A stretch of 64,000 nt of DNA from an uncultured Myxococcales bacterium (GTDB lineage: Bacteria; Myxococcota_A; UBA9042; DTJE01), in NCBI GenBank assembly GCA_903857665.1, contig CAIOFV010000084.1, positions 16,294 through 80,293 of the forward strand. Reading direction: 5' to 3'. Numbering within the stretch: the first letter of the stretch is position 1; each line of letters begins with the position of its first letter. This document shows, piece by piece, positions 1 to 64,000 of this stretch. The position numbers and the translations under genes were made by a program. The notes below the pieces were generated by a model. That model saw only the letters and a program-made list of their open reading frames with translations, ran no database searches and was not told where the DNA came from.

Positions 1-719
1 CTGTCGCGACTTCAGGTCGGCCGGGTCGGCCTTGTCGGCCGCGACCACGCGGAAGCCGCCCGCGCCCAGGCCCACGTCCTGGCCCAGCACCACCGCCAGC
101 GCGCCGACAAGGTCCATTTCCGCAGCCGTGGGGGCCGTCGGGACTACGATGACCGCGTGGATCTTTTCCTTGTCCTTCGTGTACAGCAGATCGGGATTCG
201 CGTAGTCCGACGGGAACTTCGCGAGGTCCGGGACGACTTCCTTTTCGACGTACGGGACCTGCAGGCGGGACTCCTTTTCCAGCAGCGTCCACAGCGCCGG
301 GTTGTGCACGTCGTCGCACAGGTCCTTGAGGTCCGACCGCATCTTGACGACCAGCGTCAGCACGTTCATGCCGCCCTTCAGCAGCCGCCCCGGGATCTGC
401 ACCACCAGCTGGGCATTCCGCAGGTTGCCGTTGTCCAGATAGATGCTTTCGATCGGGCTGCCGTTCACCTGGACGCTCAGCGTCGACAACTGGCGCACCA
501 GGATCGGGGTGTGCGAAAAGCGCAGGTCCAGCGTGGCCGCTTCCGGGAACTCCCAGTCCTCCGAAAGCTCGAACCAGAACTCCTTGGTGACATAGACGCC
601 CTTCACCGTCGAGTTCGCGCCGGACATGAAGTCGATGGTCACGCCTCGGGCGAAGGCGGGGAGCGCCCCGAGGAGGGTCATCGCAAACATCGCGGAAACC
701 AGCATGCGACGGAACTTCA
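1..719 (-). CDS. 5'-partial secreted protein, BcsB-like (cellulose synthase regulatory subunit family?) N-terminus; ORF runs off the window start
   Basis: Reverse-strand ATG at 719-717 followed by signal peptide MKFRRMLVSAMFAMTLLGALPAFA. Continuous coding frame to position 1 with high GC3. Segment RFSHTPILVRQLSTLSVQVNGSPIESIYLDNGN recalls the BcsB family. Absent from the ORF track only because it has no in-window stop. Confidence 0.5.
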
Positions 720-937
720 TGAGTCACCCCCTGATCGGTCTGGCCGCAGCCTGCTGGGAGGGGAGACGGCCGACACAGGCTCGTCCTTCCCCGCGCACCC
801 ATCTGGGCTGCCAGCGTTCAAAACACCGTGGGCGGATTATAGACGCGCCCGCACCCGAGGTAAAGCCAGAAAAACAACAGGATTTCCATGAGGTTCCTGT
901 CGAACTGCCCAGGGTGGGGAAAATGGAGGGGCCGGAG

Positions 938-1990
938 TCATGCGCGGTTCGGGAACCGGCGCCGCAGCAACGGAAGAAGGGCGACAAAGAGCAGGAGGGA
1001 CATTTCGATCGGGGCGCCCGCGCCTGGCGAGGCATGGCAGGCGTTGCCGCCGCCGGAGGGCGTGGCCGCGACATTCTCGTTCGCGCCCGTCTGGGTGCCG
1101 GTGCCGGGCGTCGATGGAGGCGTCGTGGCGTCCGTCCCCTTGGTGGTCGAGGTCGCATCGCCGTCCACGACGGGCGTGCCCGAGTCCCACTGCGACGAGC
1201 CGCCGCTGAACCCGATCGCCGCCCAGCCCTTCGGCAGGCAGACCTGCTCGGTGGTCGCGGGCGGGCAGTCGCAGGTGCCGCACTGGCAATCCGTCGAATC
1301 CGCCGGGCACGCGCACATCGGGCAGGCGCAGATGCCGCCGGTCGATCGCTCGATGCACTCGAAGCCGGCGGCGCAGTCCGCGTCGGCGGTGCAGGTCGAT
1401 TCCTTCGGTTGGCACCAGGAACCCGAGGTCTGGCAGGTCGGTTCCGTGATGTCGGGACAGTCGCAGGGCGGGCAGTCGGTATCGGGAGCGCAGGCCGCGC
1501 AGGCGCACCCCGTTCCGACGCAGGTTTCCTCGGCCTTGCAGGCCCAGCCGTCCTTGCAGTCGCCGTCAGCCGTGCACGCGGCCGGGTGGTACTGGCAGGC
1601 CTGGGACGTGGTGGGCGTGCAGGACTGCTGTACATCGCAGACCGGGCACTCGCAGGCCGGGCACTCGCCTTCGGCCGGGCAGGCGCACGTACAGGGGGTG
1701 CAGGCGCTGATCGCACAGGGGACCTCGACCGAATCGCACGTGAACCCGGTCGGGCAATCCGAGTCCGCGGTGCAGGAGCCGTCCCACGCCGCGGCGCCGC
1801 AGAACGACTGGTTGCTGCAGTCGGGCACCTTCGGGCAATCCGTCTCCGGCGGACAGGCGGGCGTGCTGCAGGGACTGGGAATGCAGATCTGCCCCTTGCC
1901 GCAGTCGGTGTCCGAGGCGCACGGCACGTCGGCGCCCCGCGCCGGGACGGCCAGGAACATCAGGGTCAGCAACGTCAGCGTGAACTTCAT
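938..1990 (-). CDS. secreted Cys-rich protein with MYXO-CTERM-like C-terminal sorting tail
   Basis: Start at MKFTLTLLTLMFLAVPARG (signal peptide) inside ORF 938..2062. Very high Cys content: CxC and CPxC runs, about 60 Cys. C-terminus GGGNACHASPGAGAPIEMSLLLFVALLPLLRRRF = Gly/Cys patch + hydrophobic helix + Arg cluster. Confidence 0.7.
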   Translation of the reverse strand: MKFTLTLLTLMFLAVPARGADVPCASDTDCGKGQICIPSPCSTPACPPETDCPKVPDCSNQSFCGAAAWDGSCTADSDCPTGFTCDSVEVPCAISACTPCTCACPAEGECPACECPVCDVQQSCTPTTSQACQYHPAACTADGDCKDGWACKAEETCVGTGCACAACAPDTDCPPCDCPDITEPTCQTSGSWCQPKESTCTADADCAAGFECIERSTGGICACPMCACPADSTDCQCGTCDCPPATTEQVCLPKGWAAIGFSGGSSQWDSGTPVVDGDATSTTKGTDATTPPSTPGTGTQTGANENVAATPSGGGNACHASPGAGAPIEMSLLLFVALLPLLRRRFPNRA

Positions 1991-2087
1991 GGGGGCCTCC
2001 TCCCGCCGGTGCCGGGCTTGTCGTCCAGAAGAATTGTACGCGCTTCCGGCCGCAAAGGCCACGGCCGGCCCGGGAAGCGGCGGCGGA

Positions 2088-3257
2088 TCAGAACGTGAAG
2101 GAGACGCGGCTGAGGACGTTGTACTTCGACAGCTGCCCGATGGGCACGCCGCCGATCACCGTGGTGTCGGGCCGAGCCGCCGTCCAGACCGGCGCCTCGA
2201 CGGCCAGGGCCAGCCGGAAGAAGGCGATCTTGAACTGGAGGCCGCCGGTGAAATACAGGGCGTTGAAGGCCGTCGCGTGGGCCAGCGGGACCAGGCCGTT
2301 CAACTCGGCCAGCACGTTCAGGAAGAACGCCGGGAAGAGGACCATGCCGAGGCCGTACTTGAACACGTGCACCGAGTCCACGGGCGGGTGATCCCTGACG
2401 CCGACCTGGGCGATGTACTCCGCGTGGAGCATCAGCAGGATCCACTGGTCGGCGTCCAGCCCCAGCACGAGGTAGGGGGCCAGTCCCAGGTACTGGTGCA
2501 TGGTCTTGGGCGCCTGGAACAGGTCCGCCCGCGCCGACTCGTCGGCGGTCCGGGTGCCCGTGGGCAGGTATCCGGTCAGTCCGCCCGTGAGCCCGTAGGA
2601 CACCTTGTCCTTCGTCCAGATCCCGCCGGACCGGATGTCCAGCGTGACGTTGCCCATGCTGGCATCGGTGCCGCCGTTGTGGATGCGCAGGTTGAAGGGG
2701 AACGACGCACCGACCTGGACATACTTCGTGTTCACCGTGACGAACGGCTCCATCAACAGGTTCACGGAATTCTGGGCATTCGCAGCGATGCGGGCGGCGT
2801 TCACGGCGTCCTGGCGCTGCTGGGGCGTCGCCTGGGACGCATAGCCGATCACTTGCTGGCGGACGTAGGGGTCCGTCACGCCCGCGGCCTGCAACTGGGC
2901 GTCCAGCTGCTGGGGGCTCGACGCAGCCAGGGCCTGCAACTGGTTCCACGTGGCGTCGGGGATCTGCTTCAGCTGGTTCATTGCCGCGTTGACGGTCGCG
3001 GCGCAATTGGCCTGGCCAGCCAGTTCGCACTTCTGGACCGCCTTGTTCTTGAGGTCGTCCTTCAGGTAGCCGAGCACGGCGGACATCGGGGAGGTGCCGA
3101 CGTCCAGTCCGAACTGGACCGTCTGGCTTTCCGCCGCCGGCTTGATGCCGCGGCCGGTGAGGAGCTCGGCCCCGGCAAAGGGCTTCGGCTTCCCCAGGAC
3201 GGGGGAGGATGCGGCCAGGGCGATCGCGAGGGCCGGTGCCAGCAGGCAAAAGCGCAT
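2088..3257 (-). CDS. outer-membrane beta-barrel protein (hypothetical)
   Basis: Signal peptide MRFCLLAPALAIALAASSPVLG. Alternating amphipathic strands. C-terminal ...RVSFTF ending in Phe, typical of an OM beta-barrel signature. Confidence 0.65.
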   Translation of the reverse strand: MRFCLLAPALAIALAASSPVLGKPKPFAGAELLTGRGIKPAAESQTVQFGLDVGTSPMSAVLGYLKDDLKNKAVQKCELAGQANCAATVNAAMNQLKQIPDATWNQLQALAASSPQQLDAQLQAAGVTDPYVRQQVIGYASQATPQQRQDAVNAARIAANAQNSVNLLMEPFVTVNTKYVQVGASFPFNLRIHNGGTDASMGNVTLDIRSGGIWTKDKVSYGLTGGLTGYLPTGTRTADESARADLFQAPKTMHQYLGLAPYLVLGLDADQWILLMLHAEYIAQVGVRDHPPVDSVHVFKYGLGMVLFPAFFLNVLAELNGLVPLAHATAFNALYFTGGLQFKIAFFRLALAVEAPVWTAARPDTTVIGGVPIGQLSKYNVLSRVSFTF

Positions 3258-3336
3258 CGAGCACCTTTCGTCGGGCGAGCCCGGTAAGGGACGATTCTAG
3301 TGAATTCGCGCCCCGCATGGAAAGCCGGGGACGGGA

Positions 3337-5975
3337 TCAACGCGCCCTGTGGGGGGGAGGAGGCGCGGACCGGGCGGGGTCGTCGGGCCAGGAGTGGCGG
3401 GGGTAGCGACGCCTCAGCTCGCGGGCCAGCGACGGGTAGTGCCGTTCCCAGAACCCGGCCAGATCGGTCGTCACCTGCACGTCGCGGCCCCCGGGCGACA
3501 GGAGGTGGAGAACAACCGGCAGGGCGCCGTCCATCACCGCGGGCCCCCGGGCCAGGCCGAAGAAGTCCTGCAGGCGCGACGCGGCGCTGGGCGGCTCGCC
3601 CGCGGGATAGTCGATCCGGAGGGTCCGCCCTCCGGCCAGCCGGAACGTCGCCGGCGCCAGGGCGTCCAGAGCGCGACGCGGCCCCGTGCCCAGGCGGGCC
3701 GACAGGGCCTCCTGCACGCCACGACGGCGGACGTCGGCCAGCGATCGGCAGCCGCGGCAGGCATCCCGCCGCACGGCATCGAGGTCGTCGTCGTCGAATG
3801 CCGGCAGGCCCAGGTCGGGACGGCGGCCTCGCAGGAAGGCCACGCGGGCCAGGAAACCGGCAGGATCCTCCCGTTCCGCGGCCAGCGAGGCGATGGGCCG
3901 ATCCCGGAGCCCCGCGGCCAGCGCGTCTGCGACCGATGCCGGGTCGCCCTGGAACGGGCGCTCCTCCAGCACCAGGCAGTCGTAGACCAGGCGCCGTACG
4001 GATTCCACCCGGTCGGCCCCCGGCAGGAACCGCACCTCGATGGTTTCGCGAACCTCGTCGAACCGGCCCTCCAGCAGATCGTCGTCGTCCAGGGGGCGGG
4101 CGGACCGCACCCGGAGGACCTGGCCGCGCGCGCCGGCCCGCTCGGTGGCGTCCGCGGCGATCACCAGGCGCCCTTCGGGGAGCAGCGCGTCGGCGGGAAG
4201 ATCGGCGGTCCCCCCGGACGACAGGGCCAGTTCCAGGGCCCCCGCCCGTGCCAGCCCGGGAAGGATCGATCGACGCACGCGGCCCACGCGATCCGGAAAC
4301 CCGGCCAGCAGGGACAGGGTCAGCACGCGGCCCAGATCGCCCGGCCCGGCGCCCGATCCGCCCTGGACGACGGCCGCCGGGCACAGCCCTGCCCTGCGCG
4401 CCTGGGCCTCCATGTGCACAGCCGCCCGGCGGACCACGGACACCGCCGCAGGGTCGAGGTCCGCATGCCGGCCGCCGGCGCCCAGCCCCGCCACCGTTTC
4501 GACGGGATCGAGGAAGCCGTCCGGAAGGTCCGACACGGGCGCCGCCCCGGAGCCGGGCCCTGGCATTGCGTGCCCCATCAGCAGGCGCCGCGACCCCGTC
4601 GAGCGACGCACGTCCCGCTCGGCCAGCACCGCCGCCAGCAGGCACCTTCCGGGAGGCGCCCGCGGGCGGCGGCCTCGGCGACCAGGCGCCCCAGGCGCGG
4701 GTGGGCAGGCAGCCGGGCCACCTGCACGCCCAGGTCGGTCACACGACCGTCGGAACCCGCCAGCCCAAGCCGCTGCAGCAGCCCCTCGGCGGCCTCCAGG
4801 GCGGCTCGCGGAGGCGGGTCCAGCCATGGCACGCCGGTCGCGGGTTCGATCCCAGCGGCATGCAGAAGCAGCACGGCATCGGCGAGATCCGCCCGGGCGA
4901 TTTCGGGCGCGTCGGCGTCGGGCCGCCCGTCGTACTCCGATCGCGTGAACAGCCGCACGCAGCACCCGGGACGCACCCGCCCGGCGCGACCCGCCCTCTG
5001 CTCGGCGGACGCCTTCGACACCGGCTGGACACGCAGGGACGGCATGCCCGACCAGGGGCTGTGGACCAGGCGACGCGCCAGCCCGCTGTCCACCACCGCC
5101 GTCACGCCTTCCACCGTGATGGAGGTTTCGGCGACGTTGGTGGCCAGGATCACCTTGGGACGATCGCCCGGCAGCACCGCCCGATCCTGCTCCTCGGGCG
5201 GCAGGTCGCCGTGCAGCGGCAGGACCAGGCGCCCGCTCCGCCTCGCCAGGTCGGCGCACGCCTCCCGGGCCCGCCGGATCTCGGCGGCCCCGGGCAGGAA
5301 CACCAGGATGTCGCCGTGGTTCGCCGCGACCAGGCGCTCGACCGATTCGGCGACCCGCGCCTCCAGGGGCCTCGCGTCCGGACGCGCAGCGTATTCGACC
5401 GCCACGTCGAACCGCCGCCCTTCGGCCCGCACCGCCGTGGCATCCAGCGTCGCCGCCAGGCCCTCGGCGTCCAGGGTCGCGGACATGATCACCAGCAGAA
5501 GGTCCGGCCGGGGTCCCGCCCGCAGCCGCCGCAACAGCGCCAGGGCCAGGTCCGCGTCCAGGCTGCGTTCGTGGAACTCGTCCAGCACGACCGCGCCGAC
5601 CCCCGCCAGCGTCGGGTCGGCCAGCAGCCTCCGCACCAGCACGCCTTCCGTGACGTACCACAGGCGCGTGGACGAGCCGCCCACCTCCTCGAAGCGCACC
5701 TTCCACCCGACCGTGCCGCCCGGCGCCTCCCCGCGCTCGGCCGCCACGCGCCGGGCCGCCATGCGGGCCGCCAGCCGCCGCGGCTGCACGACGATGACCT
5801 CGCCTTGGCCGCACAGGCCCGCATCCAGGATCGCCGGGGGGACCCGCGTGGTCTTGCCCGACCCGGGCGGCGCGGCCAGCACCAGAACGGGGCGCCGCCG
5901 CAAGGCCTCGATCACGCCGGGCAGGACATCGTCCACCGGCAGAGGCACGCGTCCGAAGGCCCCCGTCCCCGTCAT
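3337..5975 (-). CDS. hrpB: ATP-dependent RNA helicase HrpB (DEAH box); apparent -1/+1 frameshift near 4635-4655
   Basis: N-terminal 465 aa (ORF 4578..5975) has GSGKTT Walker A, DEFHER, SATLD and helicase C motifs. The C-terminal HrpB domain ([13 protein letters not shown] ... RLQDFFG ... [33 protein letters not shown]) is in a different frame (ORF 3337..6009). The two frames meet around ...[13 protein letters not shown] / [11 protein letters not shown]... Confidence 0.75.
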
Positions 5976-6037
5976 CTGCTCCCCATTCCCGTCCCGGGCG
6001 GCCTATCATACCCGGGTCGCCTGTCTGGGGAAGTTCG

Positions 6038-6463
6038 ATGGATTCGCCGCATCATTGGCTGATGAAGACCGAGCCGGGGACGTTCGCCTGGAGCGACCTG
6101 GTCCACCGGGGCACCGACCCCTGGGACGGCGTGCGCAACGCCCAGGCCCGCAACCACATCCGGGCGATGGCCGTGGGCGACCTGGCGCTGATCTACCACT
6201 CGGGCGACCAGCGCCGGATCGTCGGTGTGGCCCGCGTCGCGTCCATCCCGTACCCCGATCCGACCAGCGACGACCCGCGGTGGGTGGTCGTAGACGTCGA
6301 GCCGCTTCAGGCGCTTCCGCGACCGGTGACGCTGGCCGACGTCAAGGCCGATCCCGTCCTGTCCACGCTGGCGATCGTGCGCCAGCCCCGCCTGTCCGTG
6401 GCCCCGGTCACCTCGGAACAGTTCGAGCGCGTACTGGAAATCGGCGGGATCGACGAGGGGTGA
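6038..6463 (+). CDS. EVE (PUA-like) domain protein
   Basis: HWLMKTEPGTFAWSDL...GVRNAQARNHIRAMAVGDLALIYHSG matches the EVE/DUF55 signature. Confidence 0.75.
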   Translation: MDSPHHWLMKTEPGTFAWSDLVHRGTDPWDGVRNAQARNHIRAMAVGDLALIYHSGDQRRIVGVARVASIPYPDPTSDDPRWVVVDVEPLQALPRPVTLADVKADPVLSTLAIVRQPRLSVAPVTSEQFERVLEIGGIDEG

Positions 6464-6505
6464 GGGAGCGCGGGACGGGGCCATCCACAGGCGGCGCCGA
6501 AGGAA

Positions 6506-7393
6506 TCACGGCCCGCGAACGCACTTGACCGCTGCGCTCTGCATGCCGGACATCGTCGGCGGGACGTTGATGGCTGCGTCGAAGAACGTCAGGTACCACG
6601 AGCGCTTGTCGCCGGCCACGGTCGCCTGGACCTGCGTGCCCGACCAGTACAGGTTGCAGTACCAGTCGAACGTGTTGTCCATGTAGCACTTCTTGGTCGC
6701 GTCGCCGATCTTCGGCACGGGCCCCAGGTTCATGCCGCACCCGTCGCAGTCGGACGTGCGGGCGGCCTCGTTGGTCGTGGTGCCGACGATCGGGCAGGAA
6801 CCGCCGGTGCCCGTCTTCGCGTCGCATCCGATGACCAGTTCCCGCAGCTCGACGATGCTGGGCAGGTGCCAGCCCGTGTATCCGCCCATTTGCTGCTTGT
6901 CCAGGTCGGTGCAGTACTTCTGGGCGTCGGTCAGCAGCGACGTGAATCCCTCGCTCTTCATCCAGGTCCGGCCGGAATGGGTGTCCAGCATGGTGCCGTC
7001 GCAGTTGTCCCGCAGCCCGTACGCGCTGACCGGGTACTCGCACGGCGGGCCCGGATCCACCGGCCCCTCGTCGGCGGGGCCGGGGTCGATCGGTACGACG
7101 TTGTCCTGCGTGCCCGGATCCACCGGTGTCGAGTCCTTGCCCGGATCGGTGGGAGTGCCCGGATCGGTCGGGGTGCCGGGGTCGTTCGCCGGTCCCGGAT
7201 CCTGCCCGTCCGGCAGCGGGTTGCCGTCGTCGGTCACCTGGGGAACGTCGCTGTAGTGGATGTCGATCGGGTTGACCACATCGACCACGATCAGGCCCTC
7301 GTCGGTCCCCCCCGAGGACGACCCGCACGCGACGCATGCCGCGACGAAAAGGCCCCCCAGCATGCAGACAAGCGTCCTGCGCATCGTGCTCAC
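6506..7393 (-). CDS. lipoprotein with DUF1566 (Lcl-like) C-terminal domain
   Basis: Lipobox LFVAACVACGSS. Pro/Asp-rich linker with PGTPTD repeats. TGWHLPSIVELRELV...YWSGT...SWYLTFFDAAIN...AVKCVRG is the DUF1566 signature. Confidence 0.75.
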   Translation of the reverse strand: MSTMRRTLVCMLGGLFVAACVACGSSSGGTDEGLIVVDVVNPIDIHYSDVPQVTDDGNPLPDGQDPGPANDPGTPTDPGTPTDPGKDSTPVDPGTQDNVVPIDPGPADEGPVDPGPPCEYPVSAYGLRDNCDGTMLDTHSGRTWMKSEGFTSLLTDAQKYCTDLDKQQMGGYTGWHLPSIVELRELVIGCDAKTGTGGSCPIVGTTTNEAARTSDCDGCGMNLGPVPKIGDATKKCYMDNTFDWYCNLYWSGTQVQATVAGDKRSWYLTFFDAAINVPPTMSGMQSAAVKCVRGP

Positions 7394-7447
7394 CTCCAGA
7401 CGGGCAGAGGATACGGCGTCCGCCGCGAAAAATCGACAGGAAGAGGG

Positions 7448-9112
7448 TCACGCACGAATCCGGAACTCCTTCCACGCGTGGTGGTTCAGTTCGTCGCGGA
7501 AACGCGGGTCGGCCACGGAAATCAGGTTCCGGACGAACCGGTGCTGGTCCACGCCGGACATCTGCGCGACGCCGTGCTCGGTCACCAGGAAGAACCGGGC
7601 GCCCTCGCGACCGCCCATGATGTCGGGCCCGATGTACGAAATCGGCGTGCCCTTGGGCTGGAACGGGAAGATCGACGAACGCACCTTGCCTTCGGGTGTC
7701 GTATGCGTGGACTTCATGCAGAAGTACGCGATGCCGCCTCGCGACAGGCCGCGGTTGATGGTCGCGCCGCCGCCGACGCCGCTGATGTTGTTGCTGTCGC
7801 GGCCGCTGGCGTTGATGTGCCCCTGGAAATCGATCGACAGGCAGTTGTTGATTCCCATGCCGTAGTTGAAGGCCTCGGGAATGACCACCCGGGACGCCGC
7901 CGCGATGATGACCGCGGGATTGTTGTCGAGCCTCTTGTAGAAGTCGCTTCCCTCGGTGCAGAGCGTGAACGTGGCGACCAGCTTGCCGTCCAGCACGGTC
8001 CGGCGGCCGTCCTTCTCGATGAAGTGGGTGCCTGCGATCTTGCCGGCATCGAACAGGTCGAGCGTGTAAGGCTCGAGCATCTCGGTGTAGCAGCGCCCGG
8101 TCCACGACGACGCCTTGAGATCCCGGATGCACAGCACGCCCGTCCCGCCGAAGCCCACCTGGATCGCCCGCCCCTGTGTGAAGCGCAGGTTCTGCTCGAT
8201 GTGGTTCACCGTGTTCTCGGCGATGGTCACCTCGGACTTCGCCGGGTTGTCGAAGGAGTTGCCGGGCAGGCACGGCAGGCGGCCGTCGTTGTCCTCGACC
8301 ACGAACAGTTTCCCGGCCCGGGCCAGGCCCTCGAACTGGCTGACGTGGATCGTGTTGGACGCCCACTCCTCGCTGTAGCCGCGCGTGAAGGGGTACTTCG
8401 GGTTGAGGTACAGCAGGATGTTGATGGTCTTCAGGCGCACGGCCTTTTCCAGGATCTCGCCGTTCGCGCCGTTCGCCAGGCCGTGGGACAGTTCGCCCTT
8501 TTCGTTCGGGGGCGTCATCACCATCACGAACGTATCGACCTGCGGATTGTCGTCCGGGTCGAATCCCATGCTGTCCACCGCGTCGGGGAAGTGGATGGAC
8601 TGCATGCGGGTGATGCCCATGCGAGTGGTGTTGCGGCCGACGTAGTCGGGGTACAGCGCGCGGGTCAGGAAGTTCGAGGGGATGACGGCGTTGGTGGCCG
8701 GCCCGATGAAGGCCGACGTGAACGTGATGCGCCGGCGATTCAGTTCCTCGTAGTGCCCGATCAGCCGCTTGAGGCCTTCCAGCTTCTTCGTGACCGCGTT
8801 GACCTTCCGCGCGAACCGGCCCATCGCCGAGTCGGCGGTCGAGCTGGCCGCCAGGTCCGCCAGCGCGCCCTTGCTCTTCAGCGCGGTGCCGAGGCACAGT
8901 TCGTACGGAGCCATGAACAGGGCCTGGCGGATGTCCAGCCCCGTGATGTCCTCGCGCACGATGTGGTTCCACAACGAGTCGTAGAAGGTCGAGGGTTCGG
9001 ACGTGGCGAAGCCCGAGGCCACGGTCATGCCCGAACGGACGGCGCGACGAAGGGCCTCGTCGTTCGGCAGGATGCTGTCGGCGAAGAACGCGGGAACGTT
9101 CGGATACGGCAT
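7448..9112 (-). CDS. acetyl-CoA hydrolase/transferase family protein (acyl-CoA:carboxylate CoA-transferase)
   Basis: C-terminal GVGGGATINRGLSRGGIAYFCMKST... motif of the AcetylCoA_hyd_C family. Start chosen at MPYPNVPAFF (ATG 9112) with a G-rich RBS. A longer ORF extends to 9160. Confidence 0.75.
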   Translation of the reverse strand: MPYPNVPAFFADSILPNDEALRRAVRSGMTVASGFATSEPSTFYDSLWNHIVREDITGLDIRQALFMAPYELCLGTALKSKGALADLAASSTADSAMGRFARKVNAVTKKLEGLKRLIGHYEELNRRRITFTSAFIGPATNAVIPSNFLTRALYPDYVGRNTTRMGITRMQSIHFPDAVDSMGFDPDDNPQVDTFVMVMTPPNEKGELSHGLANGANGEILEKAVRLKTINILLYLNPKYPFTRGYSEEWASNTIHVSQFEGLARAGKLFVVEDNDGRLPCLPGNSFDNPAKSEVTIAENTVNHIEQNLRFTQGRAIQVGFGGTGVLCIRDLKASSWTGRCYTEMLEPYTLDLFDAGKIAGTHFIEKDGRRTVLDGKLVATFTLCTEGSDFYKRLDNNPAVIIAAASRVVIPEAFNYGMGINNCLSIDFQGHINASGRDSNNISGVGGGATINRGLSRGGIAYFCMKSTHTTPEGKVRSSIFPFQPKGTPISYIGPDIMGGREGARFFLVTEHGVAQMSGVDQHRFVRNLISVADPRFRDELNHHAWKEFRIRA

Positions 9113-9279
9113 CGAGACCCCCCTGATTGAAGTGCGTCGTACCTCCGGGGCGCAGGCCACCGATACGGACCCTACGCGGGTCCGAAAACTACCACTTCGA
9201 CGATTGTCGAGGCAAGTCGTGCTTTTCAGGGATGTTCTTCATCCGATTTCCAATCGCTGACGACGGGCACCGACCGCCC

Positions 9280-10155
9280 TCATCCGACGCCGGCAGGGCC
9301 GCACCAGCACAGGCCCAGGGGTCCCAGCATGCACTGGCCCCGCGCGCCGCCCAGCAGTTCGCACTTGTCCGGCGTGCACTGGGGATTCACGGCGTCGCTG
9401 CAAAGATCCTCGGAGGCAGCAACGCAGCCGCACCCGCCCCCGGCGACCGGACGACAACGCCCCTGCCCCTTCAGCCCCAGGTCGCACACGTTGGACCAGC
9501 ACTGGGGGTTTTCTGCGGTCCCGCAGGGGTCCGCGGCCGTCTTGCAGCCGCACGTCAGCGCAAGTGCGTCCCCCTGGCAGGCGCCCAGGACACCGGGCTT
9601 CAGCCAGCACTGCAGGGGCGTGCATGTCGTCACCGGCTTGAGCAACCCGCACACGTTGATCTTCGTGCACGTGCACACCTCGGCGGTCGCGCCCGCCTGG
9701 CACAGCCCGAAGGCGCCGCCGGCAAGCGTGCACTGGCGGTTGACGCACTGGGGGTTGAGGCCGAACCCGCACGGATCGGCCGTTCCCCTGCAGATGCAGC
9801 CCGCGCCGGCCGGGTCCATCACGCACGCGTCATCGACGGTCGAGGGGTCGCCGTCGTCGCAGGCGGCCGCGCTGCAGTTCGGGTTTTGCGCCGTGCCGCA
9901 GGGCTCGGCCGGGGGCACGTCATCGACCGGCGCGTCGATGGCGGGCGCGTCGTCAACGGGCAGGTCGATGGCAGGCACGTCGGTGCGGGGCAGGTCCGTC
10001 GCAGGCCCGTCCGTGCCCGGATCCACCGCGACGTCCGCCGGGACGTCGGCCAGGGCGCTCAGGTCCACGGAGGCGACGTTCACCTTGCACCCGGCCAGCG
10101 CCCATAGGACGAGCCCTGCCGCCAGAGCGGTCGTTCGGAAGCCCGAGCGAGCCAT
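9280..10155 (-). CDS. Cys-rich repeat lipoprotein
   Basis: Lipobox LVLWALAGC. Four ~45-aa repeats of DPCG..ENPQC...C.L.GG..G.C. Upstream of and co-oriented with the CoA-transferase gene. Confidence 0.7.
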   Translation of the reverse strand: MARSGFRTTALAAGLVLWALAGCKVNVASVDLSALADVPADVAVDPGTDGPATDLPRTDVPAIDLPVDDAPAIDAPVDDVPPAEPCGTAQNPNCSAAACDDGDPSTVDDACVMDPAGAGCICRGTADPCGFGLNPQCVNRQCTLAGGAFGLCQAGATAEVCTCTKINVCGLLKPVTTCTPLQCWLKPGVLGACQGDALALTCGCKTAADPCGTAENPQCWSNVCDLGLKGQGRCRPVAGGGCGCVAASEDLCSDAVNPQCTPDKCELLGGARGQCMLGPLGLCWCGPAGVG

Positions 10156-10227
10156 GCCATCCCCCGTTTCGCCTTGACGGGAAGAATCATACTCCCGCGG
10201 AGGGAGAACAGGGAGGCCGGTGGATTG

Positions 10228-11472
10228 CTAACGGATCATGCCCAGGAGGCGACCGTTGGGAGGCAGGGGCCCGACGAGGGGGCGGGCGTACTCCAGGAAC
10301 GCCTCGGTGACGTTGTTGCCGTCCGCCGCCAGGAACGAGTCGGGCATCGAACGGGTTTCGCGAGCGACGTTCTGCAGTTCCGTGTATTCATACCGCACAC
10401 GGTACTCGCCGGGTTCGCGGATCATCACGACCGACCCGTCGCAGTCCTTCGCCGTGGCCATCGCGACCGCCTGCCGGCCGCACTCGCGGGCCTCGGACGC
10501 GTCCACCTCGGACACGACGCCCGGGAACGAGCGTTGCAGGTAGCCCAGCGTGTCCGCGCGGACCCGCAACCCCAGGCCCAGCCTGCCCTCGACACTCAGA
10601 CCGTCCTTGACCTGCGACGCCAGCCAGTCGCCCAGCGCGCCGCTTCCCGACAGTTGGATGTTCGCGTGGGTGTCCTTTTCGATCGCCCTCGCGGACTTTT
10701 CCGCCATGATTTCCGCAACCGTGCGCTTCAGCGGGTCCGTCCCGTCGATGATGCCCTCGGACACGGCCACCACGCACCGGCCCAGGCGTCGGTACACCTC
10801 CTCGACGTCGGCCAGGAAACGATCCAGGAAGAACGGGCGCTCGGGCACGTACACCAGGTGAGGGCCGTCATCGTCCCACTTGCGGGCCAGGGCGGACGCC
10901 GCGGTCAGGAAGCCCGCGTTGCGGCCCATGACGACGTCGATCTTGATCCCCGGCAGGGCCCGGTTGTCCAGGTTGTCGCCCAGGAAGGCGCTGGCCACGA
11001 ACCGGGCGGCGCTGCCGTACCCGGGGCAGTGGTCGGTGACCCGGAGGTCGTTGTCCACGGTCTTCGGCACGTGGAAGCAGCGCAGGTCGTACTTCGCCTG
11101 CTTCGCCGCCTGGTTGACGATGTGGACGGTTTCGGCCGAGTCGTTGCCGCCGATGTAGAAGTAGTAGCGGACGCCGTGCTTCCGCATCGCCTCGAACATC
11201 TTGTAGCAGTCCTCGGCCTTCGGCTTCTGGCGCACCGAACCGAGCGCCGACGAGGGGGTACGGGCGACCTCCTCCAGCACGTCCCGCGGCTCCGCGAAGA
11301 GGTCCACGAAGTCCTCCCGCAGGATGCCCTTGACGCCGTGGCGCGCGCCCAGCAGCCTGTCGATGACGCCCGACGAGCGCGCCGCCTCGATGACGCCGAC
11401 CAGGCTCTGGTTGATGACCGCCGTGGGGCCGCCCGACTGTCCGACGACCGCGTTTCCCCGGATTCCCGCCAT
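10228..11472 (-). CDS. pfp: 6-phosphofructokinase, long PPi-type (GGNDS active-site variant)
   Basis: MAGIRGNAVVGQSGGPTAVIN...YFYIGGNDSAET...MGRNAGFL; PFK family throughout. Asp in the second position of the GG-x-D-S motif is associated with PPi-dependent enzymes. Confidence 0.8.
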   Translation of the reverse strand: MAGIRGNAVVGQSGGPTAVINQSLVGVIEAARSSGVIDRLLGARHGVKGILREDFVDLFAEPRDVLEEVARTPSSALGSVRQKPKAEDCYKMFEAMRKHGVRYYFYIGGNDSAETVHIVNQAAKQAKYDLRCFHVPKTVDNDLRVTDHCPGYGSAARFVASAFLGDNLDNRALPGIKIDVVMGRNAGFLTAASALARKWDDDGPHLVYVPERPFFLDRFLADVEEVYRRLGRCVVAVSEGIIDGTDPLKRTVAEIMAEKSARAIEKDTHANIQLSGSGALGDWLASQVKDGLSVEGRLGLGLRVRADTLGYLQRSFPGVVSEVDASEARECGRQAVAMATAKDCDGSVVMIREPGEYRVRYEYTELQNVARETRSMPDSFLAADGNNVTEAFLEYARPLVGPLPPNGRLLGMIR

Positions 11473-11678
11473 GTCCGTTCCCCCCATCGCTGCCGGTCCC
11501 TCGCGATGCGCCGGGGGACGCCCTGGTTTTAAGGCGGGACGATGCGTACGTCAAGACAGGACGGGACCCCGGGGAAGGCGCGCCGCAGTGGGACGCGTCG
11601 ATCGGGGGGAACCCGGACGGGGACGCAGGGCGCTGGTATGATTCGGATGGGACGTTCCCCAGGATTCGGGAGACCCCC

Positions 11679-12503
11679 GTGGCCCTTGTCGATACCCATG
11701 TGCACTTGGCCGACACGCCGCTGGCCGGCGACCTCCCGGGCGTGCTGTCGCGGGCCCGGGCCGCGGGGATCGCCGCCTTCGTGGTCCCGTCTGGGGACGA
11801 GGCGTCCTCGCGGTCGGCGCGGGACCTAGCGCGGCTGCACCCGGGCGAGGTGTTCGCTGCGGCAGGCCTGCATCCCTGGGAGGTCGGAGCCGGCGGCCTC
11901 CCCGACCTGCGCTGGCTGGAAGCGATGCTGGCGGAAGGCGGTTTCGTGGCCGTCGGTGAAACGGGCCTCGACGGCGTGGTCGCCGGCGCCGACCTTGACG
12001 CCCAGGAACGGGTCTTCCGCATCCAGGCGGGCCTGGCGCGGGAGGCGGGCCTTCCCCTGATCGTCCACGTTCGGGGCGCCTTCGACCGGACGGCGCGCGT
12101 GCTGGAATCGCTGGGCCCCGGCGGCCCCGGAGGCGTGCTGCACGCCTTCGGCGGATCGGCAGAGGTCGCGACCCGACTGCGACGGCTGGGCTTCCTGCGG
12201 GGGGTGGGAGGCGCAGCGACGCGCCCGGAGGCCGTCAACGTCCGCAAGGCGGTGGCGGCGACCCCACTGGACGCGATGGTGCTGGAAACCGACGCCCCGT
12301 ACATCGGGACCCGCCTGCGGCCGAAGGGGAGCGTCGAGCCGGCCGCTGTCGCCGAGGTGCGGGACGCGGTCGCGATCCTGCTGGGGGTAGCGCCCGACGA
12401 GGTGGGTGCCCGGACGTCGGCGACCGCCCGGGGCCTGTTCCGCCTTCCCGGGATCAGGAATCCGTCTTCCTGCGTCCCAGGGCCAGCGTCGAGCACACGA
12501 TGA
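11679..12503 (+). CDS. tatD: TatD family metal-dependent hydrolase
   Basis: GTG start. LVDTHVHL...GETGLD...HVR.A...LETDAPY motifs of TatD. Confidence 0.8.
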   Translation: MALVDTHVHLADTPLAGDLPGVLSRARAAGIAAFVVPSGDEASSRSARDLARLHPGEVFAAAGLHPWEVGAGGLPDLRWLEAMLAEGGFVAVGETGLDGVVAGADLDAQERVFRIQAGLAREAGLPLIVHVRGAFDRTARVLESLGPGGPGGVLHAFGGSAEVATRLRRLGFLRGVGGAATRPEAVNVRKAVAATPLDAMVLETDAPYIGTRLRPKGSVEPAAVAEVRDAVAILLGVAPDEVGARTSATARGLFRLPGIRNPSSCVPGPASSTR

Positions 12504-13116
12504 AGCCCACGACCGTGACCAGCAGCGCCCATTCGGCGACGGCGATTCCCCAGACGTCCAACCGGGGCACCCCCGACGCCGGGTCCAGCATGCGCAGGTC
12601 CGGCGCGCCGGCCAACCAGGGCCAGGCCAGGAACGAGGCGAACGCCAGGCCCGCCGCCGCGGCGGGCACCAGGAGCCAGCGCGCCAGGCGCTTCCGGGGA
12701 TCGCGCAGGACGGCCGCCGAGAACAGGGCCACCGTCACCAGGCCGCCGTCGAAGAACGTGAAGGCCGCCCTCAGGTGGGGCTTCAGGTCGTTCATCGGCA
12801 ACAGTCCCACCGCGGACACGCCCAGGCCGGCGATCGCCCCGGCCAGGCCGGCGGCCCACCCCAGGCGCGTGCCCAGGTGGCGCCCCAGGAACAGCAGGTA
12901 CACCGCCATCAGGAACCCCGAAGCCACCAGGCTGCCGTTGAACAACCAGGCCAGCGACGACACGCCGACCTCGCCCAGTTCGGAAATGAAGTGGTTGAGG
13001 GGAGAGTAGGGTTCCCCGGCACGACCGGTGTACGCGATCGCCGGCAGTAGGACCCCCGCGAGGAGCAGGATCGGCCCCAGCAGGCCCCCGATCCGGACGG
13101 AGCGCGGGAACATCAC
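12454..13116 (-). CDS. DUF998-like polytopic membrane protein
   Basis: Six predicted TM helices. Coding-like GC3. 3' end overlaps tatD by about 50 bp in convergent orientation. Confidence 0.6.
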   Translation of the reverse strand: MMFPRSVRIGGLLGPILLLAGVLLPAIAYTGRAGEPYSPLNHFISELGEVGVSSLAWLFNGSLVASGFLMAVYLLFLGRHLGTRLGWAAGLAGAIAGLGVSAVGLLPMNDLKPHLRAAFTFFDGGLVTVALFSAAVLRDPRKRLARWLLVPAAAAGLAFASFLAWPWLAGAPDLRMLDPASGVPRLDVWGIAVAEWALLVTVVGFIVCSTLALGRRKTDS

Positions 13117-13141
13117 CCACCTCCCGGGACAACGAGGCCTC

Positions 13142-15310
13142 TCATTCGGTTCGGCTCATCCGAACGAAATCCACGAAGAACGGCACCGCGGTGTTCCCGC
13201 CCGTGGCGCCGTGCATCGGCAGCCGGTCGTCGTACCCGACCAGCACCGTCACCATCCGCTGGCCGTCGGACCCGGCGAACCAGGCCTCCCGCGAACGGTT
13301 CGACGTGCCCGTCTTGCCCCAGACCGGTTCCGACAGGCCGGCGGCCGCCTTCCCCGTGCCGTTCACGATGGCCTCCCGCAGGGCGCCCCGGACCCACCTC
13401 GCGATGCCCTGGGGGAGGATCCGGTAGGGCCGCGAGTGATGGGCCAGCAGCGACTTCCCGTCGGCATCGACCACGTCGGACACGAGGTAGGGGGTGTCGT
13501 GCAGGCCGCTGGTCGCGAACACCGACATCGCGTTGGCCAGGGCCAGGGGGCTGACCGAAGCGCTGCCCAGGGCCAGGGACAGGTCGGACGGGATCCCGCC
13601 GTCCACGCCCACCGCGGCCAGCAGGTCGGCGACCACCTTGACACCCACCTGCGACAGGATCTTCACGGCGACGACGTTGATCGACTTCGCCAGGGCCTCG
13701 ACCAGCCCGTACTCGCGGCCGTCGTATCCCCCTTCGTAGTTGCGCGGCGTCCACGACCGCCCGTGGCCTCCCCGGAACGACACCGCCGTGTTGGTCACCG
13801 TGGTGTCCGCGGACAGCCCGCCGTTCAGCGCCGCGGCGTACAGGAAGGGCTTCACCGTCGACCCCATCGGCCGCCGCGACTGGATCGCTCGGTTGAAGGG
13901 CCGGGCCTCGAAGGACTCGCCACCGACCAGCGCCAGCACCGCACGGGTCTGGGGATCCAGCACGGCCATCGCGGCCTGGGGCCCGGGTTCGGCGTTGACG
14001 CGCGCCATCGGGCCGTCCGTCCCGTCGGGGGCCGTCCCGGGCGCCTTCGACACCCGCAGGTCGCCAGCTCCCTTCGCGCACGCCCCGTACGGATCGGGAT
14101 GGCCCGCCAACACCAGGCGCGCCAGCGACATGGGGTCCAGCAGCGCCCGTTCGCCTGCGGCCTCCACCTCGATGCGCCCCTGGGAGCGGTCGCATTTCAC
14201 CACCCGCGCCTCGACCGCGTGAGGCGCCTCGGGCAGCCCGTCGTCGTCGATACCGTCGGTCAGCGAGTCGTCGCGGGCGGCCGCGGCCTCGTCGGACTCC
14301 CGCGTCCGCCCGTTCGCCCACAGGCGCGACAGGCCCAGCGCCACGGCGGCCTCGGCCGCATCCGACGACGGCAGGTCCAGCGTGGTCCCCACCGTCAGGC
14401 CGTCGTGCAGCAACCGGCCCACGCCGAACAGCCGGGTCACCTCGCGCCGCACCGCGTCCACGAAATACGGTGCCGCCCCCAGCCGCCCGTCCTCGCGGGC
14501 CCACAGGCGCGCCGGCGCCGCCGCCGCCTTGTCGGCGTCGTCCGGCTTCGCGTATCCCAGTTCCACCATGCGCCGCAGCACGTAGCGACGGCGGCCGATG
14601 GCTCCCTCGGGGTTCTTCAGGGGCGAGTTCGCTTCGGGGGAGGACACCAGGCCGGCCAGCAGCGCCGCCTCCCCGAGATCCAGGTCCACGGCCCGCTTGC
14701 CGAACCAGAACCGGGCGGCCTCCTCGAACCCGTACCGGCCCGCTCCCAGGTACACCTCGCTGAGGTACATCGCCAGGATCTCGTCCTTGGAACGCGCCGC
14801 TTCCAGGCGCCGCGCCAGCAGCAGTTCCTTGAACTTCCGCTGCCAGGTCCGCTCGGGCCCAAGCAGGACCTGCTTGACCACCTGCTGCGTCAGCGTCGAG
14901 CCTCCCTGGGCGACGCGTCCCTTCCAAAGGTTCACCAGCATGGCCCGGGCGATGCCCCCGTAGGAAAGGCCCTCGTGCGTCCTGAAATCCGCGTCCTCGG
15001 CCGCCAGGATCGCGTGCTCGACCAGCGGCGGGATCCGGTCGGGCGGCATCAGCGTGCGGCGCTCGGTGAAGAACTCGGCGACCACGGTGCCGTCGGCCGC
15101 CAGCACCCGGCTGACCTTCGGAACCCCGCGGGCGTATTCCTCGAACGTGGGAACGTCGGGCAGGCGGGACTCGACCATCGCGAAGACGACCGTCACGGCC
15201 ACGAGGCCCAGCGTCGCACCCGCGGCGACGACGCCCAGCACGATCGCGAGCGTCCGCCACGAACCGCCGCCCTTCGATCGCCGCCGCCTGGGAACCTTCC
15301 GCGCCGCCAT
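13142..15310 (-). CDS. mrcA: class A penicillin-binding protein (PBP1A; transglycosylase + transpeptidase)
   Basis: Real start MAARKVPRRRRSKGGGSWRTLAIVLGVV (TM anchor). Glycosyltransferase motifs EDADFRTHEG, GGSTLTQQ, RKFKE. Transpeptidase STVKP ... SINV ... KTGTS. The 5' 1 kb of ORF 13142..16345 is a non-coding extension. Confidence 0.85.
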   Translation of the reverse strand: MAARKVPRRRRSKGGGSWRTLAIVLGVVAAGATLGLVAVTVVFAMVESRLPDVPTFEEYARGVPKVSRVLAADGTVVAEFFTERRTLMPPDRIPPLVEHAILAAEDADFRTHEGLSYGGIARAMLVNLWKGRVAQGGSTLTQQVVKQVLLGPERTWQRKFKELLLARRLEAARSKDEILAMYLSEVYLGAGRYGFEEAARFWFGKRAVDLDLGEAALLAGLVSSPEANSPLKNPEGAIGRRRYVLRRMVELGYAKPDDADKAAAAPARLWAREDGRLGAAPYFVDAVRREVTRLFGVGRLLHDGLTVGTTLDLPSSDAAEAAVALGLSRLWANGRTRESDEAAAARDDSLTDGIDDDGLPEAPHAVEARVVKCDRSQGRIEVEAAGERALLDPMSLARLVLAGHPDPYGACAKGAGDLRVSKAPGTAPDGTDGPMARVNAEPGPQAAMAVLDPQTRAVLALVGGESFEARPFNRAIQSRRPMGSTVKPFLYAAALNGGLSADTTVTNTAVSFRGGHGRSWTPRNYEGGYDGREYGLVEALAKSINVVAVKILSQVGVKVVADLLAAVGVDGGIPSDLSLALGSASVSPLALANAMSVFATSGLHDTPYLVSDVVDADGKSLLAHHSRPYRILPQGIARWVRGALREAIVNGTGKAAAGLSEPVWGKTGTSNRSREAWFAGSDGQRMVTVLVGYDDRLPMHGATGGNTAVPFFVDFVRMSRTE

Positions 15311-15397
15311 CCGGACCTCCCGGCGGACGACGATACCACCGACGTCACTGGCGCGCCCACGCGACGTCCGCCTGGCCCGGGGGTCGCCTCGAACCCC

Positions 15398-15528
15398 CGC
15401 AGACGCACAAGTCGCCTCGGGCCGATTCATGCCCCCGCCCGAGCACGCAGGCGGAGGCAGGGGGATTGCGCAAGCAATTTCCCGTGCCGCAGACGGAGTC
15501 GCCTCGGGCCGATTCATGCCCCCGCCCG
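15398..15528. repeat. pair of 41-44-bp imperfect direct repeats (CGCAGACG[CACA/G]AGTCGCCTCGGGCCGATTCATGCCCCCGCCCG) in the PBP1A/folD divergent intergenic region
   Basis: Copies at 15398-15441 and 15488-15528 share an identical 32-nt core. A third GTCGCCTCG core lies at 15383-15391 inside a GGGGG-N10-CCCCC hairpin. Confidence 0.6.
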
Positions 15529-15592
15529 GCCCGCGATTGACCCTCCGGCGGGTTCCGGCTAGCATTCGCCCTCTTCCAACGGAGGTCCCCCA

Positions 15593-16459
15593 ATGCCCGC
15601 ACAGATCATTGACGGGAAGGCGATCGCCGCCCAGGTGCGCAACGAGGTCCGCGAGGCCGTGAACCGCCTCAAGGCCCAGGGAGTGACGCCGGGCCTCCAC
15701 GTGGTGCTCGTCGGTGACGATCCGGCGTCTGCCGTGTACGTCCGCAACAAGGGCAAGGCCTCCGAGGAGGTCGGCATCGCCGGCGTGACCCACCACCTGC
15801 CGGCCGAAACCTCCGAGGTCGATCTGCTGGCCCTCCTTCGCGACCTGAACTCGTCGCCGGACGTGGACGGCGTGCTGGTCCAACTGCCGTTGCCTGGTCA
15901 CATCAACGCCAACCGGATCACGGATGCCCAGGATCCGGCCCGCGACGTGGACGGGTTCCACCCGGTGAATCTGGGCCTGCTGATTTCGGGCCGCGACGGC
16001 CTGGTCGCGTGCACGCCCGCGGGGTGCATGCGCCTGATCGACGAAACTGGGACGGACCTCGCCGGCAAGCGCGCAGTGGTTGTCGGCCGCAGCCTGATCG
16101 TGGGCAAGCCGATGGCCCTGCTGCTGATGCAGCGCAACGCCACCGTCACGGTCTGCCATTCGCGGACGCAGGACCTCAAGACGCGCGTGTCCGAGGCGGA
16201 CGTCGTGGTCGCCGCCATCGGCAGGACCCGCATGATCAAGGGCGACTGGATCAAGCCCGGCGCCCTGGTCATCGACGTGGGCATGAACCGCGACGAGGAC
16301 GGCAAACTGTGCGGCGACGTCGACTACGCTGCGGCTGCCGAACACGCCGCCTTCATCACGCCGGTCCCCGGCGGCGTGGGCCCCATGACCATCGCCTTCC
16401 TGCTGCGGAACACGGTGCTGGCGTGCGCGGCGCGCCGCGGCCTGCCCAACCCGTTCTGA
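15593..16459 (+). CDS. folD: bifunctional methylenetetrahydrofolate dehydrogenase/cyclohydrolase
   Basis: RBS GGAGG then [15 protein letters not shown]...YVRNKGKA...PGGVGPMT, the FolD family. Confidence 0.9.
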
Positions 16460-16545
16460 ATTCCGGATCGTCCCGAGGCGGCTTCGCCCCCGCGCCTGCC
16501 CGCAGACAGTGATGCCTTCGCACCTGCGCGCCCGTTTCTTTTGGC

Positions 16546-16574
16546 TTGACTCGCGCGGGACGGTGCTGTATTCG
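16546..16574 (+). promoter_or_regulatory. putative sigma70-type promoter for gcvTH-PA (TTGACT-17-TATTCG)
   Basis: -35 at 16546-16551, -10 at 16569-16574. RBS GGAGG 16593-16597. GTG start 16606. Confidence 0.3.
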
Positions 16575-16605
16575 GTGCCCCGGACCGCTCTGGGAGGCCC
16601 CGATC

Positions 16606-17706
16606 GTGACAGCGCACGGCGATGCCAGGAAGACGTTCCTCTACGACGAACACGTGAAGGCCGGCGGCAAGATGGTGCCCTTCGCCGGGTACTGGATGCC
16701 CGTGCAGTTCGAGGGGATCGCCGCCGAGCACCACCGGGTCCGTACGAAGGTCGGCCTGTTCGACGTCAGCCACATGGGCGAAGTCCTCTTCCGCGGCCCT
16801 CGCGCGCTTTCCGTGGTCCAGCGCATCACGACCAACAACGTCGGCACGGTGTCGCCCGGCAAGGCGGTCTACACCCCCGTATGCCTCCCGACCGGCGGCA
16901 TCGTCGATGACATGATCTTCTACAAGGTGTCGGACACCGAGTGGTTCGTCTGCGTCAACGCGTCGAACAAGGACAAGGACTACCAGTGGTTCGTCCGCCA
17001 GGCGGAAGGCGAGTGCGAGGTGCTGGACCTGTCCGAACAGTATTCGCAGGTCGCGGTGCAGGGCCCGAACGCCCCGGCGCTGCTGGCCCGCGTCTTCGGC
17101 GACGACGTCCTGGCCATGAAGCCGTTCACCTTCGTCAAGAAGGATTTCCAGGGCGCCGAGGTCATCCTCGCCACCACCGGCTACACCGGCGAGAAGGGCG
17201 GCGAGGTCTACGTCCCGAACGCCGCGGTCGTCGCGCTCTGGCAGGAACTGATGCAGAAGGGCGAAGACCTCGGCGTCGCCCCGATCGGCCTGGGCGCCCG
17301 CGACTCGCTGCGGCTGGAAATGAAGTACTGCCTGTACGGCAACGACATCGACGAAACCACCACGCCGGTGGAAGCGGGCCTGTCCTGGACCGTCAAGTTC
17401 GACAAGGGCGACTTCGTCGGCCGCGACGTGCTGGTCCGCCAGCGCGACGAGGGCGCCTCGCGGTCGCTGGTCGCCTTCGTGGTCGAGGGCAAGGGCATCC
17501 CGCGCCACGGCTACCCGGTCCTGGTGGGCGACCTCGAGGTCGGCCACGTCACGTCCGGCACCCTGTCGCCGACCCTGGGGATCGCGGTCGGGATGGCGTA
17601 CGTCGCCAGGCCCCACGATGAAATCGGTTCGAGGATCACCATCGATATCAAGGGAATGAGGAAGGTCGAGGCGCGGGTGGTACAGTCCCCGCTGGTGAAG
17701 CGCTAG
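16606..17706 (+). CDS. gcvT: glycine cleavage system T protein (aminomethyltransferase)
   Basis: GTG start with GGAGG RBS 8 nt upstream. KTFLYDEHVKAGGKMVPFAGYWMPVQF...GYTGEKGGE..., the GcvT family. Confidence 0.85.
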   Translation: MTAHGDARKTFLYDEHVKAGGKMVPFAGYWMPVQFEGIAAEHHRVRTKVGLFDVSHMGEVLFRGPRALSVVQRITTNNVGTVSPGKAVYTPVCLPTGGIVDDMIFYKVSDTEWFVCVNASNKDKDYQWFVRQAEGECEVLDLSEQYSQVAVQGPNAPALLARVFGDDVLAMKPFTFVKKDFQGAEVILATTGYTGEKGGEVYVPNAAVVALWQELMQKGEDLGVAPIGLGARDSLRLEMKYCLYGNDIDETTTPVEAGLSWTVKFDKGDFVGRDVLVRQRDEGASRSLVAFVVEGKGIPRHGYPVLVGDLEVGHVTSGTLSPTLGIAVGMAYVARPHDEIGSRITIDIKGMRKVEARVVQSPLVKR

Positions 17707-17723
17707 GGCGAAGGGAGGGCACG

Positions 17724-18125
17724 ATGTCGGTCCCCAAGGACTACCGGTACACGGACAGCCACGAGTGGGTGCGGATCGAGGAGGACAACGTCGTCACGAT
17801 CGGCATCACCGACTACGCGCAGGAAAAACTGGGCGACATCGTCAGCATCGACCTTCCCCGCGTGGGCGATGAGGTCGAGCGCGGCGAGCCCATCGGCATG
17901 ATCGATTCGCAGAAGGCGTCGACCGAGGTCTTCGCGCCCGTCAGCGGCGTGGTCCTCGAAGTCAACGAACTGCTGAACGACGACCCGGCCGTGATCAACA
18001 CGGATCCCTACGAAGAGGGCTGGCTGGTCCGCATCGAGGTCGAGGACCTGGAGCAGATCGACGAACTGCAGAGTGCGGACGACTACGAGGAACTGCTGGG
18101 CAAGCTGGACGACGAAGAGGGCTGA
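17724..18125 (+). CDS. gcvH: glycine cleavage system H protein
   Basis: YTDSHEWVR...ESQKASTEVFAPVSG with the lipoyl-Lys context. 133 aa. Confidence 0.9.
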   Translation: MSVPKDYRYTDSHEWVRIEEDNVVTIGITDYAQEKLGDIVSIDLPRVGDEVERGEPIGMIDSQKASTEVFAPVSGVVLEVNELLNDDPAVINTDPYEEGWLVRIEVEDLEQIDELQSADDYEELLGKLDDEEG

Positions 18126-18184
18126 CGCTCCCGTTCGCTCCGAACGCCCGGGTCAGCCCGGCCCTCGGCAAGGAGTTCCACGTC

Positions 18185-19510
18185 ATGGACTTCACCCCGC
18201 ATACGGACGCCGAAGTCGCCGAGATGCTGAAGGTCATCGGCGTCTCGACGATCGATGAACTGTTCCAGGCGATTCCCGCCGTCTTCAAGATCACGAAACC
18301 GCTCGACCTCCCGCCCGCGATGTCCGAGGCCGAGGTCCTGACGTACGTTCGTGACCTGGCCGCCCGGAACTCGGGCGCCGACGCCCTGTCCTTCCTGGGC
18401 GCCGGGGCCTACGACCACTACGTGCCCGCCGCCGTGCACCACCTGACGTCGCGGGGCGAGTTCCTGACCACCTACACCCCGTACCAGCCGGAAGTGTCGC
18501 AGGGGACGCTGCAGGCCCAGTTCGAGTACCAGACGATGGTCGCGTCGCTGCTGGGCATGGACGTGGCCAACGCGTCGATGTACGAGGGTTCCACCGGGTG
18601 CGCCGAAGCCGCCCTGATGGCGGTACGGCACACGCGGCGCCCGAAGGTGGCGGTGTCCCGCGCCGTCCATCCCCAGTATCGCGACGTGCTGAGGAACTAC
18701 CTCGGTGACGACGCCGTCGTCGAGGTGCCCTTCGACGCGACCGGGGCCACGGACCTGGCGGCGCTCCAGTCCGTCCTGGGACCCGACGTGGGCGGCGTGG
18801 TGCTCCAGTCGCCGAACTTCCTGGGCGTGGTCGAGGATCTGAGGGCGGCCGCCGACGTCGCCCACGGGGCCGGCGCCCTGATGGTCGCCACGTTCACCGA
18901 GGCGCTGGCGTTCGGCCTGCTGGAGGCCCCCGGGAACCTGGGCGCCGACCTGGCGACCGGCGAGGGGCAGTCCCTGGGCCTGCCGCTGTCGTGGGGCGGG
19001 CCTTACATCGGCCTGTTCGCGGTGAAGCAGCCGTTCGTCAAGTCCATGCCCGGCCGCCTGATCGGCCAGACGAAGGACGTCCACGGGACTCCCTGCTACA
19101 CCCTGACGCTGGCCGCCCGCGAGCAGCACATCCGGCGCGAGCGCGCATCCTCGAACATCTGCACCAACGAGGGTCTCTGCGCCCTCGCAGTGGCGATCCA
19201 CCTTTCGCTGCTGGGCCGAAACGGCCTGATGCGCCTGGCCGCGTGGAACCACCACCGGGCCGAAGTGCTGAAGGCGCGCCTGGCGGCGATGCCCGGCATC
19301 ACCCTTCCCTTCGCGGGACCGACATTCAACGAATTCGTCATCCGGCTGCCCGGCCCGGCGGCGGACGTCGTCGCGCGGCTGGGCGCCGGGGGGATCGTGC
19401 CGGGCGTCGATCTCGGCCGCTACCTGCCCGAGCTGTCGGATTGCCTGCTGGTCGCGGTGACCGAACTGCGTACGGACGCGGATTTCGATCGCTTGCTTGC
19501 CTCTCTGTGA
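18185..19510 (+). CDS. gcvPA: glycine dehydrogenase (decarboxylating) subunit 1
   Basis: PHTDAEVAEMLKVIGVSTIDELF...TYTPYQPEVSQG..., the GcvPA family. No gcvPB follows. Confidence 0.9.
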   Translation: MDFTPHTDAEVAEMLKVIGVSTIDELFQAIPAVFKITKPLDLPPAMSEAEVLTYVRDLAARNSGADALSFLGAGAYDHYVPAAVHHLTSRGEFLTTYTPYQPEVSQGTLQAQFEYQTMVASLLGMDVANASMYEGSTGCAEAALMAVRHTRRPKVAVSRAVHPQYRDVLRNYLGDDAVVEVPFDATGATDLAALQSVLGPDVGGVVLQSPNFLGVVEDLRAAADVAHGAGALMVATFTEALAFGLLEAPGNLGADLATGEGQSLGLPLSWGGPYIGLFAVKQPFVKSMPGRLIGQTKDVHGTPCYTLTLAAREQHIRRERASSNICTNEGLCALAVAIHLSLLGRNGLMRLAAWNHHRAEVLKARLAAMPGITLPFAGPTFNEFVIRLPGPAADVVARLGAGGIVPGVDLGRYLPELSDCLLVAVTELRTDADFDRLLASL

Positions 19511-19517
19511 CCGATGC

Positions 19518-19545
19518 TTGACCTGCCTTCGCCCTCGGCTACAAT
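19518..19545 (+). promoter_or_regulatory. near-consensus sigma70 promoter TTGACC-16-TACAAT between gcvPA stop and the downstream lipoprotein gene
   Basis: -35 19518-19523. -10 19540-19545. GGAGG 19566-19570. GTG 19577. Confidence 0.4.
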
Positions 19546-19576
19546 GCGAGGGGAACGAATTCCGCGGAGGTGGCCG

Positions 19577-20134
19577 GTGTCTGCAAGCCGTTTCACGGCC
19601 CTGGTGGGGGGGGCTGCACTTGCCCTGCTGCTCGTCGCCTGTCAATCCAGGAACGTCTTCGAGCAGTGCGCCATGACCTCGAAGATGCAGGCCGACTGCA
19701 AGACGGCCATCGCCGCCGGCAGCGACCAGTGCAGCGAAGCCGAGGTCTTCTGCTACGACTCGTGCGTGGTGAAGGACCATCCGCAGTGCATCGAGGGCCC
19801 CTGTGTCCTGTACGAAAACCGGGACATCAACGCCTCGCAGCCGGCCAACTCGGCCTCGGCCTCGTTCTGCACCGTTCCCTGCCATGGCGAGGCCTGCCCG
19901 ACGGACGCGACGTGCCTCAAGATCCTCAGCCTCAAGCTCGCCTGCACCCAGGACTCGGACTGCACGGTCAACTCGCCGTGGTCCCGTTGCGAAACGCCCC
20001 GCTTCTGCGAAACCAGCAAGAAGGAATGCGAAGTGGCTGCGGATTGCGCGGGTCAGGCCTGCGTGGCCGACGACACGGCGGCGAAGTCCTGCTCGTTCAA
20101 GTTCTGCATTCCGAACATCTACACGCCCGGCTGA
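19577..20134 (+). CDS. small Cys-rich lipoprotein
   Basis: GTG start, GGAGG at -6. Lipobox ALLLVACQS. 24 Cys in about 160 aa. An ATG at 19544 is an alternative start. Confidence 0.6.
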   Translation: MSASRFTALVGGAALALLLVACQSRNVFEQCAMTSKMQADCKTAIAAGSDQCSEAEVFCYDSCVVKDHPQCIEGPCVLYENRDINASQPANSASASFCTVPCHGEACPTDATCLKILSLKLACTQDSDCTVNSPWSRCETPRFCETSKKECEVAADCAGQACVADDTAAKSCSFKFCIPNIYTPG

Positions 20135-20147
20135 CCCACTCCGCCCT

Positions 20148-20882
20148 CTACGGCTCCGGCATCCCTTCGACGACCACGGGTTCGGCCTGCTCGGGCAGGT
20201 GCGCCCGCCCGGAGAAATCGATGAAATGACCGGACCGGGCCGCCTTGGTTTCCAGGTAGAAGCGGTTGTACGCGTTCGGCGGCATCACGTGGGGGATCCG
20301 GCCCGTCACGCGCACGCCCAGATCCTGCAGTTGCTTCATCTTGTCCGGGTTGTTGGTCATCACCTGCACGGATTTCATGCCCATCGAGAAGATCATGTGC
20401 GCCGCGATGGCGTAGTCGCGCTCGTCGTCGCGGAAACCCAGTGCCCGGTTCGCCTCGACGGTGTCCAGGCCGCGGTCCTGCAACGCGTAGGCGCGCACCT
20501 TGTTGATCAACCCGATGCCGCGGCCCTCCTGGCGCAGGTACAGGACCGCCCCGAATTCCAGCGACCCGACCTTTCGCAGGGCCGCCTCCAACTGGTCCCG
20601 GCAGTCGCACCGCAGCGACCCCAGGGCATCCCCCGTCAGGCACTCGCTGTGCATCCGGATCGGCACGTCCTCCCGACCCACCACGTCGCCGCGCAGGATG
20701 GCCACGTGCTCCTTCCCGTCCCGGTTGTTCCAGAACGCCACGATGTGGAAGTCCCCGAAACGCGTGGGCAGCACCGCGACGCTGACGGGCCGGACGCACA
20801 GCCGTTTCGCACCGATCCCCTCGCATTCGTGCTCGCGCTCGTGATCGACGATCTCTTCCAGATGGGCCAGGGCTTCGCTCAT
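20148..20882 (-). CDS. ribA: GTP cyclohydrolase II
   Basis: HSECLTGDALGSLRCDCRDQL zinc motif, ...LYLRQEGRGIGL...MTNNP. ATG overlaps the stop of the upstream gene (ATGA). Confidence 0.85.
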   Translation of the reverse strand: MSEALAHLEEIVDHEREHECEGIGAKRLCVRPVSVAVLPTRFGDFHIVAFWNNRDGKEHVAILRGDVVGREDVPIRMHSECLTGDALGSLRCDCRDQLEAALRKVGSLEFGAVLYLRQEGRGIGLINKVRAYALQDRGLDTVEANRALGFRDDERDYAIAAHMIFSMGMKSVQVMTNNPDKMKQLQDLGVRVTGRIPHVMPPNAYNRFYLETKAARSGHFIDFSGRAHLPEQAEPVVVEGMPEP

Positions 20883-21934
20883 CCCTTCGTCCTCTCGGCC
20901 AGGCGGACCGCCAGCAGACGACCCGACGTCCAGGCAGCCTCGACGCCTCCGCCTTCGGCAAACACCTCGCCGGTGATGCCCAGGGTCCGCCCGCCGGCGC
21001 CCTCGACGACCAGGGGTCCGGCCAGCTCGTTGCCCGACTCGGTGCGCCCGAACTGCCAGTGGCGCACCTGGGTCCACGTCGGGTGGGCCGCCCACTCGCC
21101 GAACAGGCGCGCCGTTTCGGCCAGAAGCCCCTGCGTCCAGGCATCCACCGGTTCGCCGGCGTGCTGGCGCGACCACCGGGCCGCCGCCTGGATCACCAGT
21201 ACCGTCCACTTCGGATCCGGGCGCTTGGCCGAATCGTGCACGACATCCTTGAGGATCATCGAGGTCTCGGGGAAGGCGACGTCCCATGCCGGGGCGGGCG
21301 CATCTGCAGGATACCCGGCAATCACTGTCAGGCAGGGCACGCTGGAGGCCACCATCCGCAACAGGTGCCGCGCGCCCTCCAGTTCCAGGTCGCCCGGGGG
21401 CAACCCGTCCACCAGGGCCAGCGTCTCTTCCGTGGCCAGGGCCAGCACGACGAACCGGGCCCGCGCCGTGCCGCCACCCGCCAGGTCCAGCCGCCACAGG
21501 GCGCCGTCCGGATGCATCGCCAGCACCGTCGTCACCAGCCGCACGTCCAGGCCCGCGGCCATCATCTTCGGGAACGCCGTGACGCCCTCGGCATAGGCGG
21601 CGCGCCGCTCGCCGGGCGCGAACGCATCCGGCTGGCAGGGGGTGCCCGTGCCTTCGATCCGCGAGGGCCACCCATCGAGGATCGTGGCGCCAGGCACCGA
21701 GCGGACCGCGTCCAGGAACGCAGGGTCGGACCCGTGCAGGAACGCCACGCCGTGATCGACGGGCTGGCCCTCGATGCGCCGGGTGGCGCACCGCCCTCCC
21801 ACGCCGCGACCGCGGTCCAGCAGCGTCACCGGGATGCCCTTGTGGGCCAGGTCCCGCGCGCAGGCAAGACCGGCGACACCGGCACCCACCACCAGTACGC
21901 CCGGGTGGGGATCGAGCGGAAAGACGGTATTCAT
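20879..21934 (-). CDS. NAD(P)/FAD-dependent oxidoreductase (renalase/amine-oxidase-like)
   Basis: Dinucleotide fold GVLVVGAGVAGLACARDL. Translationally coupled to ribA. Confidence 0.7.
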   Translation of the reverse strand: MNTVFPLDPHPGVLVVGAGVAGLACARDLAHKGIPVTLLDRGRGVGGRCATRRIEGQPVDHGVAFLHGSDPAFLDAVRSVPGATILDGWPSRIEGTGTPCQPDAFAPGERRAAYAEGVTAFPKMMAAGLDVRLVTTVLAMHPDGALWRLDLAGGGTARARFVVLALATEETLALVDGLPPGDLELEGARHLLRMVASSVPCLTVIAGYPADAPAPAWDVAFPETSMILKDVVHDSAKRPDPKWTVLVIQAAARWSRQHAGEPVDAWTQGLLAETARLFGEWAAHPTWTQVRHWQFGRTESGNELAGPLVVEGAGGRTLGITGEVFAEGGGVEAAWTSGRLLAVRLAERTKG

Positions 21935-22027
21935 GCGTCCAATGTTCAGGTATCGGCTCGCGGATGGCAACCGGGAACGACGCCTTCCCGTACGATCGAG
22001 GATCGGTACGCAGTCAGGCCCGGAGGC

Positions 22028-23788
22028 TCAGGCGCCTCGACGCAGGACGCGCCCAGGCAACGGGTCCGGGTGGAAGCCGTCCGGGTCCACGACGGCCTGC
22101 CCGTTGATGAACACGGTGTGGATGCCCTCGGGGAAGTGCGCCGGATCCTGCGCGGTGGAATGCGAGGACAGGCGACGCTCGTCGAACACCACCAGGTCGG
22201 CGAACGCCCCGGGACGCACGCGACCGCGATCGCGGATGCCCATCTGGTCGGCCGGCAGGGACGTGGCGCGGCGTATGCCCTCGGCCATCGTCACGACCCC
22301 GCGATCCCGGGCATACCCGCCCAGCCAGCGCGGGTACGCGTCGTAGAACAGGTGCGACGGCATGCCGAAGCCCAGCAGGATCGTGTCGGTAACGATCGAA
22401 ACATGCGGGTTGCCCAGGGCCGCCAGCACCGATCGCTCGACGAAGGGATCGCCCGGGTACGTCGCGGTTTCGAACACCAGCACGCGCCCCTGCTCTTCCA
22501 CCAGCAGGTCGCACGCCACGTCGAAGGGGTGCCGCCCCGATTCGTCGCCGATCTGCTGAAGGCTTTTTCCTTCGAGCCGCTTGTTGTGCGGCAGCGTCAC
22601 GGACATGATGAACGCCGCGTCCCAGCCCATCACCTTGAACACGTTGAAGGACCACGAGTCGCGCCCACGGTGCGGCCACGCCACGTCCCCGTTCTCGATG
22701 CTCCGCCGGATCTCGACGCGCTGGACCGGGTCCTGCAGGCGCCCAAGCATCGCCCGGATGCCGCCCTGGAGGGTCCAGGGCGGGAAGAACGCCAGCAGGT
22801 GCGTGAACCCCGCCGAGGTCGGCATCCCGTCGAACCCGATCGGCTCGCCGGCGTCGGCGGCCTTGAAGGCCTTCTCCATCCGACTGGCCAGCAGCCCGTC
22901 GATCGGGATGGGCAGCGGCAGCGTTTCGTACAGGCGGCTGGCCAGGTTGATGGCGTGGTGCGCCAGGCGGTCCAGCGGGTAGTTCAGCCGGGGGATGCAG
23001 AAGAGGTGGCTGACCTGCAGCGGGACCTCGGCGGCCCGGCACACGTCCATCACCTCGTCCAGCGCCTGGACCATGGTGTCCGAGTTGTACGACCGCAGGT
23101 GCGACGTGAAGATGCCGTTGTACCGGTGGATGACGCGGGCCAGTTCCGTCAGTTCCAGGGAATCGGACGCCAGGCCCGGGAAGTACATCAGGCCGGTGGA
23201 CATGCCCAGCGCGCCCGCCTCCATGCAGTCCGCCAGCATGCCCTTGAGGGCCCGCAGGTCCACCGGATCCGCGGTTTCGTTCCGGTCGCCCATCGCGTTC
23301 AGACGGAGGATGCCGTGGGGCGCCAGGAACCCCGCGTTCAGCAGCGTGCCCTGCGATTCGCACGTGTCCAGCATCTCGCCGAACGTGCTCCAGTGGACGT
23401 TGTCGTCCTGGGGCGCCCCCAGGAAGAAGTCGAAGAACGTGAAGATATCGGCCTTGTGCTTCGGGAACACCGGCGCCATCGACACGCCGCAGTTGCCCCC
23501 GACGAACGTGGTGATGCCCTGGCGGACCAGCGGTTCCAGGATCCCCGCGTGATCCGGCCGGACCAGGGTCATGTCCGCGTGCGAGTGGGCGTCGATGAAG
23601 CCCGGGCAAAGCGCCAGGCCGCGGGCGTTCACGCGACGGGCGGCGGTCGCGTCCTCGAGGGTCCCGATGGCGGCGATGCGGTCACCCTTCACGCCGACGT
23701 CGGCGGTGAAAGGCAGGCGTCCCGAGCCGTCGTAGACGCGGGCCCCTTCGATGACGACGTCGAACCGCGGAGCCACCTGGATTGCCAT
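22028..23788 (-). CDS. N-acyl-D-amino-acid deacylase (D-aminoacylase) family amidohydrolase
   Basis: FIDAHSHAD metal-binding start. ...PHVSIVTDT..., the D-aminoacylase/amidohydrolase_3 family. 586 aa. Confidence 0.8.
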   Translation of the reverse strand: MAIQVAPRFDVVIEGARVYDGSGRLPFTADVGVKGDRIAAIGTLEDATAARRVNARGLALCPGFIDAHSHADMTLVRPDHAGILEPLVRQGITTFVGGNCGVSMAPVFPKHKADIFTFFDFFLGAPQDDNVHWSTFGEMLDTCESQGTLLNAGFLAPHGILRLNAMGDRNETADPVDLRALKGMLADCMEAGALGMSTGLMYFPGLASDSLELTELARVIHRYNGIFTSHLRSYNSDTMVQALDEVMDVCRAAEVPLQVSHLFCIPRLNYPLDRLAHHAINLASRLYETLPLPIPIDGLLASRMEKAFKAADAGEPIGFDGMPTSAGFTHLLAFFPPWTLQGGIRAMLGRLQDPVQRVEIRRSIENGDVAWPHRGRDSWSFNVFKVMGWDAAFIMSVTLPHNKRLEGKSLQQIGDESGRHPFDVACDLLVEEQGRVLVFETATYPGDPFVERSVLAALGNPHVSIVTDTILLGFGMPSHLFYDAYPRWLGGYARDRGVVTMAEGIRRATSLPADQMGIRDRGRVRPGAFADLVVFDERRLSSHSTAQDPAHFPEGIHTVFINGQAVVDPDGFHPDPLPGRVLRRGA

Positions 23789-23869
23789 GGGAGCCTCCGT
23801 GCCGGTACCCGAGGCGACAGTGTAGCAGACATGACGCGCTCGACGCGATGCGCAAACCCGGGCCCGGCG

Positions 23870-25075
23870 TCACCCGTTCCCTGATCGAAGGGTCCGTGCC
23901 ATGCACCGGGCGAGGTTCCCGTCGTCGTCCCGATCGTGCATCGAGCCCCCCTGGCAGGCCGCCCATTCCCCGCACGACGCGCACGGCCCGCGGCGCAGGC
24001 GGGCGCGGTCGCGGAACGGCTGGAATCGGTTCTTCCACACCTCGGACACGCGGTCGGACCGGGCATCGCCCTGGACGTTGAACCCTGAATGGATGACGGG
24101 GCACCCCACGATGCGGCCGTCGTGCTCGATGCCCAGCACCGTGACGCCGGCCCGGCAGTACAGGAACGACCCGCGCAGCAGACCCCCCTCCCACTCCAGG
24201 CCGCACCACCCGTCGTCCACGAACTCGATTTCGATCGCACGGCGGCCCTCGCGGAACGCGACGCGCTGCTCGGCCACCCACGACAGCACCCGGCGCAGGG
24301 CGGCGGGGGTGAGCACCTCGTCGGGCGCGTCGGCCGCCCGTCCCACGGGGAAGATCGCGGACAGGCGCGCGAATCGGATGCCCAGGTCCTCGAAGCGCTG
24401 AAACACGGCCGGGACCTCCGGCAGGTTCAGCGGCGACGCCGCGCAGATGGTCGTGGTGCCCAGGTCCGGGTATCGCCGCTGCACGTACTCGATGGCGCGC
24501 CAGGTGTGCGCGCCGGCCGAGGCGTCGCCCCGGAGCACCCGCTGGGCCTCGCCGATCCCGTCCACCGAGATCGTGGGGCACTTCATGCCCGCGTCCACCA
24601 GCCGATCCAGCAGCGACAGGTCGCGGCCGTAGGCGACGCCGTTCGAGTCCACCGCCACGGTGCGGAATCCCAGGCGCACCATGTACGCGACGATCTCGAC
24701 CAGGTCCGGCCGCAGCGTCGCCTCGCCGCCGGTGATGCCGATCATGATCCCCGCCGGGTCGAAGTCCTCCGCCATTTCCGCGAAGACGCGCTTCACCTCG
24801 TCGGTGGACAGGTCGTCGCCCGGGCTCTCCTCGGAAGGCAGCACGCAGTACCGGCAGCGCAGGTTGCAGCGCCGGGTGGCCATCCAGATGACGAAGCGCA
24901 GCCTGGGGTTCGCCAGGATGTACCGGAAGTTCGAACGCCACTCGTCCAGGCTGGCGCGAAACGCCGGGTCCCGCACGCGGGCCGCCTGGATCGCGGGCAG
25001 CGCCTGGTCGAACGCCTGGGAAGGGGCGCAAGGCTCGTCGCGGGGATCGCGGGGATCGCGAGGCTCGTCCGGCAT
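23870..25075 (-). CDS. radical SAM enzyme with C-terminal SPASM/twitch-like Cys cluster
   Basis: CNLRCRYC (CX3CX2C) plus ITGGEATL. C-terminal C-x17-C...GPCASCGEWAACQGG...C auxiliary-cluster motif. ATG (25075-25073) overlaps the TGA of the upstream lipoprotein gene. Confidence 0.8.
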   Translation of the reverse strand: MPDEPRDPRDPRDEPCAPSQAFDQALPAIQAARVRDPAFRASLDEWRSNFRYILANPRLRFVIWMATRRCNLRCRYCVLPSEESPGDDLSTDEVKRVFAEMAEDFDPAGIMIGITGGEATLRPDLVEIVAYMVRLGFRTVAVDSNGVAYGRDLSLLDRLVDAGMKCPTISVDGIGEAQRVLRGDASAGAHTWRAIEYVQRRYPDLGTTTICAASPLNLPEVPAVFQRFEDLGIRFARLSAIFPVGRAADAPDEVLTPAALRRVLSWVAEQRVAFREGRRAIEIEFVDDGWCGLEWEGGLLRGSFLYCRAGVTVLGIEHDGRIVGCPVIHSGFNVQGDARSDRVSEVWKNRFQPFRDRARLRRGPCASCGEWAACQGGSMHDRDDDGNLARCMARTLRSGNG

Positions 25076-25935
25076 CACGACGTCTTCACGCAGGCGTTGG
25101 TGATGCCGACGTTCGCGCACGTCGAGCCGTCCGGGCAGGGCGTTCCCGCCGGGTCGCACACGATCGGCAGGCAGACCTCGGTGGCGACGATGCAGAACAT
25201 GTCCGCCGGGCAGCCGTCCCTGCAGAAGTTCTGGGGCGACGTGCAGGCCGCGTCCGACGAGCACGGGGCCCAGTAGCCCCCGGCGACCTTCGTGGGCTGC
25301 CGGACGCAGGTCTTCATCATCGACCCTGCGGACTTGTTGTCGTAGGGCATGCAGGTCGATCCGTCGGGGCAGGCGTCGCTGGCGCCGCACGCCTTCGGCA
25401 TGCACGCCGGGATGCCGCACCCGGGCACGGCGACGATGCAGATCGCCTCGTTGGTGCAGTAGTACTCCTGGCTGCAGTCGCCATCGACGAGGCACGCGGC
25501 CTGGAATCCGCCCGCCGGCGGGACCGGCGCCACGTCCGGGCCCGGGTCGAACGGTGCGATCGCGATGGCGTCGGGAGGCAGGTCCGCCGGGCCCGGGTCG
25601 AGCGGGGCGATCGCGATCATCTCCGGCGGCGCGTCCACCGGGCCCGGATCGAACGGCGCGATGGCGATCAGTTCCGGCCACGCGTCCACCGGCCCCGGGT
25701 CGAAGGGCGGCGCAATCGCGATGACTTCCGGGTCCACCCAGCCGTCGGGCATGTCCGGCCGATCGGCGACGATGTCCGTGGGGGCGTCGGCCTTGTCCTT
25801 CTGGCCGTCGCTCGGGCACCCGGTCAATCCCAGCGGCGCCAGGATCATCATCGCGCCCCCCGTGTAGAGGCGGCGGCGGTCCAGCCACCTGGGGCGGCGC
25901 GCACCGCGCGCGGAGCCATCGCTTCCCTTCGCCAT
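25075..25935 (-). CDS. lipoprotein with four 16-aa Pro-rich tandem repeats (IAIAPFDPGPVDAPPE) and a 20-Cys C-terminal domain
   Basis: RBS GGAGGGG. n-region RPRWLDRRR, lipobox LGLTGC. Repeats then about 140 aa with 20 Cys. The long upstream part of ORF 25075..26910 is non-coding. Confidence 0.7.
   Translation of the reverse strand: MAKGSDGSARGARRPRWLDRRRLYTGGAMMILAPLGLTGCPSDGQKDKADAPTDIVADRPDMPDGWVDPEVIAIAPPFDPGPVDAWPELIAIAPFDPGPVDAPPEMIAIAPLDPGPADLPPDAIAIAPFDPGPDVAPVPPAGGFQAACLVDGDCSQEYYCTNEAICIVAVPGCGIPACMPKACGASDACPDGSTCMPYDNKSAGSMMKTCVRQPTKVAGGYWAPCSSDAACTSPQNFCRDGCPADMFCIVATEVCLPIVCDPAGTPCPDGSTCANVGITNACVKTS
25515..25728. repeat. 4 x 48-bp in-frame tandem repeat (encodes the 16-aa IAIAPFDPGPVDAPPE units)
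   Basis: Period-48 nucleotide repetition visible in GGGCCCGGGTCGA(A/G)CGG(C/G)GCGATCGCGAT units. Confidence 0.5.
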
Positions 25936-26040
25936 GTGTCCCCTCCCCCCGGGTTGCCCTGGAGCCATGATACAAAAATGGAAGGGACACCGTCCACGTT
26001 TCCGGCTACCTTCGCCCCATCTTCCCCGGAGGGCACCACC

Positions 26041-26745
26041 ATGCCGCGCGCGAACGATCGGCCCGTCGACCAGCTGCGGAGCGTCCGCATCCTCACAGGG
26101 GTCCAGAAGGATCCCTGGGGATCGGTTCAGATCGCGTTCGAGGACACCGTGGTCCTGGTCGCCGCCACGGTGGCCGAACAGGTTCCGCCGTGGCTGAAGG
26201 GCAAGGGCCGCGGATGGATCACGGCCGAGTACTCCATGCTCCCGGGTTCGACGCCGGGCCGCCAGGGGCGGGTCCAGAAAGGGCGCTCGGAAGAAATCCA
26301 GCGCCTGGTCGGCCGGTCGCTGCGGGCCATGGTGGACCTCGCGGCGCTGGGCGAGCGCCTGATCACGGTGGACTGCGACGTGCTCCAGGCCGACGCGGGG
26401 ACGCGCTGCGCCTCGATCACGGGCGGGTGCGTGGCGGTCGAACTGGCGGTCCGCCGACTGCTGCGCGAGGGGCTTCTGCCGGCATCCCCGATCCGTCGCC
26501 GGGTCTGCGCGGTGTCCTGCGCCCTCGTCGATGGAGTGCCGGTCCTGGATCCCGATTATTCCGAAGATCATCGCGCGGACGTGGACGCGAACTTCGTCTT
26601 CTGCGAGGACGGACGCCTGGTCGAGGTGCAGGGCACCGCCGAGGGCGAACCCTTCGACACCGCGTCCCTGGAAGCCCTGCTGCGCCTTGCCCGGAAGGGG
26701 GCCGACGCGCTGTTCGACATCCAGCGCGCGACCGTCGGGAGTTGA
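26041..26745 (+). CDS. rph: ribonuclease PH
   Basis: MPRANDRPVDQLRSVRI...GWITAEYSMLPGST...LVGRSLRAMVDLAALGE..., the RNase PH family. RBS GGAGGG. Confidence 0.9.
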   Translation: MPRANDRPVDQLRSVRILTGVQKDPWGSVQIAFEDTVVLVAATVAEQVPPWLKGKGRGWITAEYSMLPGSTPGRQGRVQKGRSEEIQRLVGRSLRAMVDLAALGERLITVDCDVLQADAGTRCASITGGCVAVELAVRRLLREGLLPASPIRRRVCAVSCALVDGVPVLDPDYSEDHRADVDANFVFCEDGRLVEVQGTAEGEPFDTASLEALLRLARKGADALFDIQRATVGS

Positions 26746-27395
26746 ACCGCGACCGTCTGTTCCCCCTGCCCTTGAAAAGCATCTTCCAGCGGCGACAAGA
26801 AACGGATATCCTTGGTCACGGTACCCGGGCGACGGGACGCCGCAGGACTGTTTCGAGGGCCCGGGGGCGGGCCCGAACGGGCCGCGGCCCGGGCGCAGGC
26901 CGGCAGGCATGCCGCCCGTCGCGCCACGGAAGGCATGCGAGTGCCTGGCATGGAAGCCGGGTGGCAGGGCGATGGCAAGGAACTTGCAGAATCGTCCTCG
27001 GAAGGTGTTGGTCGTTCGGGGGTCCGAATGGCCAACCCATTAAAAGAGTGAACGACTGTAGGTGGACGGGTCGGGTCCTGGAAGCGCGCAGGGTGCGCAA
27101 CAAATGCGCGCATGGGGCAATTAATGTCAGTCCTTGCCCAGGTGGTTGAACGCAACAATCGTGTCGGGGAGTCCCCACTGCGACGGGACAACGGAAGGCT
27201 CCCGACCCTGAGCGGGCGACCTGTTCGGACACCAACCGAACCTCCAACGCGTCGTGCTTCCCAGAAATTCCTGGAGGGATCGTTTGCTTCCTCCGGAAAT
27301 GACTGCGACCGATGTTCCAGGCTTCCAGGTGCTCTGGCCGGGTGTCCGCTCGATGGCGTCGAGGACGGGGTGCGGCACGTGTCGGAGGTACAGTC

Positions 27396-30300
27396 ATGAG
27401 CAGGACGCGTCTCTGCGGGTTCCTTTTCTCGGGGGCGTTGCTGCTGTGGAGCCTCGATGTGCCGGCCGTCGAGGACGTGCCGCCCGGGATCCGCGTGGCT
27501 GGCGTTCTTCGGAACGCGGCCGGAGAACCCGTGACCGGGACCATCCGCGTCACGTTCCGGATCTACGCGAATGCCTCGTGTACTCCATATAACGAAGCGG
27601 TTGCCGACTACGACAACCAGTGCCTTTGGTGGGTGGGGCTCCCCCAGGACATGCAGGTCGTGCAGGGCGCCTTCACGGCGAGCGTGCCTTCGACCCTGGA
27701 TCTGGCGCTGAATCCCACCCTGAACTGGGAGGCGTGGTTCATCAACAACTCCGCTTCGCCCTACCTGGGAATCGAGGCCGCCGGCCGGATCCTCCAGCCG
27801 CGCAATGCCATCACATCCAAGGGGTTCGCGATCCAGTCCAGGCATGCCGAGGAGGCCGACGTGGCCTTCGACCTGGCCTGCGACGGCTGCGTGAACGGAA
27901 CGCAGGGCACGATCGCCGCCGGCGCGATTTCCAACCGCCACGTCAAGACCGACGCGGCGATCGCCGCGACCAAGCTGGCCGGCGTCGCGCTGGCGGGCCA
28001 CGGCCACACCGGCTACCTTCTGGCCAACCCGGCCCTGTCCCAGTCGGCGTCCGTCGATCTGGCCAGGACCGTGACGGCTTCCGATTTCGTGGACCAGGCC
28101 AACCTGAACTACTACGTCGATCCGTACCCGCCCGTCGGGACCACTTCCGCCCATCTCCGAGGGACCGTGCTCCTCGGGCAGAATCCCGTGGCGTCACCGC
28201 CCGCGGATGCCCTGCTGTCCGTCGGAACGACCGGGCAGTTCCAGGTCAGCACCCTCGGCCAGGTCACGATCGCGGGCCTTCCCTACACGTGGCCTCTGAC
28301 CGCCGGTGTTTCCGGGCAGTTCCTGTCCAATGACGGGTTCGGCACCCTTTCCTGGGCCGATCCCGTCCCGGCGGCAGGCACCGGTTTCGTGACCCGCTTC
28401 GCACCCAACGTCCTGGTCACCCGCGAGGTCGTCGGGACCACCGGCCAGATCGCCGTCGCCGACGGGCTGGGCCAGGCTGCCGATCCCAGGATCTCCCTGG
28501 TATCGAATCCCTACTTCCCGGGTACCGGCGCCCTGGGGCTCCCCTCCGGAACCGAGCTCCAGCGTCCCCAGAGCGGCATTTCCACGGGAACCCTGCGGTT
28601 CAACACGGACCGCTCGGCCCTCGAATACTGGGAAGGCTCGAAATGGATGTCGGTCGCCATGGACACCGACATCCTCAACGCGATGCCCGTTGGCACCATC
28701 ATGGCCTTCGCGGGGTCGATTCCGCCATCGACATGGCTCGTGTGCGACGGTTCGATCATGCCTCGCAACATCACGGTCGATGGGGTCTCCCAGCCGGATC
28801 CGTTGTTCGCGGTCATCGGGACCGCCTGGGGCGCTCCGACCTCAGGCACGTTCAACATCCCCGACCTCCGGGGCCAGTTCCTTCGCGGTGTCGATACCCT
28901 GGGTGACGTGGATCTGGACCCCGCCGGGTCTACCGGACGCAATTTCCTGAACCCGGGGGGCAATACCGGGCGCAAGGTCGGTTCCTTCCAGATGTCCGCC
29001 AACCAGGACCACACCCATTCCGCCACCCCGGTGCTGGCACCGTCGCAAGGCTCGCTCCGCGGCATGACGTGCGAGCAGACCGGGTCCGGCGCGGCGCTGG
29101 TTCCGGCGTCGAACCTGTCCGGTTCCGCGGCGCTGGCGGCCTTCTTCGGCAGCGATTCCACGCTTCGCGCCGGCGGGTTCCTGGCCAACGCCGCACAGAT
29201 TCCCGCTCCCACGGGCAACGTCTGGATCCAGAACGATCAGATCAACCTGTCCGGGGAGGCCGTCCCGGTCAATGCGGCCGTGACGTGGATCATCCGGGCG
29301 CGATCCTGTGCGAACGGCGCGTGCAGCGCGGCGTGCCCGGCAGGAATGGGCGACTGCCTCGACCTCAGCGACCCCCAGAACCCGAAGCCAGGCCAGGATG
29401 GCCTGTGCGAAACGGTCCTCACGACCGACGAGAACTGCGGCTCCTGTGGCGTTGCCTGCACGCTGCCGAACGCCTTGACGTCCTGTTCGACGGGCACGTG
29501 CCATCTGGCTTCATGCAACAACTTCCCCGCCACGACCCGGCATTCCTATGGCAATTGCGATGGTGTCGAATCGAACGGCTGCGAAACGTCGCTGGACCAA
29601 CTGAACAACTGCGCCGACTGCCTTGTGCCGTGCACGCGCCTCAATGCAACGCCCAGTTGCTCGAACGGCCTGTGCCACATCGATTCCTGCAACCTTGGCT
29701 GGGGGAACTGCAACAGCAACGACCCCGACGGCTGCGAAACCTCCCTCCGGACGATCACCAATTGCGTGACATGCGGCACGCCCTGTGCGCGGGCCAACGC
29801 CAGCGCCACCTGCGCCGGCCTGCAGTGTCTCACCGACACCTGCATCGCCCCGTGGGGCAACTGCGATGCCGGGCTGCCGGGCGGCGACGCCAACGGCTGC
29901 GAAACGAACCTGAACATCACTCCCGCGCACTGCGGCAGTTGCCCGCTGTCGTGCGTCTCGACCCATGCCACGACCACGGGTTGCAGCGCCGGCAAGTGCG
30001 TCTACTCGTGCTCTGCCGGATGGGCCGATTGCTCGTCGGCCCTCAACGACGGGTGCGAAATGAACATATGGGACTACAACGGCACCAGCGCCCGGACCCA
30101 CTGCGGAACGTGCACGAACGTCTGCAACACGGCCCACAACACGCCGATCTGCCCGTCCGGCTCCTGCGTCCCCGTCTGCGACGCGATGTGGGACAACTGC
30201 GATGGCGATTCGACCAACGGATGCGAACAAACGCTGCAGGACATCTATGACCCGATTACCGGCGCCCTGCAGGTTTCGGCAGTGGCCAATTGCGGCGGAT

Positions 30301-31073
30301 GCCGCACGACGTGCAGTTCGAACCACCAGAATCCCAAGTGCGTCGGAGGCCAGTGCGGGAGGATCGGGGCGTGCATCGGCCTCTATGGCGACTGCAATGG
30401 ATTGATCGCCGACGGCTGCGAAACACCCCTGACGACCCTGACGAGCTGTGGCTCCTGCTACCACCCCTGCTCGGGCCTGCCGAATACGGATCAGCACACG
30501 TGTGCCGACGGGACCTGCCAGCCCGCGACGTGCGTGAACGGCTTCGGCGACTGCAACCATGTAGTCGGCCAGGCCTCGGACGGCTGCGAATACAACTTCA
30601 CCAGCCCGCTGGTCCAGTTGCCGGGCACCTATCTCGGATCCGCCTGCTCGGACGACGACACCACGGACTGGCTCCACGGCGGCGCCTGGTCGTGTCCCGA
30701 CCCGGGCTGGTCCACCGTCTTCCCGGGCGGTTCGTACCAATCGACCTACACGGGAAACAAGACGGCCTACTACTACGCCGAGTGGCGCGAGTGCAACGAC
30801 CAGAACATCCTGGGCATGTACCCCTGCTCCAGGACGATCCATGGGCATGCCACGCTCGTCCCGCCCCCCGGTGCCGACTATGGCCTGTACGTCTATGACA
30901 TGGGTGGCAACTACGTCACCGGAGCCAACAACGGCGCAGGCGTGCAGGCTGATGTCGATTTCTACGCCGGCGGCAGCGTGACCTACGAGATCCGGGTTGT
31001 CTTCTTCAGCGGGACTCCGTGCAACGATCACTGGACCCTGACGGTTCTGCACAAGAACTATGACCATTTGTAG
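27396..31073 (+). CDS. giant secreted protein P1: phage tail-fibre/tail-collar-like N-terminal region + about 8 Cys-rich modules + C-terminal beta-sandwich-like domain (1225 aa)
   Basis: RBS GGAGG-7-ATG. Signal peptide MSRTRLCGFLFSGALLLWSLDVPA. Motif GTLRFNTDRSALEYWEGSKWMSV (phage fibre repeat-like). Collar domain MPVGTIMAFAGSIPPSTWLVCDGS...LFAVIGTAWG...FNIPDLRGQFLRG. Cys modules of type GNCD...DGCET....NC..CG..C. Confidence 0.8.
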   Translation: MSRTRLCGFLFSGALLLWSLDVPAVEDVPPGIRVAGVLRNAAGEPVTGTIRVTFRIYANASCTPYNEAVADYDNQCLWWVGLPQDMQVVQGAFTASVPSTLDLALNPTLNWEAWFINNSASPYLGIEAAGRILQPRNAITSKGFAIQSRHAEEADVAFDLACDGCVNGTQGTIAAGAISNRHVKTDAAIAATKLAGVALAGHGHTGYLLANPALSQSASVDLARTVTASDFVDQANLNYYVDPYPPVGTTSAHLRGTVLLGQNPVASPPADALLSVGTTGQFQVSTLGQVTIAGLPYTWPLTAGVSGQFLSNDGFGTLSWADPVPAAGTGFVTRFAPNVLVTREVVGTTGQIAVADGLGQAADPRISLVSNPYFPGTGALGLPSGTELQRPQSGISTGTLRFNTDRSALEYWEGSKWMSVAMDTDILNAMPVGTIMAFAGSIPPSTWLVCDGSIMPRNITVDGVSQPDPLFAVIGTAWGAPTSGTFNIPDLRGQFLRGVDTLGDVDLDPAGSTGRNFLNPGGNTGRKVGSFQMSANQDHTHSATPVLAPSQGSLRGMTCEQTGSGAALVPASNLSGSAALAAFFGSDSTLRAGGFLANAAQIPAPTGNVWIQNDQINLSGEAVPVNAAVTWIIRARSCANGACSAACPAGMGDCLDLSDPQNPKPGQDGLCETVLTTDENCGSCGVACTLPNALTSCSTGTCHLASCNNFPATTRHSYGNCDGVESNGCETSLDQLNNCADCLVPCTRLNATPSCSNGLCHIDSCNLGWGNCNSNDPDGCETSLRTITNCVTCGTPCARANASATCAGLQCLTDTCIAPWGNCDAGLPGGDANGCETNLNITPAHCGSCPLSCVSTHATTTGCSAGKCVYSCSAGWADCSSALNDGCEMNIWDYNGTSARTHCGTCTNVCNTAHNTPICPSGSCVPVCDAMWDNCDGDSTNGCEQTLQDIYDPITGALQVSAVANCGGCRTTCSSNHQNPKCVGGQCGRIGACIGLYGDCNGLIADGCETPLTTLTSCGSCYHPCSGLPNTDQHTCADGTCQPATCVNGFGDCNHVVGQASDGCEYNFTSPLVQLPGTYLGSACSDDDTTDWLHGGAWSCPDPGWSTVFPGGSYQSTYTGNKTAYYYAEWRECNDQNILGMYPCSRTIHGHATLVPPPGADYGLYVYDMGGNYVTGANNGAGVQADVDFYAGGSVTYEIRVVFFSGTPCNDHWTLTVLHKNYDHL

Positions 31074-31130
31074 TGAGGTCGTCGGCGTTTCCCGGGGGCG
31101 ACGAACCCCTGGAGCCGGAGGTGGGCGGAC

Positions 31131-32753
31131 ATGAGACAGCGTTGGCTTTTCCTGGCGTGCGTGGTTGGCGCCCTTTCTGCCTGGGTTCCGGAAGCGGGGG
31201 CGGCGATCGGCCAACCGGTCCCCAATGCCCTGACGATCCAGGGGGAGTTGCGTGACGTGCTGGGGGCCCCGCGGTCGGGATCCTTCGACCTGACGGTCCG
31301 CCTGTACGCTGACAGCACCTGCTCGGGCGGGGCGGGGTGCCTTCTGGACGCGTACACCTTCACGGGCGTGCCCGTCGTGGGCGGCCGGTTCGCCGTCGAT
31401 CTGCAAGCCCGGCAGGTCTTCCGGAACCAGAGCCAGGTCTGGGTCGAATTCCAGGTGGGCGCCGATACGCCCCTCGCGCGGTCGGCGGTCACCTCGGTCG
31501 GCTTCGCGGTCCAGGCGAACCACGCAGAGGAAACGCATATCGCGACCGAGCGGCTGGAGTGCGCCGGCTGCGTGACCGCCAACGAACTGGCCGACAACAG
31601 CCTGACGGATGCCGACTTCGCCTCGAACGCCGCCATCACCTGGGACAAGCTGGCCGGTGTTGCGAAGGACGTCCATGTCCACAGCGAGTTCGTCATCGCG
31701 ACCACCCCGGCCACTCCCCAGGACGCCGGCTTCAGCATCTCGGGCGCGATGAGCGCCATGGGGTTCATCGACAAGAACGCCGCCGCCTACTTCGTCGATC
31801 CGTCGGAACCCGCCCTGTCCGCCCAGTTCGCCGGCAAGGTGTCCATTGGTTATACCGCTGCTCCTCCCGGGCTCCTCGGGGTCGGCACGAACTTCGGTGT
31901 GGACGCCTCCGGCAACATGAAGGTGCGTGGCGTCTCCTATACCTGGCCGACGGTGCAGGGCGCGGGCATCCTGAAGGATCTGGCCGGGAACGGCACGCTT
32001 GCGTGGTCGTCGGCGTTCCCCAGCCTGTCCTCGAACGGCGTGCTGGCCAAGACCTCCGGAGGCCCCTGGGCGGGACGGACCATCACGGGGACTGGCGGCA
32101 TCTCGGTCGATAACGGGGACGGCGTCAACGGCAACCCGACGATCGGTATCGCGGCAGACGCAATGCTGTCCGGAACCGCCGGCGTGGTGCTTCCCACCGG
32201 GGATAGCACCCGTCCCACCGGAGTGCCCGGAGGCACCGTTCGCTTCAACTCCACGGGGCGGGTCATCGAGTACTTCGACGGCTCCCGCTGGCGCACCGTC
32301 ATGTCGAAGGCCCTGGTGGCCGCCGCCTTCCCGACGGGGATGATCGCCGCATTCGGCGGCGATCCCGCCCAGGGCGCCACGGTTCCGCCGGCCGGTTGGC
32401 TCACCTGCGACAGCCTCACCAACCCGGTGAGCCGCCTGGCACCGAACAACGCCCTCTTCAACGTGATTGGAACGCGGTGGGGGCGTGGCAACGGTACCAA
32501 CACGTTCAACCTGCCCGATCTTCATGGGCGATTCGCCCGTGGATGGGACCCGAGCGCGGTCGTCGATGCGGATGCGGCCAGTCGCTTCGCGCTGTACGCG
32601 GGCGGCGAGGTCGGGAACAAGATCGGAACGTACCAGGGCACGGCAATCCAGAAGCACAAGCACGACGGCACGGGGAACTTCAACAACCTCAATTCCGCCG
32701 TGGGTGAGAGCCGTCCCGTGAACGCGTACGTGTACTTCGTGATCAAGCGCTAG
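31131..32753 (+). CDS. secreted protein P2: short paralogue of P1/P3 (tail-fibre/tail-collar-like, no Cys-module array; 540 aa)
   Basis: RBS GGAGGTGGG. Signal peptide. Shares the N-terminal module (RLYADSTC..., KLAGV..HVH), GTVRFNSTGRVIEYFDGSRWRTV and the collar domain MIAAFGGDP...WLTCDS...LFNVIGTRWG...FNLPDLHGRFARG. Confidence 0.75.
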   Translation: MRQRWLFLACVVGALSAWVPEAGAAIGQPVPNALTIQGELRDVLGAPRSGSFDLTVRLYADSTCSGGAGCLLDAYTFTGVPVVGGRFAVDLQARQVFRNQSQVWVEFQVGADTPLARSAVTSVGFAVQANHAEETHIATERLECAGCVTANELADNSLTDADFASNAAITWDKLAGVAKDVHVHSEFVIATTPATPQDAGFSISGAMSAMGFIDKNAAAYFVDPSEPALSAQFAGKVSIGYTAAPPGLLGVGTNFGVDASGNMKVRGVSYTWPTVQGAGILKDLAGNGTLAWSSAFPSLSSNGVLAKTSGGPWAGRTITGTGGISVDNGDGVNGNPTIGIAADAMLSGTAGVVLPTGDSTRPTGVPGGTVRFNSTGRVIEYFDGSRWRTVMSKALVAAAFPTGMIAAFGGDPAQGATVPPAGWLTCDSLTNPVSRLAPNNALFNVIGTRWGRGNGTNTFNLPDLHGRFARGWDPSAVVDADAASRFALYAGGEVGNKIGTYQGTAIQKHKHDGTGNFNNLNSAVGESRPVNAYVYFVIKR

Positions 32754-32867
32754 GAGGTTCGGATCCGGCCGCTGCCGGATCATGAATCGGGCGCCCTGGA
32801 AGGTTCCGGTGGGCGCTCACCAGGTAGAAGGTCATTGCGGGCGTCGCCGTGCCGCGAGGAGGACCTC

Positions 32868-35800
32868 ATGAGGCGGGCACGTGAATTCGGATCTCTGCTG
32901 GTGGCGATCGGCATCGGGGCGTATGCCCTGCCTGCCCTAGCCGTCGTCGATCCAGTGCCCCTCACGGTCAACGCGCAGGGAGTCCTGCGCAACGTGGCGG
33001 GGGAAGGGATCACGCAATCCCTGGACGTCACGGTCCGCTTCTACGCTGATGCCGTATGCATCGGGACGGATCCAACCTGCCTTCGGGGCCAGGTAGCGAC
33101 CACCCTGTCCGTCCTGGAAGGCGTGTTCTCGACCGACCTTCCGGTGCTGGAAAGCTGGTTCCTTCATCAGTCCCAGCTCTACATCGAAATCGACGCCGGA
33201 GTCGTCCACCTCGCCAGGACCGCGGTTTCCTCGACGGGCTACGCGTTCCAGGCTCGATTCGCCGAGCAGTCGGACCAGGCGCTCGGGTTGAGTTGCGTCG
33301 GTTGCATCAGCGGAAGCGACATCCTCGACGGCAGCCTTGCCAACGCGCAGGTTGCCTCGGATGCGGCCATCGACATCAGCAAGATTTCCGGCGCGTCGCC
33401 GACGATCCACACGCACACGGGCTTCATCCTGGCCACCCCGCCGGCGGACGCCGCCGCGATCCAGGCCGCCTTCGCCTCCATCACGGGCACCCTCACGGCT
33501 CCGCGCTTCGTCGATCAGGACAACAAGCTGTACTTCTTCGATCCCTCGGATGTCGGGCAATCGGCCGCGCTGTCCCCCGGGGTGGTGATCGGGACCTCGG
33601 CGACGCCGTCCGCGACTGCGTGGCTGTCGGTTGGCGCACTGGGCGAGTTCCAGGTGGACGGAAACGGCAACGCGGCCATCGCCGGAGTCTCCTACGTGTG
33701 GCCGGCCGGTATCGGCAGCGCGGGCAAGGCCCTGTCCCAGGGATCCGGCTCGCTGCTCTGGTCCAGCCCCCCGGTCGATGCCATGGGCGCCGGGCTCCTG
33801 GTGAAGACGGGCGCGCAGACCCAGATCATGCGGAACCTGACCGGTACCACAGGCCAGGTCGTCGTGACCAACGGCAGCGGCTCGGCCGGCGACCCGACCC
33901 TCGCGCTGGCCCCGAACCCCATGCTCCCGGGCACCGGCGGCTCGCGCATCCCCGGCGGGTCCGCGACGAAGCCCAGCCCTGCCACGACCGGAATGATTCG
34001 GTACAACCAGGACCTCGGCGCGCTGGAATACTACGACGGGACTACGTGGAAGAGCGTTGTATCCGCGACGGAAATGCTGGCGTCGATGCCGATCGGCGCC
34101 ATCGTGGCCTACGGGTCCGAAATCCCTCCCGTGGGATGGATGGTCTGCGACGGCCGGATGCTGTCCCGTACGGATTACGCCGATCTCTTCAGGACCATCA
34201 GTACTTACTGGGGCAACCAGGGCAGCACCGTCGACAAGTTCAACATCCCGAACATGCAGGGGCGTTTCCTGCGAGGTGCCGACACCACCATCACCCCGTC
34301 GCTGAAGGTCGATAAGTCTCCGCGAGACAGGCTCTACGATAATGGCAACAACGATCTGGTTGGCTCGTACCAGGTCACGCAAAACCAGAACCACACGCAC
34401 ACGACGCCGATGATCCTCGGCGCCCCGCCCTCGCTGGCCTCGTCCAACTGGCTCTGCCACCCGGATTGGGGCACGATTCGCGAAAGCGATCCTGTCGCCC
34501 GGTTCCTGCGTCCGGACGGAACGGCCGACGAGGTCTCCCTGGCGCCCGGCATCACGCTGGAACTGGAGCGAAGCCTCAAGGGCCTGGCCGACGCCAGGCT
34601 TCTCGATCCCAGCCTCGTGCCCGTATCGCCCGAGTCCCAGGCCGAAGCGGTCATGACCAACCTTTCCGGCGAGGCGCGGCCGGTCAACGGCGCCGTCCAG
34701 TACATCATCAAGGTATCGAACTGCATCGACGCCACGTGTTCGAGCAGTTGCGCCAGCGGGTTTGCCGATTGCGACACCGACCCGAACAACGGTTGTGAAA
34801 CCTACCTGGGAAGCATCGGCAACTGCAACGGATGCACCATCCTCTGCGACTACAACCACGCCTCCGAGGCCTGCCGGCAGACCTCCAGCTTCGTGTTCGG
34901 CTGCCAGTTCCTGGCCTGCGACGCGGGCTATGCCGATTGCAACAACTGGCTGGGCAACGGCACCACCGATCGCGACGGTTGCGAAGTCAACCTGCCGACC
35001 GACGTGCTCCACTGCGGCGGCTGCAACCAGTTCTGCAGCACCCAGAACATCACCCGCGCCTGCGCCGGGGGAAGTTGCGAGTCCGGTTTGTGCGCCACGG
35101 GCTGGGATGACTGCAACGCGAACAAGCGCCTGGACGGTTGCGAAACCGACATCGCCGGGGGCATGCTCAACTGCGGCGGTTGCGGCAAGATTTGCAGCAC
35201 CAACAACATCACGCGGTCCTGTTCGGGTTTCGTCTGCAACGGAACCTGCAACGCGGGCTACATGGACTGCAACTCGAACAAGTTGACCGACGGTTGTGAA
35301 ATCCACACGGACGCTGACGCGACCAACTGCGGCAATTGCGGCGTCGCATGCAGCACCAACAATATCGCGCGTTCCTGCGCAGGCGGCCTTTGCAACGCCG
35401 GTATCTGCAACACCGGCTTCGCGGACTGCAACAACAACAAGTTGACGGACGGCTGCGAAATCAACCTGACCAACGACGTGGTGAATTGCAACGCGTGCGG
35501 CCGGGTGTGCAGCACCCAGAACATTGTCAGGGCCTGCGTCGGCGGCAGTTGCGAAACCCCCGCGTGCAACGCCGGCTTCGCGGACTGCAACGGCAACAAG
35601 CAGTCCGACGGCTGCGAAATCAACCTGAACACCGACGTGCTGAACTGCAACGCGTGCGGCCGGGTCTGCAGCACCCAGAACATCGCCCGTGCCTGCGTCA
35701 GCGGCAGTTGCGAAACCCCCACGTGCAACCTCGGCTTCGCGGACTGCAACGGCAACAAGCAGTCGGACGGCTGCGAAATCAACCTGAACACCGACGTGCT

Positions 35801-38800
35801 GAACTGCAACGCGTGCGGCCGGGTCTGCAGCACCGCGAACGTCAACCGTGCCTGCTCCGGGGGCAGTTGCCAGGCCGGTACCTGCACCGGGGGCTACCTG
35901 GACTGCAACAGCAACATGCAGTCCGACGGCTGCGAAGTGCCGCCGAAGTGCGACACCGGCCTGAAGGGAATCTGCCGCATCGGCGACAATACCTGCTCGG
36001 GCGTTGTGGCCCAGTGCAACATCACGAACTTCCCCGTGGCTGACAACGCCACCGTGGGCAGCGATCCGAACTGCGACGGCTGGGTGCTGGTCCCCCAGAA
36101 CGCCACTACCGGTGGCTTCCAGATGGGCCAGGCCTTCAATACTGAACCGACAGGCAGGGGCGCGGACTACCTTTCCCGCCTGGTCGGGGGCATTCCGACC
36201 GGCGACGCGTCCACGGGTCCGCAGCAGACCGCTTACGAGCGGGCCCACACCGTGACGTTCGCCAACAACGCCATGTGGAAGACGACCGAGGTGACGCAGA
36301 AGGAGTGGAAGGCCCTCTTCCACGCCTACAACCCGTCAACGTTCAAGACCTGCGACGGCGGCAACGGCGACAACTGCCCGGTCGAAAACATCAACTGGTA
36401 CGAGGCAGCGGCCTATGCCAACGCGATGTCGGGCACCAACGCCTGCTACACCTTCTTGAACGTGATCTGCGACGACTCGCCGCCCACCAATGTCGGTTCC
36501 AACGCCATCGGATGCTTCTTCGACGTCAGTGGAAACCCCATCTCTCGCGGCATCGCGTCGGCCACAGTGACGCTGTCGTCCTTGTATGCGACCCCGAAGG
36601 ACTGCCCCGGGTACCGTCTGCCCACCGAGGCGGAGTGGGAATACGCGTACAACGGTCACCTTTCCACGCACAAGGCCTTCGGCACGCCCGCGGCCACCAA
36701 CCTCGGCGTGGCGATTCCCGCCGGCCTGACGGGCGACCTGACGAACCTCCAGGCGGAGACCTGCCTCAATGCCGGGGGCGATCATGCACAGACCATCAAC
36801 GTCAGCCGCGAGGACACCCACCTGGACCTGCTCGGCTGGTACTGCTTCAACGCGGTCAACACCACGCACCCCGTCGGCCAGAAGTGGCCGAACGCCTGGG
36901 GCATCTACGACATGGCGGGCAATGTCGCGGAATGGACGTGGGATAGCTTTGGGGAAAACAACCTGGCCTACCAGGGGCCCCTGTCCATTCCGCTTGGGGC
37001 GATCTGGTTCACCAGCGCCGATCCGGTGCAGTATTCGGCAATCGGCTATGGCAACGCGTCCAAGCGGGGCGGGTCCTACCACGACTGCTCGCTGTACGCT
37101 CGTGGCGCCTTCCGCAGCTCGGCCTATCTGGGCACCCGTGATCCCGGCATCGGCTTCCGCCTGATGAAATCCATCACCTGCGGCGGCCCGGGCTGCTTCC
37201 TCGAGTGTGATCGGACGCACAAGGATTGCGACAACGACACCAAGACCTGCGAAACCGACCTCGAGACCGTGGCGAGCTGCGGCAATTGCTACCAGACCTG
37301 CGCCCAGACCAACACCACCGGCGGGTCGTGCTCGGGGTGGCCCAACTTCACCTGCACCAGTTCCTGCGTGGCCCCCTTCCTGGACTGCGACGGGAACAAG
37401 GGGACGCCCGGCAGCAACGGCTGCGAAGTCAACTCGTCGACCGACCCGGCCAACTGCGGCGCCTGCCTCGCGGCCTGCAGCACCAACAACATCACCCGTA
37501 GCTGCGTCGGCAGCAGTTGCGAAAGCGGCGTCTGCAACGGCGGGTACGCGGACTGCAACTCCAACAAGCGGTCCGACGGGTGCGAAATCAACCTGACCAA
37601 CGACGTGCTGAACTGCAACACGTGCGGTCGCGTCTGCAGCACCTACGGCATCACCCGCAGTTGCGCCGGTGGCAGTTGCGAGGGCGCGGCGTGCCTGACC
37701 GGCTACACGGACTGCAACGGCAACAAGCAGTCGGACGGCTGCGAAACCAACACGGGCGGCGACGTAACGAACTGCGGCGGGTGCGGCAGGGTCTGCAGCA
37801 CCAACAACATCTCGCGCGCCTGTGCCAGCAGCAGTTGCCAGGCCGGCACGTGCCTGACCGGCTTTGCGGACTGCAACACCAACAAGCAGTTGGACGGTTG
37901 CGAAATCAACCTGAACACGGATGCCAACAACTGCAACGCGTGCGGCACGGTTTGCAGCGCCAACAACATGGCCACCCGCACGTGCGGCGCCGGCACGTGC
38001 AACGGCAACTGCACCAACCGTTTCGCGGACTGCAACGGGAACAAGCAGTCGGACGGCTGCGAGATCAACATGGACACCGACGTGCTGAACTGCAACGCGT
38101 GTGGCAGGGTCTGCAGCACCCAGAACATCGCCCGCGCCTGCGTCGGCGGCAGTTGCGAAACGCCCGCGTGCAACGGCGGCTTCGCGGACTGCAACGGGAA
38201 CAAGCAGTCGGACGGCTGCGAAATCAACCTGAACACCGACGTGTTGAACTGCAACGCGTGCGGCCGGGTGTGCAGCACCCAGAACATCGCCCGCTCCTGC
38301 GTCGGCGGCAGTTGCGAAACCCCCGGGTGCAACGCCGGCTTCGCGGACTGCAACACCAACAAGCAGTCGGACGGTTGCGAAATCAACATCCTGAGCGGGG
38401 ACATCGTCAACTGCGGCGCTTGCGGCACCGGGTGCAGCCAGAACCACATCACGGCGACCTGCGCAGCGTACAACTGCGAAAGCGGCTCGTGCGCGTCCGG
38501 CTACCTCGACTGCAACAGCAACAAGCGTGGCGACGGCTGCGAAACCGAGATCTTCAACAACCTCAGCAACTGCGGCGGTTGCGGCGTCGTGTGCAGCACC
38601 AACAACATCAGCCGTGTCTGTTCGAGCGGTAACTGCAACTCCGGTTCCTGCACGTCGCCCTACCTGGACTGCAACAACAACAAGCAGAGCGACGGCTGCG
38701 AGATCAACCCGCTGACGGATGCGAGCAATTGCGGCGGTTGCGGCAAGGTCTGCAGCAACAACCACATCGCGACCCCGACCTGCGACGGAGCCGGCGCCTG

Positions 38801-40082
38801 CAACGGTACCTGCGCCCAGTACTGGGGCGACTGCAACACCAACAAGCTGGCGGACGGCTGCGAGCAGGCCCTGAACACCGATCCCAACAACTGCGGTACG
38901 TGCGGATACGTCTGTCCCGCCCGGGCGCATGCGACCGCCACCTGCTCCGCGACGGGCACGTGCTTCTATACCTGCAACGACCCGTTGAACTGGCTGGACT
39001 GCAACGGCGATCTGAACAGCGCGACGTCCGACGGTTGCGAGTCCAACCTTCCGGACCTGGCTCACAGGTTCTACCGGGATGCGGACGGCGACGGCTATGG
39101 CAACGCGGCGGTCTTCCAGCAGGCGTGCTCTGCCCCGACCGGGTATGTTTCGAACAGCCAGGACTGCAACGACGGCAATGCGGCGATCAAGCCCGGAGCG
39201 ACCGAAGTCTGCGACGGGGTGGACAACGACTGCAACGGCTCTACGGATGAAGCACCGTTGTTGACGATGTGCCCCCTCACGGCCAACGTGGCGACGACCG
39301 TTTGCAACGGCACCTCGTTGTGCGGCATCGCGACATGCAATGCCGGCTACTACAACACCGATGTGGGCACCGCCGATCACGGCTACGCGAACGGCTGCGA
39401 GTGCCTGGCAGACACCTATGACCGGAACGGCCAGGCCACGACCTGTGCGGCCGCGGTCACCATGGGCACGCTGACGGACAATTCGACGCTGCAGGCCCTG
39501 GGTACCATCGGCGCCAACACCATCCCCAGCGGTGATACCGACTGGTACAGCGTGACCGTGACGAACAATGTCCAGAGCGGCACCTGGGCCGCCCCGAGCA
39601 ACGAGGCCTGGGGCGTCAAGTTCTGGCTGGACCAGGCCGCCAGCGATTCGTGCATCGCCTTCCAGGTGTACTCGGCCTGCGGCACCTTGTGGACCTGCGG
39701 CACCAACTGTACGGGGGGTGTAACCGACCTGAACCAGTTCCAGGATTCGTACAGCCTCGAGCGCCCGTGCGTCAACACCAACGCGAAGGGCGCGACCAAC
39801 GCCGGCCAGTGGAACTGCTGCGGCGGCGGCGGCACGGCTTGCGCGTTGCCCAACACCGCTGCGGTGGGCCTGGACGCGAATTGCGGCTACGCGGACGGAG
39901 GGGCTTTCCCGGGCGGCGCCCACGCGATCCATTACTGCAACACGACCAACGCCAGCGTCACCATGCCGGCCTCGAAGACCTACTACATCAACGTCTACCG
40001 CAAGACCACCGGTGGTTGCGTGGTGACCGCCCCGACCTGCGCCGGTGGCACGTATTCCCTGAAGGCCCAGAACATCTACTGA
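32868..40082 (+). CDS. giant secreted protein P3 (2404 aa): tail-fibre/collar-like N-region + 9 Cys modules + FGE-sulfatase-like domain + about 20 Cys modules + MopE metal-binding motif + PPC-like C-terminal domain
   Basis: RBS GAGGAGG-7-ATG. Signal peptide. GMIRYNQDLGALEYYDGTTWKSV. Collar domain MPIGAIVAYGSEIPPVGWMVCDGRML...FNIPNMQGRFLRG. FGE-like WYEAAAYANAM...GYRLPTEAEWEYA...GNVAEWT...RGGSYHDCSLYARGAFRSS...GFRLM. MopE-like RDADGDGYGN...CDGVDNDCNGSTDE. D.DWY motif near the C-terminus. Confidence 0.8.
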   Translation: MRRAREFGSLLVAIGIGAYALPALAVVDPVPLTVNAQGVLRNVAGEGITQSLDVTVRFYADAVCIGTDPTCLRGQVATTLSVLEGVFSTDLPVLESWFLHQSQLYIEIDAGVVHLARTAVSSTGYAFQARFAEQSDQALGLSCVGCISGSDILDGSLANAQVASDAAIDISKISGASPTIHTHTGFILATPPADAAAIQAAFASITGTLTAPRFVDQDNKLYFFDPSDVGQSAALSPGVVIGTSATPSATAWLSVGALGEFQVDGNGNAAIAGVSYVWPAGIGSAGKALSQGSGSLLWSSPPVDAMGAGLLVKTGAQTQIMRNLTGTTGQVVVTNGSGSAGDPTLALAPNPMLPGTGGSRIPGGSATKPSPATTGMIRYNQDLGALEYYDGTTWKSVVSATEMLASMPIGAIVAYGSEIPPVGWMVCDGRMLSRTDYADLFRTISTYWGNQGSTVDKFNIPNMQGRFLRGADTTITPSLKVDKSPRDRLYDNGNNDLVGSYQVTQNQNHTHTTPMILGAPPSLASSNWLCHPDWGTIRESDPVARFLRPDGTADEVSLAPGITLELERSLKGLADARLLDPSLVPVSPESQAEAVMTNLSGEARPVNGAVQYIIKVSNCIDATCSSSCASGFADCDTDPNNGCETYLGSIGNCNGCTILCDYNHASEACRQTSSFVFGCQFLACDAGYADCNNWLGNGTTDRDGCEVNLPTDVLHCGGCNQFCSTQNITRACAGGSCESGLCATGWDDCNANKRLDGCETDIAGGMLNCGGCGKICSTNNITRSCSGFVCNGTCNAGYMDCNSNKLTDGCEIHTDADATNCGNCGVACSTNNIARSCAGGLCNAGICNTGFADCNNNKLTDGCEINLTNDVVNCNACGRVCSTQNIVRACVGGSCETPACNAGFADCNGNKQSDGCEINLNTDVLNCNACGRVCSTQNIARACVSGSCETPTCNLGFADCNGNKQSDGCEINLNTDVLNCNACGRVCSTANVNRACSGGSCQAGTCTGGYLDCNSNMQSDGCEVPPKCDTGLKGICRIGDNTCSGVVAQCNITNFPVADNATVGSDPNCDGWVLVPQNATTGGFQMGQAFNTEPTGRGADYLSRLVGGIPTGDASTGPQQTAYERAHTVTFANNAMWKTTEVTQKEWKALFHAYNPSTFKTCDGGNGDNCPVENINWYEAAAYANAMSGTNACYTFLNVICDDSPPTNVGSNAIGCFFDVSGNPISRGIASATVTLSSLYATPKDCPGYRLPTEAEWEYAYNGHLSTHKAFGTPAATNLGVAIPAGLTGDLTNLQAETCLNAGGDHAQTINVSREDTHLDLLGWYCFNAVNTTHPVGQKWPNAWGIYDMAGNVAEWTWDSFGENNLAYQGPLSIPLGAIWFTSADPVQYSAIGYGNASKRGGSYHDCSLYARGAFRSSAYLGTRDPGIGFRLMKSITCGGPGCFLECDRTHKDCDNDTKTCETDLETVASCGNCYQTCAQTNTTGGSCSGWPNFTCTSSCVAPFLDCDGNKGTPGSNGCEVNSSTDPANCGACLAACSTNNITRSCVGSSCESGVCNGGYADCNSNKRSDGCEINLTNDVLNCNTCGRVCSTYGITRSCAGGSCEGAACLTGYTDCNGNKQSDGCETNTGGDVTNCGGCGRVCSTNNISRACASSSCQAGTCLTGFADCNTNKQLDGCEINLNTDANNCNACGTVCSANNMATRTCGAGTCNGNCTNRFADCNGNKQSDGCEINMDTDVLNCNACGRVCSTQNIARACVGGSCETPACNGGFADCNGNKQSDGCEINLNTDVLNCNACGRVCSTQNIARSCVGGSCETPGCNAGFADCNTNKQSDGCEINILSGDIVNCGACGTGCSQNHITATCAAYNCESGSCASGYLDCNSNKRGDGCETEIFNNLSNCGGCGVVCSTNNISRVCSSGNCNSGSCTSPYLDCNNNKQSDGCEINPLTDASNCGGCGKVCSNNHIATPTCDGAGACNGTCAQYWGDCNTNKLADGCEQALNTDPNNCGTCGYVCPARAHATATCSATGTCFYTCNDPLNWLDCNGDLNSATSDGCESNLPDLAHRFYRDADGDGYGNAAVFQQACSAPTGYVSNSQDCNDGNAAIKPGATEVCDGVDNDCNGSTDEAPLLTMCPLTANVATTVCNGTSLCGIATCNAGYYNTDVGTADHGYANGCECLADTYDRNGQATTCAAAVTMGTLTDNSTLQALGTIGANTIPSGDTDWYSVTVTNNVQSGTWAAPSNEAWGVKFWLDQAASDSCIAFQVYSACGTLWTCGTNCTGGVTDLNQFQDSYSLERPCVNTNAKGATNAGQWNCCGGGGTACALPNTAAVGLDANCGYADGGAFPGGAHAIHYCNTTNASVTMPASKTYYINVYRKTTGGCVVTAPTCAGGTYSLKAQNIY
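34730..35940. repeat. block A of in-frame about 135-bp (45-aa, 8-Cys) tandem modules in P3; several copies near-identical at nucleotide level
   Basis: Module CxxG[FY]ADCNxNKxxDGCE(I/V)NLxxDxxNCxxCGxxCSxxNIxRxC..GxC. Copies around 35570-35860 are >90% identical to copies in block B (38020-38400). Confidence 0.6.
37360..38900. repeat. block B of the same 135-bp tandem modules in P3 (about 11 copies)
   Basis: Same module as block A. Consecutive near-identical units, e.g. 38040-38175, 38175-38310, 38310-38445. Confidence 0.6.
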
Positions 40083-40347
40083 CCGGCCCGCGATTCCCGC
40101 TGACCCCCTGCCACCACGCGCCACCGCGGCACAGCCCTGTCGCACCCCCCGCCCGGCGCCCGGCAACCGACACGCGGGTTTCCCCGCCCCCCGCCCGGCG
40201 TCGCCCCACTGCGCACTCATCCCAGGCTTGATTCCACTGGTCACGAATACCCGGATCGGTTACGCTTCTGCCGTCAGGGGAAGCGTGATGCCCGTTGGGG
40301 CCGTCCGAATCAATGCCCCCGACGCTCGTGAACAAGGGAGGCTGGCC

Positions 40348-43209
40348 ATGACGCGGAATCGCGGAATTCGGCACGGGGTAGCGGTCGTCGGGATCCTGCT
40401 GGCGCTGGGCCTGTTCGCCGCCTGCAGCAGCAGCAAGACATCGAAGGATCTGTTCGTCGAGGACGACACCGGGGACGTCATCGGTACGGACACCCCGTTG
40501 ACGGACTCGGATGTCGTCAAGGAGGACAACCCTTCCCTGGACGTCGCCGATGGAACCGATACCGGGGACGCGCCCACCGATCTGGGCGATGTCGCCACCG
40601 ATCTGGCGAGCGATCCGGGCTCGCCGCCCGGGGGGACCTGGACAGACCCGGTTTCAGGACTGGTATGGCAGGACCCGCCGGTTACCGGCACGCAGAAACT
40701 CCAGGCTGCCATCGACTATTGCGACGCGCTGACGCTTGCGAACCTCGACGACTGGCGCCTCCCCTCTGTCAGCGAACTGCGATCCCTGATCCGAGGCTGC
40801 CCGGCGACCGTGACTGGCGGCGCCTGCGAGGTGCTGGACTCGTGCCTTCAGGAATCCTGCAACTCCATTGATGCCTGCGCCAGTTGCACTTCGGGCCAGG
40901 GCCCGGGCGCGAGCCACTGCTACTGGGATCCGGTGCTGTCAGGGACCTGCGGGGCGCTCTGGTCGTCGTCCGTCGATGAAACCAATACCGGGCGCAACTG
41001 GATCATCGACTTCAGCCTCGGGGGCTTCGACATCGACGGCGGCCAGAACCTCCACCTGGTTCGATGCGTTCGCGGCGGAGCGAAGAAACTGAGTCCGCCG
41101 ACGCTCACCGCGCCGCTGGCCAATGCGTCCGTTTCGAGCCCGCTCCAGGTCCAGGGTACCGGCGAGCCGAATGCGATCGTGGCCGCGAAGCTCCTGAACG
41201 GCGATTCCGAGATCGGTTCGGCCAGCGCGAACGCGACCGGGACGGGGACGTTCGATTTCGCGGTCGCGTTCACGGACGCGGCGGCAGGCACGACCCTTAC
41301 CCTGTCCGTGACGCAGACGGTGGACATTCAGACCTCGGCTGCGGCCACCGTTTCCGTGAAACAGAAGGCCGTGACGCGCCATGCGTTGGGCGGGACGATC
41401 AGCCAGGCGGCCGGGGCCACCAGCGGCACCGTGGCCAAGGTGCGCCTGTACGCCAACGATACCGAGGCCGTGCAGTACCTCCAGGAAGCGGTCTTGACGG
41501 TGGTCGAAGGCGCGCTGGTAAGCGGCGTGCCCTACACGTTCCAGGTTCCGAACGGCTCCTACACCCTGCGCGCATTCCGCGACGTGGGCAGTTCGCTGGG
41601 GCGGGCCCCGGATGGCGAACCCACACTCGGAACGGATCCGCAGGCCCCGGGCCTGAACGTGGTCGTCAGCGACGCCGACGTCCAGGGAAAGAACCTGGTA
41701 CTGGCCGACACCGCCGCGGCGGCGCACTTCAATGGCTTCGACGTTTACACCATCAACGAGAGCGCCGTGGCCGAACCCCCGTCCTACACGCAAGGGGGAA
41801 CAATCGTGGCGGGAACCGGGCTGTGCCAGGGATACCACCTGATGCTGGCGAACGGGCCGCTTGTCGGCACCCGGGAGGACCTGACTGCCCCCAGCGTGGT
41901 GACGCCCTCGGGCGCGAGGGTGGCGCTGCTGGACGACGGCGGATGCGGAGCCGACGTCCACAACAACGCGAACCACAGCTACGATGCTGCGGCGGGTGAC
42001 AACCAGTTCTCGCTTGGCATCCCGGATCCGAATGCCACCAACGCGGGCCGGTACGTGTGCTTCTATCGGAACACCGCATTGAACATGATTCACAACGAGA
42101 TCGACGACGTCGCCCAGATCGTCAAGATGAGCCGACTGGTCTACCTGACGGCGCCCACCGGGTCCGCCCATTCGGCCACCCTGACGCCGACCTTCACGTG
42201 GACTGCGATCGGGGATGCCAACGCCTACAGCTTCGTTCTCGCGACGGGGAGCACGACCATCCGGCACGACTCTTCGACGGCGAGTTTCACGATGACGGAC
42301 GATTCTCTCGCCGATGTCACGGCCTACGACATGAAGATCAATCCGCGCCTGGAATCCGGCCCCGGGGATGTCGAGGCCACCGCGCTGGGTATCAACAACT
42401 ACTTCATCACGGATGTCAGCGGGACCCACGTGATCACCCTCAGCGGCACCATCGTCAACAACACGGGTGTGACGGCGGATCAGGTCGTGTACGCAAGCGA
42501 CAGTTCGTCCCTCTTCACCGGCAAGGACGGTTTCGAGGCCAGCGCACAGGTCACCACCGGAACGGCCTTTTCGCTGGAACTCCTGAAGCAGGCGGACTGT
42601 TCGACCGACGCGAAGCAGAGTTCGGTCCTCGTGCTCCTCGACGCGGACGGCGTGGGCGACCCGAAGGCCGCCGGGGCGTTCGTCGTCGCGCAGAGCAGCC
42701 TGCCGAGTTGCAGCGACACCACCGGCATCAACGTAAACCTGCGCCCGAGGGTCAATGTGCTGTATCCCCACGGTGGAGCAACGGCGGTGGGCGACACGCC
42801 GACCGCGACCTGGGAAGCGTACGAAACGACCTACTCCATCGCGACAGGCAATACCCTCGACATGACGAACAAGTCCTACCTGATGTATTTCGAGATGGTC
42901 AACAACAGTGCGAGCATGCCCCCCGTCGCCTACGCCCTGCCCAATTCGACGACCAGTTTCAACTTCGCCGCCCTTCCGACCCACAATGTCGATGTGATCA
43001 AGGTCCTTTCCGGAGGCACCGGGACCAGCGCGGCGAACCTGAGCGGCGATACCCAGTGGAGACTCTTCGTCGGCGTCATTGAATGCACCTTCGGCGATAG
43101 CGGGCAGGCCCTGACGGACTACTCGACGTGCCTGCAAGGCCTGGTCGTTGACGGCAAGGTTTCCACCTACGCACAGTCGCCCGGCGGGCTGCAGTTCTCG
43201 ACCCACTAG
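40348..43209 (+). CDS. large lipoprotein with N-terminal DUF1566 (Lcl-like) domain and Ig-like repeats (953 aa)
   Basis: RBS GGGAGG. Lipobox LGLFAACSSS. DUF1566 signature DWRLPSVSELRSL...HCYWDP...LVRCVRGG. Downstream beta-rich Thr/Ala/Val segments. Confidence 0.75.
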   Translation: MTRNRGIRHGVAVVGILLALGLFAACSSSKTSKDLFVEDDTGDVIGTDTPLTDSDVVKEDNPSLDVADGTDTGDAPTDLGDVATDLASDPGSPPGGTWTDPVSGLVWQDPPVTGTQKLQAAIDYCDALTLANLDDWRLPSVSELRSLIRGCPATVTGGACEVLDSCLQESCNSIDACASCTSGQGPGASHCYWDPVLSGTCGALWSSSVDETNTGRNWIIDFSLGGFDIDGGQNLHLVRCVRGGAKKLSPPTLTAPLANASVSSPLQVQGTGEPNAIVAAKLLNGDSEIGSASANATGTGTFDFAVAFTDAAAGTTLTLSVTQTVDIQTSAAATVSVKQKAVTRHALGGTISQAAGATSGTVAKVRLYANDTEAVQYLQEAVLTVVEGALVSGVPYTFQVPNGSYTLRAFRDVGSSLGRAPDGEPTLGTDPQAPGLNVVVSDADVQGKNLVLADTAAAAHFNGFDVYTINESAVAEPPSYTQGGTIVAGTGLCQGYHLMLANGPLVGTREDLTAPSVVTPSGARVALLDDGGCGADVHNNANHSYDAAAGDNQFSLGIPDPNATNAGRYVCFYRNTALNMIHNEIDDVAQIVKMSRLVYLTAPTGSAHSATLTPTFTWTAIGDANAYSFVLATGSTTIRHDSSTASFTMTDDSLADVTAYDMKINPRLESGPGDVEATALGINNYFITDVSGTHVITLSGTIVNNTGVTADQVVYASDSSSLFTGKDGFEASAQVTTGTAFSLELLKQADCSTDAKQSSVLVLLDADGVGDPKAAGAFVVAQSSLPSCSDTTGINVNLRPRVNVLYPHGGATAVGDTPTATWEAYETTYSIATGNTLDMTNKSYLMYFEMVNNSASMPPVAYALPNSTTSFNFAALPTHNVDVIKVLSGGTGTSAANLSGDTQWRLFVGVIECTFGDSGQALTDYSTCLQGLVVDGKVSTYAQSPGGLQFSTH

Positions 43210-43424
43210 CCTCTCCCGCCCCCGACTGCGACATAACCGCCCTACGAACCGGCCGCCCCCCTGCACTTCGGCAGGTTTTCCGTACCTCCACCCGCGGATT
43301 TTGGCTATAATCAATCGTCTTGCGTGCATCAGGGCGGACCGGGATCACGAAGAGAGTCGCGTGCGATACCCGAATCGGCCCTCTGTCCCGGTCTTCGGCA
43401 CTTCGATCCTTCGAGGAGGTTTCC

Positions 43425-46400
43425 ATGGCCCGGTGCATCAGGTTGCGTGATTCGTTGCGACGGATTGCTCTTCTGGCCGTGGTGGGTGCGCTGGCCTCCG
43501 GGTGCGGCGGCAGCAACAAACCGAAGGACGTCCTCTCGGACACGCAGGGAGAGGATGAGGATTCCCTGGTGGCGCCTGACATCCTGGATGTCCCGGACCT
43601 GGTGCCGGACGTGCCCGTCCGGGATCCGGGAACGGAAGTCGATGCCGCGGATGTCCCTGAAGACGAAATCGGACCCGTGGAGGTGTTCACGGAGGACGTC
43701 CACACGGACGCCGGTTGCGAGATCGATTCCGACTGTCCGGACCCGGGCCCCTGCCTGGTGGGCCGGTGCGTGGACGGGATCTGTTCCACCGAGGCTCGGG
43801 ACTGCCAGGATGGCGATCCCTGCACCAAGGATTCCTGCGATCAGACGACCGGGTGCGCCCACGACGCCATTTCGGGCTGCACCACCTGCGGTGTGAGTAC
43901 CGACTGCATCGGCCACGAACCGAACCAGTGCGTCCGCGGATCCTGCGGATTGCTGGACGCCGGGGATGCGTCCCCGCCCTGCCCTTCTGCCGGGTCCTGC
44001 CCGGACGGCCTCGAATGCAGCCCGGATTCCAGCCAGTGCGTGGCCCACGCGTGCCGCTGGATCACGCGCGTCTGCGATGACCAGGACCCCTGCACGACGG
44101 ACGGCTGCGACCCGGATCGCGGCTGCACCCACGTCCAGGCTGTCGATGCGCCCCCGGCGTGCCACACGTGCACGAAGGATCTGGATTGCGCGAACCTGGT
44201 GGCCGATCCCTGCAGCGTCATCACCTGCTACCTGACGTCCGGCCGATGCCGCGTGGATCCGAAGTCCTGCGACGACGGCAACCAGTGCACCGTGGATTCC
44301 TGCGATCCCGCGACGGGTTGCCTCCATGTCGAAAAGGTGTGCAACGACGGGGACTCCTGCACGACCGATTCCTGCAACCCCGCCACCGGCACATGCGTCG
44401 CCATCGACCTGTCGTGCGATGACGGCGATGCCTGCACGACCGACTTCTGCGTGCCGGGCGTGGGCTGCCAGCACAACCCGTTGTCGTGCGATGACCGGAA
44501 CCCCTGCACCGAGGATCGCTGCACGGGCGGCCAGTGCACCTGGGAAAACAAGACGTGCGACGATGGGAATGCGTGCACGGCGGACACGTGCGTCCGGACG
44601 GACGGCAGTTGCAAGTCGGTGCAGCGGACGTGCGACGACGGCAATCCCTGCACGCTCGATTCCTGCGACAGGACCGCCGGTTGCATCCACACCGACATCG
44701 CCTGCTCGGACAACGACGCCTGCACTCTGGATCGATGCGATCCGGCCCTCGGTTGCGTCCACCAGCGCCTGCCGTCCTGCCCGTGCACCACCAACGCCCA
44801 GTGCAACGACGGGAACGCCTGCACGACGGAGGTCTGCGATACGGGCGTCTGCAAGTACGTGGCCACGCAGTGCTCCGATGGCGACGCCTGCACCGCCGAC
44901 TGGTGCGACGCGGCCACCGGAACGTGCCAGAAAGTCGTCCGGGATTGCGAGGACAACGACCCCTGCACGATCGACCTGTGTGCGCCCGGGGTGGGATGCG
45001 TTCACTCCGCGCAGGCCTGCGACGATCAGAACCCGTGCACCACGGATCTGTGCGACCGCGTGACGGGGGCGTGCGCGCATGTCGTGAAGGACTGCGACGA
45101 CGGCAACCCTGTCACCGTGGACCGTTGCAATCCCGACACGGGGAACTGCACCAACGTCCCGACAACCTGCTCGGACGGCGACTCGTGCACGACCGACACC
45201 TTCGATGCAATCAGCGGAACCTGTCGCCATACCATGATCAACTGTGACTACAACAACGCGTGCACGACCGATTCCTGCATTCCCCTGAAGGGATGCGTGC
45301 ACCTGCCGTCCCCGAAGCCCGGATGCTCCACCGCCTGTCTGATCGACAAGGATTGCTCGGACGGGAACCCCTGCACGGTGGATCAATGCGATCAGGCGAC
45401 CAAGTTGTGCGGATACACCGTGAAGGATTGTTCGGACGGGAACCCCTGCACCCTGGACGAATGCAACTCGACGACCGGAGCCTGCAAGAACACGCTGAAC
45501 ACCTGCAACGACCTCAATCCGTGCACGATCGACTCGTGCGACGCCGTGACGGGGGCGTGCGTCCACACCGACAAGAACTGCGATGACGGCAACCCCTGCA
45601 CGACGGACATCTGCGACCAGACGACCGGCAAGTGCCTTTCCACCCCCGTCATCGTGGACGATGGCGACGCCTGTACGGTGGATCGTTGCGACCCGGTTTC
45701 CGGGGTCATCCTGCACCTGCAGGCATCCTGCGACGACGGGGACCTCTGCACGATCGACAAGTGCGATCCTGCGACCGGGGCCTGCATCAACACGGTCAAG
45801 ACCTGCGAGGACCTGGACGCCTGCACCGCGGACTCCTGCGACCCCTCGACGGGTGCGTGCCTGAACGTGCGCAAGTCCTGCGATGACGGGGACCCGTGCA
45901 CCCAGGATTCCTGTCACCCGATGACGGGGCAGTGCCTGCACACGAAGCGTTCCTGCGATGACGGAAATACCTGCACGATGGATTCGTGCGATTCCGCTTC
46001 CGGCGCCTGTGTGCACCAGGATCGATCCTGCGACGATGGCGAGCCCTGCTCCGTGGACTCGTGCGTCCGAAACGTGGGATGCGTCCATACGCCCCTGTCG
46101 TGCGACGACGGGGATCCCTGTACCGTCGATGCCTGCGAAGGCACGGGCTGCAGTCATCGGCCCGTCGCGAACTGCAAGGCCTGCACCGTCGCCACGGATT
46201 GCCAGGTGACGGATCCGTGCGCCGTGGGCGTGTGCAACCAGGCGACGCACCAGTGTTCCTGGACGTACGCCGACTGCAACGACCGGGACCCCTGCACCGC
46301 CGATTCGTGCATCGCCGGGACGGGCACCTGCAAGCACACGCGGAAGGACTGCAACGACGGCCTGGCATGCACCTACGACTACTGCGACTCGACCTCTGGT

Positions 46401-48209
46401 GGGTGCGTGTACGTCGAGTCGTGTCCCGACGCCGATCCCTGCACGATCGATTCCTGCGACCTTGCCACCGGCCAGTGCCTGCACGCGAAGGTCAACTGCA
46501 AGGACAGCGATCCCTGCACCGAGGATACGTGCGACCCCCTGGTCGGGTCCTGCGTCCACCGCCCCAACTGCGACGATCTGGACCCGTGCACCACGGACCG
46601 GTGCGATCCGGTCCTGGAATGCGTGCACACGCCGGCGACCTGTGACGACGGCGACCCCTGCACGGTCGATACCTGCGTTGCCGGCCAGGGATGCGTCCAC
46701 ACGCCGAAGGACTGCAACGACGGCCTCTTCTGCACGGTGGATTCGTGCAATCCCGTGACGGGCGCCTGCTTGAACGTGGCGAAGAACTGCGACGATGGGG
46801 ATGGCTGCACGACCGACCGGTGCGACCAGACCACGGGCACATGCCTGCACGATCCGAAGGACTGCAACGACGGCCTGGACTGCACGGCGGATTCGTGCCG
46901 GAGCCCCGCCGGGACCTGTGTCCATGCGGATTCCTGCGACGTCGGCAACAAGTGCTTCCCCGCCTACTGCGAAGCCTCGACGGGCCAATGCAGGGTGATG
47001 CCCGTCAACTGCGACGACGACAACCGGTGCACCGCGGATTCGTGCGATCTGGCCGTCGGCTGCAAGCACGCGCCGGTGACCTGCGACGACGGGAACAAGT
47101 GCACGGAGGACACGTGCTCCCCGTCCTCCGGTTGCGAATTCACCACGAAGAACTGTGACGACGGCGACCCGTGCACGATCGACAGTTGCAACGTCGCGCT
47201 GGGATGCATCAACTCCCGGCTGTCGTGCACCCAGGGCGACCGCTGTACCGTGGATTCGTACTGCGAGGCCGATCCGGCAGACGCAACGTTGGCGAAGTGC
47301 GTTTACGTCGAACGGGATTGCCCGTGGTCGGACCCGTGCATCCCCGGGTACTGCGACCGGACGACCGGCCAGTGCAACACGACGCCACTGGACTGCAACG
47401 ACCACAACGTCTGCACGACGGACACCTGCGATCGACGCAGCGGCACCTGCACCCTGACCCCGGCTCTCAACTGCAACGACAGCAACCCCTGTACGCTCGA
47501 CGCCTGCAGCGCGGGCACCTCGGGTGCTGCCCAGTGCAACCATGTGGATGCCTGCGACGACCGGAACGCCTGCACGCTTGACAGTTGCGCTACCGGCCAG
47601 GGATGCGTCCACGTGGTGGACCACTCGAAGGCGAACTGCCTCTGCCATGCGAACTCGGACTGCGACGACTCGGATCCGTGCACGATCGACGTGTGCAACG
47701 GGTCCAACGAGTGCACGCACACCGCGAAGACCTGCACCCCGATCGACGATTGCCACGTGTCCACCTGCGACGGAACCACGGGGGCCTGCGTGTCGACTTT
47801 CGCCAAGGAATGCTGCGCGGTGGACGCCGACTGCGACGACGGCGCGCCCCACACGCAGGACGTCTGCCAGTCAGGCCATTGCCGGCACCTGTGGGCCTGC
47901 GACGACAACAACCCATGCACGCAGGACTTCCAGAATCCTCTGACCGGGGCCTGCAAGAACGTGACGGACACGTGCGCTGACGGCAACTCCTGCACGGACG
48001 ATTCCTGCAATGCGAACCAGGGTTGCGTGCACACTCAACAGGCAACCTGCTACCAGGTGACCTGCACGACCGACAGCGATTGCGCAGACAACCGTACCTG
48101 CACGATCGACATCTGCGTGGCCACTGGCGGCATTCTGAACACCTGCGTGCATCCGGCAATGTGGTGCCCGCCTGGCAAGGCCTGCGTGGAAGGATTCGGC
48201 TGCATGTAG
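43425..48209 (+). CDS. giant lipoprotein of about 100 Myxococcus-type cysteine-rich repeats (TIGR02232/DUF4215-like; 1594 aa)
   Basis: RBS GGAGG. Lipobox VVGALASGCGG. Acidic linker, then continuous C(D/N)DG(D/N)(P/A)CT.D.CD...G.C motif to the C-terminus. Confidence 0.8.
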   Translation: MARCIRLRDSLRRIALLAVVGALASGCGGSNKPKDVLSDTQGEDEDSLVAPDILDVPDLVPDVPVRDPGTEVDAADVPEDEIGPVEVFTEDVHTDAGCEIDSDCPDPGPCLVGRCVDGICSTEARDCQDGDPCTKDSCDQTTGCAHDAISGCTTCGVSTDCIGHEPNQCVRGSCGLLDAGDASPPCPSAGSCPDGLECSPDSSQCVAHACRWITRVCDDQDPCTTDGCDPDRGCTHVQAVDAPPACHTCTKDLDCANLVADPCSVITCYLTSGRCRVDPKSCDDGNQCTVDSCDPATGCLHVEKVCNDGDSCTTDSCNPATGTCVAIDLSCDDGDACTTDFCVPGVGCQHNPLSCDDRNPCTEDRCTGGQCTWENKTCDDGNACTADTCVRTDGSCKSVQRTCDDGNPCTLDSCDRTAGCIHTDIACSDNDACTLDRCDPALGCVHQRLPSCPCTTNAQCNDGNACTTEVCDTGVCKYVATQCSDGDACTADWCDAATGTCQKVVRDCEDNDPCTIDLCAPGVGCVHSAQACDDQNPCTTDLCDRVTGACAHVVKDCDDGNPVTVDRCNPDTGNCTNVPTTCSDGDSCTTDTFDAISGTCRHTMINCDYNNACTTDSCIPLKGCVHLPSPKPGCSTACLIDKDCSDGNPCTVDQCDQATKLCGYTVKDCSDGNPCTLDECNSTTGACKNTLNTCNDLNPCTIDSCDAVTGACVHTDKNCDDGNPCTTDICDQTTGKCLSTPVIVDDGDACTVDRCDPVSGVILHLQASCDDGDLCTIDKCDPATGACINTVKTCEDLDACTADSCDPSTGACLNVRKSCDDGDPCTQDSCHPMTGQCLHTKRSCDDGNTCTMDSCDSASGACVHQDRSCDDGEPCSVDSCVRNVGCVHTPLSCDDGDPCTVDACEGTGCSHRPVANCKACTVATDCQVTDPCAVGVCNQATHQCSWTYADCNDRDPCTADSCIAGTGTCKHTRKDCNDGLACTYDYCDSTSGGCVYVESCPDADPCTIDSCDLATGQCLHAKVNCKDSDPCTEDTCDPLVGSCVHRPNCDDLDPCTTDRCDPVLECVHTPATCDDGDPCTVDTCVAGQGCVHTPKDCNDGLFCTVDSCNPVTGACLNVAKNCDDGDGCTTDRCDQTTGTCLHDPKDCNDGLDCTADSCRSPAGTCVHADSCDVGNKCFPAYCEASTGQCRVMPVNCDDDNRCTADSCDLAVGCKHAPVTCDDGNKCTEDTCSPSSGCEFTTKNCDDGDPCTIDSCNVALGCINSRLSCTQGDRCTVDSYCEADPADATLAKCVYVERDCPWSDPCIPGYCDRTTGQCNTTPLDCNDHNVCTTDTCDRRSGTCTLTPALNCNDSNPCTLDACSAGTSGAAQCNHVDACDDRNACTLDSCATGQGCVHVVDHSKANCLCHANSDCDDSDPCTIDVCNGSNECTHTAKTCTPIDDCHVSTCDGTTGACVSTFAKECCAVDADCDDGAPHTQDVCQSGHCRHLWACDDNNPCTQDFQNPLTGACKNVTDTCADGNSCTDDSCNANQGCVHTQQATCYQVTCTTDSDCADNRTCTIDICVATGGILNTCVHPAMWCPPGKACVEGFGCM

Positions 48210-48217
48210 GCGGCGAG

Positions 48218-48256
48218 ACCTGCTCTGAACCTGCACGGGACCTGCCTGTAACCTGC
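48218..48256. repeat. four ACCTGC hexamers at exact 11-bp phasing immediately 3' of the giant lipoprotein gene stop
   Basis: ACCTGC at 48218, 48229, 48240, 48251. Stop codon TAG at 48207-48209. Followed by palindrome CCCCCGGGG (48288-48296). Confidence 0.55.
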
Positions 48257-48449
48257 TGCAATCCCCCTGAATATTGGTCCCCCGGGGTTCTGGGCATCGC
48301 CACGTCGCCGAGGGTTCATCGACGGCACATGCCACCGATTGCACAGGGTGTACCGACCGCACAAGGGGTGCGCCCGTCGTCAACGGCCGGCGCATCCCGG
48401 CCCTGCGTGTATTCGGCAACGGGTCGGGGTCGAGGCAGCGGGTCCGCCG

Positions 48450-48509
48450 GGAGAAGCGGGGGCAGGAGAAGCGGGCCCTGGAGAAGCGGGCCCTGGAGAA
48501 GCGGCGGCG
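48450..48509. repeat. 4 x 15-bp tandem repeat GGAGAAGCGGG(G/C)(G/C)C(A/T) directly 3' of the minus-strand pgsA-like gene
   Basis: Copies at 48450, 48465, 48480, 48495. Stop codon of the minus-strand gene at 48514-48516. Confidence 0.55.
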
Positions 48510-48513
48510 GCGC

Positions 48514-49137
48514 CTACTTCCTGCCGGCGATCCGGTTGATGGCGAGGTAGTAGTCGATCAGGGAGATCAGGGCCCCCAGCGCGACGAGGATCGACAGGAC
48601 CTGGGCGACGGGCGCCACCAGGTCGCGCAGGCCTTCGACATAGTGCGCGACGACCAGGAACCCGACGATGAGGTTCGCGGCGATGGCCTGGCTGAGGGCC
48701 TTGATCTTGCCGGACGGGCGGGCCTGGACGACGTATCCCTCCTTGGCCGCAATGACCCGCAGCGTGCTGACCACCGCCTCCCGATAGTAGACGACCAGGA
48801 GCACCCAGAAGGGGATCAGGCCCACCCACATCAGGCAGAGGAATGCCCCGACGTGCGACAGGGTGTCGGCGAGGGGGTCCACCAGTTTCCCAAGGTCGGT
48901 CACGGTGCCGTGGTGACGGGCGATCGCCCCATCCACCAGGTCCGACACTTCCTGCAGGAACATCAGGGCCCAGGCGGCGATCAGGAATTCGGGACGGATA
49001 TCGACGATCAGCGTTTCGATCGGCGCCCCGTAGCCGCTGCCCCGCAGTCCCAGCCAGAACAGCAGAACGAAGATGGGGCTGGCCACCAGCCTCGAAAAGG
49101 TGATCCACAGGGGCAGGTTGGTCGGAGCGATAACCAC
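48514..49137 (-). CDS. CDP-alcohol phosphatidyltransferase family protein (PgsA-like)
   Basis: DLVDGAIARHHGTVTDLGKLVDPLADTL = D-G-x2-A-R-x8-G-x3-D-x3-D signature. Multiple TM helices. N-terminus APTNLPLWITFSRL resembles the PgsA start. GTG start at 49137 inferred; there is no in-frame ATG nearby. Confidence 0.6.
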   Translation of the reverse strand: MVIAPTNLPLWITFSRLVASPIFVLLFWLGLRGSGYGAPIETLIVDIRPEFLIAAWALMFLQEVSDLVDGAIARHHGTVTDLGKLVDPLADTLSHVGAFLCLMWVGLIPFWVLLVVYYREAVVSTLRVIAAKEGYVVQARPSGKIKALSQAIAANLIVGFLVVAHYVEGLRDLVAPVAQVLSILVALGALISLIDYYLAINRIAGRK

Positions 49138-49181
49138 GGCCGTATCGTAGGCGAAACCCCTCCCGGGCGCGAGAGGAAAAA

Positions 49182-49889
49182 TCACCGCGAGCCGGTCCCC
49201 GTCGGGTCGGTGGAAGGTTCGGCCGCGGCGGGTTCGGGCGCGGCATCGGCGGGATCGGGCGGGGCAACGGGGGCCTCGGGCGCACCCACGACGGGATCGG
49301 GCGGGGCCACGACGGGTTCGGGCGCGGCCGGAACGGGCGGGGCCCCGGCAGGATCGAGCAGGGGCTGGGCCGCCGGAGCACGTCGAATCAGCGCTACCAG
49401 TTCGTCCACGCGCTCGGCGGACAGCCGGCCGCTGCACGCCCAGCGGACCACCCCGTCCGGGCCGAACAGGACCATCGACGAAGTGCGATCGACGACCCCC
49501 AGCGCCTTCGCCGCCTCGCCGTTCCAGTCCCCGAACAGTGTCCGTCCCATTTCCTTCGACCGCTTCCGCAGTTCCTTCTGCGCGAACGGCTTCGCCGGCC
49601 AGAACCTCCAGCGCCGCATGTCCGCCACCGGCATCACGACGAGTGTCCGGGGCAGCGACTTGTCGCGCGACAGGCGTTTCTTCAGCGCTGCATTCCAATC
49701 GACGGCGACCTTGTCTTCGTACATCACGAGGATCGCCCGACCGGCGAACGTCGAAAACCGCACGGCCGCACCGTCGGGGTCCTCGACGACGAAGTCGCCC
49801 GGCCGGGCGCCCTTGCCGACGAGCGCCATCACGGGCGCACCGGCCAGCAGGGCGGCCACGCAGGCCAGGATTGCCCAGGGGCGGACCAT
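49182..49889 (-). CDS. secreted thioredoxin-fold-like protein lacking CxxC, with Pro/Ala-rich C-terminal tail
   Basis: Perfect RBS GGAGGAGGG before ATG. Signal peptide MVRPWAILACVAALLAGAPVMA. PGDFVVEDPDGAAVRFSTFAGRAILVMY resembles the redoxin N-terminus without the catalytic Cys. APPDPV repeats at the C-terminus. Confidence 0.55.
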   Translation of the reverse strand: MVRPWAILACVAALLAGAPVMALVGKGARPGDFVVEDPDGAAVRFSTFAGRAILVMYEDKVAVDWNAALKKRLSRDKSLPRTLVVMPVADMRRWRFWPAKPFAQKELRKRSKEMGRTLFGDWNGEAAKALGVVDRTSSMVLFGPDGVVRWACSGRLSAERVDELVALIRRAPAAQPLLDPAGAPPVPAAPEPVVAPPDPVVGAPEAPVAPPDPADAAPEPAAAEPSTDPTGTGSR

Positions 49890-49907
49890 GCTCCCTCCTC
49901 CGGCGCA

Positions 49908-50402
49908 TCACACCGGGACGATTTCCGCGCGGACCCGGCCGCCTTCCAGGTGCAGGCGAGCCACGGTCACGGGCAACTGGAACCTGCGCGGCCCGGCGCT
50001 TCCCGGGTTCAGATACATGACGCCGTTGCGTTCGATCGCCTCGGGACGGTGCGAATGGCCCGATATCACCAGGGCCAGGCCGGCCGCCTTCGGATCCAGG
50101 TCGAGCGCCGAGCGATCGTGGATCATCACACCGTCGATGCCGTCGAAATCGATCCACTCGCGGGCAGGCAGATCGCTGGACCACGGGGCCGTGTCGGTGT
50201 TCCCGCGGACCGCGATCACGGGTGCCACGGACTCCAGGGCGCGCAGCACCTCGGGCGACCCGATGTCGCCGGCGTGCAGGATGCACCGGGCCCCGGCCAG
50301 GGCATCCAGGGCGGACGGGCGGACGAGGCCGTGCGTATCCGAAATGACGCCGATGAAGGACGACGCATGGAGGGAGGCTGAATCCACGACATACCGATTC
50401 AA
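49908..50402 (-). CDS. metallophosphoesterase (YfcE/MJ0936 family)
   Basis: GVISDTHG ... HAGD ... GNTD ... ISGHSH motifs. Confidence 0.75.
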   Translation of the reverse strand: MNRYVVDSASLHASSFIGVISDTHGLVRPSALDALAGARCILHAGDIGSPEVLRALESVAPVIAVRGNTDTAPWSSDLPAREWIDFDGIDGVMIHDRSALDLDPKAAGLALVISGHSHRPEAIERNGVMYLNPGSAGPRRFQLPVTVARLHLEGGRVRAEIVPV

Positions 50403-50494
50403 AGGGTGAAAACAACAACGGGCAGGCCCGGTTACCCGGGCCTGCCCGTTGCATCATTCGACATTCTGTCGGGACGGAAGGACCGTCCGCCGGA

Positions 50495-50866
50495 TCAGAA
50501 GCGCCGCGGACCGCGATCGTAACCGCCGCCGCCGCCGCCACCACCGCCGTAGCCGCCACCGCCGCCGCCACCGCCGTAGCCGCCGCGACCGCCGCCGCCG
50601 CCACCACCGCGATCCTCGCGCTCACGCGGGAAGTCGACCTTGACCGCGCGACCGTCGATGATCTGGCCGTCCATTTCCGCCTTGGCACGAGCCGCGGCTT
50701 CCTCGGTCGTGAACGTCACGAACCCGAAGCCCTTCGACCGGCCGGTCTCGCGGTCCACGATCACGCGGACTTCCTCGATTTCGCCGTACTGCTCGCACGC
50801 CGCGCGCAGCGAGGCCTCGGTGGTCGCCCACGCCAGACCGCCCATGAACAGCTTGTTCTTCTGCAT
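50495..50866 (-). CDS. RRM-type glycine-rich RNA-binding protein
   Basis: RNP2 KLFMGGL and RNP1 KGFGFVTF. C-terminal Gly/Tyr/Arg-rich tail (GGYGGGGGGGGYGGG). Confidence 0.85.
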   Translation of the reverse strand: MQKNKLFMGGLAWATTEASLRAACEQYGEIEEVRVIVDRETGRSKGFGFVTFTTEEAAARAKAEMDGQIIDGRAVKVDFPREREDRGGGGGGGRGGYGGGGGGGGYGGGGGGGGGYDRGPRRF

Positions 50867-51107
50867 CGGAAAACTCCTTGAACCGGGACTCTCGTCCCAA
50901 CGTGCCCGGAACCCGGGCTCTCATCGGACGGCACGACGTTTTCACGCCACCGTCCACACCTCCTGAGAGCTGGCGTGCATGCACACGGGATCATTATTCC
51001 GGGTCACGAAGGTCGGATGGAAGACCAGATGAACCGCGGATCGCAGATCGAGTGTGGTCAGGGTAGCCACCTCCAGAGTCGCCCCAATTTTACCGAGGCA
51101 AAAATGG

Positions 51108-51125
51108 AAAATCAAGCGTGATTTT
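51108..51125. promoter_or_regulatory. AT-rich inverted repeat AAAATCA-agcg-TGATTTT in the rbp/ptb-buk divergent intergenic region
   Basis: Perfect 7-bp arms, 4-bp spacer. Sits in a local AT-rich island in DNA that is about 70% GC, about 115 bp upstream of the ptb-buk ATG. Confidence 0.35.
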
Positions 51126-51239
51126 TGGACCTTCCGGAATGGTTCCGGTGACTCCGGTGATCCTGCCCCCCTGACGCATTGCGTCAGGATGGGGATGTGG
51201 TATGAAGCGATGCGGGCGGGCGGAACGGGAGAAAGCGGC

Positions 51240-53465
51240 ATGTACGACATCGAAGGGGCCCTGGAACGGCAACTTGCGCTGGTGGCGACGGACCGGCCGA
51301 CGGTCGTGTTCACCGAGGCGCTGGACCCCCGCGTGCTGGAAGCGGTATGTCACCTGGCACGCCACTGCCGCCCGGTATTGCTGGCGCCCGAGAAGGAGGT
51401 CCGCTACCTGGCCGCGCGCGAGCTGACCCACGTGGATCCGAACCGGCTGGAGTTCGCGCTGTCGGAATCGACGTTCGTGCGCGTCAAGGACCGCACGGAC
51501 CTGATCGACGAGTTCGCCCACGTCTGCCAGGAGCGGAAGGACTGCGCCACGCTGTGCCCCGACGCGGTTGCCGCGAAGGCCCGCATGTCCGACCCGGCGA
51601 TCTTCGGGCTGTTCGCGGTCAAGCAGGGCCACGCGGACATGGTGGTCGGCGGCGCGACCCACACCCCGCGGGACTACTTCCGGCCCATGCTGAACCTGTT
51701 TTCGACGCGCCGCGACGTGTGCGAGGCGGGCGTGTTCGTGCTGCCGGACGAGCACCCGGCGGACATGTTCCCGCACAACATCGTGGTCTTCGGCGATACC
51801 GGCGTCAACGCCACCATGACGCCCGAGGTGCTGGCCGAGGTGGCGGTGGGCACGTGCAGCGTGGCCCGCGACCTGTTCCCGGAGGACGTCCTGCCGACCA
51901 TCGAGGGCGCCCTGGTGTCGTATTCGAACCGCGGGTCCGACGAGGGCCCGTCGCCCGAGCTGGTCCGCCGGGCGATGGAACTGGTGCCGGCCGTGCTGGC
52001 TCGACGCATCACGCGGGGCGAGCGCTATCGCTCGATCCGCATCACGGGCGAAGTGAAGATCAACGCCGCGCTGTCCCGCCGATCGGCCGCCTACTATTTC
52101 CAGAGCGACGGCGAGGAGGCGCCTCCCCCGGCCAACGTCATCATCTGCCCCAACGTCGATATGGGGAACCTGCTTTACAACCTGTATGCGGTGCGGTTCC
52201 CGACGGCCAAGAAGTTCCCGGTCGTCACCGGCGTGGGCAGCCAGGCCGTCGACATGGCGCTGGACACCACGGCCGAGGACGCGCGCCTGGCGGTCAAGGC
52301 CACCCTTCTGCGCCTGCACCTGCACGGCGGCTGGAAGTCGACCCCCAAGGACACGTTCATCCCGCGCCACCGCATCCTGGCGATCAACCCGGGCAGCACG
52401 TCCACCAAGATCGCCGTGTACGAGAACGACCGAGAGGTGTTCACCCGCGAATTGCAGCACGCGGCCGAGCACCTGGAGCCATTCGAGGGGCAGAAGGTTT
52501 CGGCGCAGTTCGCGTTCCGGAAGGACGCGGTGATCCAGGCCCTCGCGGACAACGGGCTGTCCGTCGCCGACCTGCATGCCGTGTCGGGCCGCGGCGGACT
52601 GGTCCACCCGATCCCGCACGGCACCTACGTCGTGGACCAGCCGCTGCTGGACGACCTGCGGGCCGGCGTGCTGGGCGACCACGCGTCGAACCTCGGCGGC
52701 CTGATCGCGGTCGAGATGGTGTCGGGCACCGGCAAGCCGGCCTTCATCGTGGACCCGCCCGTGGTGGACGAGGTGCCGACCCGCGTGAAGATCACGGGCT
52801 TCAAGTCGGTGCGCCGCAAGGTCATCAGCCACGCGCTGAACCAGGTGGCCACGGCACGGAGGTACGCCGAGGAGAACGAGACCTTCTACGAGCATGTCAA
52901 CGTCATCGTCGCCCACATGGGCGGGGGGATTTCCATCGGGGCGCACCACAAGGGCCGGTTCGTGGACGTCAACAACGCGCTGGACGGCGAGGGGCCGTTC
53001 ACGCCGCAGCGGTCCGGGTCCCTGCCCGTGGGGCAACTGCTGGAAATGTGCTTTTCGGGGGCGTATTCGAAGGCCGAACTGCAGGCGCTGGTGAAGGGAC
53101 GCGGGGGGCTGATCGACCTGCTGGGCACCGCGGACCTGCGGGAGGTCGAGCGGCGGATCGCCGAGGGCGACGCGTTGGCCGCCGAGGTCTTCGAGGCGAT
53201 GGCCTACCAGGTGTCCAAGTGGATCACGTCGCTGCTGCCCGCCTTCGACGGCGAGCCCGTGGACAGGATCCTCCTGACCGGCGGCATGGCCCGCAGCGCG
53301 GCCCTCGTGGCCCGGATCGAAGGCTTCGTTGCGGCCCTCGGCTGCGGCGTGACCGTGTACCCCGGCGAGAACGAGATGGCCGCGCTGGCCAAGGGAGCCC
53401 TGCGCGTGCTGAACGGGAAGGAGAAGGCGCGATCGTATCGCCCTCCCGATCCGGGCACCGCCTGA
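51240..53465 (+). CDS. fused phosphate acetyl/butyryl-transferase + butyrate/acetate kinase (Ptb-Buk fusion, 741 aa)
   Basis: N-terminal part aligns with the Pta/Ptb C-terminal catalytic region (DPAIFGLFAVKQGHADMVVGGATHTPRDYFRPML...LVSYSNRGSDEGPS). C-terminal part starts RILAINPGSTSTKIAVYEND..., the butyrate kinase family. One uninterrupted frame. RBS GGGAG. Confidence 0.8.
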   Translation: MYDIEGALERQLALVATDRPTVVFTEALDPRVLEAVCHLARHCRPVLLAPEKEVRYLAARELTHVDPNRLEFALSESTFVRVKDRTDLIDEFAHVCQERKDCATLCPDAVAAKARMSDPAIFGLFAVKQGHADMVVGGATHTPRDYFRPMLNLFSTRRDVCEAGVFVLPDEHPADMFPHNIVVFGDTGVNATMTPEVLAEVAVGTCSVARDLFPEDVLPTIEGALVSYSNRGSDEGPSPELVRRAMELVPAVLARRITRGERYRSIRITGEVKINAALSRRSAAYYFQSDGEEAPPPANVIICPNVDMGNLLYNLYAVRFPTAKKFPVVTGVGSQAVDMALDTTAEDARLAVKATLLRLHLHGGWKSTPKDTFIPRHRILAINPGSTSTKIAVYENDREVFTRELQHAAEHLEPFEGQKVSAQFAFRKDAVIQALADNGLSVADLHAVSGRGGLVHPIPHGTYVVDQPLLDDLRAGVLGDHASNLGGLIAVEMVSGTGKPAFIVDPPVVDEVPTRVKITGFKSVRRKVISHALNQVATARRYAEENETFYEHVNVIVAHMGGGISIGAHHKGRFVDVNNALDGEGPFTPQRSGSLPVGQLLEMCFSGAYSKAELQALVKGRGGLIDLLGTADLREVERRIAEGDALAAEVFEAMAYQVSKWITSLLPAFDGEPVDRILLTGGMARSAALVARIEGFVAALGCGVTVYPGENEMAALAKGALRVLNGKEKARSYRPPDPGTA

Positions 53466-53583
53466 CGGAACCTCCCGACACGGCCGGATTCGCCCCCCGC
53501 TTTCCCCATCCCGGCGGAAGTTGGCATTCAGGGCCGGAAGTTCCTATTCTTCTATCGCCTTTGTATCGGCACGGGAGGAATCC

Positions 53584-55953
53584 ATGCAGACGGTTCGGAC
53601 GGTTTCGGGGATCGCTGTGACTCTGGCGCTGGCTCTGGGATTGGCGGGCCTCTCCTGCGGGGGGAGTTCCACGACCACCCAGGTCGATATCCTCGGCGAC
53701 AACTCCGGCGCCGATGCCGAAGACGTTCCGTCGGCGGACCAGGGAGACGTGCCGCAGCGCGATGGCGAGGAAGTGACCGAGCCCGACGACCTGCTGACCC
53801 CCGATACCGAAGGGACCGTCGGGGACGCGGGCCCCGACGCGACGGCCGATCTGCCGACCGCGGACGTCCCGGAGGACGTGGTCGCGGACGTCGGCCACCA
53901 GTGTACCGTGGACACCGACTGCAACGACCTGAATGCCTGCACGATCGACCGGTGCGTGAACGGCGCGTGTATCCAGGGGCGCGTGCAGTGCGACGACTTC
54001 GACCCCTGCACGATCGACGTGTGCGACCCCGTGAGCGGCTGCGGCACCCAGCCCATTTCCGGGTGCGTCCCGTACGTCTGCACCACCGACGCCCAGTGCG
54101 ACGACGGCGACCCGTGCTCGGTGGACACGTGCAACAAGACCACCGGGGCGTGCCACCGATCGGGGCTCACCTGTGACGACGGCGACCCCTGCACGATCGA
54201 CAGCTGCACGGCCGGCGTCGGCTGCAAGCACTGGCCGAACGGCGCGTGCAAGAAGTGCGTGATCGATTCCGAGTGCGACGACGGCGACGTCTGCACCACG
54301 GACAAGTGCGTTGGCGGCGCCTGCACCCAGGCCCTGACCGTGTGCGACGACGGCAACGCGTGCACGATGGACCGTTGCGATCCCACGAAGGGATGCAAGG
54401 CGGTGCCGATGCCCGGCTGCGGGCCGTGCACCACCGATACCGATTGCGACGACGGCGACGTGTGCACCAAGAACGACCGCTGTTCGGCCGGCACGTGCCT
54501 CCACGACCCGTTGGTCTGCGACGACGGCAACGATTGCACCCAGGACTACTGCAGCCGCGGCCCGGGCTACCCCTACTGCACGTATCGCCAGATGGACGGC
54601 GCCGCCTGCAACGACGGCGACCCCTGCACCGAAAACGACACCTGCGTGGGCACCCAGTGCACCGGCACCCCGAAGACGTGCAACGACAACGACCCCTGCA
54701 CCTCGGACTACTGCGACCCGACGGCGGGATGCGTGAACAGCCCCCTGACGAACTGCGCCGGCTGCACCACCGACGAGGGCTGCAACGACCAGAACGCCTG
54801 CACGGTGGACACATGCGCCAACGGGGTGTGCGGGTACGCGGTCGTTTCGTGCGATGACGGCGACCCCTGCACCAACGACACGTGCGCTCCGACGTCGGGG
54901 TGCGTGCACGGGGCCATCCCGGACTGCGGCGCCACCTGCACGGTGGACAAGGACTGCGACGACGGGAAGTACTGCACGATGGACAAGTGCAAGTCGGGGA
55001 TCTGCCAACACTCGGCGGTATCCTGCGACGACACCAATTCGTGCACCACGGACACCTGCGTCGAGGGCCCTGGCTACCCCTACTGCACGTATTCGACGGT
55101 TGCCGACGGGACCGCGTGCAACGACGGCAACACCTGCACCACCGGCGACGCGTGCAAGGCGAAGGTCTGCACGGGCACCGCGTTGAACTGCGACGACGGC
55201 GACAAGTGCACCATCGACGCCTGCACCGCCGCGGGCGCCTGCACGCACACGGCCATCCCGAACTGCGGATCCACCACCTGCACGGTCGACGGCGATTGCA
55301 ACGACGGGACGTACTGCACGATCGACAAGTGCACCGCGGGGGCGTGCGCGCATTCGGCGGTGTCCTGCGACGACGGCAACCCCTGCACCACCGACACCTG
55401 CGCCGAGGGACCGACGTTCCCCTACTGCATCTACAAGGCGATCCCGAACTGCGGCACCTCCACCTGCACGGTGGACAAGGATTGCGACGACGGGAAGTAC
55501 TGCACGATCGACAAGTGCGTGTCGGGCGCATGCACGCATGGGGCGGTGTCCTGCGATGACAGGAACGCCTGCACCACGGATACCTGCGTCGAGGGCCCAG
55601 GCTATCCCTACTGCTCGTATGCGAACGTCAAGAACGGGACCGCCTGCACCGACGGCAACGCCTGCACCACCGGCGACGTCTGCGCCTCCGGGAAGTGCGC
55701 GGGCACCGCGATTTCGTGCGACGACGGCAACGCCTGCACGACCGACGCGTGCGACAGCACGACGGGCGCCTGCACGCACACGGCGATCGCGGGCTGCACC
55801 ACCGCGTGCACCACGGGCGCGGACTGCAACGACAACAACACGGCCACGTGCGACTGCTGCTGCGCCCTGGCCGGCGCCGCGGCCACCTGCTACAACGTCA
55901 ACAGCATGGGGATCCCCTGCCCCGCATGCTCCACGATCACCGGCTGCAAGTAG
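53584..55953 (+). CDS. lipoprotein of Myxococcus-type cysteine-rich repeats (789 aa)
   Basis: RBS GGGAGG. Lipobox LGLAGLSCGGSS. Acidic linker. About 45 copies of C.DG(D/N).CT.D.C motif. Ends CPACSTITGCK. Confidence 0.8.
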   Translation: MQTVRTVSGIAVTLALALGLAGLSCGGSSTTTQVDILGDNSGADAEDVPSADQGDVPQRDGEEVTEPDDLLTPDTEGTVGDAGPDATADLPTADVPEDVVADVGHQCTVDTDCNDLNACTIDRCVNGACIQGRVQCDDFDPCTIDVCDPVSGCGTQPISGCVPYVCTTDAQCDDGDPCSVDTCNKTTGACHRSGLTCDDGDPCTIDSCTAGVGCKHWPNGACKKCVIDSECDDGDVCTTDKCVGGACTQALTVCDDGNACTMDRCDPTKGCKAVPMPGCGPCTTDTDCDDGDVCTKNDRCSAGTCLHDPLVCDDGNDCTQDYCSRGPGYPYCTYRQMDGAACNDGDPCTENDTCVGTQCTGTPKTCNDNDPCTSDYCDPTAGCVNSPLTNCAGCTTDEGCNDQNACTVDTCANGVCGYAVVSCDDGDPCTNDTCAPTSGCVHGAIPDCGATCTVDKDCDDGKYCTMDKCKSGICQHSAVSCDDTNSCTTDTCVEGPGYPYCTYSTVADGTACNDGNTCTTGDACKAKVCTGTALNCDDGDKCTIDACTAAGACTHTAIPNCGSTTCTVDGDCNDGTYCTIDKCTAGACAHSAVSCDDGNPCTTDTCAEGPTFPYCIYKAIPNCGTSTCTVDKDCDDGKYCTIDKCVSGACTHGAVSCDDRNACTTDTCVEGPGYPYCSYANVKNGTACTDGNACTTGDVCASGKCAGTAISCDDGNACTTDACDSTTGACTHTAIAGCTTACTTGADCNDNNTATCDCCCALAGAAATCYNVNSMGIPCPACSTITGCK

Positions 55954-56033
55954 GTCCCGAAAAGACGACCGCGCTCGGGTTTGCCTTCCTCCACGTGCAG
56001 TGGCACGATCGGCCCGCCTTGCAGGAGGAATCG

Positions 56034-56522
56034 ATGCAGAAGGTATCCTACGAACATCTGGTCCCGGCGCCGATTGCCAAGGTCCTGGAAGCGTATGCCC
56101 AGGACGACTTCTACATCCTCAAGCTGAAGAACTCGGGCGCGACGACCGTCGAGGTCCTCGAGCGCGAGGAGCAGCCCGGGAACAAGCTGCGCCGCAAGTG
56201 CCGCGCCACGGAACCGTCGCGCGTGCCGGCGATGCTGCGGAAGTCCGATACGGACACGTACGTGGACGACAACGTGCTGGACCGCGACCGGAACGTCATG
56301 ACCTGGAAGGTCACGCCGAACATGATGGCGGACAAGTTCCTTCTGTCCGGGTCGGTCGAATTCCTCGCTGTCGGCTCCCAGACCAAGGTCGTGTTCAACA
56401 CGCAACTGGAAGTGAAGATCCCGCTGATCGGCAGCAAGGCCGAAAAGATCGGGCTGGAAAAGACCTCCGAGGAAGTGGCCCGGCAGGCCGCCTTCCTGAA
56501 GGACTGGGTCGCGAAGCACTGA
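56034..56522 (+). CDS. DUF2505/SRPBCC-like small protein
   Basis: RBS GGAGG-6-ATG. 162 aa. Sequence recalls DUF2505. Clean coding frame. Confidence 0.6.
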   Translation: MQKVSYEHLVPAPIAKVLEAYAQDDFYILKLKNSGATTVEVLEREEQPGNKLRRKCRATEPSRVPAMLRKSDTDTYVDDNVLDRDRNVMTWKVTPNMMADKFLLSGSVEFLAVGSQTKVVFNTQLEVKIPLIGSKAEKIGLEKTSEEVARQAAFLKDWVAKH

Positions 56523-56662
56523 CGCCGGGTCCGACCGAGCCGCCCGATCCGATCGTCGGGCGCGGCGATTTTCCACCTGCACGACACCCTTCCGGCAGCC
56601 CCGGTCTCTGCTATCCTACGGTCCGGTCCTGCGGTCGTGAACGACTTCCAGCGAGGTGGACC

Positions 56663-58324
56663 ATGCGCGAGGTCACGGGCCATTGTCCTTCCTGCCACGC
56701 CGAGGGCCCGGTGGGACAGCCCTGCGGCGAGAACCCGTGCCAGCGGCGCGGCTACCACTTCATCCCCGAAGAGTCCTTCACGAAGGTCCGGGAACTGCCG
56801 GCCGCGAGGATCGACCCGCGCATCGGCCAGTGCATCGGCGAGTATCTGGTCGTGGACGTGCTGGGCGCCGGCGGCTTCGGCAAGGTGTACCTGGTCCTGC
56901 AACTTCCCATCCTGATGAAGGCCGCCCTGAAGGTCATGGAGCGCCCCGAGCAGGATCCGGAACTGCTGGCCGCGCTGGCGAAGCGCTTCGAAGGCGAGGC
57001 GGCGGCGCTGGCCACGCTGACCCATCCGAACATCGTCCGGTTGCTGAAGTACGGCGTGCACGAGGGCGTGCCCTTCCTGGTGATGGAGTTCGTCGAGGGC
57101 AACCGGACCCTGCGCAACGAGATGCAGACGGGGGCCCTGCAGAGCGGCCACATGGACCCGAAGGTGACGGTCCACGTGCTGCGGCAGATCCTCAACGCGC
57201 TGGACGCGGCCCACCAGCGTGGCATCGTGCACCGGGACGTGAAGCCCGAAAACGTGATGCTGCAGGAGATCTCGGGGGACCCGTGGTTCGTCAAGGTGCT
57301 GGACTTCGGGCTGGCCAAGTTCGTCGAGGAGCGCAGCGAGACCAGCCTGATGGTCGGCACCCCGGCCTACATGGCGCCCGAGCAGATCACGCGGCGGAAC
57401 ATCGGCCCGTGGACCGACCTGTACGCGGTGGGCGTGCTGGCGTTCCGGCTGATCACCGGGCGCCTGCCGTTCCAGGGGGACTCGACCCAGGAAACGTACG
57501 CGATGAAGCTGGACGCGTCGTACGACCCCCTGTGCCAGGCGGCGAACAACAACCTTTCGCCCCTGCTGGTGGGCTTCCTGCGGCAGTCCCTGGCCCGGGA
57601 CCCGGAATCGCGCTTCCGCACCGCGGCCGCGTGCCGAAAGGCCTTCGACGCCGTCGCGGACACGGTGGGCCAGGACTACGCGGGCCCCTCGTCGTTCGAT
57701 GACGCCGTGGCGGAGGCCGCACGGGAGCCCGCGCCCCGGCCCGAACGCCGGAAGACCGCCCGGGACACGCACCAGGGCCACTCCATGACCGAGGAGGTCC
57801 GGCGCGTGGGCGACGAGGCCTTCGCGCAGATGGGTTCCTCCTCGGTCGTCTCGACGGAGGCGCGCCGGATCACGGCACCCCAGCCCGTTCGGGATCGGCG
57901 TCCGAAGCGGCGGCTGGTCGGGGCGTTCGAACTGACCCTCCTGGTGCTGGCGGGCCTGGCCGTGGGCATCTACATGGCGCAGTATGGCCCGACGACCGCG
58001 CCGATCCGGCAGTGGCTGGCCCGGGCGGAGGCCTACATGGACCGCGAGGTGCCCGTCGCCTCCAGCAATCCGGGCGCGGTTCTGCCCCCCCCCGAGAAGC
58101 GCGCCGCGATCGTCCACCTCGTCACGACGCCGCCAGCGGCCAGTTTCCACAACGAGGACACGGGCGACGAGCTGGGCGAAACCCCCTCGGACATCCTGAT
58201 TCCCCCCGGCGGCACGCTGCGGATCCACGTCCTGAAAAAGGGCTACAAGGACCAGGTCTTCACGTTGACGCATGCCGATGCGCTGCACCAGCCCGAGCTG
58301 CCGATCCGACTGGTCCGGGAGTGA
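56663..58324 (+). CDS. Hanks-type Ser/Thr protein kinase with N-terminal Cys4 zinc-ribbon-like motif, TM segment and C-terminal PEGA domain
   Basis: GxGGFGKVY, HRDVKPENVML, DFGLAK, GTPAYMAPE. N-terminus HCPSCHAEG...CGENPC. C-terminus ...PPGGTLRIHVLKKGYKDQVFTL (PEGA-like). Confidence 0.85.
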   Translation: MREVTGHCPSCHAEGPVGQPCGENPCQRRGYHFIPEESFTKVRELPAARIDPRIGQCIGEYLVVDVLGAGGFGKVYLVLQLPILMKAALKVMERPEQDPELLAALAKRFEGEAAALATLTHPNIVRLLKYGVHEGVPFLVMEFVEGNRTLRNEMQTGALQSGHMDPKVTVHVLRQILNALDAAHQRGIVHRDVKPENVMLQEISGDPWFVKVLDFGLAKFVEERSETSLMVGTPAYMAPEQITRRNIGPWTDLYAVGVLAFRLITGRLPFQGDSTQETYAMKLDASYDPLCQAANNNLSPLLVGFLRQSLARDPESRFRTAAACRKAFDAVADTVGQDYAGPSSFDDAVAEAAREPAPRPERRKTARDTHQGHSMTEEVRRVGDEAFAQMGSSSVVSTEARRITAPQPVRDRRPKRRLVGAFELTLLVLAGLAVGIYMAQYGPTTAPIRQWLARAEAYMDREVPVASSNPGAVLPPPEKRAAIVHLVTTPPAASFHNEDTGDELGETPSDILIPPGGTLRIHVLKKGYKDQVFTLTHADALHQPELPIRLVRE

Positions 58325-58457
58325 CCCCCCCCGATCCGCCTTTCTCCCGTCACCACACGCCCTGACGCTCGTTCTGCGTGGCAACGGCCCCGGAATTCTG
58401 GTACGAGAGGCCCGGGCTCGCTTTGCATAAGAGGAGCGGGCTTCGAGGAGGGGCATC

Positions 58458-59570
58458 ATGGCCGAGAACCAGTGGAGCATCCCGTTCGACGTGATGGAGC
58501 GGTTCATGAAGGACGCGCTCGTTTCGGTGGGCGTCCCCCCCGATGACGCGGCCGTCTGCGCCGACGTCCTCATCACGTCCGACAAGCGGGGCATCGACTC
58601 GCACGGAGTGGGTCGCCTGAAGCCGATCTATGTCGATCGCATCCAGGCGGGCATCCAGTTCCCGGTGACGCAGTTCGAAATCGTGAAGGAAACCGAAACC
58701 ACCGCGGTCATCGACGGCCATGACGGGATGGGCCACGTGATCGGCCGGCGCGCGATGCAGATGGCCATCGACAAGGCGAAACGATACGGCATGGGCGGCG
58801 TCGCGGTGCGCAACTCGACGCATTACGGCATCGCGGGCTACTACGCGCTGATGGCCTGCGAGGCCGGCCAGATCGGCATCTCGGGGACCAACGCCCGGCC
58901 GTCCATCGCGCCGACCTTCGGCGTCGAAAACATGCTGGGCACCAACCCGTTGACGATCGGGTGCCCGACCGACGAGGCGTTCCCGTTCGTCATCGACTGC
59001 GCCACGTCGATCACCCAGCGCGGGAAGATCGAGGTGTACGAGCGCATCGGGAAGCAGATGCCCGAGGGCTGGGTCATCGGCGAGGACGGTACCAGCAAGA
59101 CGGACCCGCACACGGTCCTGAAGGAGTTGGTGGCGGGCACGGCCGCGTTGGCGCCCCTGGGCGGCATCGGCGAGGAGACGGCCGGCTACAAGGGCTACGG
59201 GTACGCCACGGCGGTGGAAATCCTGTCGGCGGCGCTGCAGAAGGGGAGTTTCCTGAAGTCCCTGCTGGGCTACGAGGACGGCAAGAAGGTCCCCTACCAC
59301 CTGGGTCACTTCTTCTTCGCGATCGACATCGAGCACTTCGTGCCGCTGCCCGTGTTCAAGGGCATCGCGGGCACCATCCTCCGGGACCTGCGGGCGTCGC
59401 GGAAGGCCCCCGGCGAAGAGCGCATCTACACCGCGGGCGAAAAGGAGCACCTGGCGTGGCTGGAGCGAAAGGACAGCGGCGTTCCGATCAACGAATCGCT
59501 GCGCCTGGACTGCGACGCGTTGCGGAAGGGCCTGGGCCTGTCGCAGTACCGGTTCCCGTGGGACGTGTAG
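58458..59570 (+). CDS. Ldh_2 family malate/L-lactate (or sulfolactate) dehydrogenase
   Basis: Family similarity across 370 aa (GIDSHGVGRL..., NSTHYGIAGYY, GTNPLTIG). Confidence 0.8.
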   Translation: MAENQWSIPFDVMERFMKDALVSVGVPPDDAAVCADVLITSDKRGIDSHGVGRLKPIYVDRIQAGIQFPVTQFEIVKETETTAVIDGHDGMGHVIGRRAMQMAIDKAKRYGMGGVAVRNSTHYGIAGYYALMACEAGQIGISGTNARPSIAPTFGVENMLGTNPLTIGCPTDEAFPFVIDCATSITQRGKIEVYERIGKQMPEGWVIGEDGTSKTDPHTVLKELVAGTAALAPLGGIGEETAGYKGYGYATAVEILSAALQKGSFLKSLLGYEDGKKVPYHLGHFFFAIDIEHFVPLPVFKGIAGTILRDLRASRKAPGEERIYTAGEKEHLAWLERKDSGVPINESLRLDCDALRKGLGLSQYRFPWDV

Positions 59571-59609
59571 GCATGTCGGAGCCGGGACGGGCCCCTGCGG
59601 GAAGTTGAT

Positions 59610-61220
59610 CTAGGGGACGCAGTTCCCGAAGGCGTCGCACTTCGTGCCGCCGTTTTCGGTGCAGGGCGTGCCCGGCTGCAGCGGCGGATTCGACGCGACG
59701 CCATCCACGCACACGTTCGCCGTGCACTGCTTGCCGTCATCCGGCACATCGGTGTCGTCGATCAGCAGGCTGGTCCCGCCCTTCCCGTTGCAGATGATCG
59801 TCTTGCAGTCCCCCGGGGCCTGCGTCAGGGGCACCTTGCCGAAATCGGCGACGGTGGTCCCGCAGACGTTCGTGGCATCGCAGGTGCGCGACGTGCATTC
59901 GTCGTCGTTGCCGGGGCAGTCGGTGGGCAGGATGCACTGGACGCACAGGCTGGCGGAACAGTGGGCCGAGGCGCAGTCCCCGTCCTTGTGGCAGGCCAGG
60001 CCGATGTCGCAACCGGGGCACGTCAGGCCGCCACAGTCCTGGGCCGTCTCGTCGCCGTTCTGCACGAGGTCGGTGCACGCCGGCGCCAGGCAGACCGTGC
60101 CGTCGCAGGACCTGGTGGTGCAGTCCGCCGCCGACTTGCAGCCCTCGCCCGCCGGGCACTTGCCGCACGACCCACCGCAGTCCTTCCCGGTTTCATTGCC
60201 GTTCTTCTTGCCGTCGCCGCAGGAGGCCGGACCACACTTCCCGCCCGTGCACACCAGTGACGGGCAATCGTCGTCCACCAGGCAGCCCACGCACGCGCCG
60301 GTGGAATCGCAGACCTTTCCGCCGGTGGTGCAGGCGGTGCCGGTTTCGAGGATCGTGTGCTTGGGCGTGCCCGCGTCGCACTGGTCCACCGTGCAATCGT
60401 TCTTGTCGTCCGGAAGGTCGGTGTCGTCGTTTTCCTGCTGGGTCGTCTGGTCGGCCAGGCAGAGGATCTTCTTGCAGTCCCCGATGGCCTGGTGGGTGGC
60501 CGGGTCGCCGGCGGCGATGATCGAATGGCCGCAGACCCCGTTGGTGCAGGTCCGGACCTTGCAAGGCTGATCGTCGCCGGGGCAGTCGCTGACGCTTGCG
60601 CAGGACATGCAGTGGGTGCTGACGCATCGGCCCGACGCACAGTCGAGCGGGCCGTTGCAGAGGAAGTTGTTGGCGCAGGGCAGGCACTTGTCCCCGCCGC
60701 AATCGATGTCCGACTCGTTGCCGTTCTTGTGGAGATCCTCGCAGGTGGCCGCCAGGCAGGTGCCCAGCACGCACACGCCCGACAGACAGTCGGACATCGC
60801 GACGCACTTCTTGTCGGCCGCGCACGGCGGACAGGTGTTGCCACAGTCGATGTCCGTTTCGGAGGGTCCCAGGAGGCCGTCGCCGCAGGTCGAAACGTTG
60901 CACATGCCCTTGACGCACCAGGTGGTCGCGCAATCCTCGGCAACCGCGCACTTCTGCTGGTAGGTGCAGCCCGCGCAGGACCCCCCGCAGTCGCGGTCGG
61001 TTTCGTCCTCGTCCTGATAGCCGTTCACGCAGTGGGCCGGAAGGACGTCCGGGGACGTTCCGGGATCCGATGCCGGGACATCCTCGACGACCGGCAGGTC
61101 GCCCACGTCGCCGCCGGGGCCGACGGAGTCCCCGCCGGCACTCGTCCCGCCGCACCCGAACGCCGCGACGGCGATCACCGCAACCACCCCGATCCGCACG
61201 AATGAAACACCGTGACGCAT
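59610..61220 (-). CDS. Cys-rich repeat lipoprotein (536 aa)
   Basis: Lipobox VAAFGCGG. Repeated modules C..G..NG.E(T/S)D.DCGG.C..C...C....DC.S..C. Confidence 0.75.
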   Translation of the reverse strand: MRHGVSFVRIGVVAVIAVAAFGCGGTSAGGDSVGPGGDVGDLPVVEDVPASDPGTSPDVLPAHCVNGYQDEDETDRDCGGSCAGCTYQQKCAVAEDCATTWCVKGMCNVSTCGDGLLGPSETDIDCGNTCPPCAADKKCVAMSDCLSGVCVLGTCLAATCEDLHKNGNESDIDCGGDKCLPCANNFLCNGPLDCASGRCVSTHCMSCASVSDCPGDDQPCKVRTCTNGVCGHSIIAAGDPATHQAIGDCKKILCLADQTTQQENDDTDLPDDKNDCTVDQCDAGTPKHTILETGTACTTGGKVCDSTGACVGCLVDDDCPSLVCTGGKCGPASCGDGKKNGNETGKDCGGSCGKCPAGEGCKSAADCTTRSCDGTVCLAPACTDLVQNGDETAQDCGGLTCPGCDIGLACHKDGDCASAHCSASLCVQCILPTDCPGNDDECTSRTCDATNVCGTTVADFGKVPLTQAPGDCKTIICNGKGGTSLLIDDTDVPDDGKQCTANVCVDGVASNPPLQPGTPCTENGGTKCDAFGNCVP

Positions 61221-61375
61221 GACTGCCTCCCTGCCGACCCGTGGACGGGCGGTATCCTACCACTTGTCAACGGGCGGGTCGCAACCCCTCGATAGCGCCC
61301 CCTCGATTTCGCGCTGGCCGCTGGCCCTGAACACGGATAGGATCGGCCCCATCACTTCTGGTTCCTGGAGGAATC

Positions 61376-62812
61376 GTGAGGACGCTCGCATCCGTCGCGA
61401 CCCTGGTGTGCCTCTGGAACGCCGTGGCATCCGCCCAGGTGCCTGCCCCGGCGACCGACGCGCCGGCGCCCGCATCGGCCGCGACGGTGGCGGCTCCGGT
61501 CCCGCCACCACCCGCACCCGTTCCGGCGCCCGTGCAGGACGTCGTGCGCCTGGTGCCTTCCCCGGTCACCCCGCCGCCCGACGACACGATGCACCTGCAG
61601 GAGCCCTTCACCTTCGCCTTCAAGAACGGCGTCACCCTGAAGCTCTATGGCAAGCTGGAACTGCTGGCGTACTTCGACACCACCACGCCCTACATCAGCG
61701 ACTGGCTGGCCTGGGTCGAGCCGAAGGGCACGATCAACGGCGACCAGCATTCGTTCAGCATGTCGGTCCGCGGCTCGCCCGTCGGCATCCACATGAACTG
61801 GCCGAAGGTCGCCGGCGACATGGCCTTGAACGCGCGTGTCGAGGTCGACTTCGTGGGCGGCTTCGTGACGGGTGGCAGCAGCGCCTACTCGCCCCTGATG
61901 CGCCTGAAGCAGGCGTGGGTCAGCCTGGACGGCAAGCACGTCACGATCCTGGCCGGGCAGCACTTCGGCGTGTTCGGGCCGCTGTTCCCCGACACGGCGA
62001 ACTGGATCGCGCTGGGCACCTCGGGCAACCCGTGGATCCGCCTGCCCCAGGTGCGCCTGACGGTGCGCGGCGCGGGACTCCAGTGGGACGTCAGCGCGAA
62101 CCGCCCCATGGGGTCGAACGAGGTGCTGACCGACACGGTCAACGACATGATCAGCGACGGCGAATGGAGCGCCATCCCGTTCTTCATGTCCCGGCTGGGG
62201 GGCCAGCACGACCTGGGCGCCGGTGTGGGGCTGGGCTGGGGAGTGTCGGGCGTCTGGGGCCGGGAGAAGGTCCGGCGCGCGCTGGACCCGGCGACCGGCA
62301 AGATCCTGGCGCGCGGCGAAACGGGGGAGATGCACTCGAAGAACGCCGACGTGTGGCTGGCCGACGTGGACCTCAAACTGACCACGAAGTACCTGGACGT
62401 GATGGGCGAGTTCTTCGCCGGCGCCAACGTGAACACCTTCTTCGCGGGGATCCTGCAGGGCGTGGCGATCACCGCGACCGCGGCGAAGGACGGCAATCCC
62501 GCGACGTACAACGTGAAGTCGATCCGCACGATGGGCGGCTGGGGGCAGATCACCGCGAAGCCGACGCGGGACCTCCGGCTGTATGCCGGCGCGGGCATCG
62601 ACCATCCGTACGCTTCGGACCTGGCGCCGATCTACAACGCGAAGGCGCCGCCGCGCCTGTACAACCTGTCCGCGTACGGCGCGGCCCACTACGCGATCGG
62701 CGGGATGTGGCGGGTGGGGCTTGAGGTTTCCTACACCCGCACCCAGTACCTGAAGGACGCCGGCAACAACTACAACATCCGCACCCTGGCCCGGACGTCC
62801 TGGTCCTTCTGA
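61376..62812 (+). CDS. outer-membrane beta-barrel (porin-like) protein
   Basis: GTG start after GGAGG. Signal peptide ...AVASAQV. Pro-rich linker. Beta-strand periodicity. C-terminal ...RTSWSF. Confidence 0.7.
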   Translation: MRTLASVATLVCLWNAVASAQVPAPATDAPAPASAATVAAPVPPPPAPVPAPVQDVVRLVPSPVTPPPDDTMHLQEPFTFAFKNGVTLKLYGKLELLAYFDTTTPYISDWLAWVEPKGTINGDQHSFSMSVRGSPVGIHMNWPKVAGDMALNARVEVDFVGGFVTGGSSAYSPLMRLKQAWVSLDGKHVTILAGQHFGVFGPLFPDTANWIALGTSGNPWIRLPQVRLTVRGAGLQWDVSANRPMGSNEVLTDTVNDMISDGEWSAIPFFMSRLGGQHDLGAGVGLGWGVSGVWGREKVRRALDPATGKILARGETGEMHSKNADVWLADVDLKLTTKYLDVMGEFFAGANVNTFFAGILQGVAITATAAKDGNPATYNVKSIRTMGGWGQITAKPTRDLRLYAGAGIDHPYASDLAPIYNAKAPPRLYNLSAYGAAHYAIGGMWRVGLEVSYTRTQYLKDAGNNYNIRTLARTSWSF

Positions 62813-62854
62813 CGGACGGCCCGGGCACGCAGGCGCATCCGGAGAGGCCCGATC

Positions 62855-63133
62855 GTGGACGACGACCGCGTTCCCCAGAGTCGGCGAGCCCGCAAGCACG
62901 CCGTCAACGAGGGTGTTCGCCGCCTGCTGGACACGCCCGGCTGGAACCCCTACCTGCGCGCCGCCCCGGGCCTCGATCCCGCAGCCCGGGCACGCGAGGC
63001 CCTCCGGCAGGTCCTCGTGGAGCGGGCCGAGGATGCCGCGAAGGCCTGCCCTGACTGCGCGGCGGCCCGGCACGGGTCCGGCGATCCCAGCGACCTGTGC
63101 CCGAAGCACCTCGCCGAGGCGATGGGCCTGTAA
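62855..63133 (+). CDS. small hypothetical protein with CPDC...CPKH motif
   Basis: GTG start 8 nt after GGAGAGG. High GC3. 92 aa. No family recognised. Confidence 0.35.
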   Translation: MDDDRVPQSRRARKHAVNEGVRRLLDTPGWNPYLRAAPGLDPAARAREALRQVLVERAEDAAKACPDCAAARHGSGDPSDLCPKHLAEAMGL

Positions 63134-63199
63134 TCGACACGGCATTGGCAACCTTCGCAGGTCCTTGGTAGATTCCATGACGCCGCGGATGGGTGCGCG

Positions 63200-64000
63200 A
63201 TGTCGACCGACGATTTCCTTTCACTGCTGGGATACCCGCTGGTCTTCCTGGCCGGGCTGCACGCACTGCTGGGGTCCATCCTGCTGCGGCGCCCGCTGCG
63301 CCAGCAGTTGATGATCATTCCCGCCGCCGTCACCTGCTGGGCCTTCGCGGCCGCATGCCTGTCCACCGGGCTCGCCTACGTCTATGCGTCCAGCGGGTTG
63401 GACCCGGACCTGCCGTTCCGCATTTCCTGGTGTTCCCTGATCCCCCTGGTTTCCGCCATCCAGACCGTCCTGTCGATCCGCGACCCGGGCAGCCGGGCCG
63501 TGCGGTGGGTCGGATGGATCGGATACCCCCTGGCCGGGACCGTCACGGTCCTCGCGGTGACGACGAACCTCGTCCAGGGGGGCCGGCCCCAGTTGCTCCC
63601 CTTCATCGACAACGTGGGAAGCCTGGGCGAGGTCATCGAGATCGTCGCCGCCATCGGCGCGGCCGTGTTCGCGGTGCTGGCGTGGACGTCGCGAAAGCGG
63701 ATGCCGGACGAGATTCGCGAGCAGGCATCCCTCGTGGTCCGCGGCCTGGTCGCCACCGGCGTGGTGGTGGTCGCATTCGAGGTCGCCGCGCTGGCCGGGG
63801 CGCCGGTGGACACCTCGCTGGCGATGTACGGCTCGGTCTTCTGGGCGGCAGGCATCATCGCCGCGCTGGGTCCCCGCGGCCTGTTCAACCTGGACGTCGC
63901 GGCGGTGCACGTAGCCCTCGTGCTGGGGTGGGGCTTCGTGCTGGCGGCGATCCAGTTGGGATTGTGGTCGCTGCTGTGCCCGCCGCTTCCGGGAGGCCTG
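63200..64000 (+). CDS. 3'-partial polytopic membrane protein (possible sensor N-terminal membrane domain)
   Basis: ATG at 63200. At least 7 hydrophobic helices. Coding-like codon usage to the window end. Not in the ORF track because it has no stop. Confidence 0.5.
   Translation, partial: MSTDDFLSLLGYPLVFLAGLHALLGSILLRRPLRQQLMIIPAAVTCWAFAAACLSTGLAYVYASSGLDPDLPFRISWCSLIPLVSAIQTVLSIRDPGSRAVRWVGWIGYPLAGTVTVLAVTTNLVQGGRPQLLPFIDNVGSLGEVIEIVAAIGAAVFAVLAWTSRKRMPDEIREQASLVVRGLVATGVVVVAFEVAALAGAPVDTSLAMYGSVFWAAGIIAALGPRGLFNLDVAAVHVALVLGWGFVLAAIQLGLWSLLCPPLPGGL

Follow-up and report, generated by a model that had tools for sequence, protein, structure and literature searches.

A conserved lipoprotein/radical-SAM gene pair in uncultured Myxococcota and the probable modification of its lipoprotein

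The locus described here raises the question of whether a radical-SAM/SPASM enzyme modifies the Cys-rich lipoprotein encoded directly ahead of it, and whether neighbouring genes belong to the same system. It lies in a 64 000-nucleotide stretch of DNA (the window) from an uncultured myxobacterium. ORF calling and translation bore out the three predicted genes at their assigned positions, all on the minus strand: a lipoprotein precursor gene (25075..25935; 286 aa; probable substrate), a radical-SAM/SPASM enzyme gene (23870..25075; 401 aa; probable maturase) whose start codon overlaps the lipoprotein stop codon, and a gene for a D-aminoacylase-type amidohydrolase (22028..23788; 586 aa; Amidohydro_3/Amidohydro_1, PRK09061). 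A GGAGG-type Shine-Dalgarno sequence is situated 5-6 nt ahead of the lipoprotein ATG. A sigma-70-like promoter candidate (25967..25996, minus strand; TGGACG-18-TATCAT, 9/12 matches) was located in the intergenic region that separates the lipoprotein gene from the divergent rph; it was the sole site within 4.4 kb (mean in shuffled sequence, 0.2) and is a consensus match only. The original prediction of translational coupling by a 4-nt ATGA overlap held for the coupling and failed for the overlap: the junction reads ...TCG TGA TGC..., in which the TGA stop and the ATG share one base (TGATG, 1 nt). An in-frame GTG is present one codon upstream of the enzyme ATG.

Linkage of the two genes was retained in relatives, as expected of a genuine, tightly coupled unit. 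In 15/15 non-redundant loci (enzyme identity 57-97 %) a lipoprotein gene was found directly upstream of the enzyme gene, the two overlapping slightly or standing no more than about 35 nt apart, and the pair occurred in at least six unrelated flanking contexts. A reverse look-up from the lipoprotein homologue P0046 likewise led to an adjoining radical-SAM gene, and 8 of the 18 lipoprotein clusters equalled an enzyme cluster in the size of the longest contig, which suggests that both genes are on the same contig. All-against-all ORF comparison of eight pair contexts gave no third shared gene; no transporter or peptidase gene was conserved with the pair, which fits a substrate exported by its own lipoprotein signal. 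Judged by synteny, conservation extends to two genes and not to a third. The pair is co-transcribed, with overlapping stop and start codons in the window, and the Myxococcota that carry the cassette are uncultured, from freshwater and groundwater.

The amidohydrolase had been proposed as the third member of a conserved triplet, in which the radical-SAM enzyme would epimerise lipoprotein residues and the amidohydrolase would work on the resulting D-residues. Its D-aminoacylase type, its strand and the 81-nt gap behind the enzyme gene, which was confirmed and holds no predicted terminator, favour this model, and the gene may be co-transcribed with the pair in the window. It adjoins the pair, however, in three close lineages only (the window, L006 and the L001 group) and is missing beside it in six of nine (L003, L004, L009, L010, L090 and L005, whose enzyme is 90 % identical; the 97 %-identical contig L044 is left out of this tally). 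The triplet is contradicted by this synteny, and the epimerase/D-aminoacylase logic is without basis because the amidohydrolase is not conserved with the pair. The amidohydrolase is also predicted to be cytoplasmic, as it carries no signal peptide, and the solved epimerase EpeE/YydG ranked 35th or lower among the fold matches of the enzyme (sequence E about 8e-6), far below SkfB, SuiB, anSME and PqqE by sequence and fold. We regard the triplet model as barely credible; on gene context, the amidohydrolase is a bystander outside the conserved cassette. The same applies to the giant Cys-rich proteins, which had been put forward as alternative substrates and whose cluster does begin some 1.4 kb away (position 27312, a distance of 1.38 kb to the start of the lipoprotein gene). 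These proteins carry phage tail-collar domains and gave no match to the HMM of the lipoprotein Cys modules; among the fetched loci a homologue was found only in L044, and L006, of otherwise identical synteny, has none.

The 401-aa enzyme was matched by the Pfam Radical_SAM model (E = 4e-18). The predicted CX3CX2C motif was confirmed as C70/C74/C77, followed by an invariant GGE motif (116-118), and the predicted C-terminal SPASM/twitch-like Cys cluster was recovered as a Pfam SPASM domain (24.6 bits; cutoff, 21.5). The SPASM motif is incomplete, CX2CX5C being followed by GGS versus GGC in SuiB. The C-terminal region holds seven auxiliary Cys (C290, C307, C325, C365, C368, C374 and C392) and, at the CX3C position where SuiB has Cys, Ser378, all of which are conserved. 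SPASM domains with seven Cys, and Aux I sites left open, have been reported for AlbA and CteB, both of which form thioethers (PMC6231123; PMC10352776).

By far the best NCBIfam match was TIGR04133, "radical SAM/SPASM protein with lipoprotein" (215.5 bits, E = 1e-63; next family, 105 bits), rather than a cofactor-biosynthesis or anSME clade with an unrelated partner; neither an anSME model nor QhpD was among the 25 best matches. Since the score is below the TIGR04133 cutoff (215 vs 425 bits), the enzyme clade is placed by sequence as a divergent sister of this system. TIGR04133 and TIGR04134 are hypothetical equivalogs defined in silico by NCBIfam, and no experimental study of them was found in the literature. 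As in the enzyme described here, a lipoprotein gene lies directly 5' of the radical-SAM gene in tight coupling (L087, L049, L011); a small lipoprotein is encoded directly ahead of P0032, a bona fide member of TIGR04133 (603 bits), and of the intermediates L049 (350 bits) and L011, and one of these partners matches TIGR04134 at 30 bits. The CX3C position is also without Cys in P0031, P0032, L049 and L052. In contrast, the enzyme is only 36 % identical to P0032 and bears an extra, conserved, helical N-terminal extension of 50 aa with a C-[AS]-P-[ST] motif. Its partner is unrelated to TIGR04134: across the system it is 170-390 aa long and combines a stalk of Pro-rich repeats with the unique 10/12-Cys modules, whereas the lipoproteins of the TIGR04133/TIGR04134 system are small (about 85-140 aa) and not Cys-rich.

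The AF2 model of the enzyme (pLDDT 92.5) contains no RRE. Its fold and sequence neighbours were the peptide- or protein-modifying SkfB, SuiB, anSME, PqqE, ChlB and CteB, with TM values of 0.57-0.66 for all classes, so that chemistries are not discriminated by fold. Taken together, sequence and modelled fold indicate that the enzyme belongs among the peptide- or protein-modifying SPASM enzymes; of the original interpretation, the pair and the class of modifying enzyme stand, and the triplet, the epimerase logic and the giant substrates do not.

That the enzyme modifies the lipoprotein, as it probably does, is concluded entirely from gene association and homology, which leaves room for a linked pair in which the lipoprotein is not the substrate: it might bind, sense or export a small molecule or cofactor made by the enzyme, or the linkage might be regulatory. 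Secondary NCBIfam matches to the tetrapyrrole-modifying AhbC/AhbD and NirJ (E = 1e-20 to 1e-25) point this way, and Cys-rich modules could bind metal. This is improbable, given that the matches to AhbD and NirJ fall about 38 orders of magnitude short of that to TIGR04133, that no further biosynthetic gene has been conserved alongside the two, and that translational coupling combined with a unique domain tied to one enzyme clade is a classic enzyme-substrate signature.

Homologues of the lipoprotein fall into 18 clusters, every one labelled 'hypothetical', and no Pfam or NCBIfam family was matched. The predicted lipid anchor was confirmed: the signal peptide (aa 1-40; 25816..25935, minus strand) consists of a conserved, Arg-rich n/h-region, RRPRWLDRRRLYTGGAMMILAPLG, and the lipobox L-T-G-C at residues 37-40. 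The motif RR[RK]LY[AT]GGA[LM]M[VI]LAP...[GAS]C was near-invariant in 17 N-terminally complete orthologues, while the mature linker varies freely. The signal peptide matched no Tat-signal HMM, and its twin-Arg n-region is without the TatP pattern. The Pro-rich stalk (25536..25731, minus strand) was described originally as four 16-aa repeats; TRF gave instead a 51-bp (17-aa) unit repeated 3.8 times in tandem, ..E-x-IAIAP-[FWYL]-DPGP.. (period 51, 80 % matches, score 197), or in full P-E-x-I-A-I-A-P-[FL]-D-P-G-P-x-D-x-P. With an AF2 pLDDT below 50, the stalk is probably disordered or extended. Orthologues contain 0-6 IAIAP copies (strict IAIAP regex).

The predicted 20-Cys C-terminal domain was found at residues 148-284 and was resolved by the module HMM into two homologous 10-Cys modules on the minus strand: module 1 (aa 148-212; 25300..25494; domain E = 4e-22) and module 2 (aa 225-284; 25084..25263; domain E = 5e-10), which stops two residues short of the C-terminus. 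All 20 mature-domain Cys are invariant across 11 orthologues (43-93 % identity) and thus not due to chance. The consensus of 40 modules is C-x3-5-C-x5-C-x5-C-I-x-P...C-x-P-x2-C-x4-6-C-P-x-G-x2-C...C-V-R, with one to three modules per lipoprotein, each of 55-80 aa and 10 or 12 invariant Cys. AF2 modelled module 1 as small beta-hairpins (pLDDT about 70-83; module 2, 69-88), and no significant fold match to module 1 was found in the PDB (best E = 1.5). A phmmer search of 1.84 billion (1.84e9) representative proteins with the Cys domain gave 10 matches, all of the same architecture; by these searches the module is almost exclusive to the lipoprotein/radical-SAM system.

We favour, with some confidence, a self-contained two-gene cassette in which, prior to export, the enzyme would modify the Cys modules of the precursor within the cytoplasm. 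Because the enzyme has no RRE, the unfolded precursor would be bound directly in its barrel. anSME/AtsB, a SPASM radical-SAM enzyme without an RRE, modifies full-size, signal-peptide-bearing sulfatases in the cytoplasm before their export, and the precursor may be handled similarly. Hydrogen abstraction by the 5'-deoxyadenosyl radical would lead to a modification in each module; the leading guess is a Cys-S-to-carbon thioether cross-link, aided by an auxiliary cluster with only seven Cys ligands. After export and lipidation at Cys40, the modified precursor would be displayed on the Pro-rich stalk, with the remaining Cys forming disulfides. The even number of Cys per module counts against this reading, and no thioether donor/acceptor motif was pinpointed. 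Cross-linked domains would be awkward Sec cargo, which also speaks against it, and the twin-Arg n-region fits no Tat HMM and lacks the TatP pattern.

The target may also lie outside the modules, at the lipobox-region N-terminus or the IAIAPxDPG stalk, with the modules as ordinary disulfide knots. The even Cys count (10 or 12), as in a purely disulfide-bonded extracytoplasmic domain, fits this reading, as does the near-invariance of the signal region beside freely diverging linkers. Short repeated motifs are typical of multi-site radical-SAM substrates, for example in WGK- and triceptide-type systems, and count for the stalk. The 41 %-identical enzyme P0031 has a repeat protein (PLTMANPNLG x4) as its partner, and the portion of that ORF seen contains no Cys. 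Partners in the wider TIGR04133 clade share the N-terminal lipoprotein signal, not Cys-richness (that of L087 has the lipobox Cys only), so the shared target of the clade, if any, may not be Cys modules. Against this, L004 has a degenerate IAIAP repeat or none, L054 does not keep the aromatic position of the repeat, signal peptidase II would cleave off any modification of the signal peptide, and the Cys modules are the sole mature-protein element found in every member. We consider a target outside the modules unlikely.

An anSME-like oxidation, in which a Cys of the invariant C-x-P-x-x-C of each module would be converted into formylglycine or another oxidised residue with no cross-link, is decidedly improbable. 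Every module has a C-x-P element (CMPKAC, CLPIVC; CLPRRC in some orthologues) that recalls the sulfatase C-x-P-x-R, anSME substrates are full-size proteins bound for export, and anSME was among the best fold matches (TM 0.63-0.72; target-normalised 0.68-0.72, the highest) and shares the missing RRE. The Arg of the motif, however, is not conserved, the lipoprotein has no sulfatase fold or Pfam match, the top NCBIfam matches exclude anSME, and the enzyme has seven auxiliary Cys versus eight, with Ser at one ligand position of a cluster that is fully ligated in anSME (PMC6231123).

Thioether formation in the modules has two points of comparison. The radical-SAM/SPASM enzyme QhpD introduces several Cys thioether cross-links into QhpC, a small Cys-containing protein that is exported afterwards. 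Its SPASM domain also has 7 Cys (PMC10352776), but QhpC is the gamma-subunit of an enzyme complex (quinohemoprotein amine dehydrogenase) rather than a lipoprotein with repeated modules, and dedicated peptidase and ABC exporter genes accompany it, whereas no accessory genes are found here. The sactipeptide/ranthipeptide (SCIFF) maturases AlbA, SkfB and CteB differ in their N-terminal RRE, in their leader-bearing precursors (about 40-60 aa, versus a 286-aa lipoprotein candidate) and in the protease or transporter usually encoded alongside. They share a Cys-rich substrate gene beside the SPASM/Twitch radical-SAM gene and auxiliary clusters that are incompletely Cys-ligated (PMC6231123), and SkfB was the top match of the enzyme by sequence and fold alike.

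Three consecutive genes spanning 25935-22028 on the minus strand were confirmed from the ORFs and their translations, with minor corrections to the arrangement in the original prediction: a 286-aa lipoprotein gene (gene 1; 25935..25075), a 401-aa radical-SAM/SPASM enzyme gene (gene 2; 25075..23870) and, after a gap of 81 nt, a 586-aa amidohydrolase gene (gene 3; 23788..22028). The junction of genes 1 and 2 reads TCG-TGA-TGC; since the TGA stop and the ATG have one base in common (TGATG), the genes overlap by 1 nt and do not show the 4-nt ATGA form that had been described, and the stop/start coupling itself stands. A Shine-Dalgarno-type GGGAGGGG was located 5-6 nt upstream of the gene 1 ATG, and a sigma-70-like site (25996-25967) lies in the divergent region of ∼100 bp common to gene 1 and the RNase PH gene (rph). 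No RNA element was found by an Rfam scan of 18-30 kb of the window.

The conserved unit is the pair formed by genes 1 and 2. A homologous Cys-rich lipoprotein gene was found immediately 5' of the enzyme gene in all 15 loci with enough upstream sequence (the window, L001 (identical to L002 and L007), L003, L004, L005, L006, L008, L009, L010, L044, L045, L047, L053, L054 and L090), and the reverse look-up from a lipoprotein homologue (P0046) also led to an adjoining enzyme gene. The flanking genes vary: IF2 and NusA in L004, RsmB and an M50 peptidase with a CCG Fe-S protein in L003, an MFS protein and an OEP/RND efflux system in L090, other genes in L005, L009 and L010, and, in the window, L006 and the L001 group alone, rph with the amidohydrolase gene. 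An all-against-all ORF comparison of eight contexts gave no common gene beyond the pair and frame shadows. Genes 1 and 2 are thus a real, conserved two-gene cassette with a novel Cys-module lipoprotein.

Gene 3 does encode a D-aminoacylase-type metallohydrolase, as proposed (Amidohydro_3, E = 2e-20; PRK09061, E = 1e-40); its membership in the cassette was not borne out by synteny and the eight-context comparison, the gene being absent next to the pair in L005 (90 %-identical enzyme), L003, L004, L009, L010 and L090. The associated idea that the radical-SAM enzyme is an epimerase also fell away: EpeE/YydG was matched at E ∼8e-6 by profile and ranked 35th or lower by fold, well below SkfB, PqqE, anSME and SuiB on both counts, and the enzyme has no close sequence or fold relationship to the radical-SAM peptide epimerases of the PoyD or YydG-EpeE type.

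The giant Cys-rich proteins encoded nearby, which had been put forward as alternative substrates, were discarded as such: they are tail-collar proteins, gave no match to the module profile described below, and have a homologue among the fetched loci only on L044, a metagenome contig with a 97 %-identical enzyme, and not even in L006 with its otherwise identical synteny. Their genes (27312-31073 and 31131-32753, plus strand, continuing to ∼50400) combine phage tail-collar domains (PF07484, E ∼1e-14) with long Cys-rich repeat arrays and look like a strain-specific surface or contractile-system-like cluster. A second Cys-rich putative lipoprotein (206 aa, lipobox LLVAC) is encoded at 19514-20134 on the plus strand; it has more than 20 Cys in C-x-x-D-x-D-C-like spacing and no Pfam or NCBIfam family, and was rejected as a paralogue of the lipoprotein of gene 1, there being no module-HMM match. 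In L090 a trio of rhodanese, MauE-DoxX and DsbA-thioredoxin genes (799-2620; disulfide or sulfur handling) precedes the pair by ∼3.4 kb; it was not seen in the other contexts.

The lipoprotein opens with an Arg-rich n-region (RRPRWLDRRR), a short hydrophobic h-region (LYTGGAMMILAPLG) and the lipobox L-T-G-C40, which conforms to [LVI][ASTVI][GAS]C with its Cys slightly later than is typical. On these sequence features it is a predicted signal peptidase II substrate, for which lipidation and cleavage are predicted. All of the 17 N-terminally complete orthologues have x-x-[GAS]-C in the manner of a lipobox, some being non-canonical at -3/-2 (G-A-G-C, G-G-G-C). In the same 17 sequences the signal region RR[RK]LY[AT]GGA[LM]M[VI]LAP..[GAS]C is nearly invariant, and the linker after it diverges freely. 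Tat export, for which the conserved RR is attractive, was judged by an S/T-R-R-x-F-L-K motif or a Tat-signal HMM match and is not supported: RR[RK]LY fails the pattern RR.[FGAVML][LITMVF] at its fifth position, and four N-termini searched against Pfam and NCBIfam gave no Tat-signal match at E <= 10. A weak, sub-threshold match of residues 4-36 of the L010 orthologue to NF058595, the "lipo-invert putative C-terminal anchoring domain" (E = 0.0025; 18 bits against a cutoff of 37), probably reflects the composition of the signal peptide.

The Pro-rich repeats that had been noted after the signal are present; TRF resolved them as 3.8 tandem copies of a 51-bp (17-aa) unit, ..PE-x-IAIAP-F-DPGP.., in place of four copies of 16 aa. 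Between zero and six IAIAP-type repeats per orthologue were counted with a strict regular expression. Either this stalk repeat or the conserved lipobox-proximal region could be what the enzyme acts on, and this is the main rival to the Cys domain as target; the near-invariance of the signal region speaks for it, and the orthologues with no stalk repeat speak against the stalk.

All 20 Cys of the C-terminal domain lie between residues 148 and 284, as predicted, and fall into two homologous 10-Cys modules (aa 148-212, E = 4e-22; aa 225-284, E = 5e-10; domain E values of a module profile built from 40 orthologue segments) with the consensus C-x3-5-C-x5-C-x5-C-I-x-P...C-x-P-x2-C-x4-6-C-P-x-G-x2-C...C-V-R. 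None of the 20 Cys of the window protein varies among 11 orthologues; across the orthologues there are one, two or three modules and 10, 12, 20 or 30-35 mature Cys. As the modules are the sole mature element in every member, they rank first among the candidate targets of the enzyme.

The modules represent a new domain family, restricted to one small set of uncultured Myxococcota. With the Cys domain as query, phmmer run exhaustively on 1.84 billion representative proteins matched only 10 at E <= 1e-3, all of the same architecture. A word-indexed search with the full-length lipoprotein returned 18 homologue clusters, all "hypothetical", and with the Cys domain alone returned no match; in 8 of the 18 clusters the longest contig is equal in size to that of an enzyme cluster, which suggests shared contigs. 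The window lipoprotein matched no Pfam or NCBIfam family (NCBIfam: none at E <= 0.1). In the AF2 model residues 1-140 are probably disordered (pLDDT below 50), and the Cys domain forms small beta-hairpin modules with moderate confidence (pLDDT ∼70-88), for which Foldseek found no significant PDB fold (best E = 1.5; the weak matches were EGF/knottin-like noise).

The enzyme carries the predicted CX3CX2C motif (C70-x3-C74-x2-C77), invariant in the enzyme alignment together with G116-G117-E118, and matches PF04055 Radical_SAM (E = 4e-18; 66.6 bits, cutoff 29.5). Its AF2 model (pLDDT 92.5) shows alternating beta strands and alpha helices and resembles radical-SAM structures. The C-terminal SPASM-like Cys cluster was recovered in part: PF13186 SPASM is matched above its cutoff (24.6 bits, cutoff 21.5; residues 307-368), and the complete motif CX9-15GX4C ... 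CX2CX5CX3C ... C, which fully ligates two auxiliary clusters, is one Cys short. Present are C307...G-x4-C325, C365-x2-C368-x5-C374 and C392; at the fourth position of CX2CX5CX3C, where SuiB has Cys, stands Ser378, which is invariant in the clade of the enzyme. With C290, seven conserved C-terminal Cys are available for two clusters (C290, C307, C325, C365, C368, C374 and C392). Fully ligated auxiliary clusters are seen in the structures of anSME, SuiB and PqqE, an open Aux I site has been proposed for the seven-Cys sactisynthase AlbA and demonstrated for CteB, where a substrate Cys binds there, and the non-Cys ligands Ser (LipA) and Asp (PqqE) are known (PMC6231123); the seven-Cys enzymes QhpD, CteB and Tte1186 are covered in PMC10352776. 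Set against these structures, the seven Cys and Ser378 indicate that one auxiliary cluster probably has either an open or a Ser-ligated site.

The N-terminal 55 residues of the AF2 model form a pair of helices (20-35, 37-55) and lack beta strands, and no winged-helix RRE was found there. This extension is clade-specific, with C-[AS]-P-[ST] as a conserved motif. In the window enzyme the motif reads PCAPS (residues 15-19; window 25030-25015) and in some orthologous enzymes C-A-P-S-R, which fits the sulfatase-type motif perfectly. It resembles the C-x-P that is invariant in all the lipoprotein modules, and may act as a pseudo-substrate or supply the ligand that the Ser378 auxiliary cluster lacks. 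The fold neighbours SkfB, SuiB, anSME, PqqE, ChlB, BlsE and CteB (query-normalised TM 0.57-0.66), recovered as the same set by profile-to-PDB matching, are peptide- or protein-modifying SPASM/Twitch enzymes, of which none stands out; SkfB, SuiB, anSME, PqqE, ChlB and CteB score alike by fold and by sequence, and so do not single out one chemistry.

Among NCBIfam models the enzyme is best matched by TIGR04133 (rSAM_w_lipo; 215.5 bits, E = 1e-63), followed by the nif11-class maturase (105 bits), AhbD, NirJ, the mycofactocin maturase and others. As 215.5 bits is below the curated cutoff of 425 bits, the enzyme is not a TIGR04133 member; by sequence, that family is its nearest named relative. An adjoining putative lipoprotein gene, the trait of TIGR04133, was found in 15/15 loci of the enzyme's clade. 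The window lipoprotein has no match to TIGR04134 (lipo_with_rSAM) in NCBIfam at E <= 0.1. TIGR04133/TIGR04134, a system defined only in silico, is thus the closest relative of the cassette, which stays below the cutoffs of both models and differs in the additional N-terminal extension of the enzyme and in a wholly different partner domain. No paper mentioning TIGR04133 or describing a radical-SAM plus Cys-rich-lipoprotein system was found in a literature search.

The enzyme has few homologues: about 30 clusters (90 % identity clustering) share 60-91 % identity with it, the next relatives being at 41 %, 36 % and ∼30 %. Every genome record that bears them is a MAG with the label uncultured Myxococcales, Deltaproteobacteria or Myxococcota, and lake or groundwater samples were the source of some. 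Among the more distant relatives, P0032 on L087 (36 % identity) is a true TIGR04133 member (602.9 bits) and is preceded, with a gap of 1 nt, by the gene of an 84-aa lipoprotein. The enzyme on L049 (33 %; 349.9 bits) follows a ∼139-aa lipoprotein (TIGR04134, 30 bits; cutoff 39.8), and those on L011 and L051 (33 %) follow a ∼137-aa lipoprotein with no TIGR04134 match at E <= 10. P0031 on L088 (41 %; 247 bits) lies behind a partial repeat ORF (PLTMANPNLG x4), and the enzyme on L052 (37 %; 227 bits) has no upstream lipoprotein. The 389-aa periplasmic-binding-type lipoprotein ∼200 nt upstream of the L048 enzyme (32 %) is probably coincidental; with L052, it follows that the pairing is not universal at that distance. 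The wider clade is therefore characterised by a lipoprotein gene in front of the radical-SAM gene, with exceptions.

In their mature parts these wider-clade partners show no relationship to one another. TIGR04133-type enzymes are preceded by small lipoproteins (L087:1104-1358, L049:2571-2990, L011:5002-5868) that have in common only the lipobox and a nearby Y-G motif (CYGP, CYGA and MYGVRP); that on L087, the partner of the bona fide TIGR04133 enzyme, has the lipobox Cys as its sole Cys and no TIGR04134 match. The partial ORF directly upstream of P0031 (L088:3-176, plus strand) contains at least four PLTMA[NS]P..G..(E)DKP repeats, which hint that some branches of the clade may have short repeated motifs as their targets.

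Radical-SAM/SPASM enzymes are familiar chiefly from the maturation of short peptides; to our knowledge, well-studied whole-protein substrates are few, notably sulfatases and QhpC. Tight co-linearity, the stop/start overlap, intact catalytic motifs, the lack of accessory genes, and a unique domain family that co-occurs exclusively with one enzyme clade together make it reasonably likely, on genomic evidence, that the lipoprotein is the substrate. This core of the original prediction held: the two genes stay linked in related genomes, and the enzyme does not fall cleanly into a cofactor-biosynthesis or sulfatase-maturase clade with an unrelated conserved partner. The same linkage would also fit a functional connection of the pair in which the lipoprotein is not modified, a lesser rival; in this clean, minimal two-gene test case there is no plausible substrate other than the full-size exported lipoprotein.

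The cassette works like a RiPP or protein maturase pair. RRE-dependent sacti- and ranthipeptide synthases have an N-terminal winged-helix RRE and a short leader-core precursor, whereas the window enzyme has no RRE and a 286-aa lipoprotein as partner. Precedents are anSME/AtsB with sulfatases, in which an RRE-less SPASM enzyme acts on a full-size protein bearing a signal peptide, and QhpD/QhpC, in which a small exported protein receives several Cys thioethers. Another lesser rival is that the modules undergo an anSME-like oxidation at their invariant C-x-P. anSME needs a sulfatase substrate with C/S-x-P/A-x-R, and eight Cys that fully ligate Aux I and Aux II; a sulfatase domain is absent from the window lipoprotein, the Arg is not conserved in C-x-P-x-x-C, the enzyme has only seven auxiliary Cys, and anSME is not in its top 25 NCBIfam matches.

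In the most likely mechanism, the cytoplasmic enzyme would act on the nascent, unfolded lipoprotein precursor, which would then leave the cytoplasm by means of its own lipoprotein signal, be lipidated and remain tethered through the Pro-rich stalk. A thioether cross-link is the leading guess for the chemistry, as the seven-Cys SPASM domain resembles those of thioether formers; on the genomic evidence it is a tentative and rather doubtful assignment. The even Cys count per module is the pattern of an all-disulfide domain, Sec export of cross-linked domains is problematic, and the wider-clade partners are not Cys-rich. Possible, and on balance improbable, is a broader reading: that the cassette makes a "protein-sized RiPP", the RRE-less enzyme installing C-S or C-C cross-links in each 10/12-Cys module before export to give a radical-cross-linked knot on a Pro-rich stalk, and that the whole TIGR04133 superclade consists of previously unstudied lipoprotein-modifying radical enzymes that recognise the lipoprotein N-terminus.

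The cassette provides a testable way into protein-scale radical-SAM modification of lipoproteins, all the evidence so far being genomic, and would offer a first experimental handle on the in-silico TIGR04133/TIGR04134 "rSAM with lipoprotein" systems. If confirmed, the modification would be a new post-translational modification of bacterial surface lipoproteins, and the passage of a Cys-rich domain already modified in the cytoplasm through the export machinery would become a concrete question.

The G+C content of the window is ∼68-70 %. A local G+C peak of 0.76 (window average ∼0.68) was observed at 4001-6000, where GC skew is strongly negative (-0.10) and AT skew positive (0.15).

Follow-up and report, generated by a model that had tools for sequence, protein, structure and literature searches.

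To our knowledge, the MAT proteins of Bdellovibrio are so far the only case in which experiments have established how bacteria reuse phage receptor-binding fibres as their surface adhesins. Characterised phage fibres bearing the Collar domain are homotrimers. In trimeric fibres, gp12 of phage T4 included, HxH motifs give rise to octahedral six-His metal sites on the threefold axis (PMC6116203). The MATs are beta-helix prisms with a V-G-G/N-x-x-x-P-x-x-x-L capping loop; an S74 chaperone-protease (SDxxxK) occurs in 13 of 21 and is therefore optional, and a collar domain is not mentioned in the paper that describes them (PMC10769870). In Myxococcus, the tandem Cys-rich repeat array of the kin-recognition receptor TraA has been suggested to act as a rigid stalk that displays a polymorphic, lectin-like recognition domain (PMC3325183). 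The locus considered here lies in a window of 64 kb (the whole stretch of DNA analysed, 64,000 nt) from an uncultured, high-GC myxobacterium, and its three neighbouring genes P1, P2 and P3 encode proteins in which features of these systems meet.

Paralogous modules with a gp12-type collar

P1 (27396..31073, + strand, 1225 aa), P2 (31131..32753, + strand, 540 aa) and P3 (32868..40082, + strand, 2404 aa) have in common an N-terminal module of 540-640 aa that aligns along its whole length with 36-40% identity and ~130 invariant columns. The module opens with a signal peptide, followed by a beta-sandwich domain, then a phage-fibre-like shaft and the Pfam Collar domain. The signal peptides were judged by eye at the N-termini of P1, P2, P3 and P0011, a P2 orthologue of 564 aa (42% identical) whose source name is 'microcystin-dependent protein'. 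Collar (PF07484) is found at aa 433-496 in P1, 403-468 in P2 and 410-468 in P3, with E-values of 2e-14 to 2e-15 and scores of 53-57 bits against a Pfam gathering threshold of 24; the PHROGs family 'tail collar fiber protein' (phrog_523) is matched with E down to 1e-18. A profile of the three modules matches T4 gp12 (1ocy, 1pdi) in the PDB at E 2e-11 over profile positions 387-599, a match that spans the collar, HxH, the head and the terminal E(T/A)RP.N....YIIK strand. Judged by these comparisons, P1, P2 and P3 are paralogues with a genuine phage tail-fibre/collar architecture, as the preliminary description had proposed. The two signatures named there, a G.(L/I)R(F/Y)N......EY..G..W..V motif and an HxH following the collar, recur in all three proteins, with G..R(F/Y)N......EY..G..W..V and the post-collar HxH among the invariant columns.

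The N-terminal beta-sandwich of P1 (27471..27845, +, aa ~26-150) ends in a conserved FA.Q..HAE and is common to P2, P3, P0011 and short secreted 'N-domain + collar' proteins from other bacteria. The shaft holds a second invariant HxH, at aa 202 in P1 (HGH, aa 202-204; 27999..28007, +), aa 182 in P2 and aa 181 in P3, and is also present in P0011. The collar/head region of P1 (28692..29306, +) carries its HxH at aa 539-541, a head insertion and a closing strand ...WIIRA that extends to aa 637; that of P3 (34095..34721, +) has the same organisation, with HxH at aa 509-511 and a closing strand ...YIIKVS to aa 618. P2 is the minimal paralogue, made of the shared module without arm, with its post-collar HxH at aa 509 and a very short head insertion (~15 aa vs 75-110 aa in P1 and P3). 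From two invariant HxH per chain we infer an axial six-His metal site in putative trimers of P1-P3.

An HMM of the N-domain matches P0153, P0124, P0139, P0147, P0145, P0134 and P0141 (E 7e-16 to 7e-8), and an AF2 model of this domain in P2 (pLDDT 62.6, pTM 0.61) retrieves only generic Ig-like/beta-sandwich folds from the PDB and BFVD (TM <=0.5). The AF2 monomer model of full P2 is poor (pLDDT 42.5) and was left out of the fold search, so that the folds of shaft and collar are drawn from sequence homology only. Word-index homologue searches with P2, the three-module alignment and the P1 C-terminal domain return almost nothing beyond near-identical copies, and hence no deep alignment for structure prediction. 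A profile scan of genome contigs gives five distant collar matches only, and neither the N-domain and shaft nor the Cys modules and C-terminal domains have a Pfam match at E up to 10. In a set of 1.84 billion representative proteins, only P1, P3, a P2 fragment and P0011 match over the full length; the secreted bacterial collar-domain group accounts for 59,865 representative matches in the same protein set.

Chromosomal setting and conservation of the cluster

The preliminary description placed P1-P3 at the head of a five-gene cluster, and an ORF check recovers all five + strand frames, P1-P5, with unchanged coordinates and a coding-like GC3 of 0.84-0.88. GGAGG ribosome-binding sites precede the starts of P1, P2, P3 and P4 by 8-13 nt. 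The short intergenic gaps reported within the trio, with their ribosome-binding sites, are found as described (57 bp for P1-P2 and 114 bp for P2-P3), and no terminator-like site was found between P1, P2 and P3. A sigma-70 promoter scan gave no sites, the region 5' of P1 has no Rfam match to a regulatory RNA, and PADLOC gives the cluster no match to anti-phage defence.

Two lipoprotein genes adjoin the trio. P4 (40348..43209, +) encodes a lipoprotein whose Lcl_C/DUF1566 domain, identified with Pfam, agrees with the earlier assignment. P5 (43425..48209, +) had been called a Myxo-Cys-repeat lipoprotein; it is indeed a Cys-repeat lipoprotein, and its repeats are scored by Pfam as 40 Dicty_CTDC. 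The notion of a five-gene unit is unsupported: P4 and P5 are not kept with the trio in the distant relative, a terminator-like site lies 3' of P4, and both families recur in the window (6509-7447 and 53521-55953).

The P1-P3 locus is chromosomal and not a prophage, in line with the original proposal. Housekeeping genes flank P1-P5, and Pfam and PHROGs scans of the flanking ORFs reveal no phage structural (capsid included), terminase or integrase family in the whole 64-kb window. All viral-contig relatives (145/145) match only residues 295 onward, leaving the N-terminal 290 aa without viral match. Homology to the fibres of real phages is clear in the C-terminal half of the shared module. This would suit a decaying prophage or tailocin remnant, or fibres that serve a phage-tail-like particle (eCIS, tailocin, T6SS-like) with its genes at another place in the genome. 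Both are very improbable. P1-P3 carry what appear by eye to be cleavable Sec signal peptides, whereas the assembly of phages and tail particles is cytoplasmic. Scans of the 27 kb upstream and the 16 kb downstream of the cluster gave no phage or tail-particle family (sheath, tube, baseplate). The reading frames are unbroken and have a native GC3, dN/dS is 0.1-0.3 for the fibre part, the N-terminal 290 aa are those missing from viral contigs, and the cluster is kept at one chromosomal locus across deep divergence.

This conservation is seen in relatives, where the three-gene cluster recurs at 99%, ~90% and ~40% identity with the same neighbouring genes alongside. In the ~40% relative, a three-collar cluster (1189/564/620 aa) adjoins the same Metallophos_2 / CDP-alcohol-phosphotransferase block. 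The P1 orthologue there possesses a collar, Cys modules and a similar C-terminal domain, and the third paralogue, with 620 aa vs 2404 aa in P3, is devoid of the whole arm.

The occurrence of exactly three paralogues, in the same order, in two lineages only ~40% identical (1225/540/2404 vs 1189/564/620 aa) would suit the assignment of P1, P2 and P3 in a 1:1:1 ratio to one asymmetric heterotrimeric fibre, with no arm, a 590-aa arm and a 1790-aa arm, instead of to three homotrimers. The modules align from N-domain to collar with few short indels and with both HxH invariant, the genes lie close together and have ribosome-binding sites but no terminator-like site in between, and tandem sets of small collar genes exist in other phyla (e.g. 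five in a row on L001). Such an assembly is nevertheless quite unlikely, given that characterised phage fibres with this collar are homotrimers, that the head insertion of P2 differs by ~90 residues from those of P1/P3, at odds with a threefold-symmetric head, and that 36-40% inter-chain identity is low for a shared intertwined shaft. An extended version, in which the trio would be the three chains of an asymmetric phage-derived surface fibre that recognises prey or kin through disulfide-knotted arms with different recognition domains, is a longer shot. Were that version correct, the homotrimeric gp12 scaffold would have been converted by bacteria into an adhesin that is heteromeric and multi-specific.

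Cysteine arms and diverging tips

Beyond the collar, P1 and P3 continue into arrays of 8-Cys modules. Such arrays had been noticed at the outset, and the eight cysteines hold, with a repeat period of 53 aa (159 bp in DNA) in place of the 45 aa first given; each module comprises a 43-aa 8-Cys core and a 10-aa linker. P1 has ~7 modules (29307..30587, +, aa 638-1064), followed by a C-terminal domain of ~160 aa (30588..31070, +, aa 1065-1225), its least conserved part between orthologues. In P3, an FGE-sulfatase-like domain of C-type-lectin fold (36192..37166, +, aa 1109-1433; Pfam E 5e-27) splits the array into 7 + 11 modules. Array 1 (34722..35942, +) and array 2 (37179..39047, +) each contain a 159-bp tandem DNA repeat, at 35348-35936 and 37475-38387, respectively. 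A MopE motif (Pfam) and a hypervariable C-terminal domain (39468..40079, +, aa 2201-2404) complete the protein. The best PDB match of the FGE-like domain is Treponema denticola TvpA (2y3c, E 4e-19), and PorK/GldK, PvdO and FGE come next.

The 53-aa module has only a weak MXAN_6577-like match in NCBIfam; its PDB matches, to scorpion toxins and a cyclotide, are not significant (E about 0.3). Searches of Pfam and the PDB yielded no relative for either C-terminal domain, that of P1 or that of P3. With neither the Cys module nor these domains related to Pfam or PDB entries, a binding role of the tips is argued only from their position and evolutionary rate. The three chains end in ...HKNYDHL (P1), ...FVIKR (P2) and ...KAQNIY (P3); they carry no MYXO-CTERM tag, with no Cys-containing tag, hydrophobic tail or NCBIfam match. 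Among the other top collar-domain relatives sampled, a chain that would run past the collar into long Cys-module arms with fast-evolving tips is not apparent in the sequences.

Divergence increases from the fibre to the tips. Between P3 and its L009 orthologue, identity is 92-95% in the fibre, 85-90% in the Cys arrays, 80% in the FGE domain and 42% in the C-terminal domain, and dN/dS climbs from 0.17 to 0.80 in that direction. Between P1 and its L008 orthologue, identity falls from 97% to 85% and dN/dS rises from 0.12 to 0.63 towards the C-terminus. In every part of P1 and P3 compared dN/dS stays <1, and the dS of 0.71, which is raised in the P3 tip, could stem from allele replacement or a noisy alignment instead of selection. 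C-terminal variation among relatives, a point raised in the preliminary description, is thus manifest in the P3 tip (42% vs 92-95% in the fibre) and in the third paralogue (620 vs 2404 aa).

Proteins with Cys-rich repeats are characteristic of extracellular matrices (PMC3325183), and Cys-rich or repeat lipoproteins are likewise encoded by P4, P5 and other genes of the window. Orthologues keep 95-99% identity in the head insertion, the part that binds the receptor in gp12. These facts would agree with P1-P3 as structural parts of an extracellular matrix or envelope layer, in which Cys arrays and collars form a cross-linked scaffold and the proteins are not ligand-specific adhesins. This is unlikely: divergence and dN/dS climb steeply towards the distal tip, a pattern typical of recognition domains and not of scaffolds, P3 contains an FGE-like domain of lectin fold, and the arms are dispensable modules, as indicated by their absence from the third paralogue (620 aa) of the relative.

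A proposed fibre model and its relation to known systems

Building on the demonstrated paralogy, gp12-type collar/head homology, signal peptides, chromosomal context, cluster conservation and C-terminal divergence gradient, we favour, with a probability of about 0.6, the view that P1-P3 constitute a vertically inherited chromosomal family of Sec-exported, gp12-like parallel trimers with Cys-module arms ending in variable binding domains. Trimerisation, surface display, arm geometry and a function in adhesion or recognition are what we infer here. After cleavage of the signal peptide, the N-terminal beta-sandwich, a bacterial domain with no match in viral contigs, would be the proximal end and would dock to a cell-envelope component. 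The shaft that follows, ~270 residues with phage-fibre repeat segments, is probably clamped by a six-His metal site contributed by its invariant HxH. It would lead to the gp12-type collar with the second HxH, the head insertion and the closing collar strand, where the P2 chain would stop. The chains of P1 and P3 would leave the collar as rods of 53-aa modules with four putative disulfides each, 7 in P1 and 7 + 11 in P3. These rods would bear binding-type domains, FGE/C-type-lectin-like in P3 and a lineage-specific C-terminal domain in both. An assembled fibre could thus expose up to three long arms whose tips, the part that evolves fastest, may set ligand specificity. These proteins are probably surface-recognition fibres, with prey, kin, a polysaccharide or a surface as candidate targets. 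If they are surface fibres, they provide a defined candidate for cell or surface recognition by an uncultured freshwater bacterium. They could also give the first functional handle on the very large secreted bacterial collar-domain group, often annotated 'microcystin-dependent protein'.

Within that group, short secreted 'N-domain + collar' proteins (e.g. P0124, P0139, P0147 and P0153, with microcystin-dependent protein/MdpB-type names) resemble P1-P3 by their signal peptide, their N-terminal beta-sandwich (E 1e-10 to 1e-16) and a collar/head ending in ETRP.NA..YIIKY. They differ in lacking the ~270-aa shaft between N-domain and collar as well as any post-collar arm. Since these proteins are uncharacterised in function, the MdpB-type name gives no mechanism.

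Likeness to the DGR variable proteins concerns the FGE-like domain of P3, with TvpA as its closest solved relative; in that protein family, the fold is a variable ligand-binding scaffold. The domain is internal in P3, however, and not C-terminal. A role as DGR target was considered and rejected, as the window is devoid of a reverse transcriptase domain and of a template-repeat copy; a blastn comparison of the FGE-like region with the remaining window sequence yields only chance matches (<=30 nt).

With TraA, P1 and P3 have in common Sec export to the surface, as proposed here, and a putative stalk, the Cys-module rods being likened to the Cys-repeat stalk proposed for TraA. TraA differs by its C-terminal MYXO-CTERM anchor and its N-terminal variable PA14 domain, whereas P1 and P3 have no MYXO-CTERM and a variable domain at the C-terminus. 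The repeats of TraA are TIGR04201/Dicty_CTDC-like, those of P1 and P3 belong to another family, and TraA has no phage-fibre part.

The comparison with tail-fibre-derived adhesive trimers of predatory bacteria, made early on for this locus, stands as a concept and is unsupported as family membership. Like the MAT fibres, P1-P3 would combine a signal peptide, a beta-rich N-terminal domain of ~110-130 aa, a long, presumably trimeric, phage-like fibre and variable or swappable C-terminal tips, with an FGE-type tip listed for one MAT and an FGE-like domain in P3. The N-domains (~110 aa in P1-P3, ~130 aa in MATs) are likened by description. Membership of P1-P3 in the MAT family is unsupported: a regex search for the capping-loop motif finds 0 instances, no Peptidase_S74 Pfam match or SDxxxK motif is present, and no sequence match to the crystallised MAT fragments in the PDB was found. 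The resemblance is thus one of concept only.

Among phage proteins, the comparison is with T4 gp12 (1ocy/1pdi; PF07484). Collar, HxH metal motif, inserted head and closing E-x-R-P-x-N...YIIK strand all align, and P1-P3 also have phage-fibre repeat segments upstream of the collar. Where gp12 has a baseplate-binding N-terminus, however, P1-P3 have Sec signal peptides and a bacterial beta-sandwich; P1 and P3 run on for 590 and 1790 aa past the strand that ends gp12, and their genes are chromosomal, away from any phage genes. Set beside the Bdellovibrio MATs, the P1-P3 locus suggests an independent case of phage-fibre reuse, one in which the collar and head of gp12 provide another phage scaffold, unusual in its design and not new in its principle.

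Genes and chromosomal setting

All five long + strand open reading frames of the preliminary description are present where it placed them: P1 (27396-31073, 1225 aa), P2 (31131-32753, 540 aa), P3 (32868-40082, 2404 aa), P4 (40348-43209, 953 aa) and P5 (43425-48209, 1594 aa). Pfam assigns Lcl_C (DUF1566) to P4 and 40 Dicty_CTDC repeats to P5; both proteins start with lipoprotein-type signal peptides (...LFAAC and ...LASGC, respectively). The G+C content of the window is 63-76%, and the third-position values of P1-P5 (0.84-0.88) are those expected of real genes in this genome. GGAGG precedes the start codons of P1-P4 by 8-13 nt. A metagenome contig of 99% identity has RNase PH followed by P1, P2, P3 and the beginning of P4; the genes called there independently include P2, and their P1 and P3 are as long as in the window. 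A perfect 8-bp GC-rich hairpin without a T-run (GATCCGGC-CGCT-GCCGGATC, 32762-32781), 9 nt past the P2 stop, might act in transcript attenuation or stabilisation between P2 and P3.

Both flanks of P1-P5 consist of housekeeping genes. Upstream are BcsB, a DEAD-box helicase, acetyl-CoA hydrolase, phosphofructokinase, a class A PBP, GcvT, GcvP, an amine oxidase, an amidohydrolase, a radical SAM/SPASM protein and RNase PH; downstream are a CDP-alcohol phosphatidyltransferase, Metallophos_2 and RRM proteins, a PTA/acetate-kinase-like protein, a Ser/Thr kinase and an Ldh_2 dehydrogenase. Window ORFs lacking a Pfam match have no PHROGs match either, which, with the flanks, indicates that the locus is no prophage; the cluster was rightly taken for chromosomal, with no phage families in the 64-kb window. 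PADLOC gave no match on P1-P5. The radical SAM/SPASM gene (23873-25990, -) adjoins those of the amidohydrolase and flavin amine oxidase (22031-23869 and 20882-22027, both -), upstream of RNase PH; this group, which showed no connection with the fibre genes, could be a cluster for peptide maturation or a cofactor. P5 and the CDP-alcohol phosphatidyltransferase gene converge, and a 15-bp tandem repeat (GGAGAAGCGGGCCCA, 3.4 copies, 48450-48500) lies between their ends. The ORF at 51033-53465 (+) joins PTA_PTB (phosphate acetyltransferase-like) with the C-terminal half of an acetate-kinase domain and appears to be a fusion. High G+C, lipoproteins of the Dicty_CTDC, Lcl_C and MopE types, a match to an MXAN_6577-like protein and the Ser/Thr kinase make a myxobacterium-like source likely.

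A shared module with a gp12-type collar

P1, P2 and P3 can be aligned over the whole of their first 540-640 residues; identity is 36-40%, ~130 columns are invariant, and the paralogous N-terminal module proposed at the outset thus holds. The module begins with a type I signal peptide (judged by eye), a ~110-aa beta-rich domain ending in FA.Q..HAE, and a ~270-aa shaft with an invariant HxH (P1 aa 202, P2 aa 182, P3 aa 181). It continues with a phage-fibre repeat unit, whose final motif is G..R(F/Y)N......EY..G..W..V, the collar, a second HxH (P1 aa 539, P2 aa 509, P3 aa 509), an insertion (~15 aa in P2, 75-110 aa in P1 and P3) and a closing strand, GE.(R/V)PVN..V..II(K/R). The Pfam Collar domain is found in all three (E 2e-14 to 2e-15; 53-57 bits against a cut-off of 24), and the collar regions fall into PHROGs tail-collar-fibre families (best E 1e-18). 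A profile built from all three modules matches the C-terminal fragment of gp12, the short tail fibre of phage T4 (PDB 1ocy, 1pdi), with E 2e-11 across collar, HxH, insertion and closing strand. The early assignment of a tail-collar domain followed by HxH is thereby confirmed, and in the family features compared, the collar/head of P1-P3 agrees with the gp12/Collar family.

In trimeric fibres such as gp12, HxH motifs supply the six histidines of metal sites located on the threefold axis (PMC6116203). With two invariant HxH in each chain, a parallel trimer thus has good indirect support, and we infer such trimers for P1-P3, each of which would be held by two six-His metal sites. That the three paralogues, which all carry both motifs, instead supply the three chains of one heterotrimer is improbable.

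Cysteine arms and diverging tips

In gp12, as in P2, the closing strand is the chain end, unlike in P1 and P3, which extend beyond it. Their arms are built from a module C-x2-C-x3-C-x8/9-C-x4-C-x4-C-x6-C-x8-C followed by E-x-N-L-x-x-D-x-x-N, with eight Cys and a period of 53 aa; at the DNA level, Tandem Repeats Finder detects 159-bp repeats at 35348-35936 and 37475-38387. The 8-Cys arrays first noted in P1 and P3 are thus real, and their 45-aa unit is to be replaced by a 43-aa core with a 53-aa period. P1 has ~7 modules and P3 has 7, an FGE-like domain and then 11; each protein finishes with a 160-200-aa non-repeat domain. Neither the Cys module nor the P1 and P3 end domains have a relative in Pfam or PDB searches, and the homologue search with the P1 end domain returned essentially nothing beyond its own orthologues. 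The only match of the module is a weak one to the NCBIfam 'MXAN_6577-like cysteine-rich protein'. Profile matches of its first half (C-x2-C-x3-C...C...C; e.g. 35487-35645) to short scorpion toxins of equal Cys spacing are weak and non-significant (E ~0.3).

Pfam also finds a MopE motif in P3, together with the FGE-sulfatase-like domain (36192-37166, aa 1109-1433, E 5e-27). The closest solved relative of the latter is Treponema denticola TvpA (E 4e-19), a lectin-fold variable protein of a DGR, followed by PorK/GldK, PvdO and true FGE. As a DGR target, P3 was rejected, the window containing no reverse transcriptase and no template repeat. The stretch aligned by eye to the catalytic Cys pair of FGE holds a single Cys; therefore, a binding rather than a catalytic role seems more likely.

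Divergence rises towards the distal ends. Between P3 and its orthologue on a JGI contig, identity is 95% in the N-terminal beta-sandwich (N-domain), 86-92% in the shaft, 91-95% in the collar/head, 85-90% in the Cys arrays, 80% in the FGE-like domain, 68% in the MopE region and 42% in the last 200 aa. For P1 and its JGI orthologue, the values are 95-100% (fibre), 90% (Cys array) and 85% (C-terminal domain). Similarly, dN/dS in the P1 and P3 orthologues climbs from 0.12-0.33 (fibre) through 0.3-0.4 (arrays) and 0.52 (FGE-like domain) to 0.63-0.80 in the tips (the C-terminal end domains), a pattern expected if distal domains carry specificity, short of proof of positive selection. In the P3 tip dS is raised too, which may reflect allele replacement.

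An old trio, its relatives and known systems

The two JGI contigs, one with P1 and the other with the P2 end and the whole of P3, carry orthologues ~90% identical. More distant is a 564-aa P2 orthologue (42% identity to P2, 38% to P3, 34% to P1), which, like P2, ends directly past a short head. It is the second of three Collar genes in a row (1189, 564 and 620 aa), preceded by a 123-aa gene, Metallophos_2, a 235-aa gene and CDP-OH_P_transf. The same four-gene block adjoins the cluster in the window, as RRM / Metallophos_2 / 241 aa / CDP-OH-P-transferase (48560-50920), but here on the - strand, opposite to the cluster. The orientation of the cluster with respect to the block thus differs between the two genomes, implying inversion of the whole collar cluster in one of the two lineages. 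The partial 1189-aa protein resembles P1 in having a collar and Cys modules, and its C-terminal domain can be aligned with the P1 one; the third paralogue has 620 aa, against 2404 aa here. Kept beside the same block in the distant relative, the trio is thus old, chromosomal and syntenic, with variable arms.

As a unit, the five-gene cluster of the preliminary description finds no support in this comparison. Downstream of the trio, the distant relative has 1677- and 501-aa genes with no Pfam match, unlike P4 and P5, and behind P4 there is a terminator-like hairpin with a T-run (43260-43275). Copies of both families occur elsewhere in the window, in a Dicty_CTDC protein (53521-55953, +; 8 repeats detected) and an Lcl_C/DUF1566 protein (6509-7447, -); both families being common in the genome, adjacency to the trio may be coincidence. 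For these reasons, P4 and P5 are counted here as adjacent genes rather than as established parts of the system.

Searched against 1.84 billion representative proteins, the three-module profile gave 59,865 matches. Among those listed, only P3, P1, a P2 fragment and the 564-aa orthologue match at full length; in all others listed, the best-scoring stretch is fibre repeat plus collar (profile positions ~230-600). Likewise, all IMG/VR relatives (145/145) align solely with P2 from residue 295 onward. The N-domain recurs in diverse bacteria, in short proteins (320-530 aa) that have a signal peptide and in which it is mostly fused straight to a collar/head. P1-P3 therefore belong, as elaborate forms, to a large and uncharacterised class of collar proteins that bacteria secrete, into which a phage-type shaft has been inserted, with arms added after it. 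In the nine other representatives with a chain past the collar, the surplus consists of further collar domains only, and a Cys content above 3% is confined, among the top 149 representatives, to P1 and P3. A WPS-2 MAG contig (CALEYW010000069.1) bears five small (130-335 aa) collar ORFs on one strand (9905-12634 and 14270-14659), the first four 3 nt apart; thus, tandem sets of small collar genes exist in other phyla.

Judged from sequence, P1-P3 are paralogues that carry a signal peptide and, on a phage-like shaft, a collar/head of the gp12 type; they form a conserved chromosomal trio with fast-evolving distal ends. Because the gp12 chain comes back to the collar at its end (1ocy structure and Pfam description), the arms would exit the collar sideways. 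The N-domain would be the cell-proximal end, as proposed for the invariant N-domain of the Bdellovibrio mosaic adhesive trimer (MAT) fibres (PMC10769870). The Cys arrays may be disulfide-stiffened stalks, as proposed for the Cys-rich repeat array of the Myxococcus receptor TraA (PMC3325183), and the tips and FGE-like domain would bind ligands. P1-P3 are not MYXO-CTERM proteins: their C-termini bear no such tag, and NCBIfam gives no match to it.

The closest functional precedent is MAT, with its signal peptide, invariant N-domain, trimeric phage-like fibre and swapped tips, among them an FGE tip in one predator (PMC10769870). Its sequence hallmarks are absent from P1-P3. Thus, of the initial interpretation, non-prophage tail-fibre/collar paralogues stand, as does the likeness to MAT in concept, which does not extend to these hallmarks. 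Phage-fibre-derived secreted bacterial proteins are known; the architecture of P1-P3 is new.
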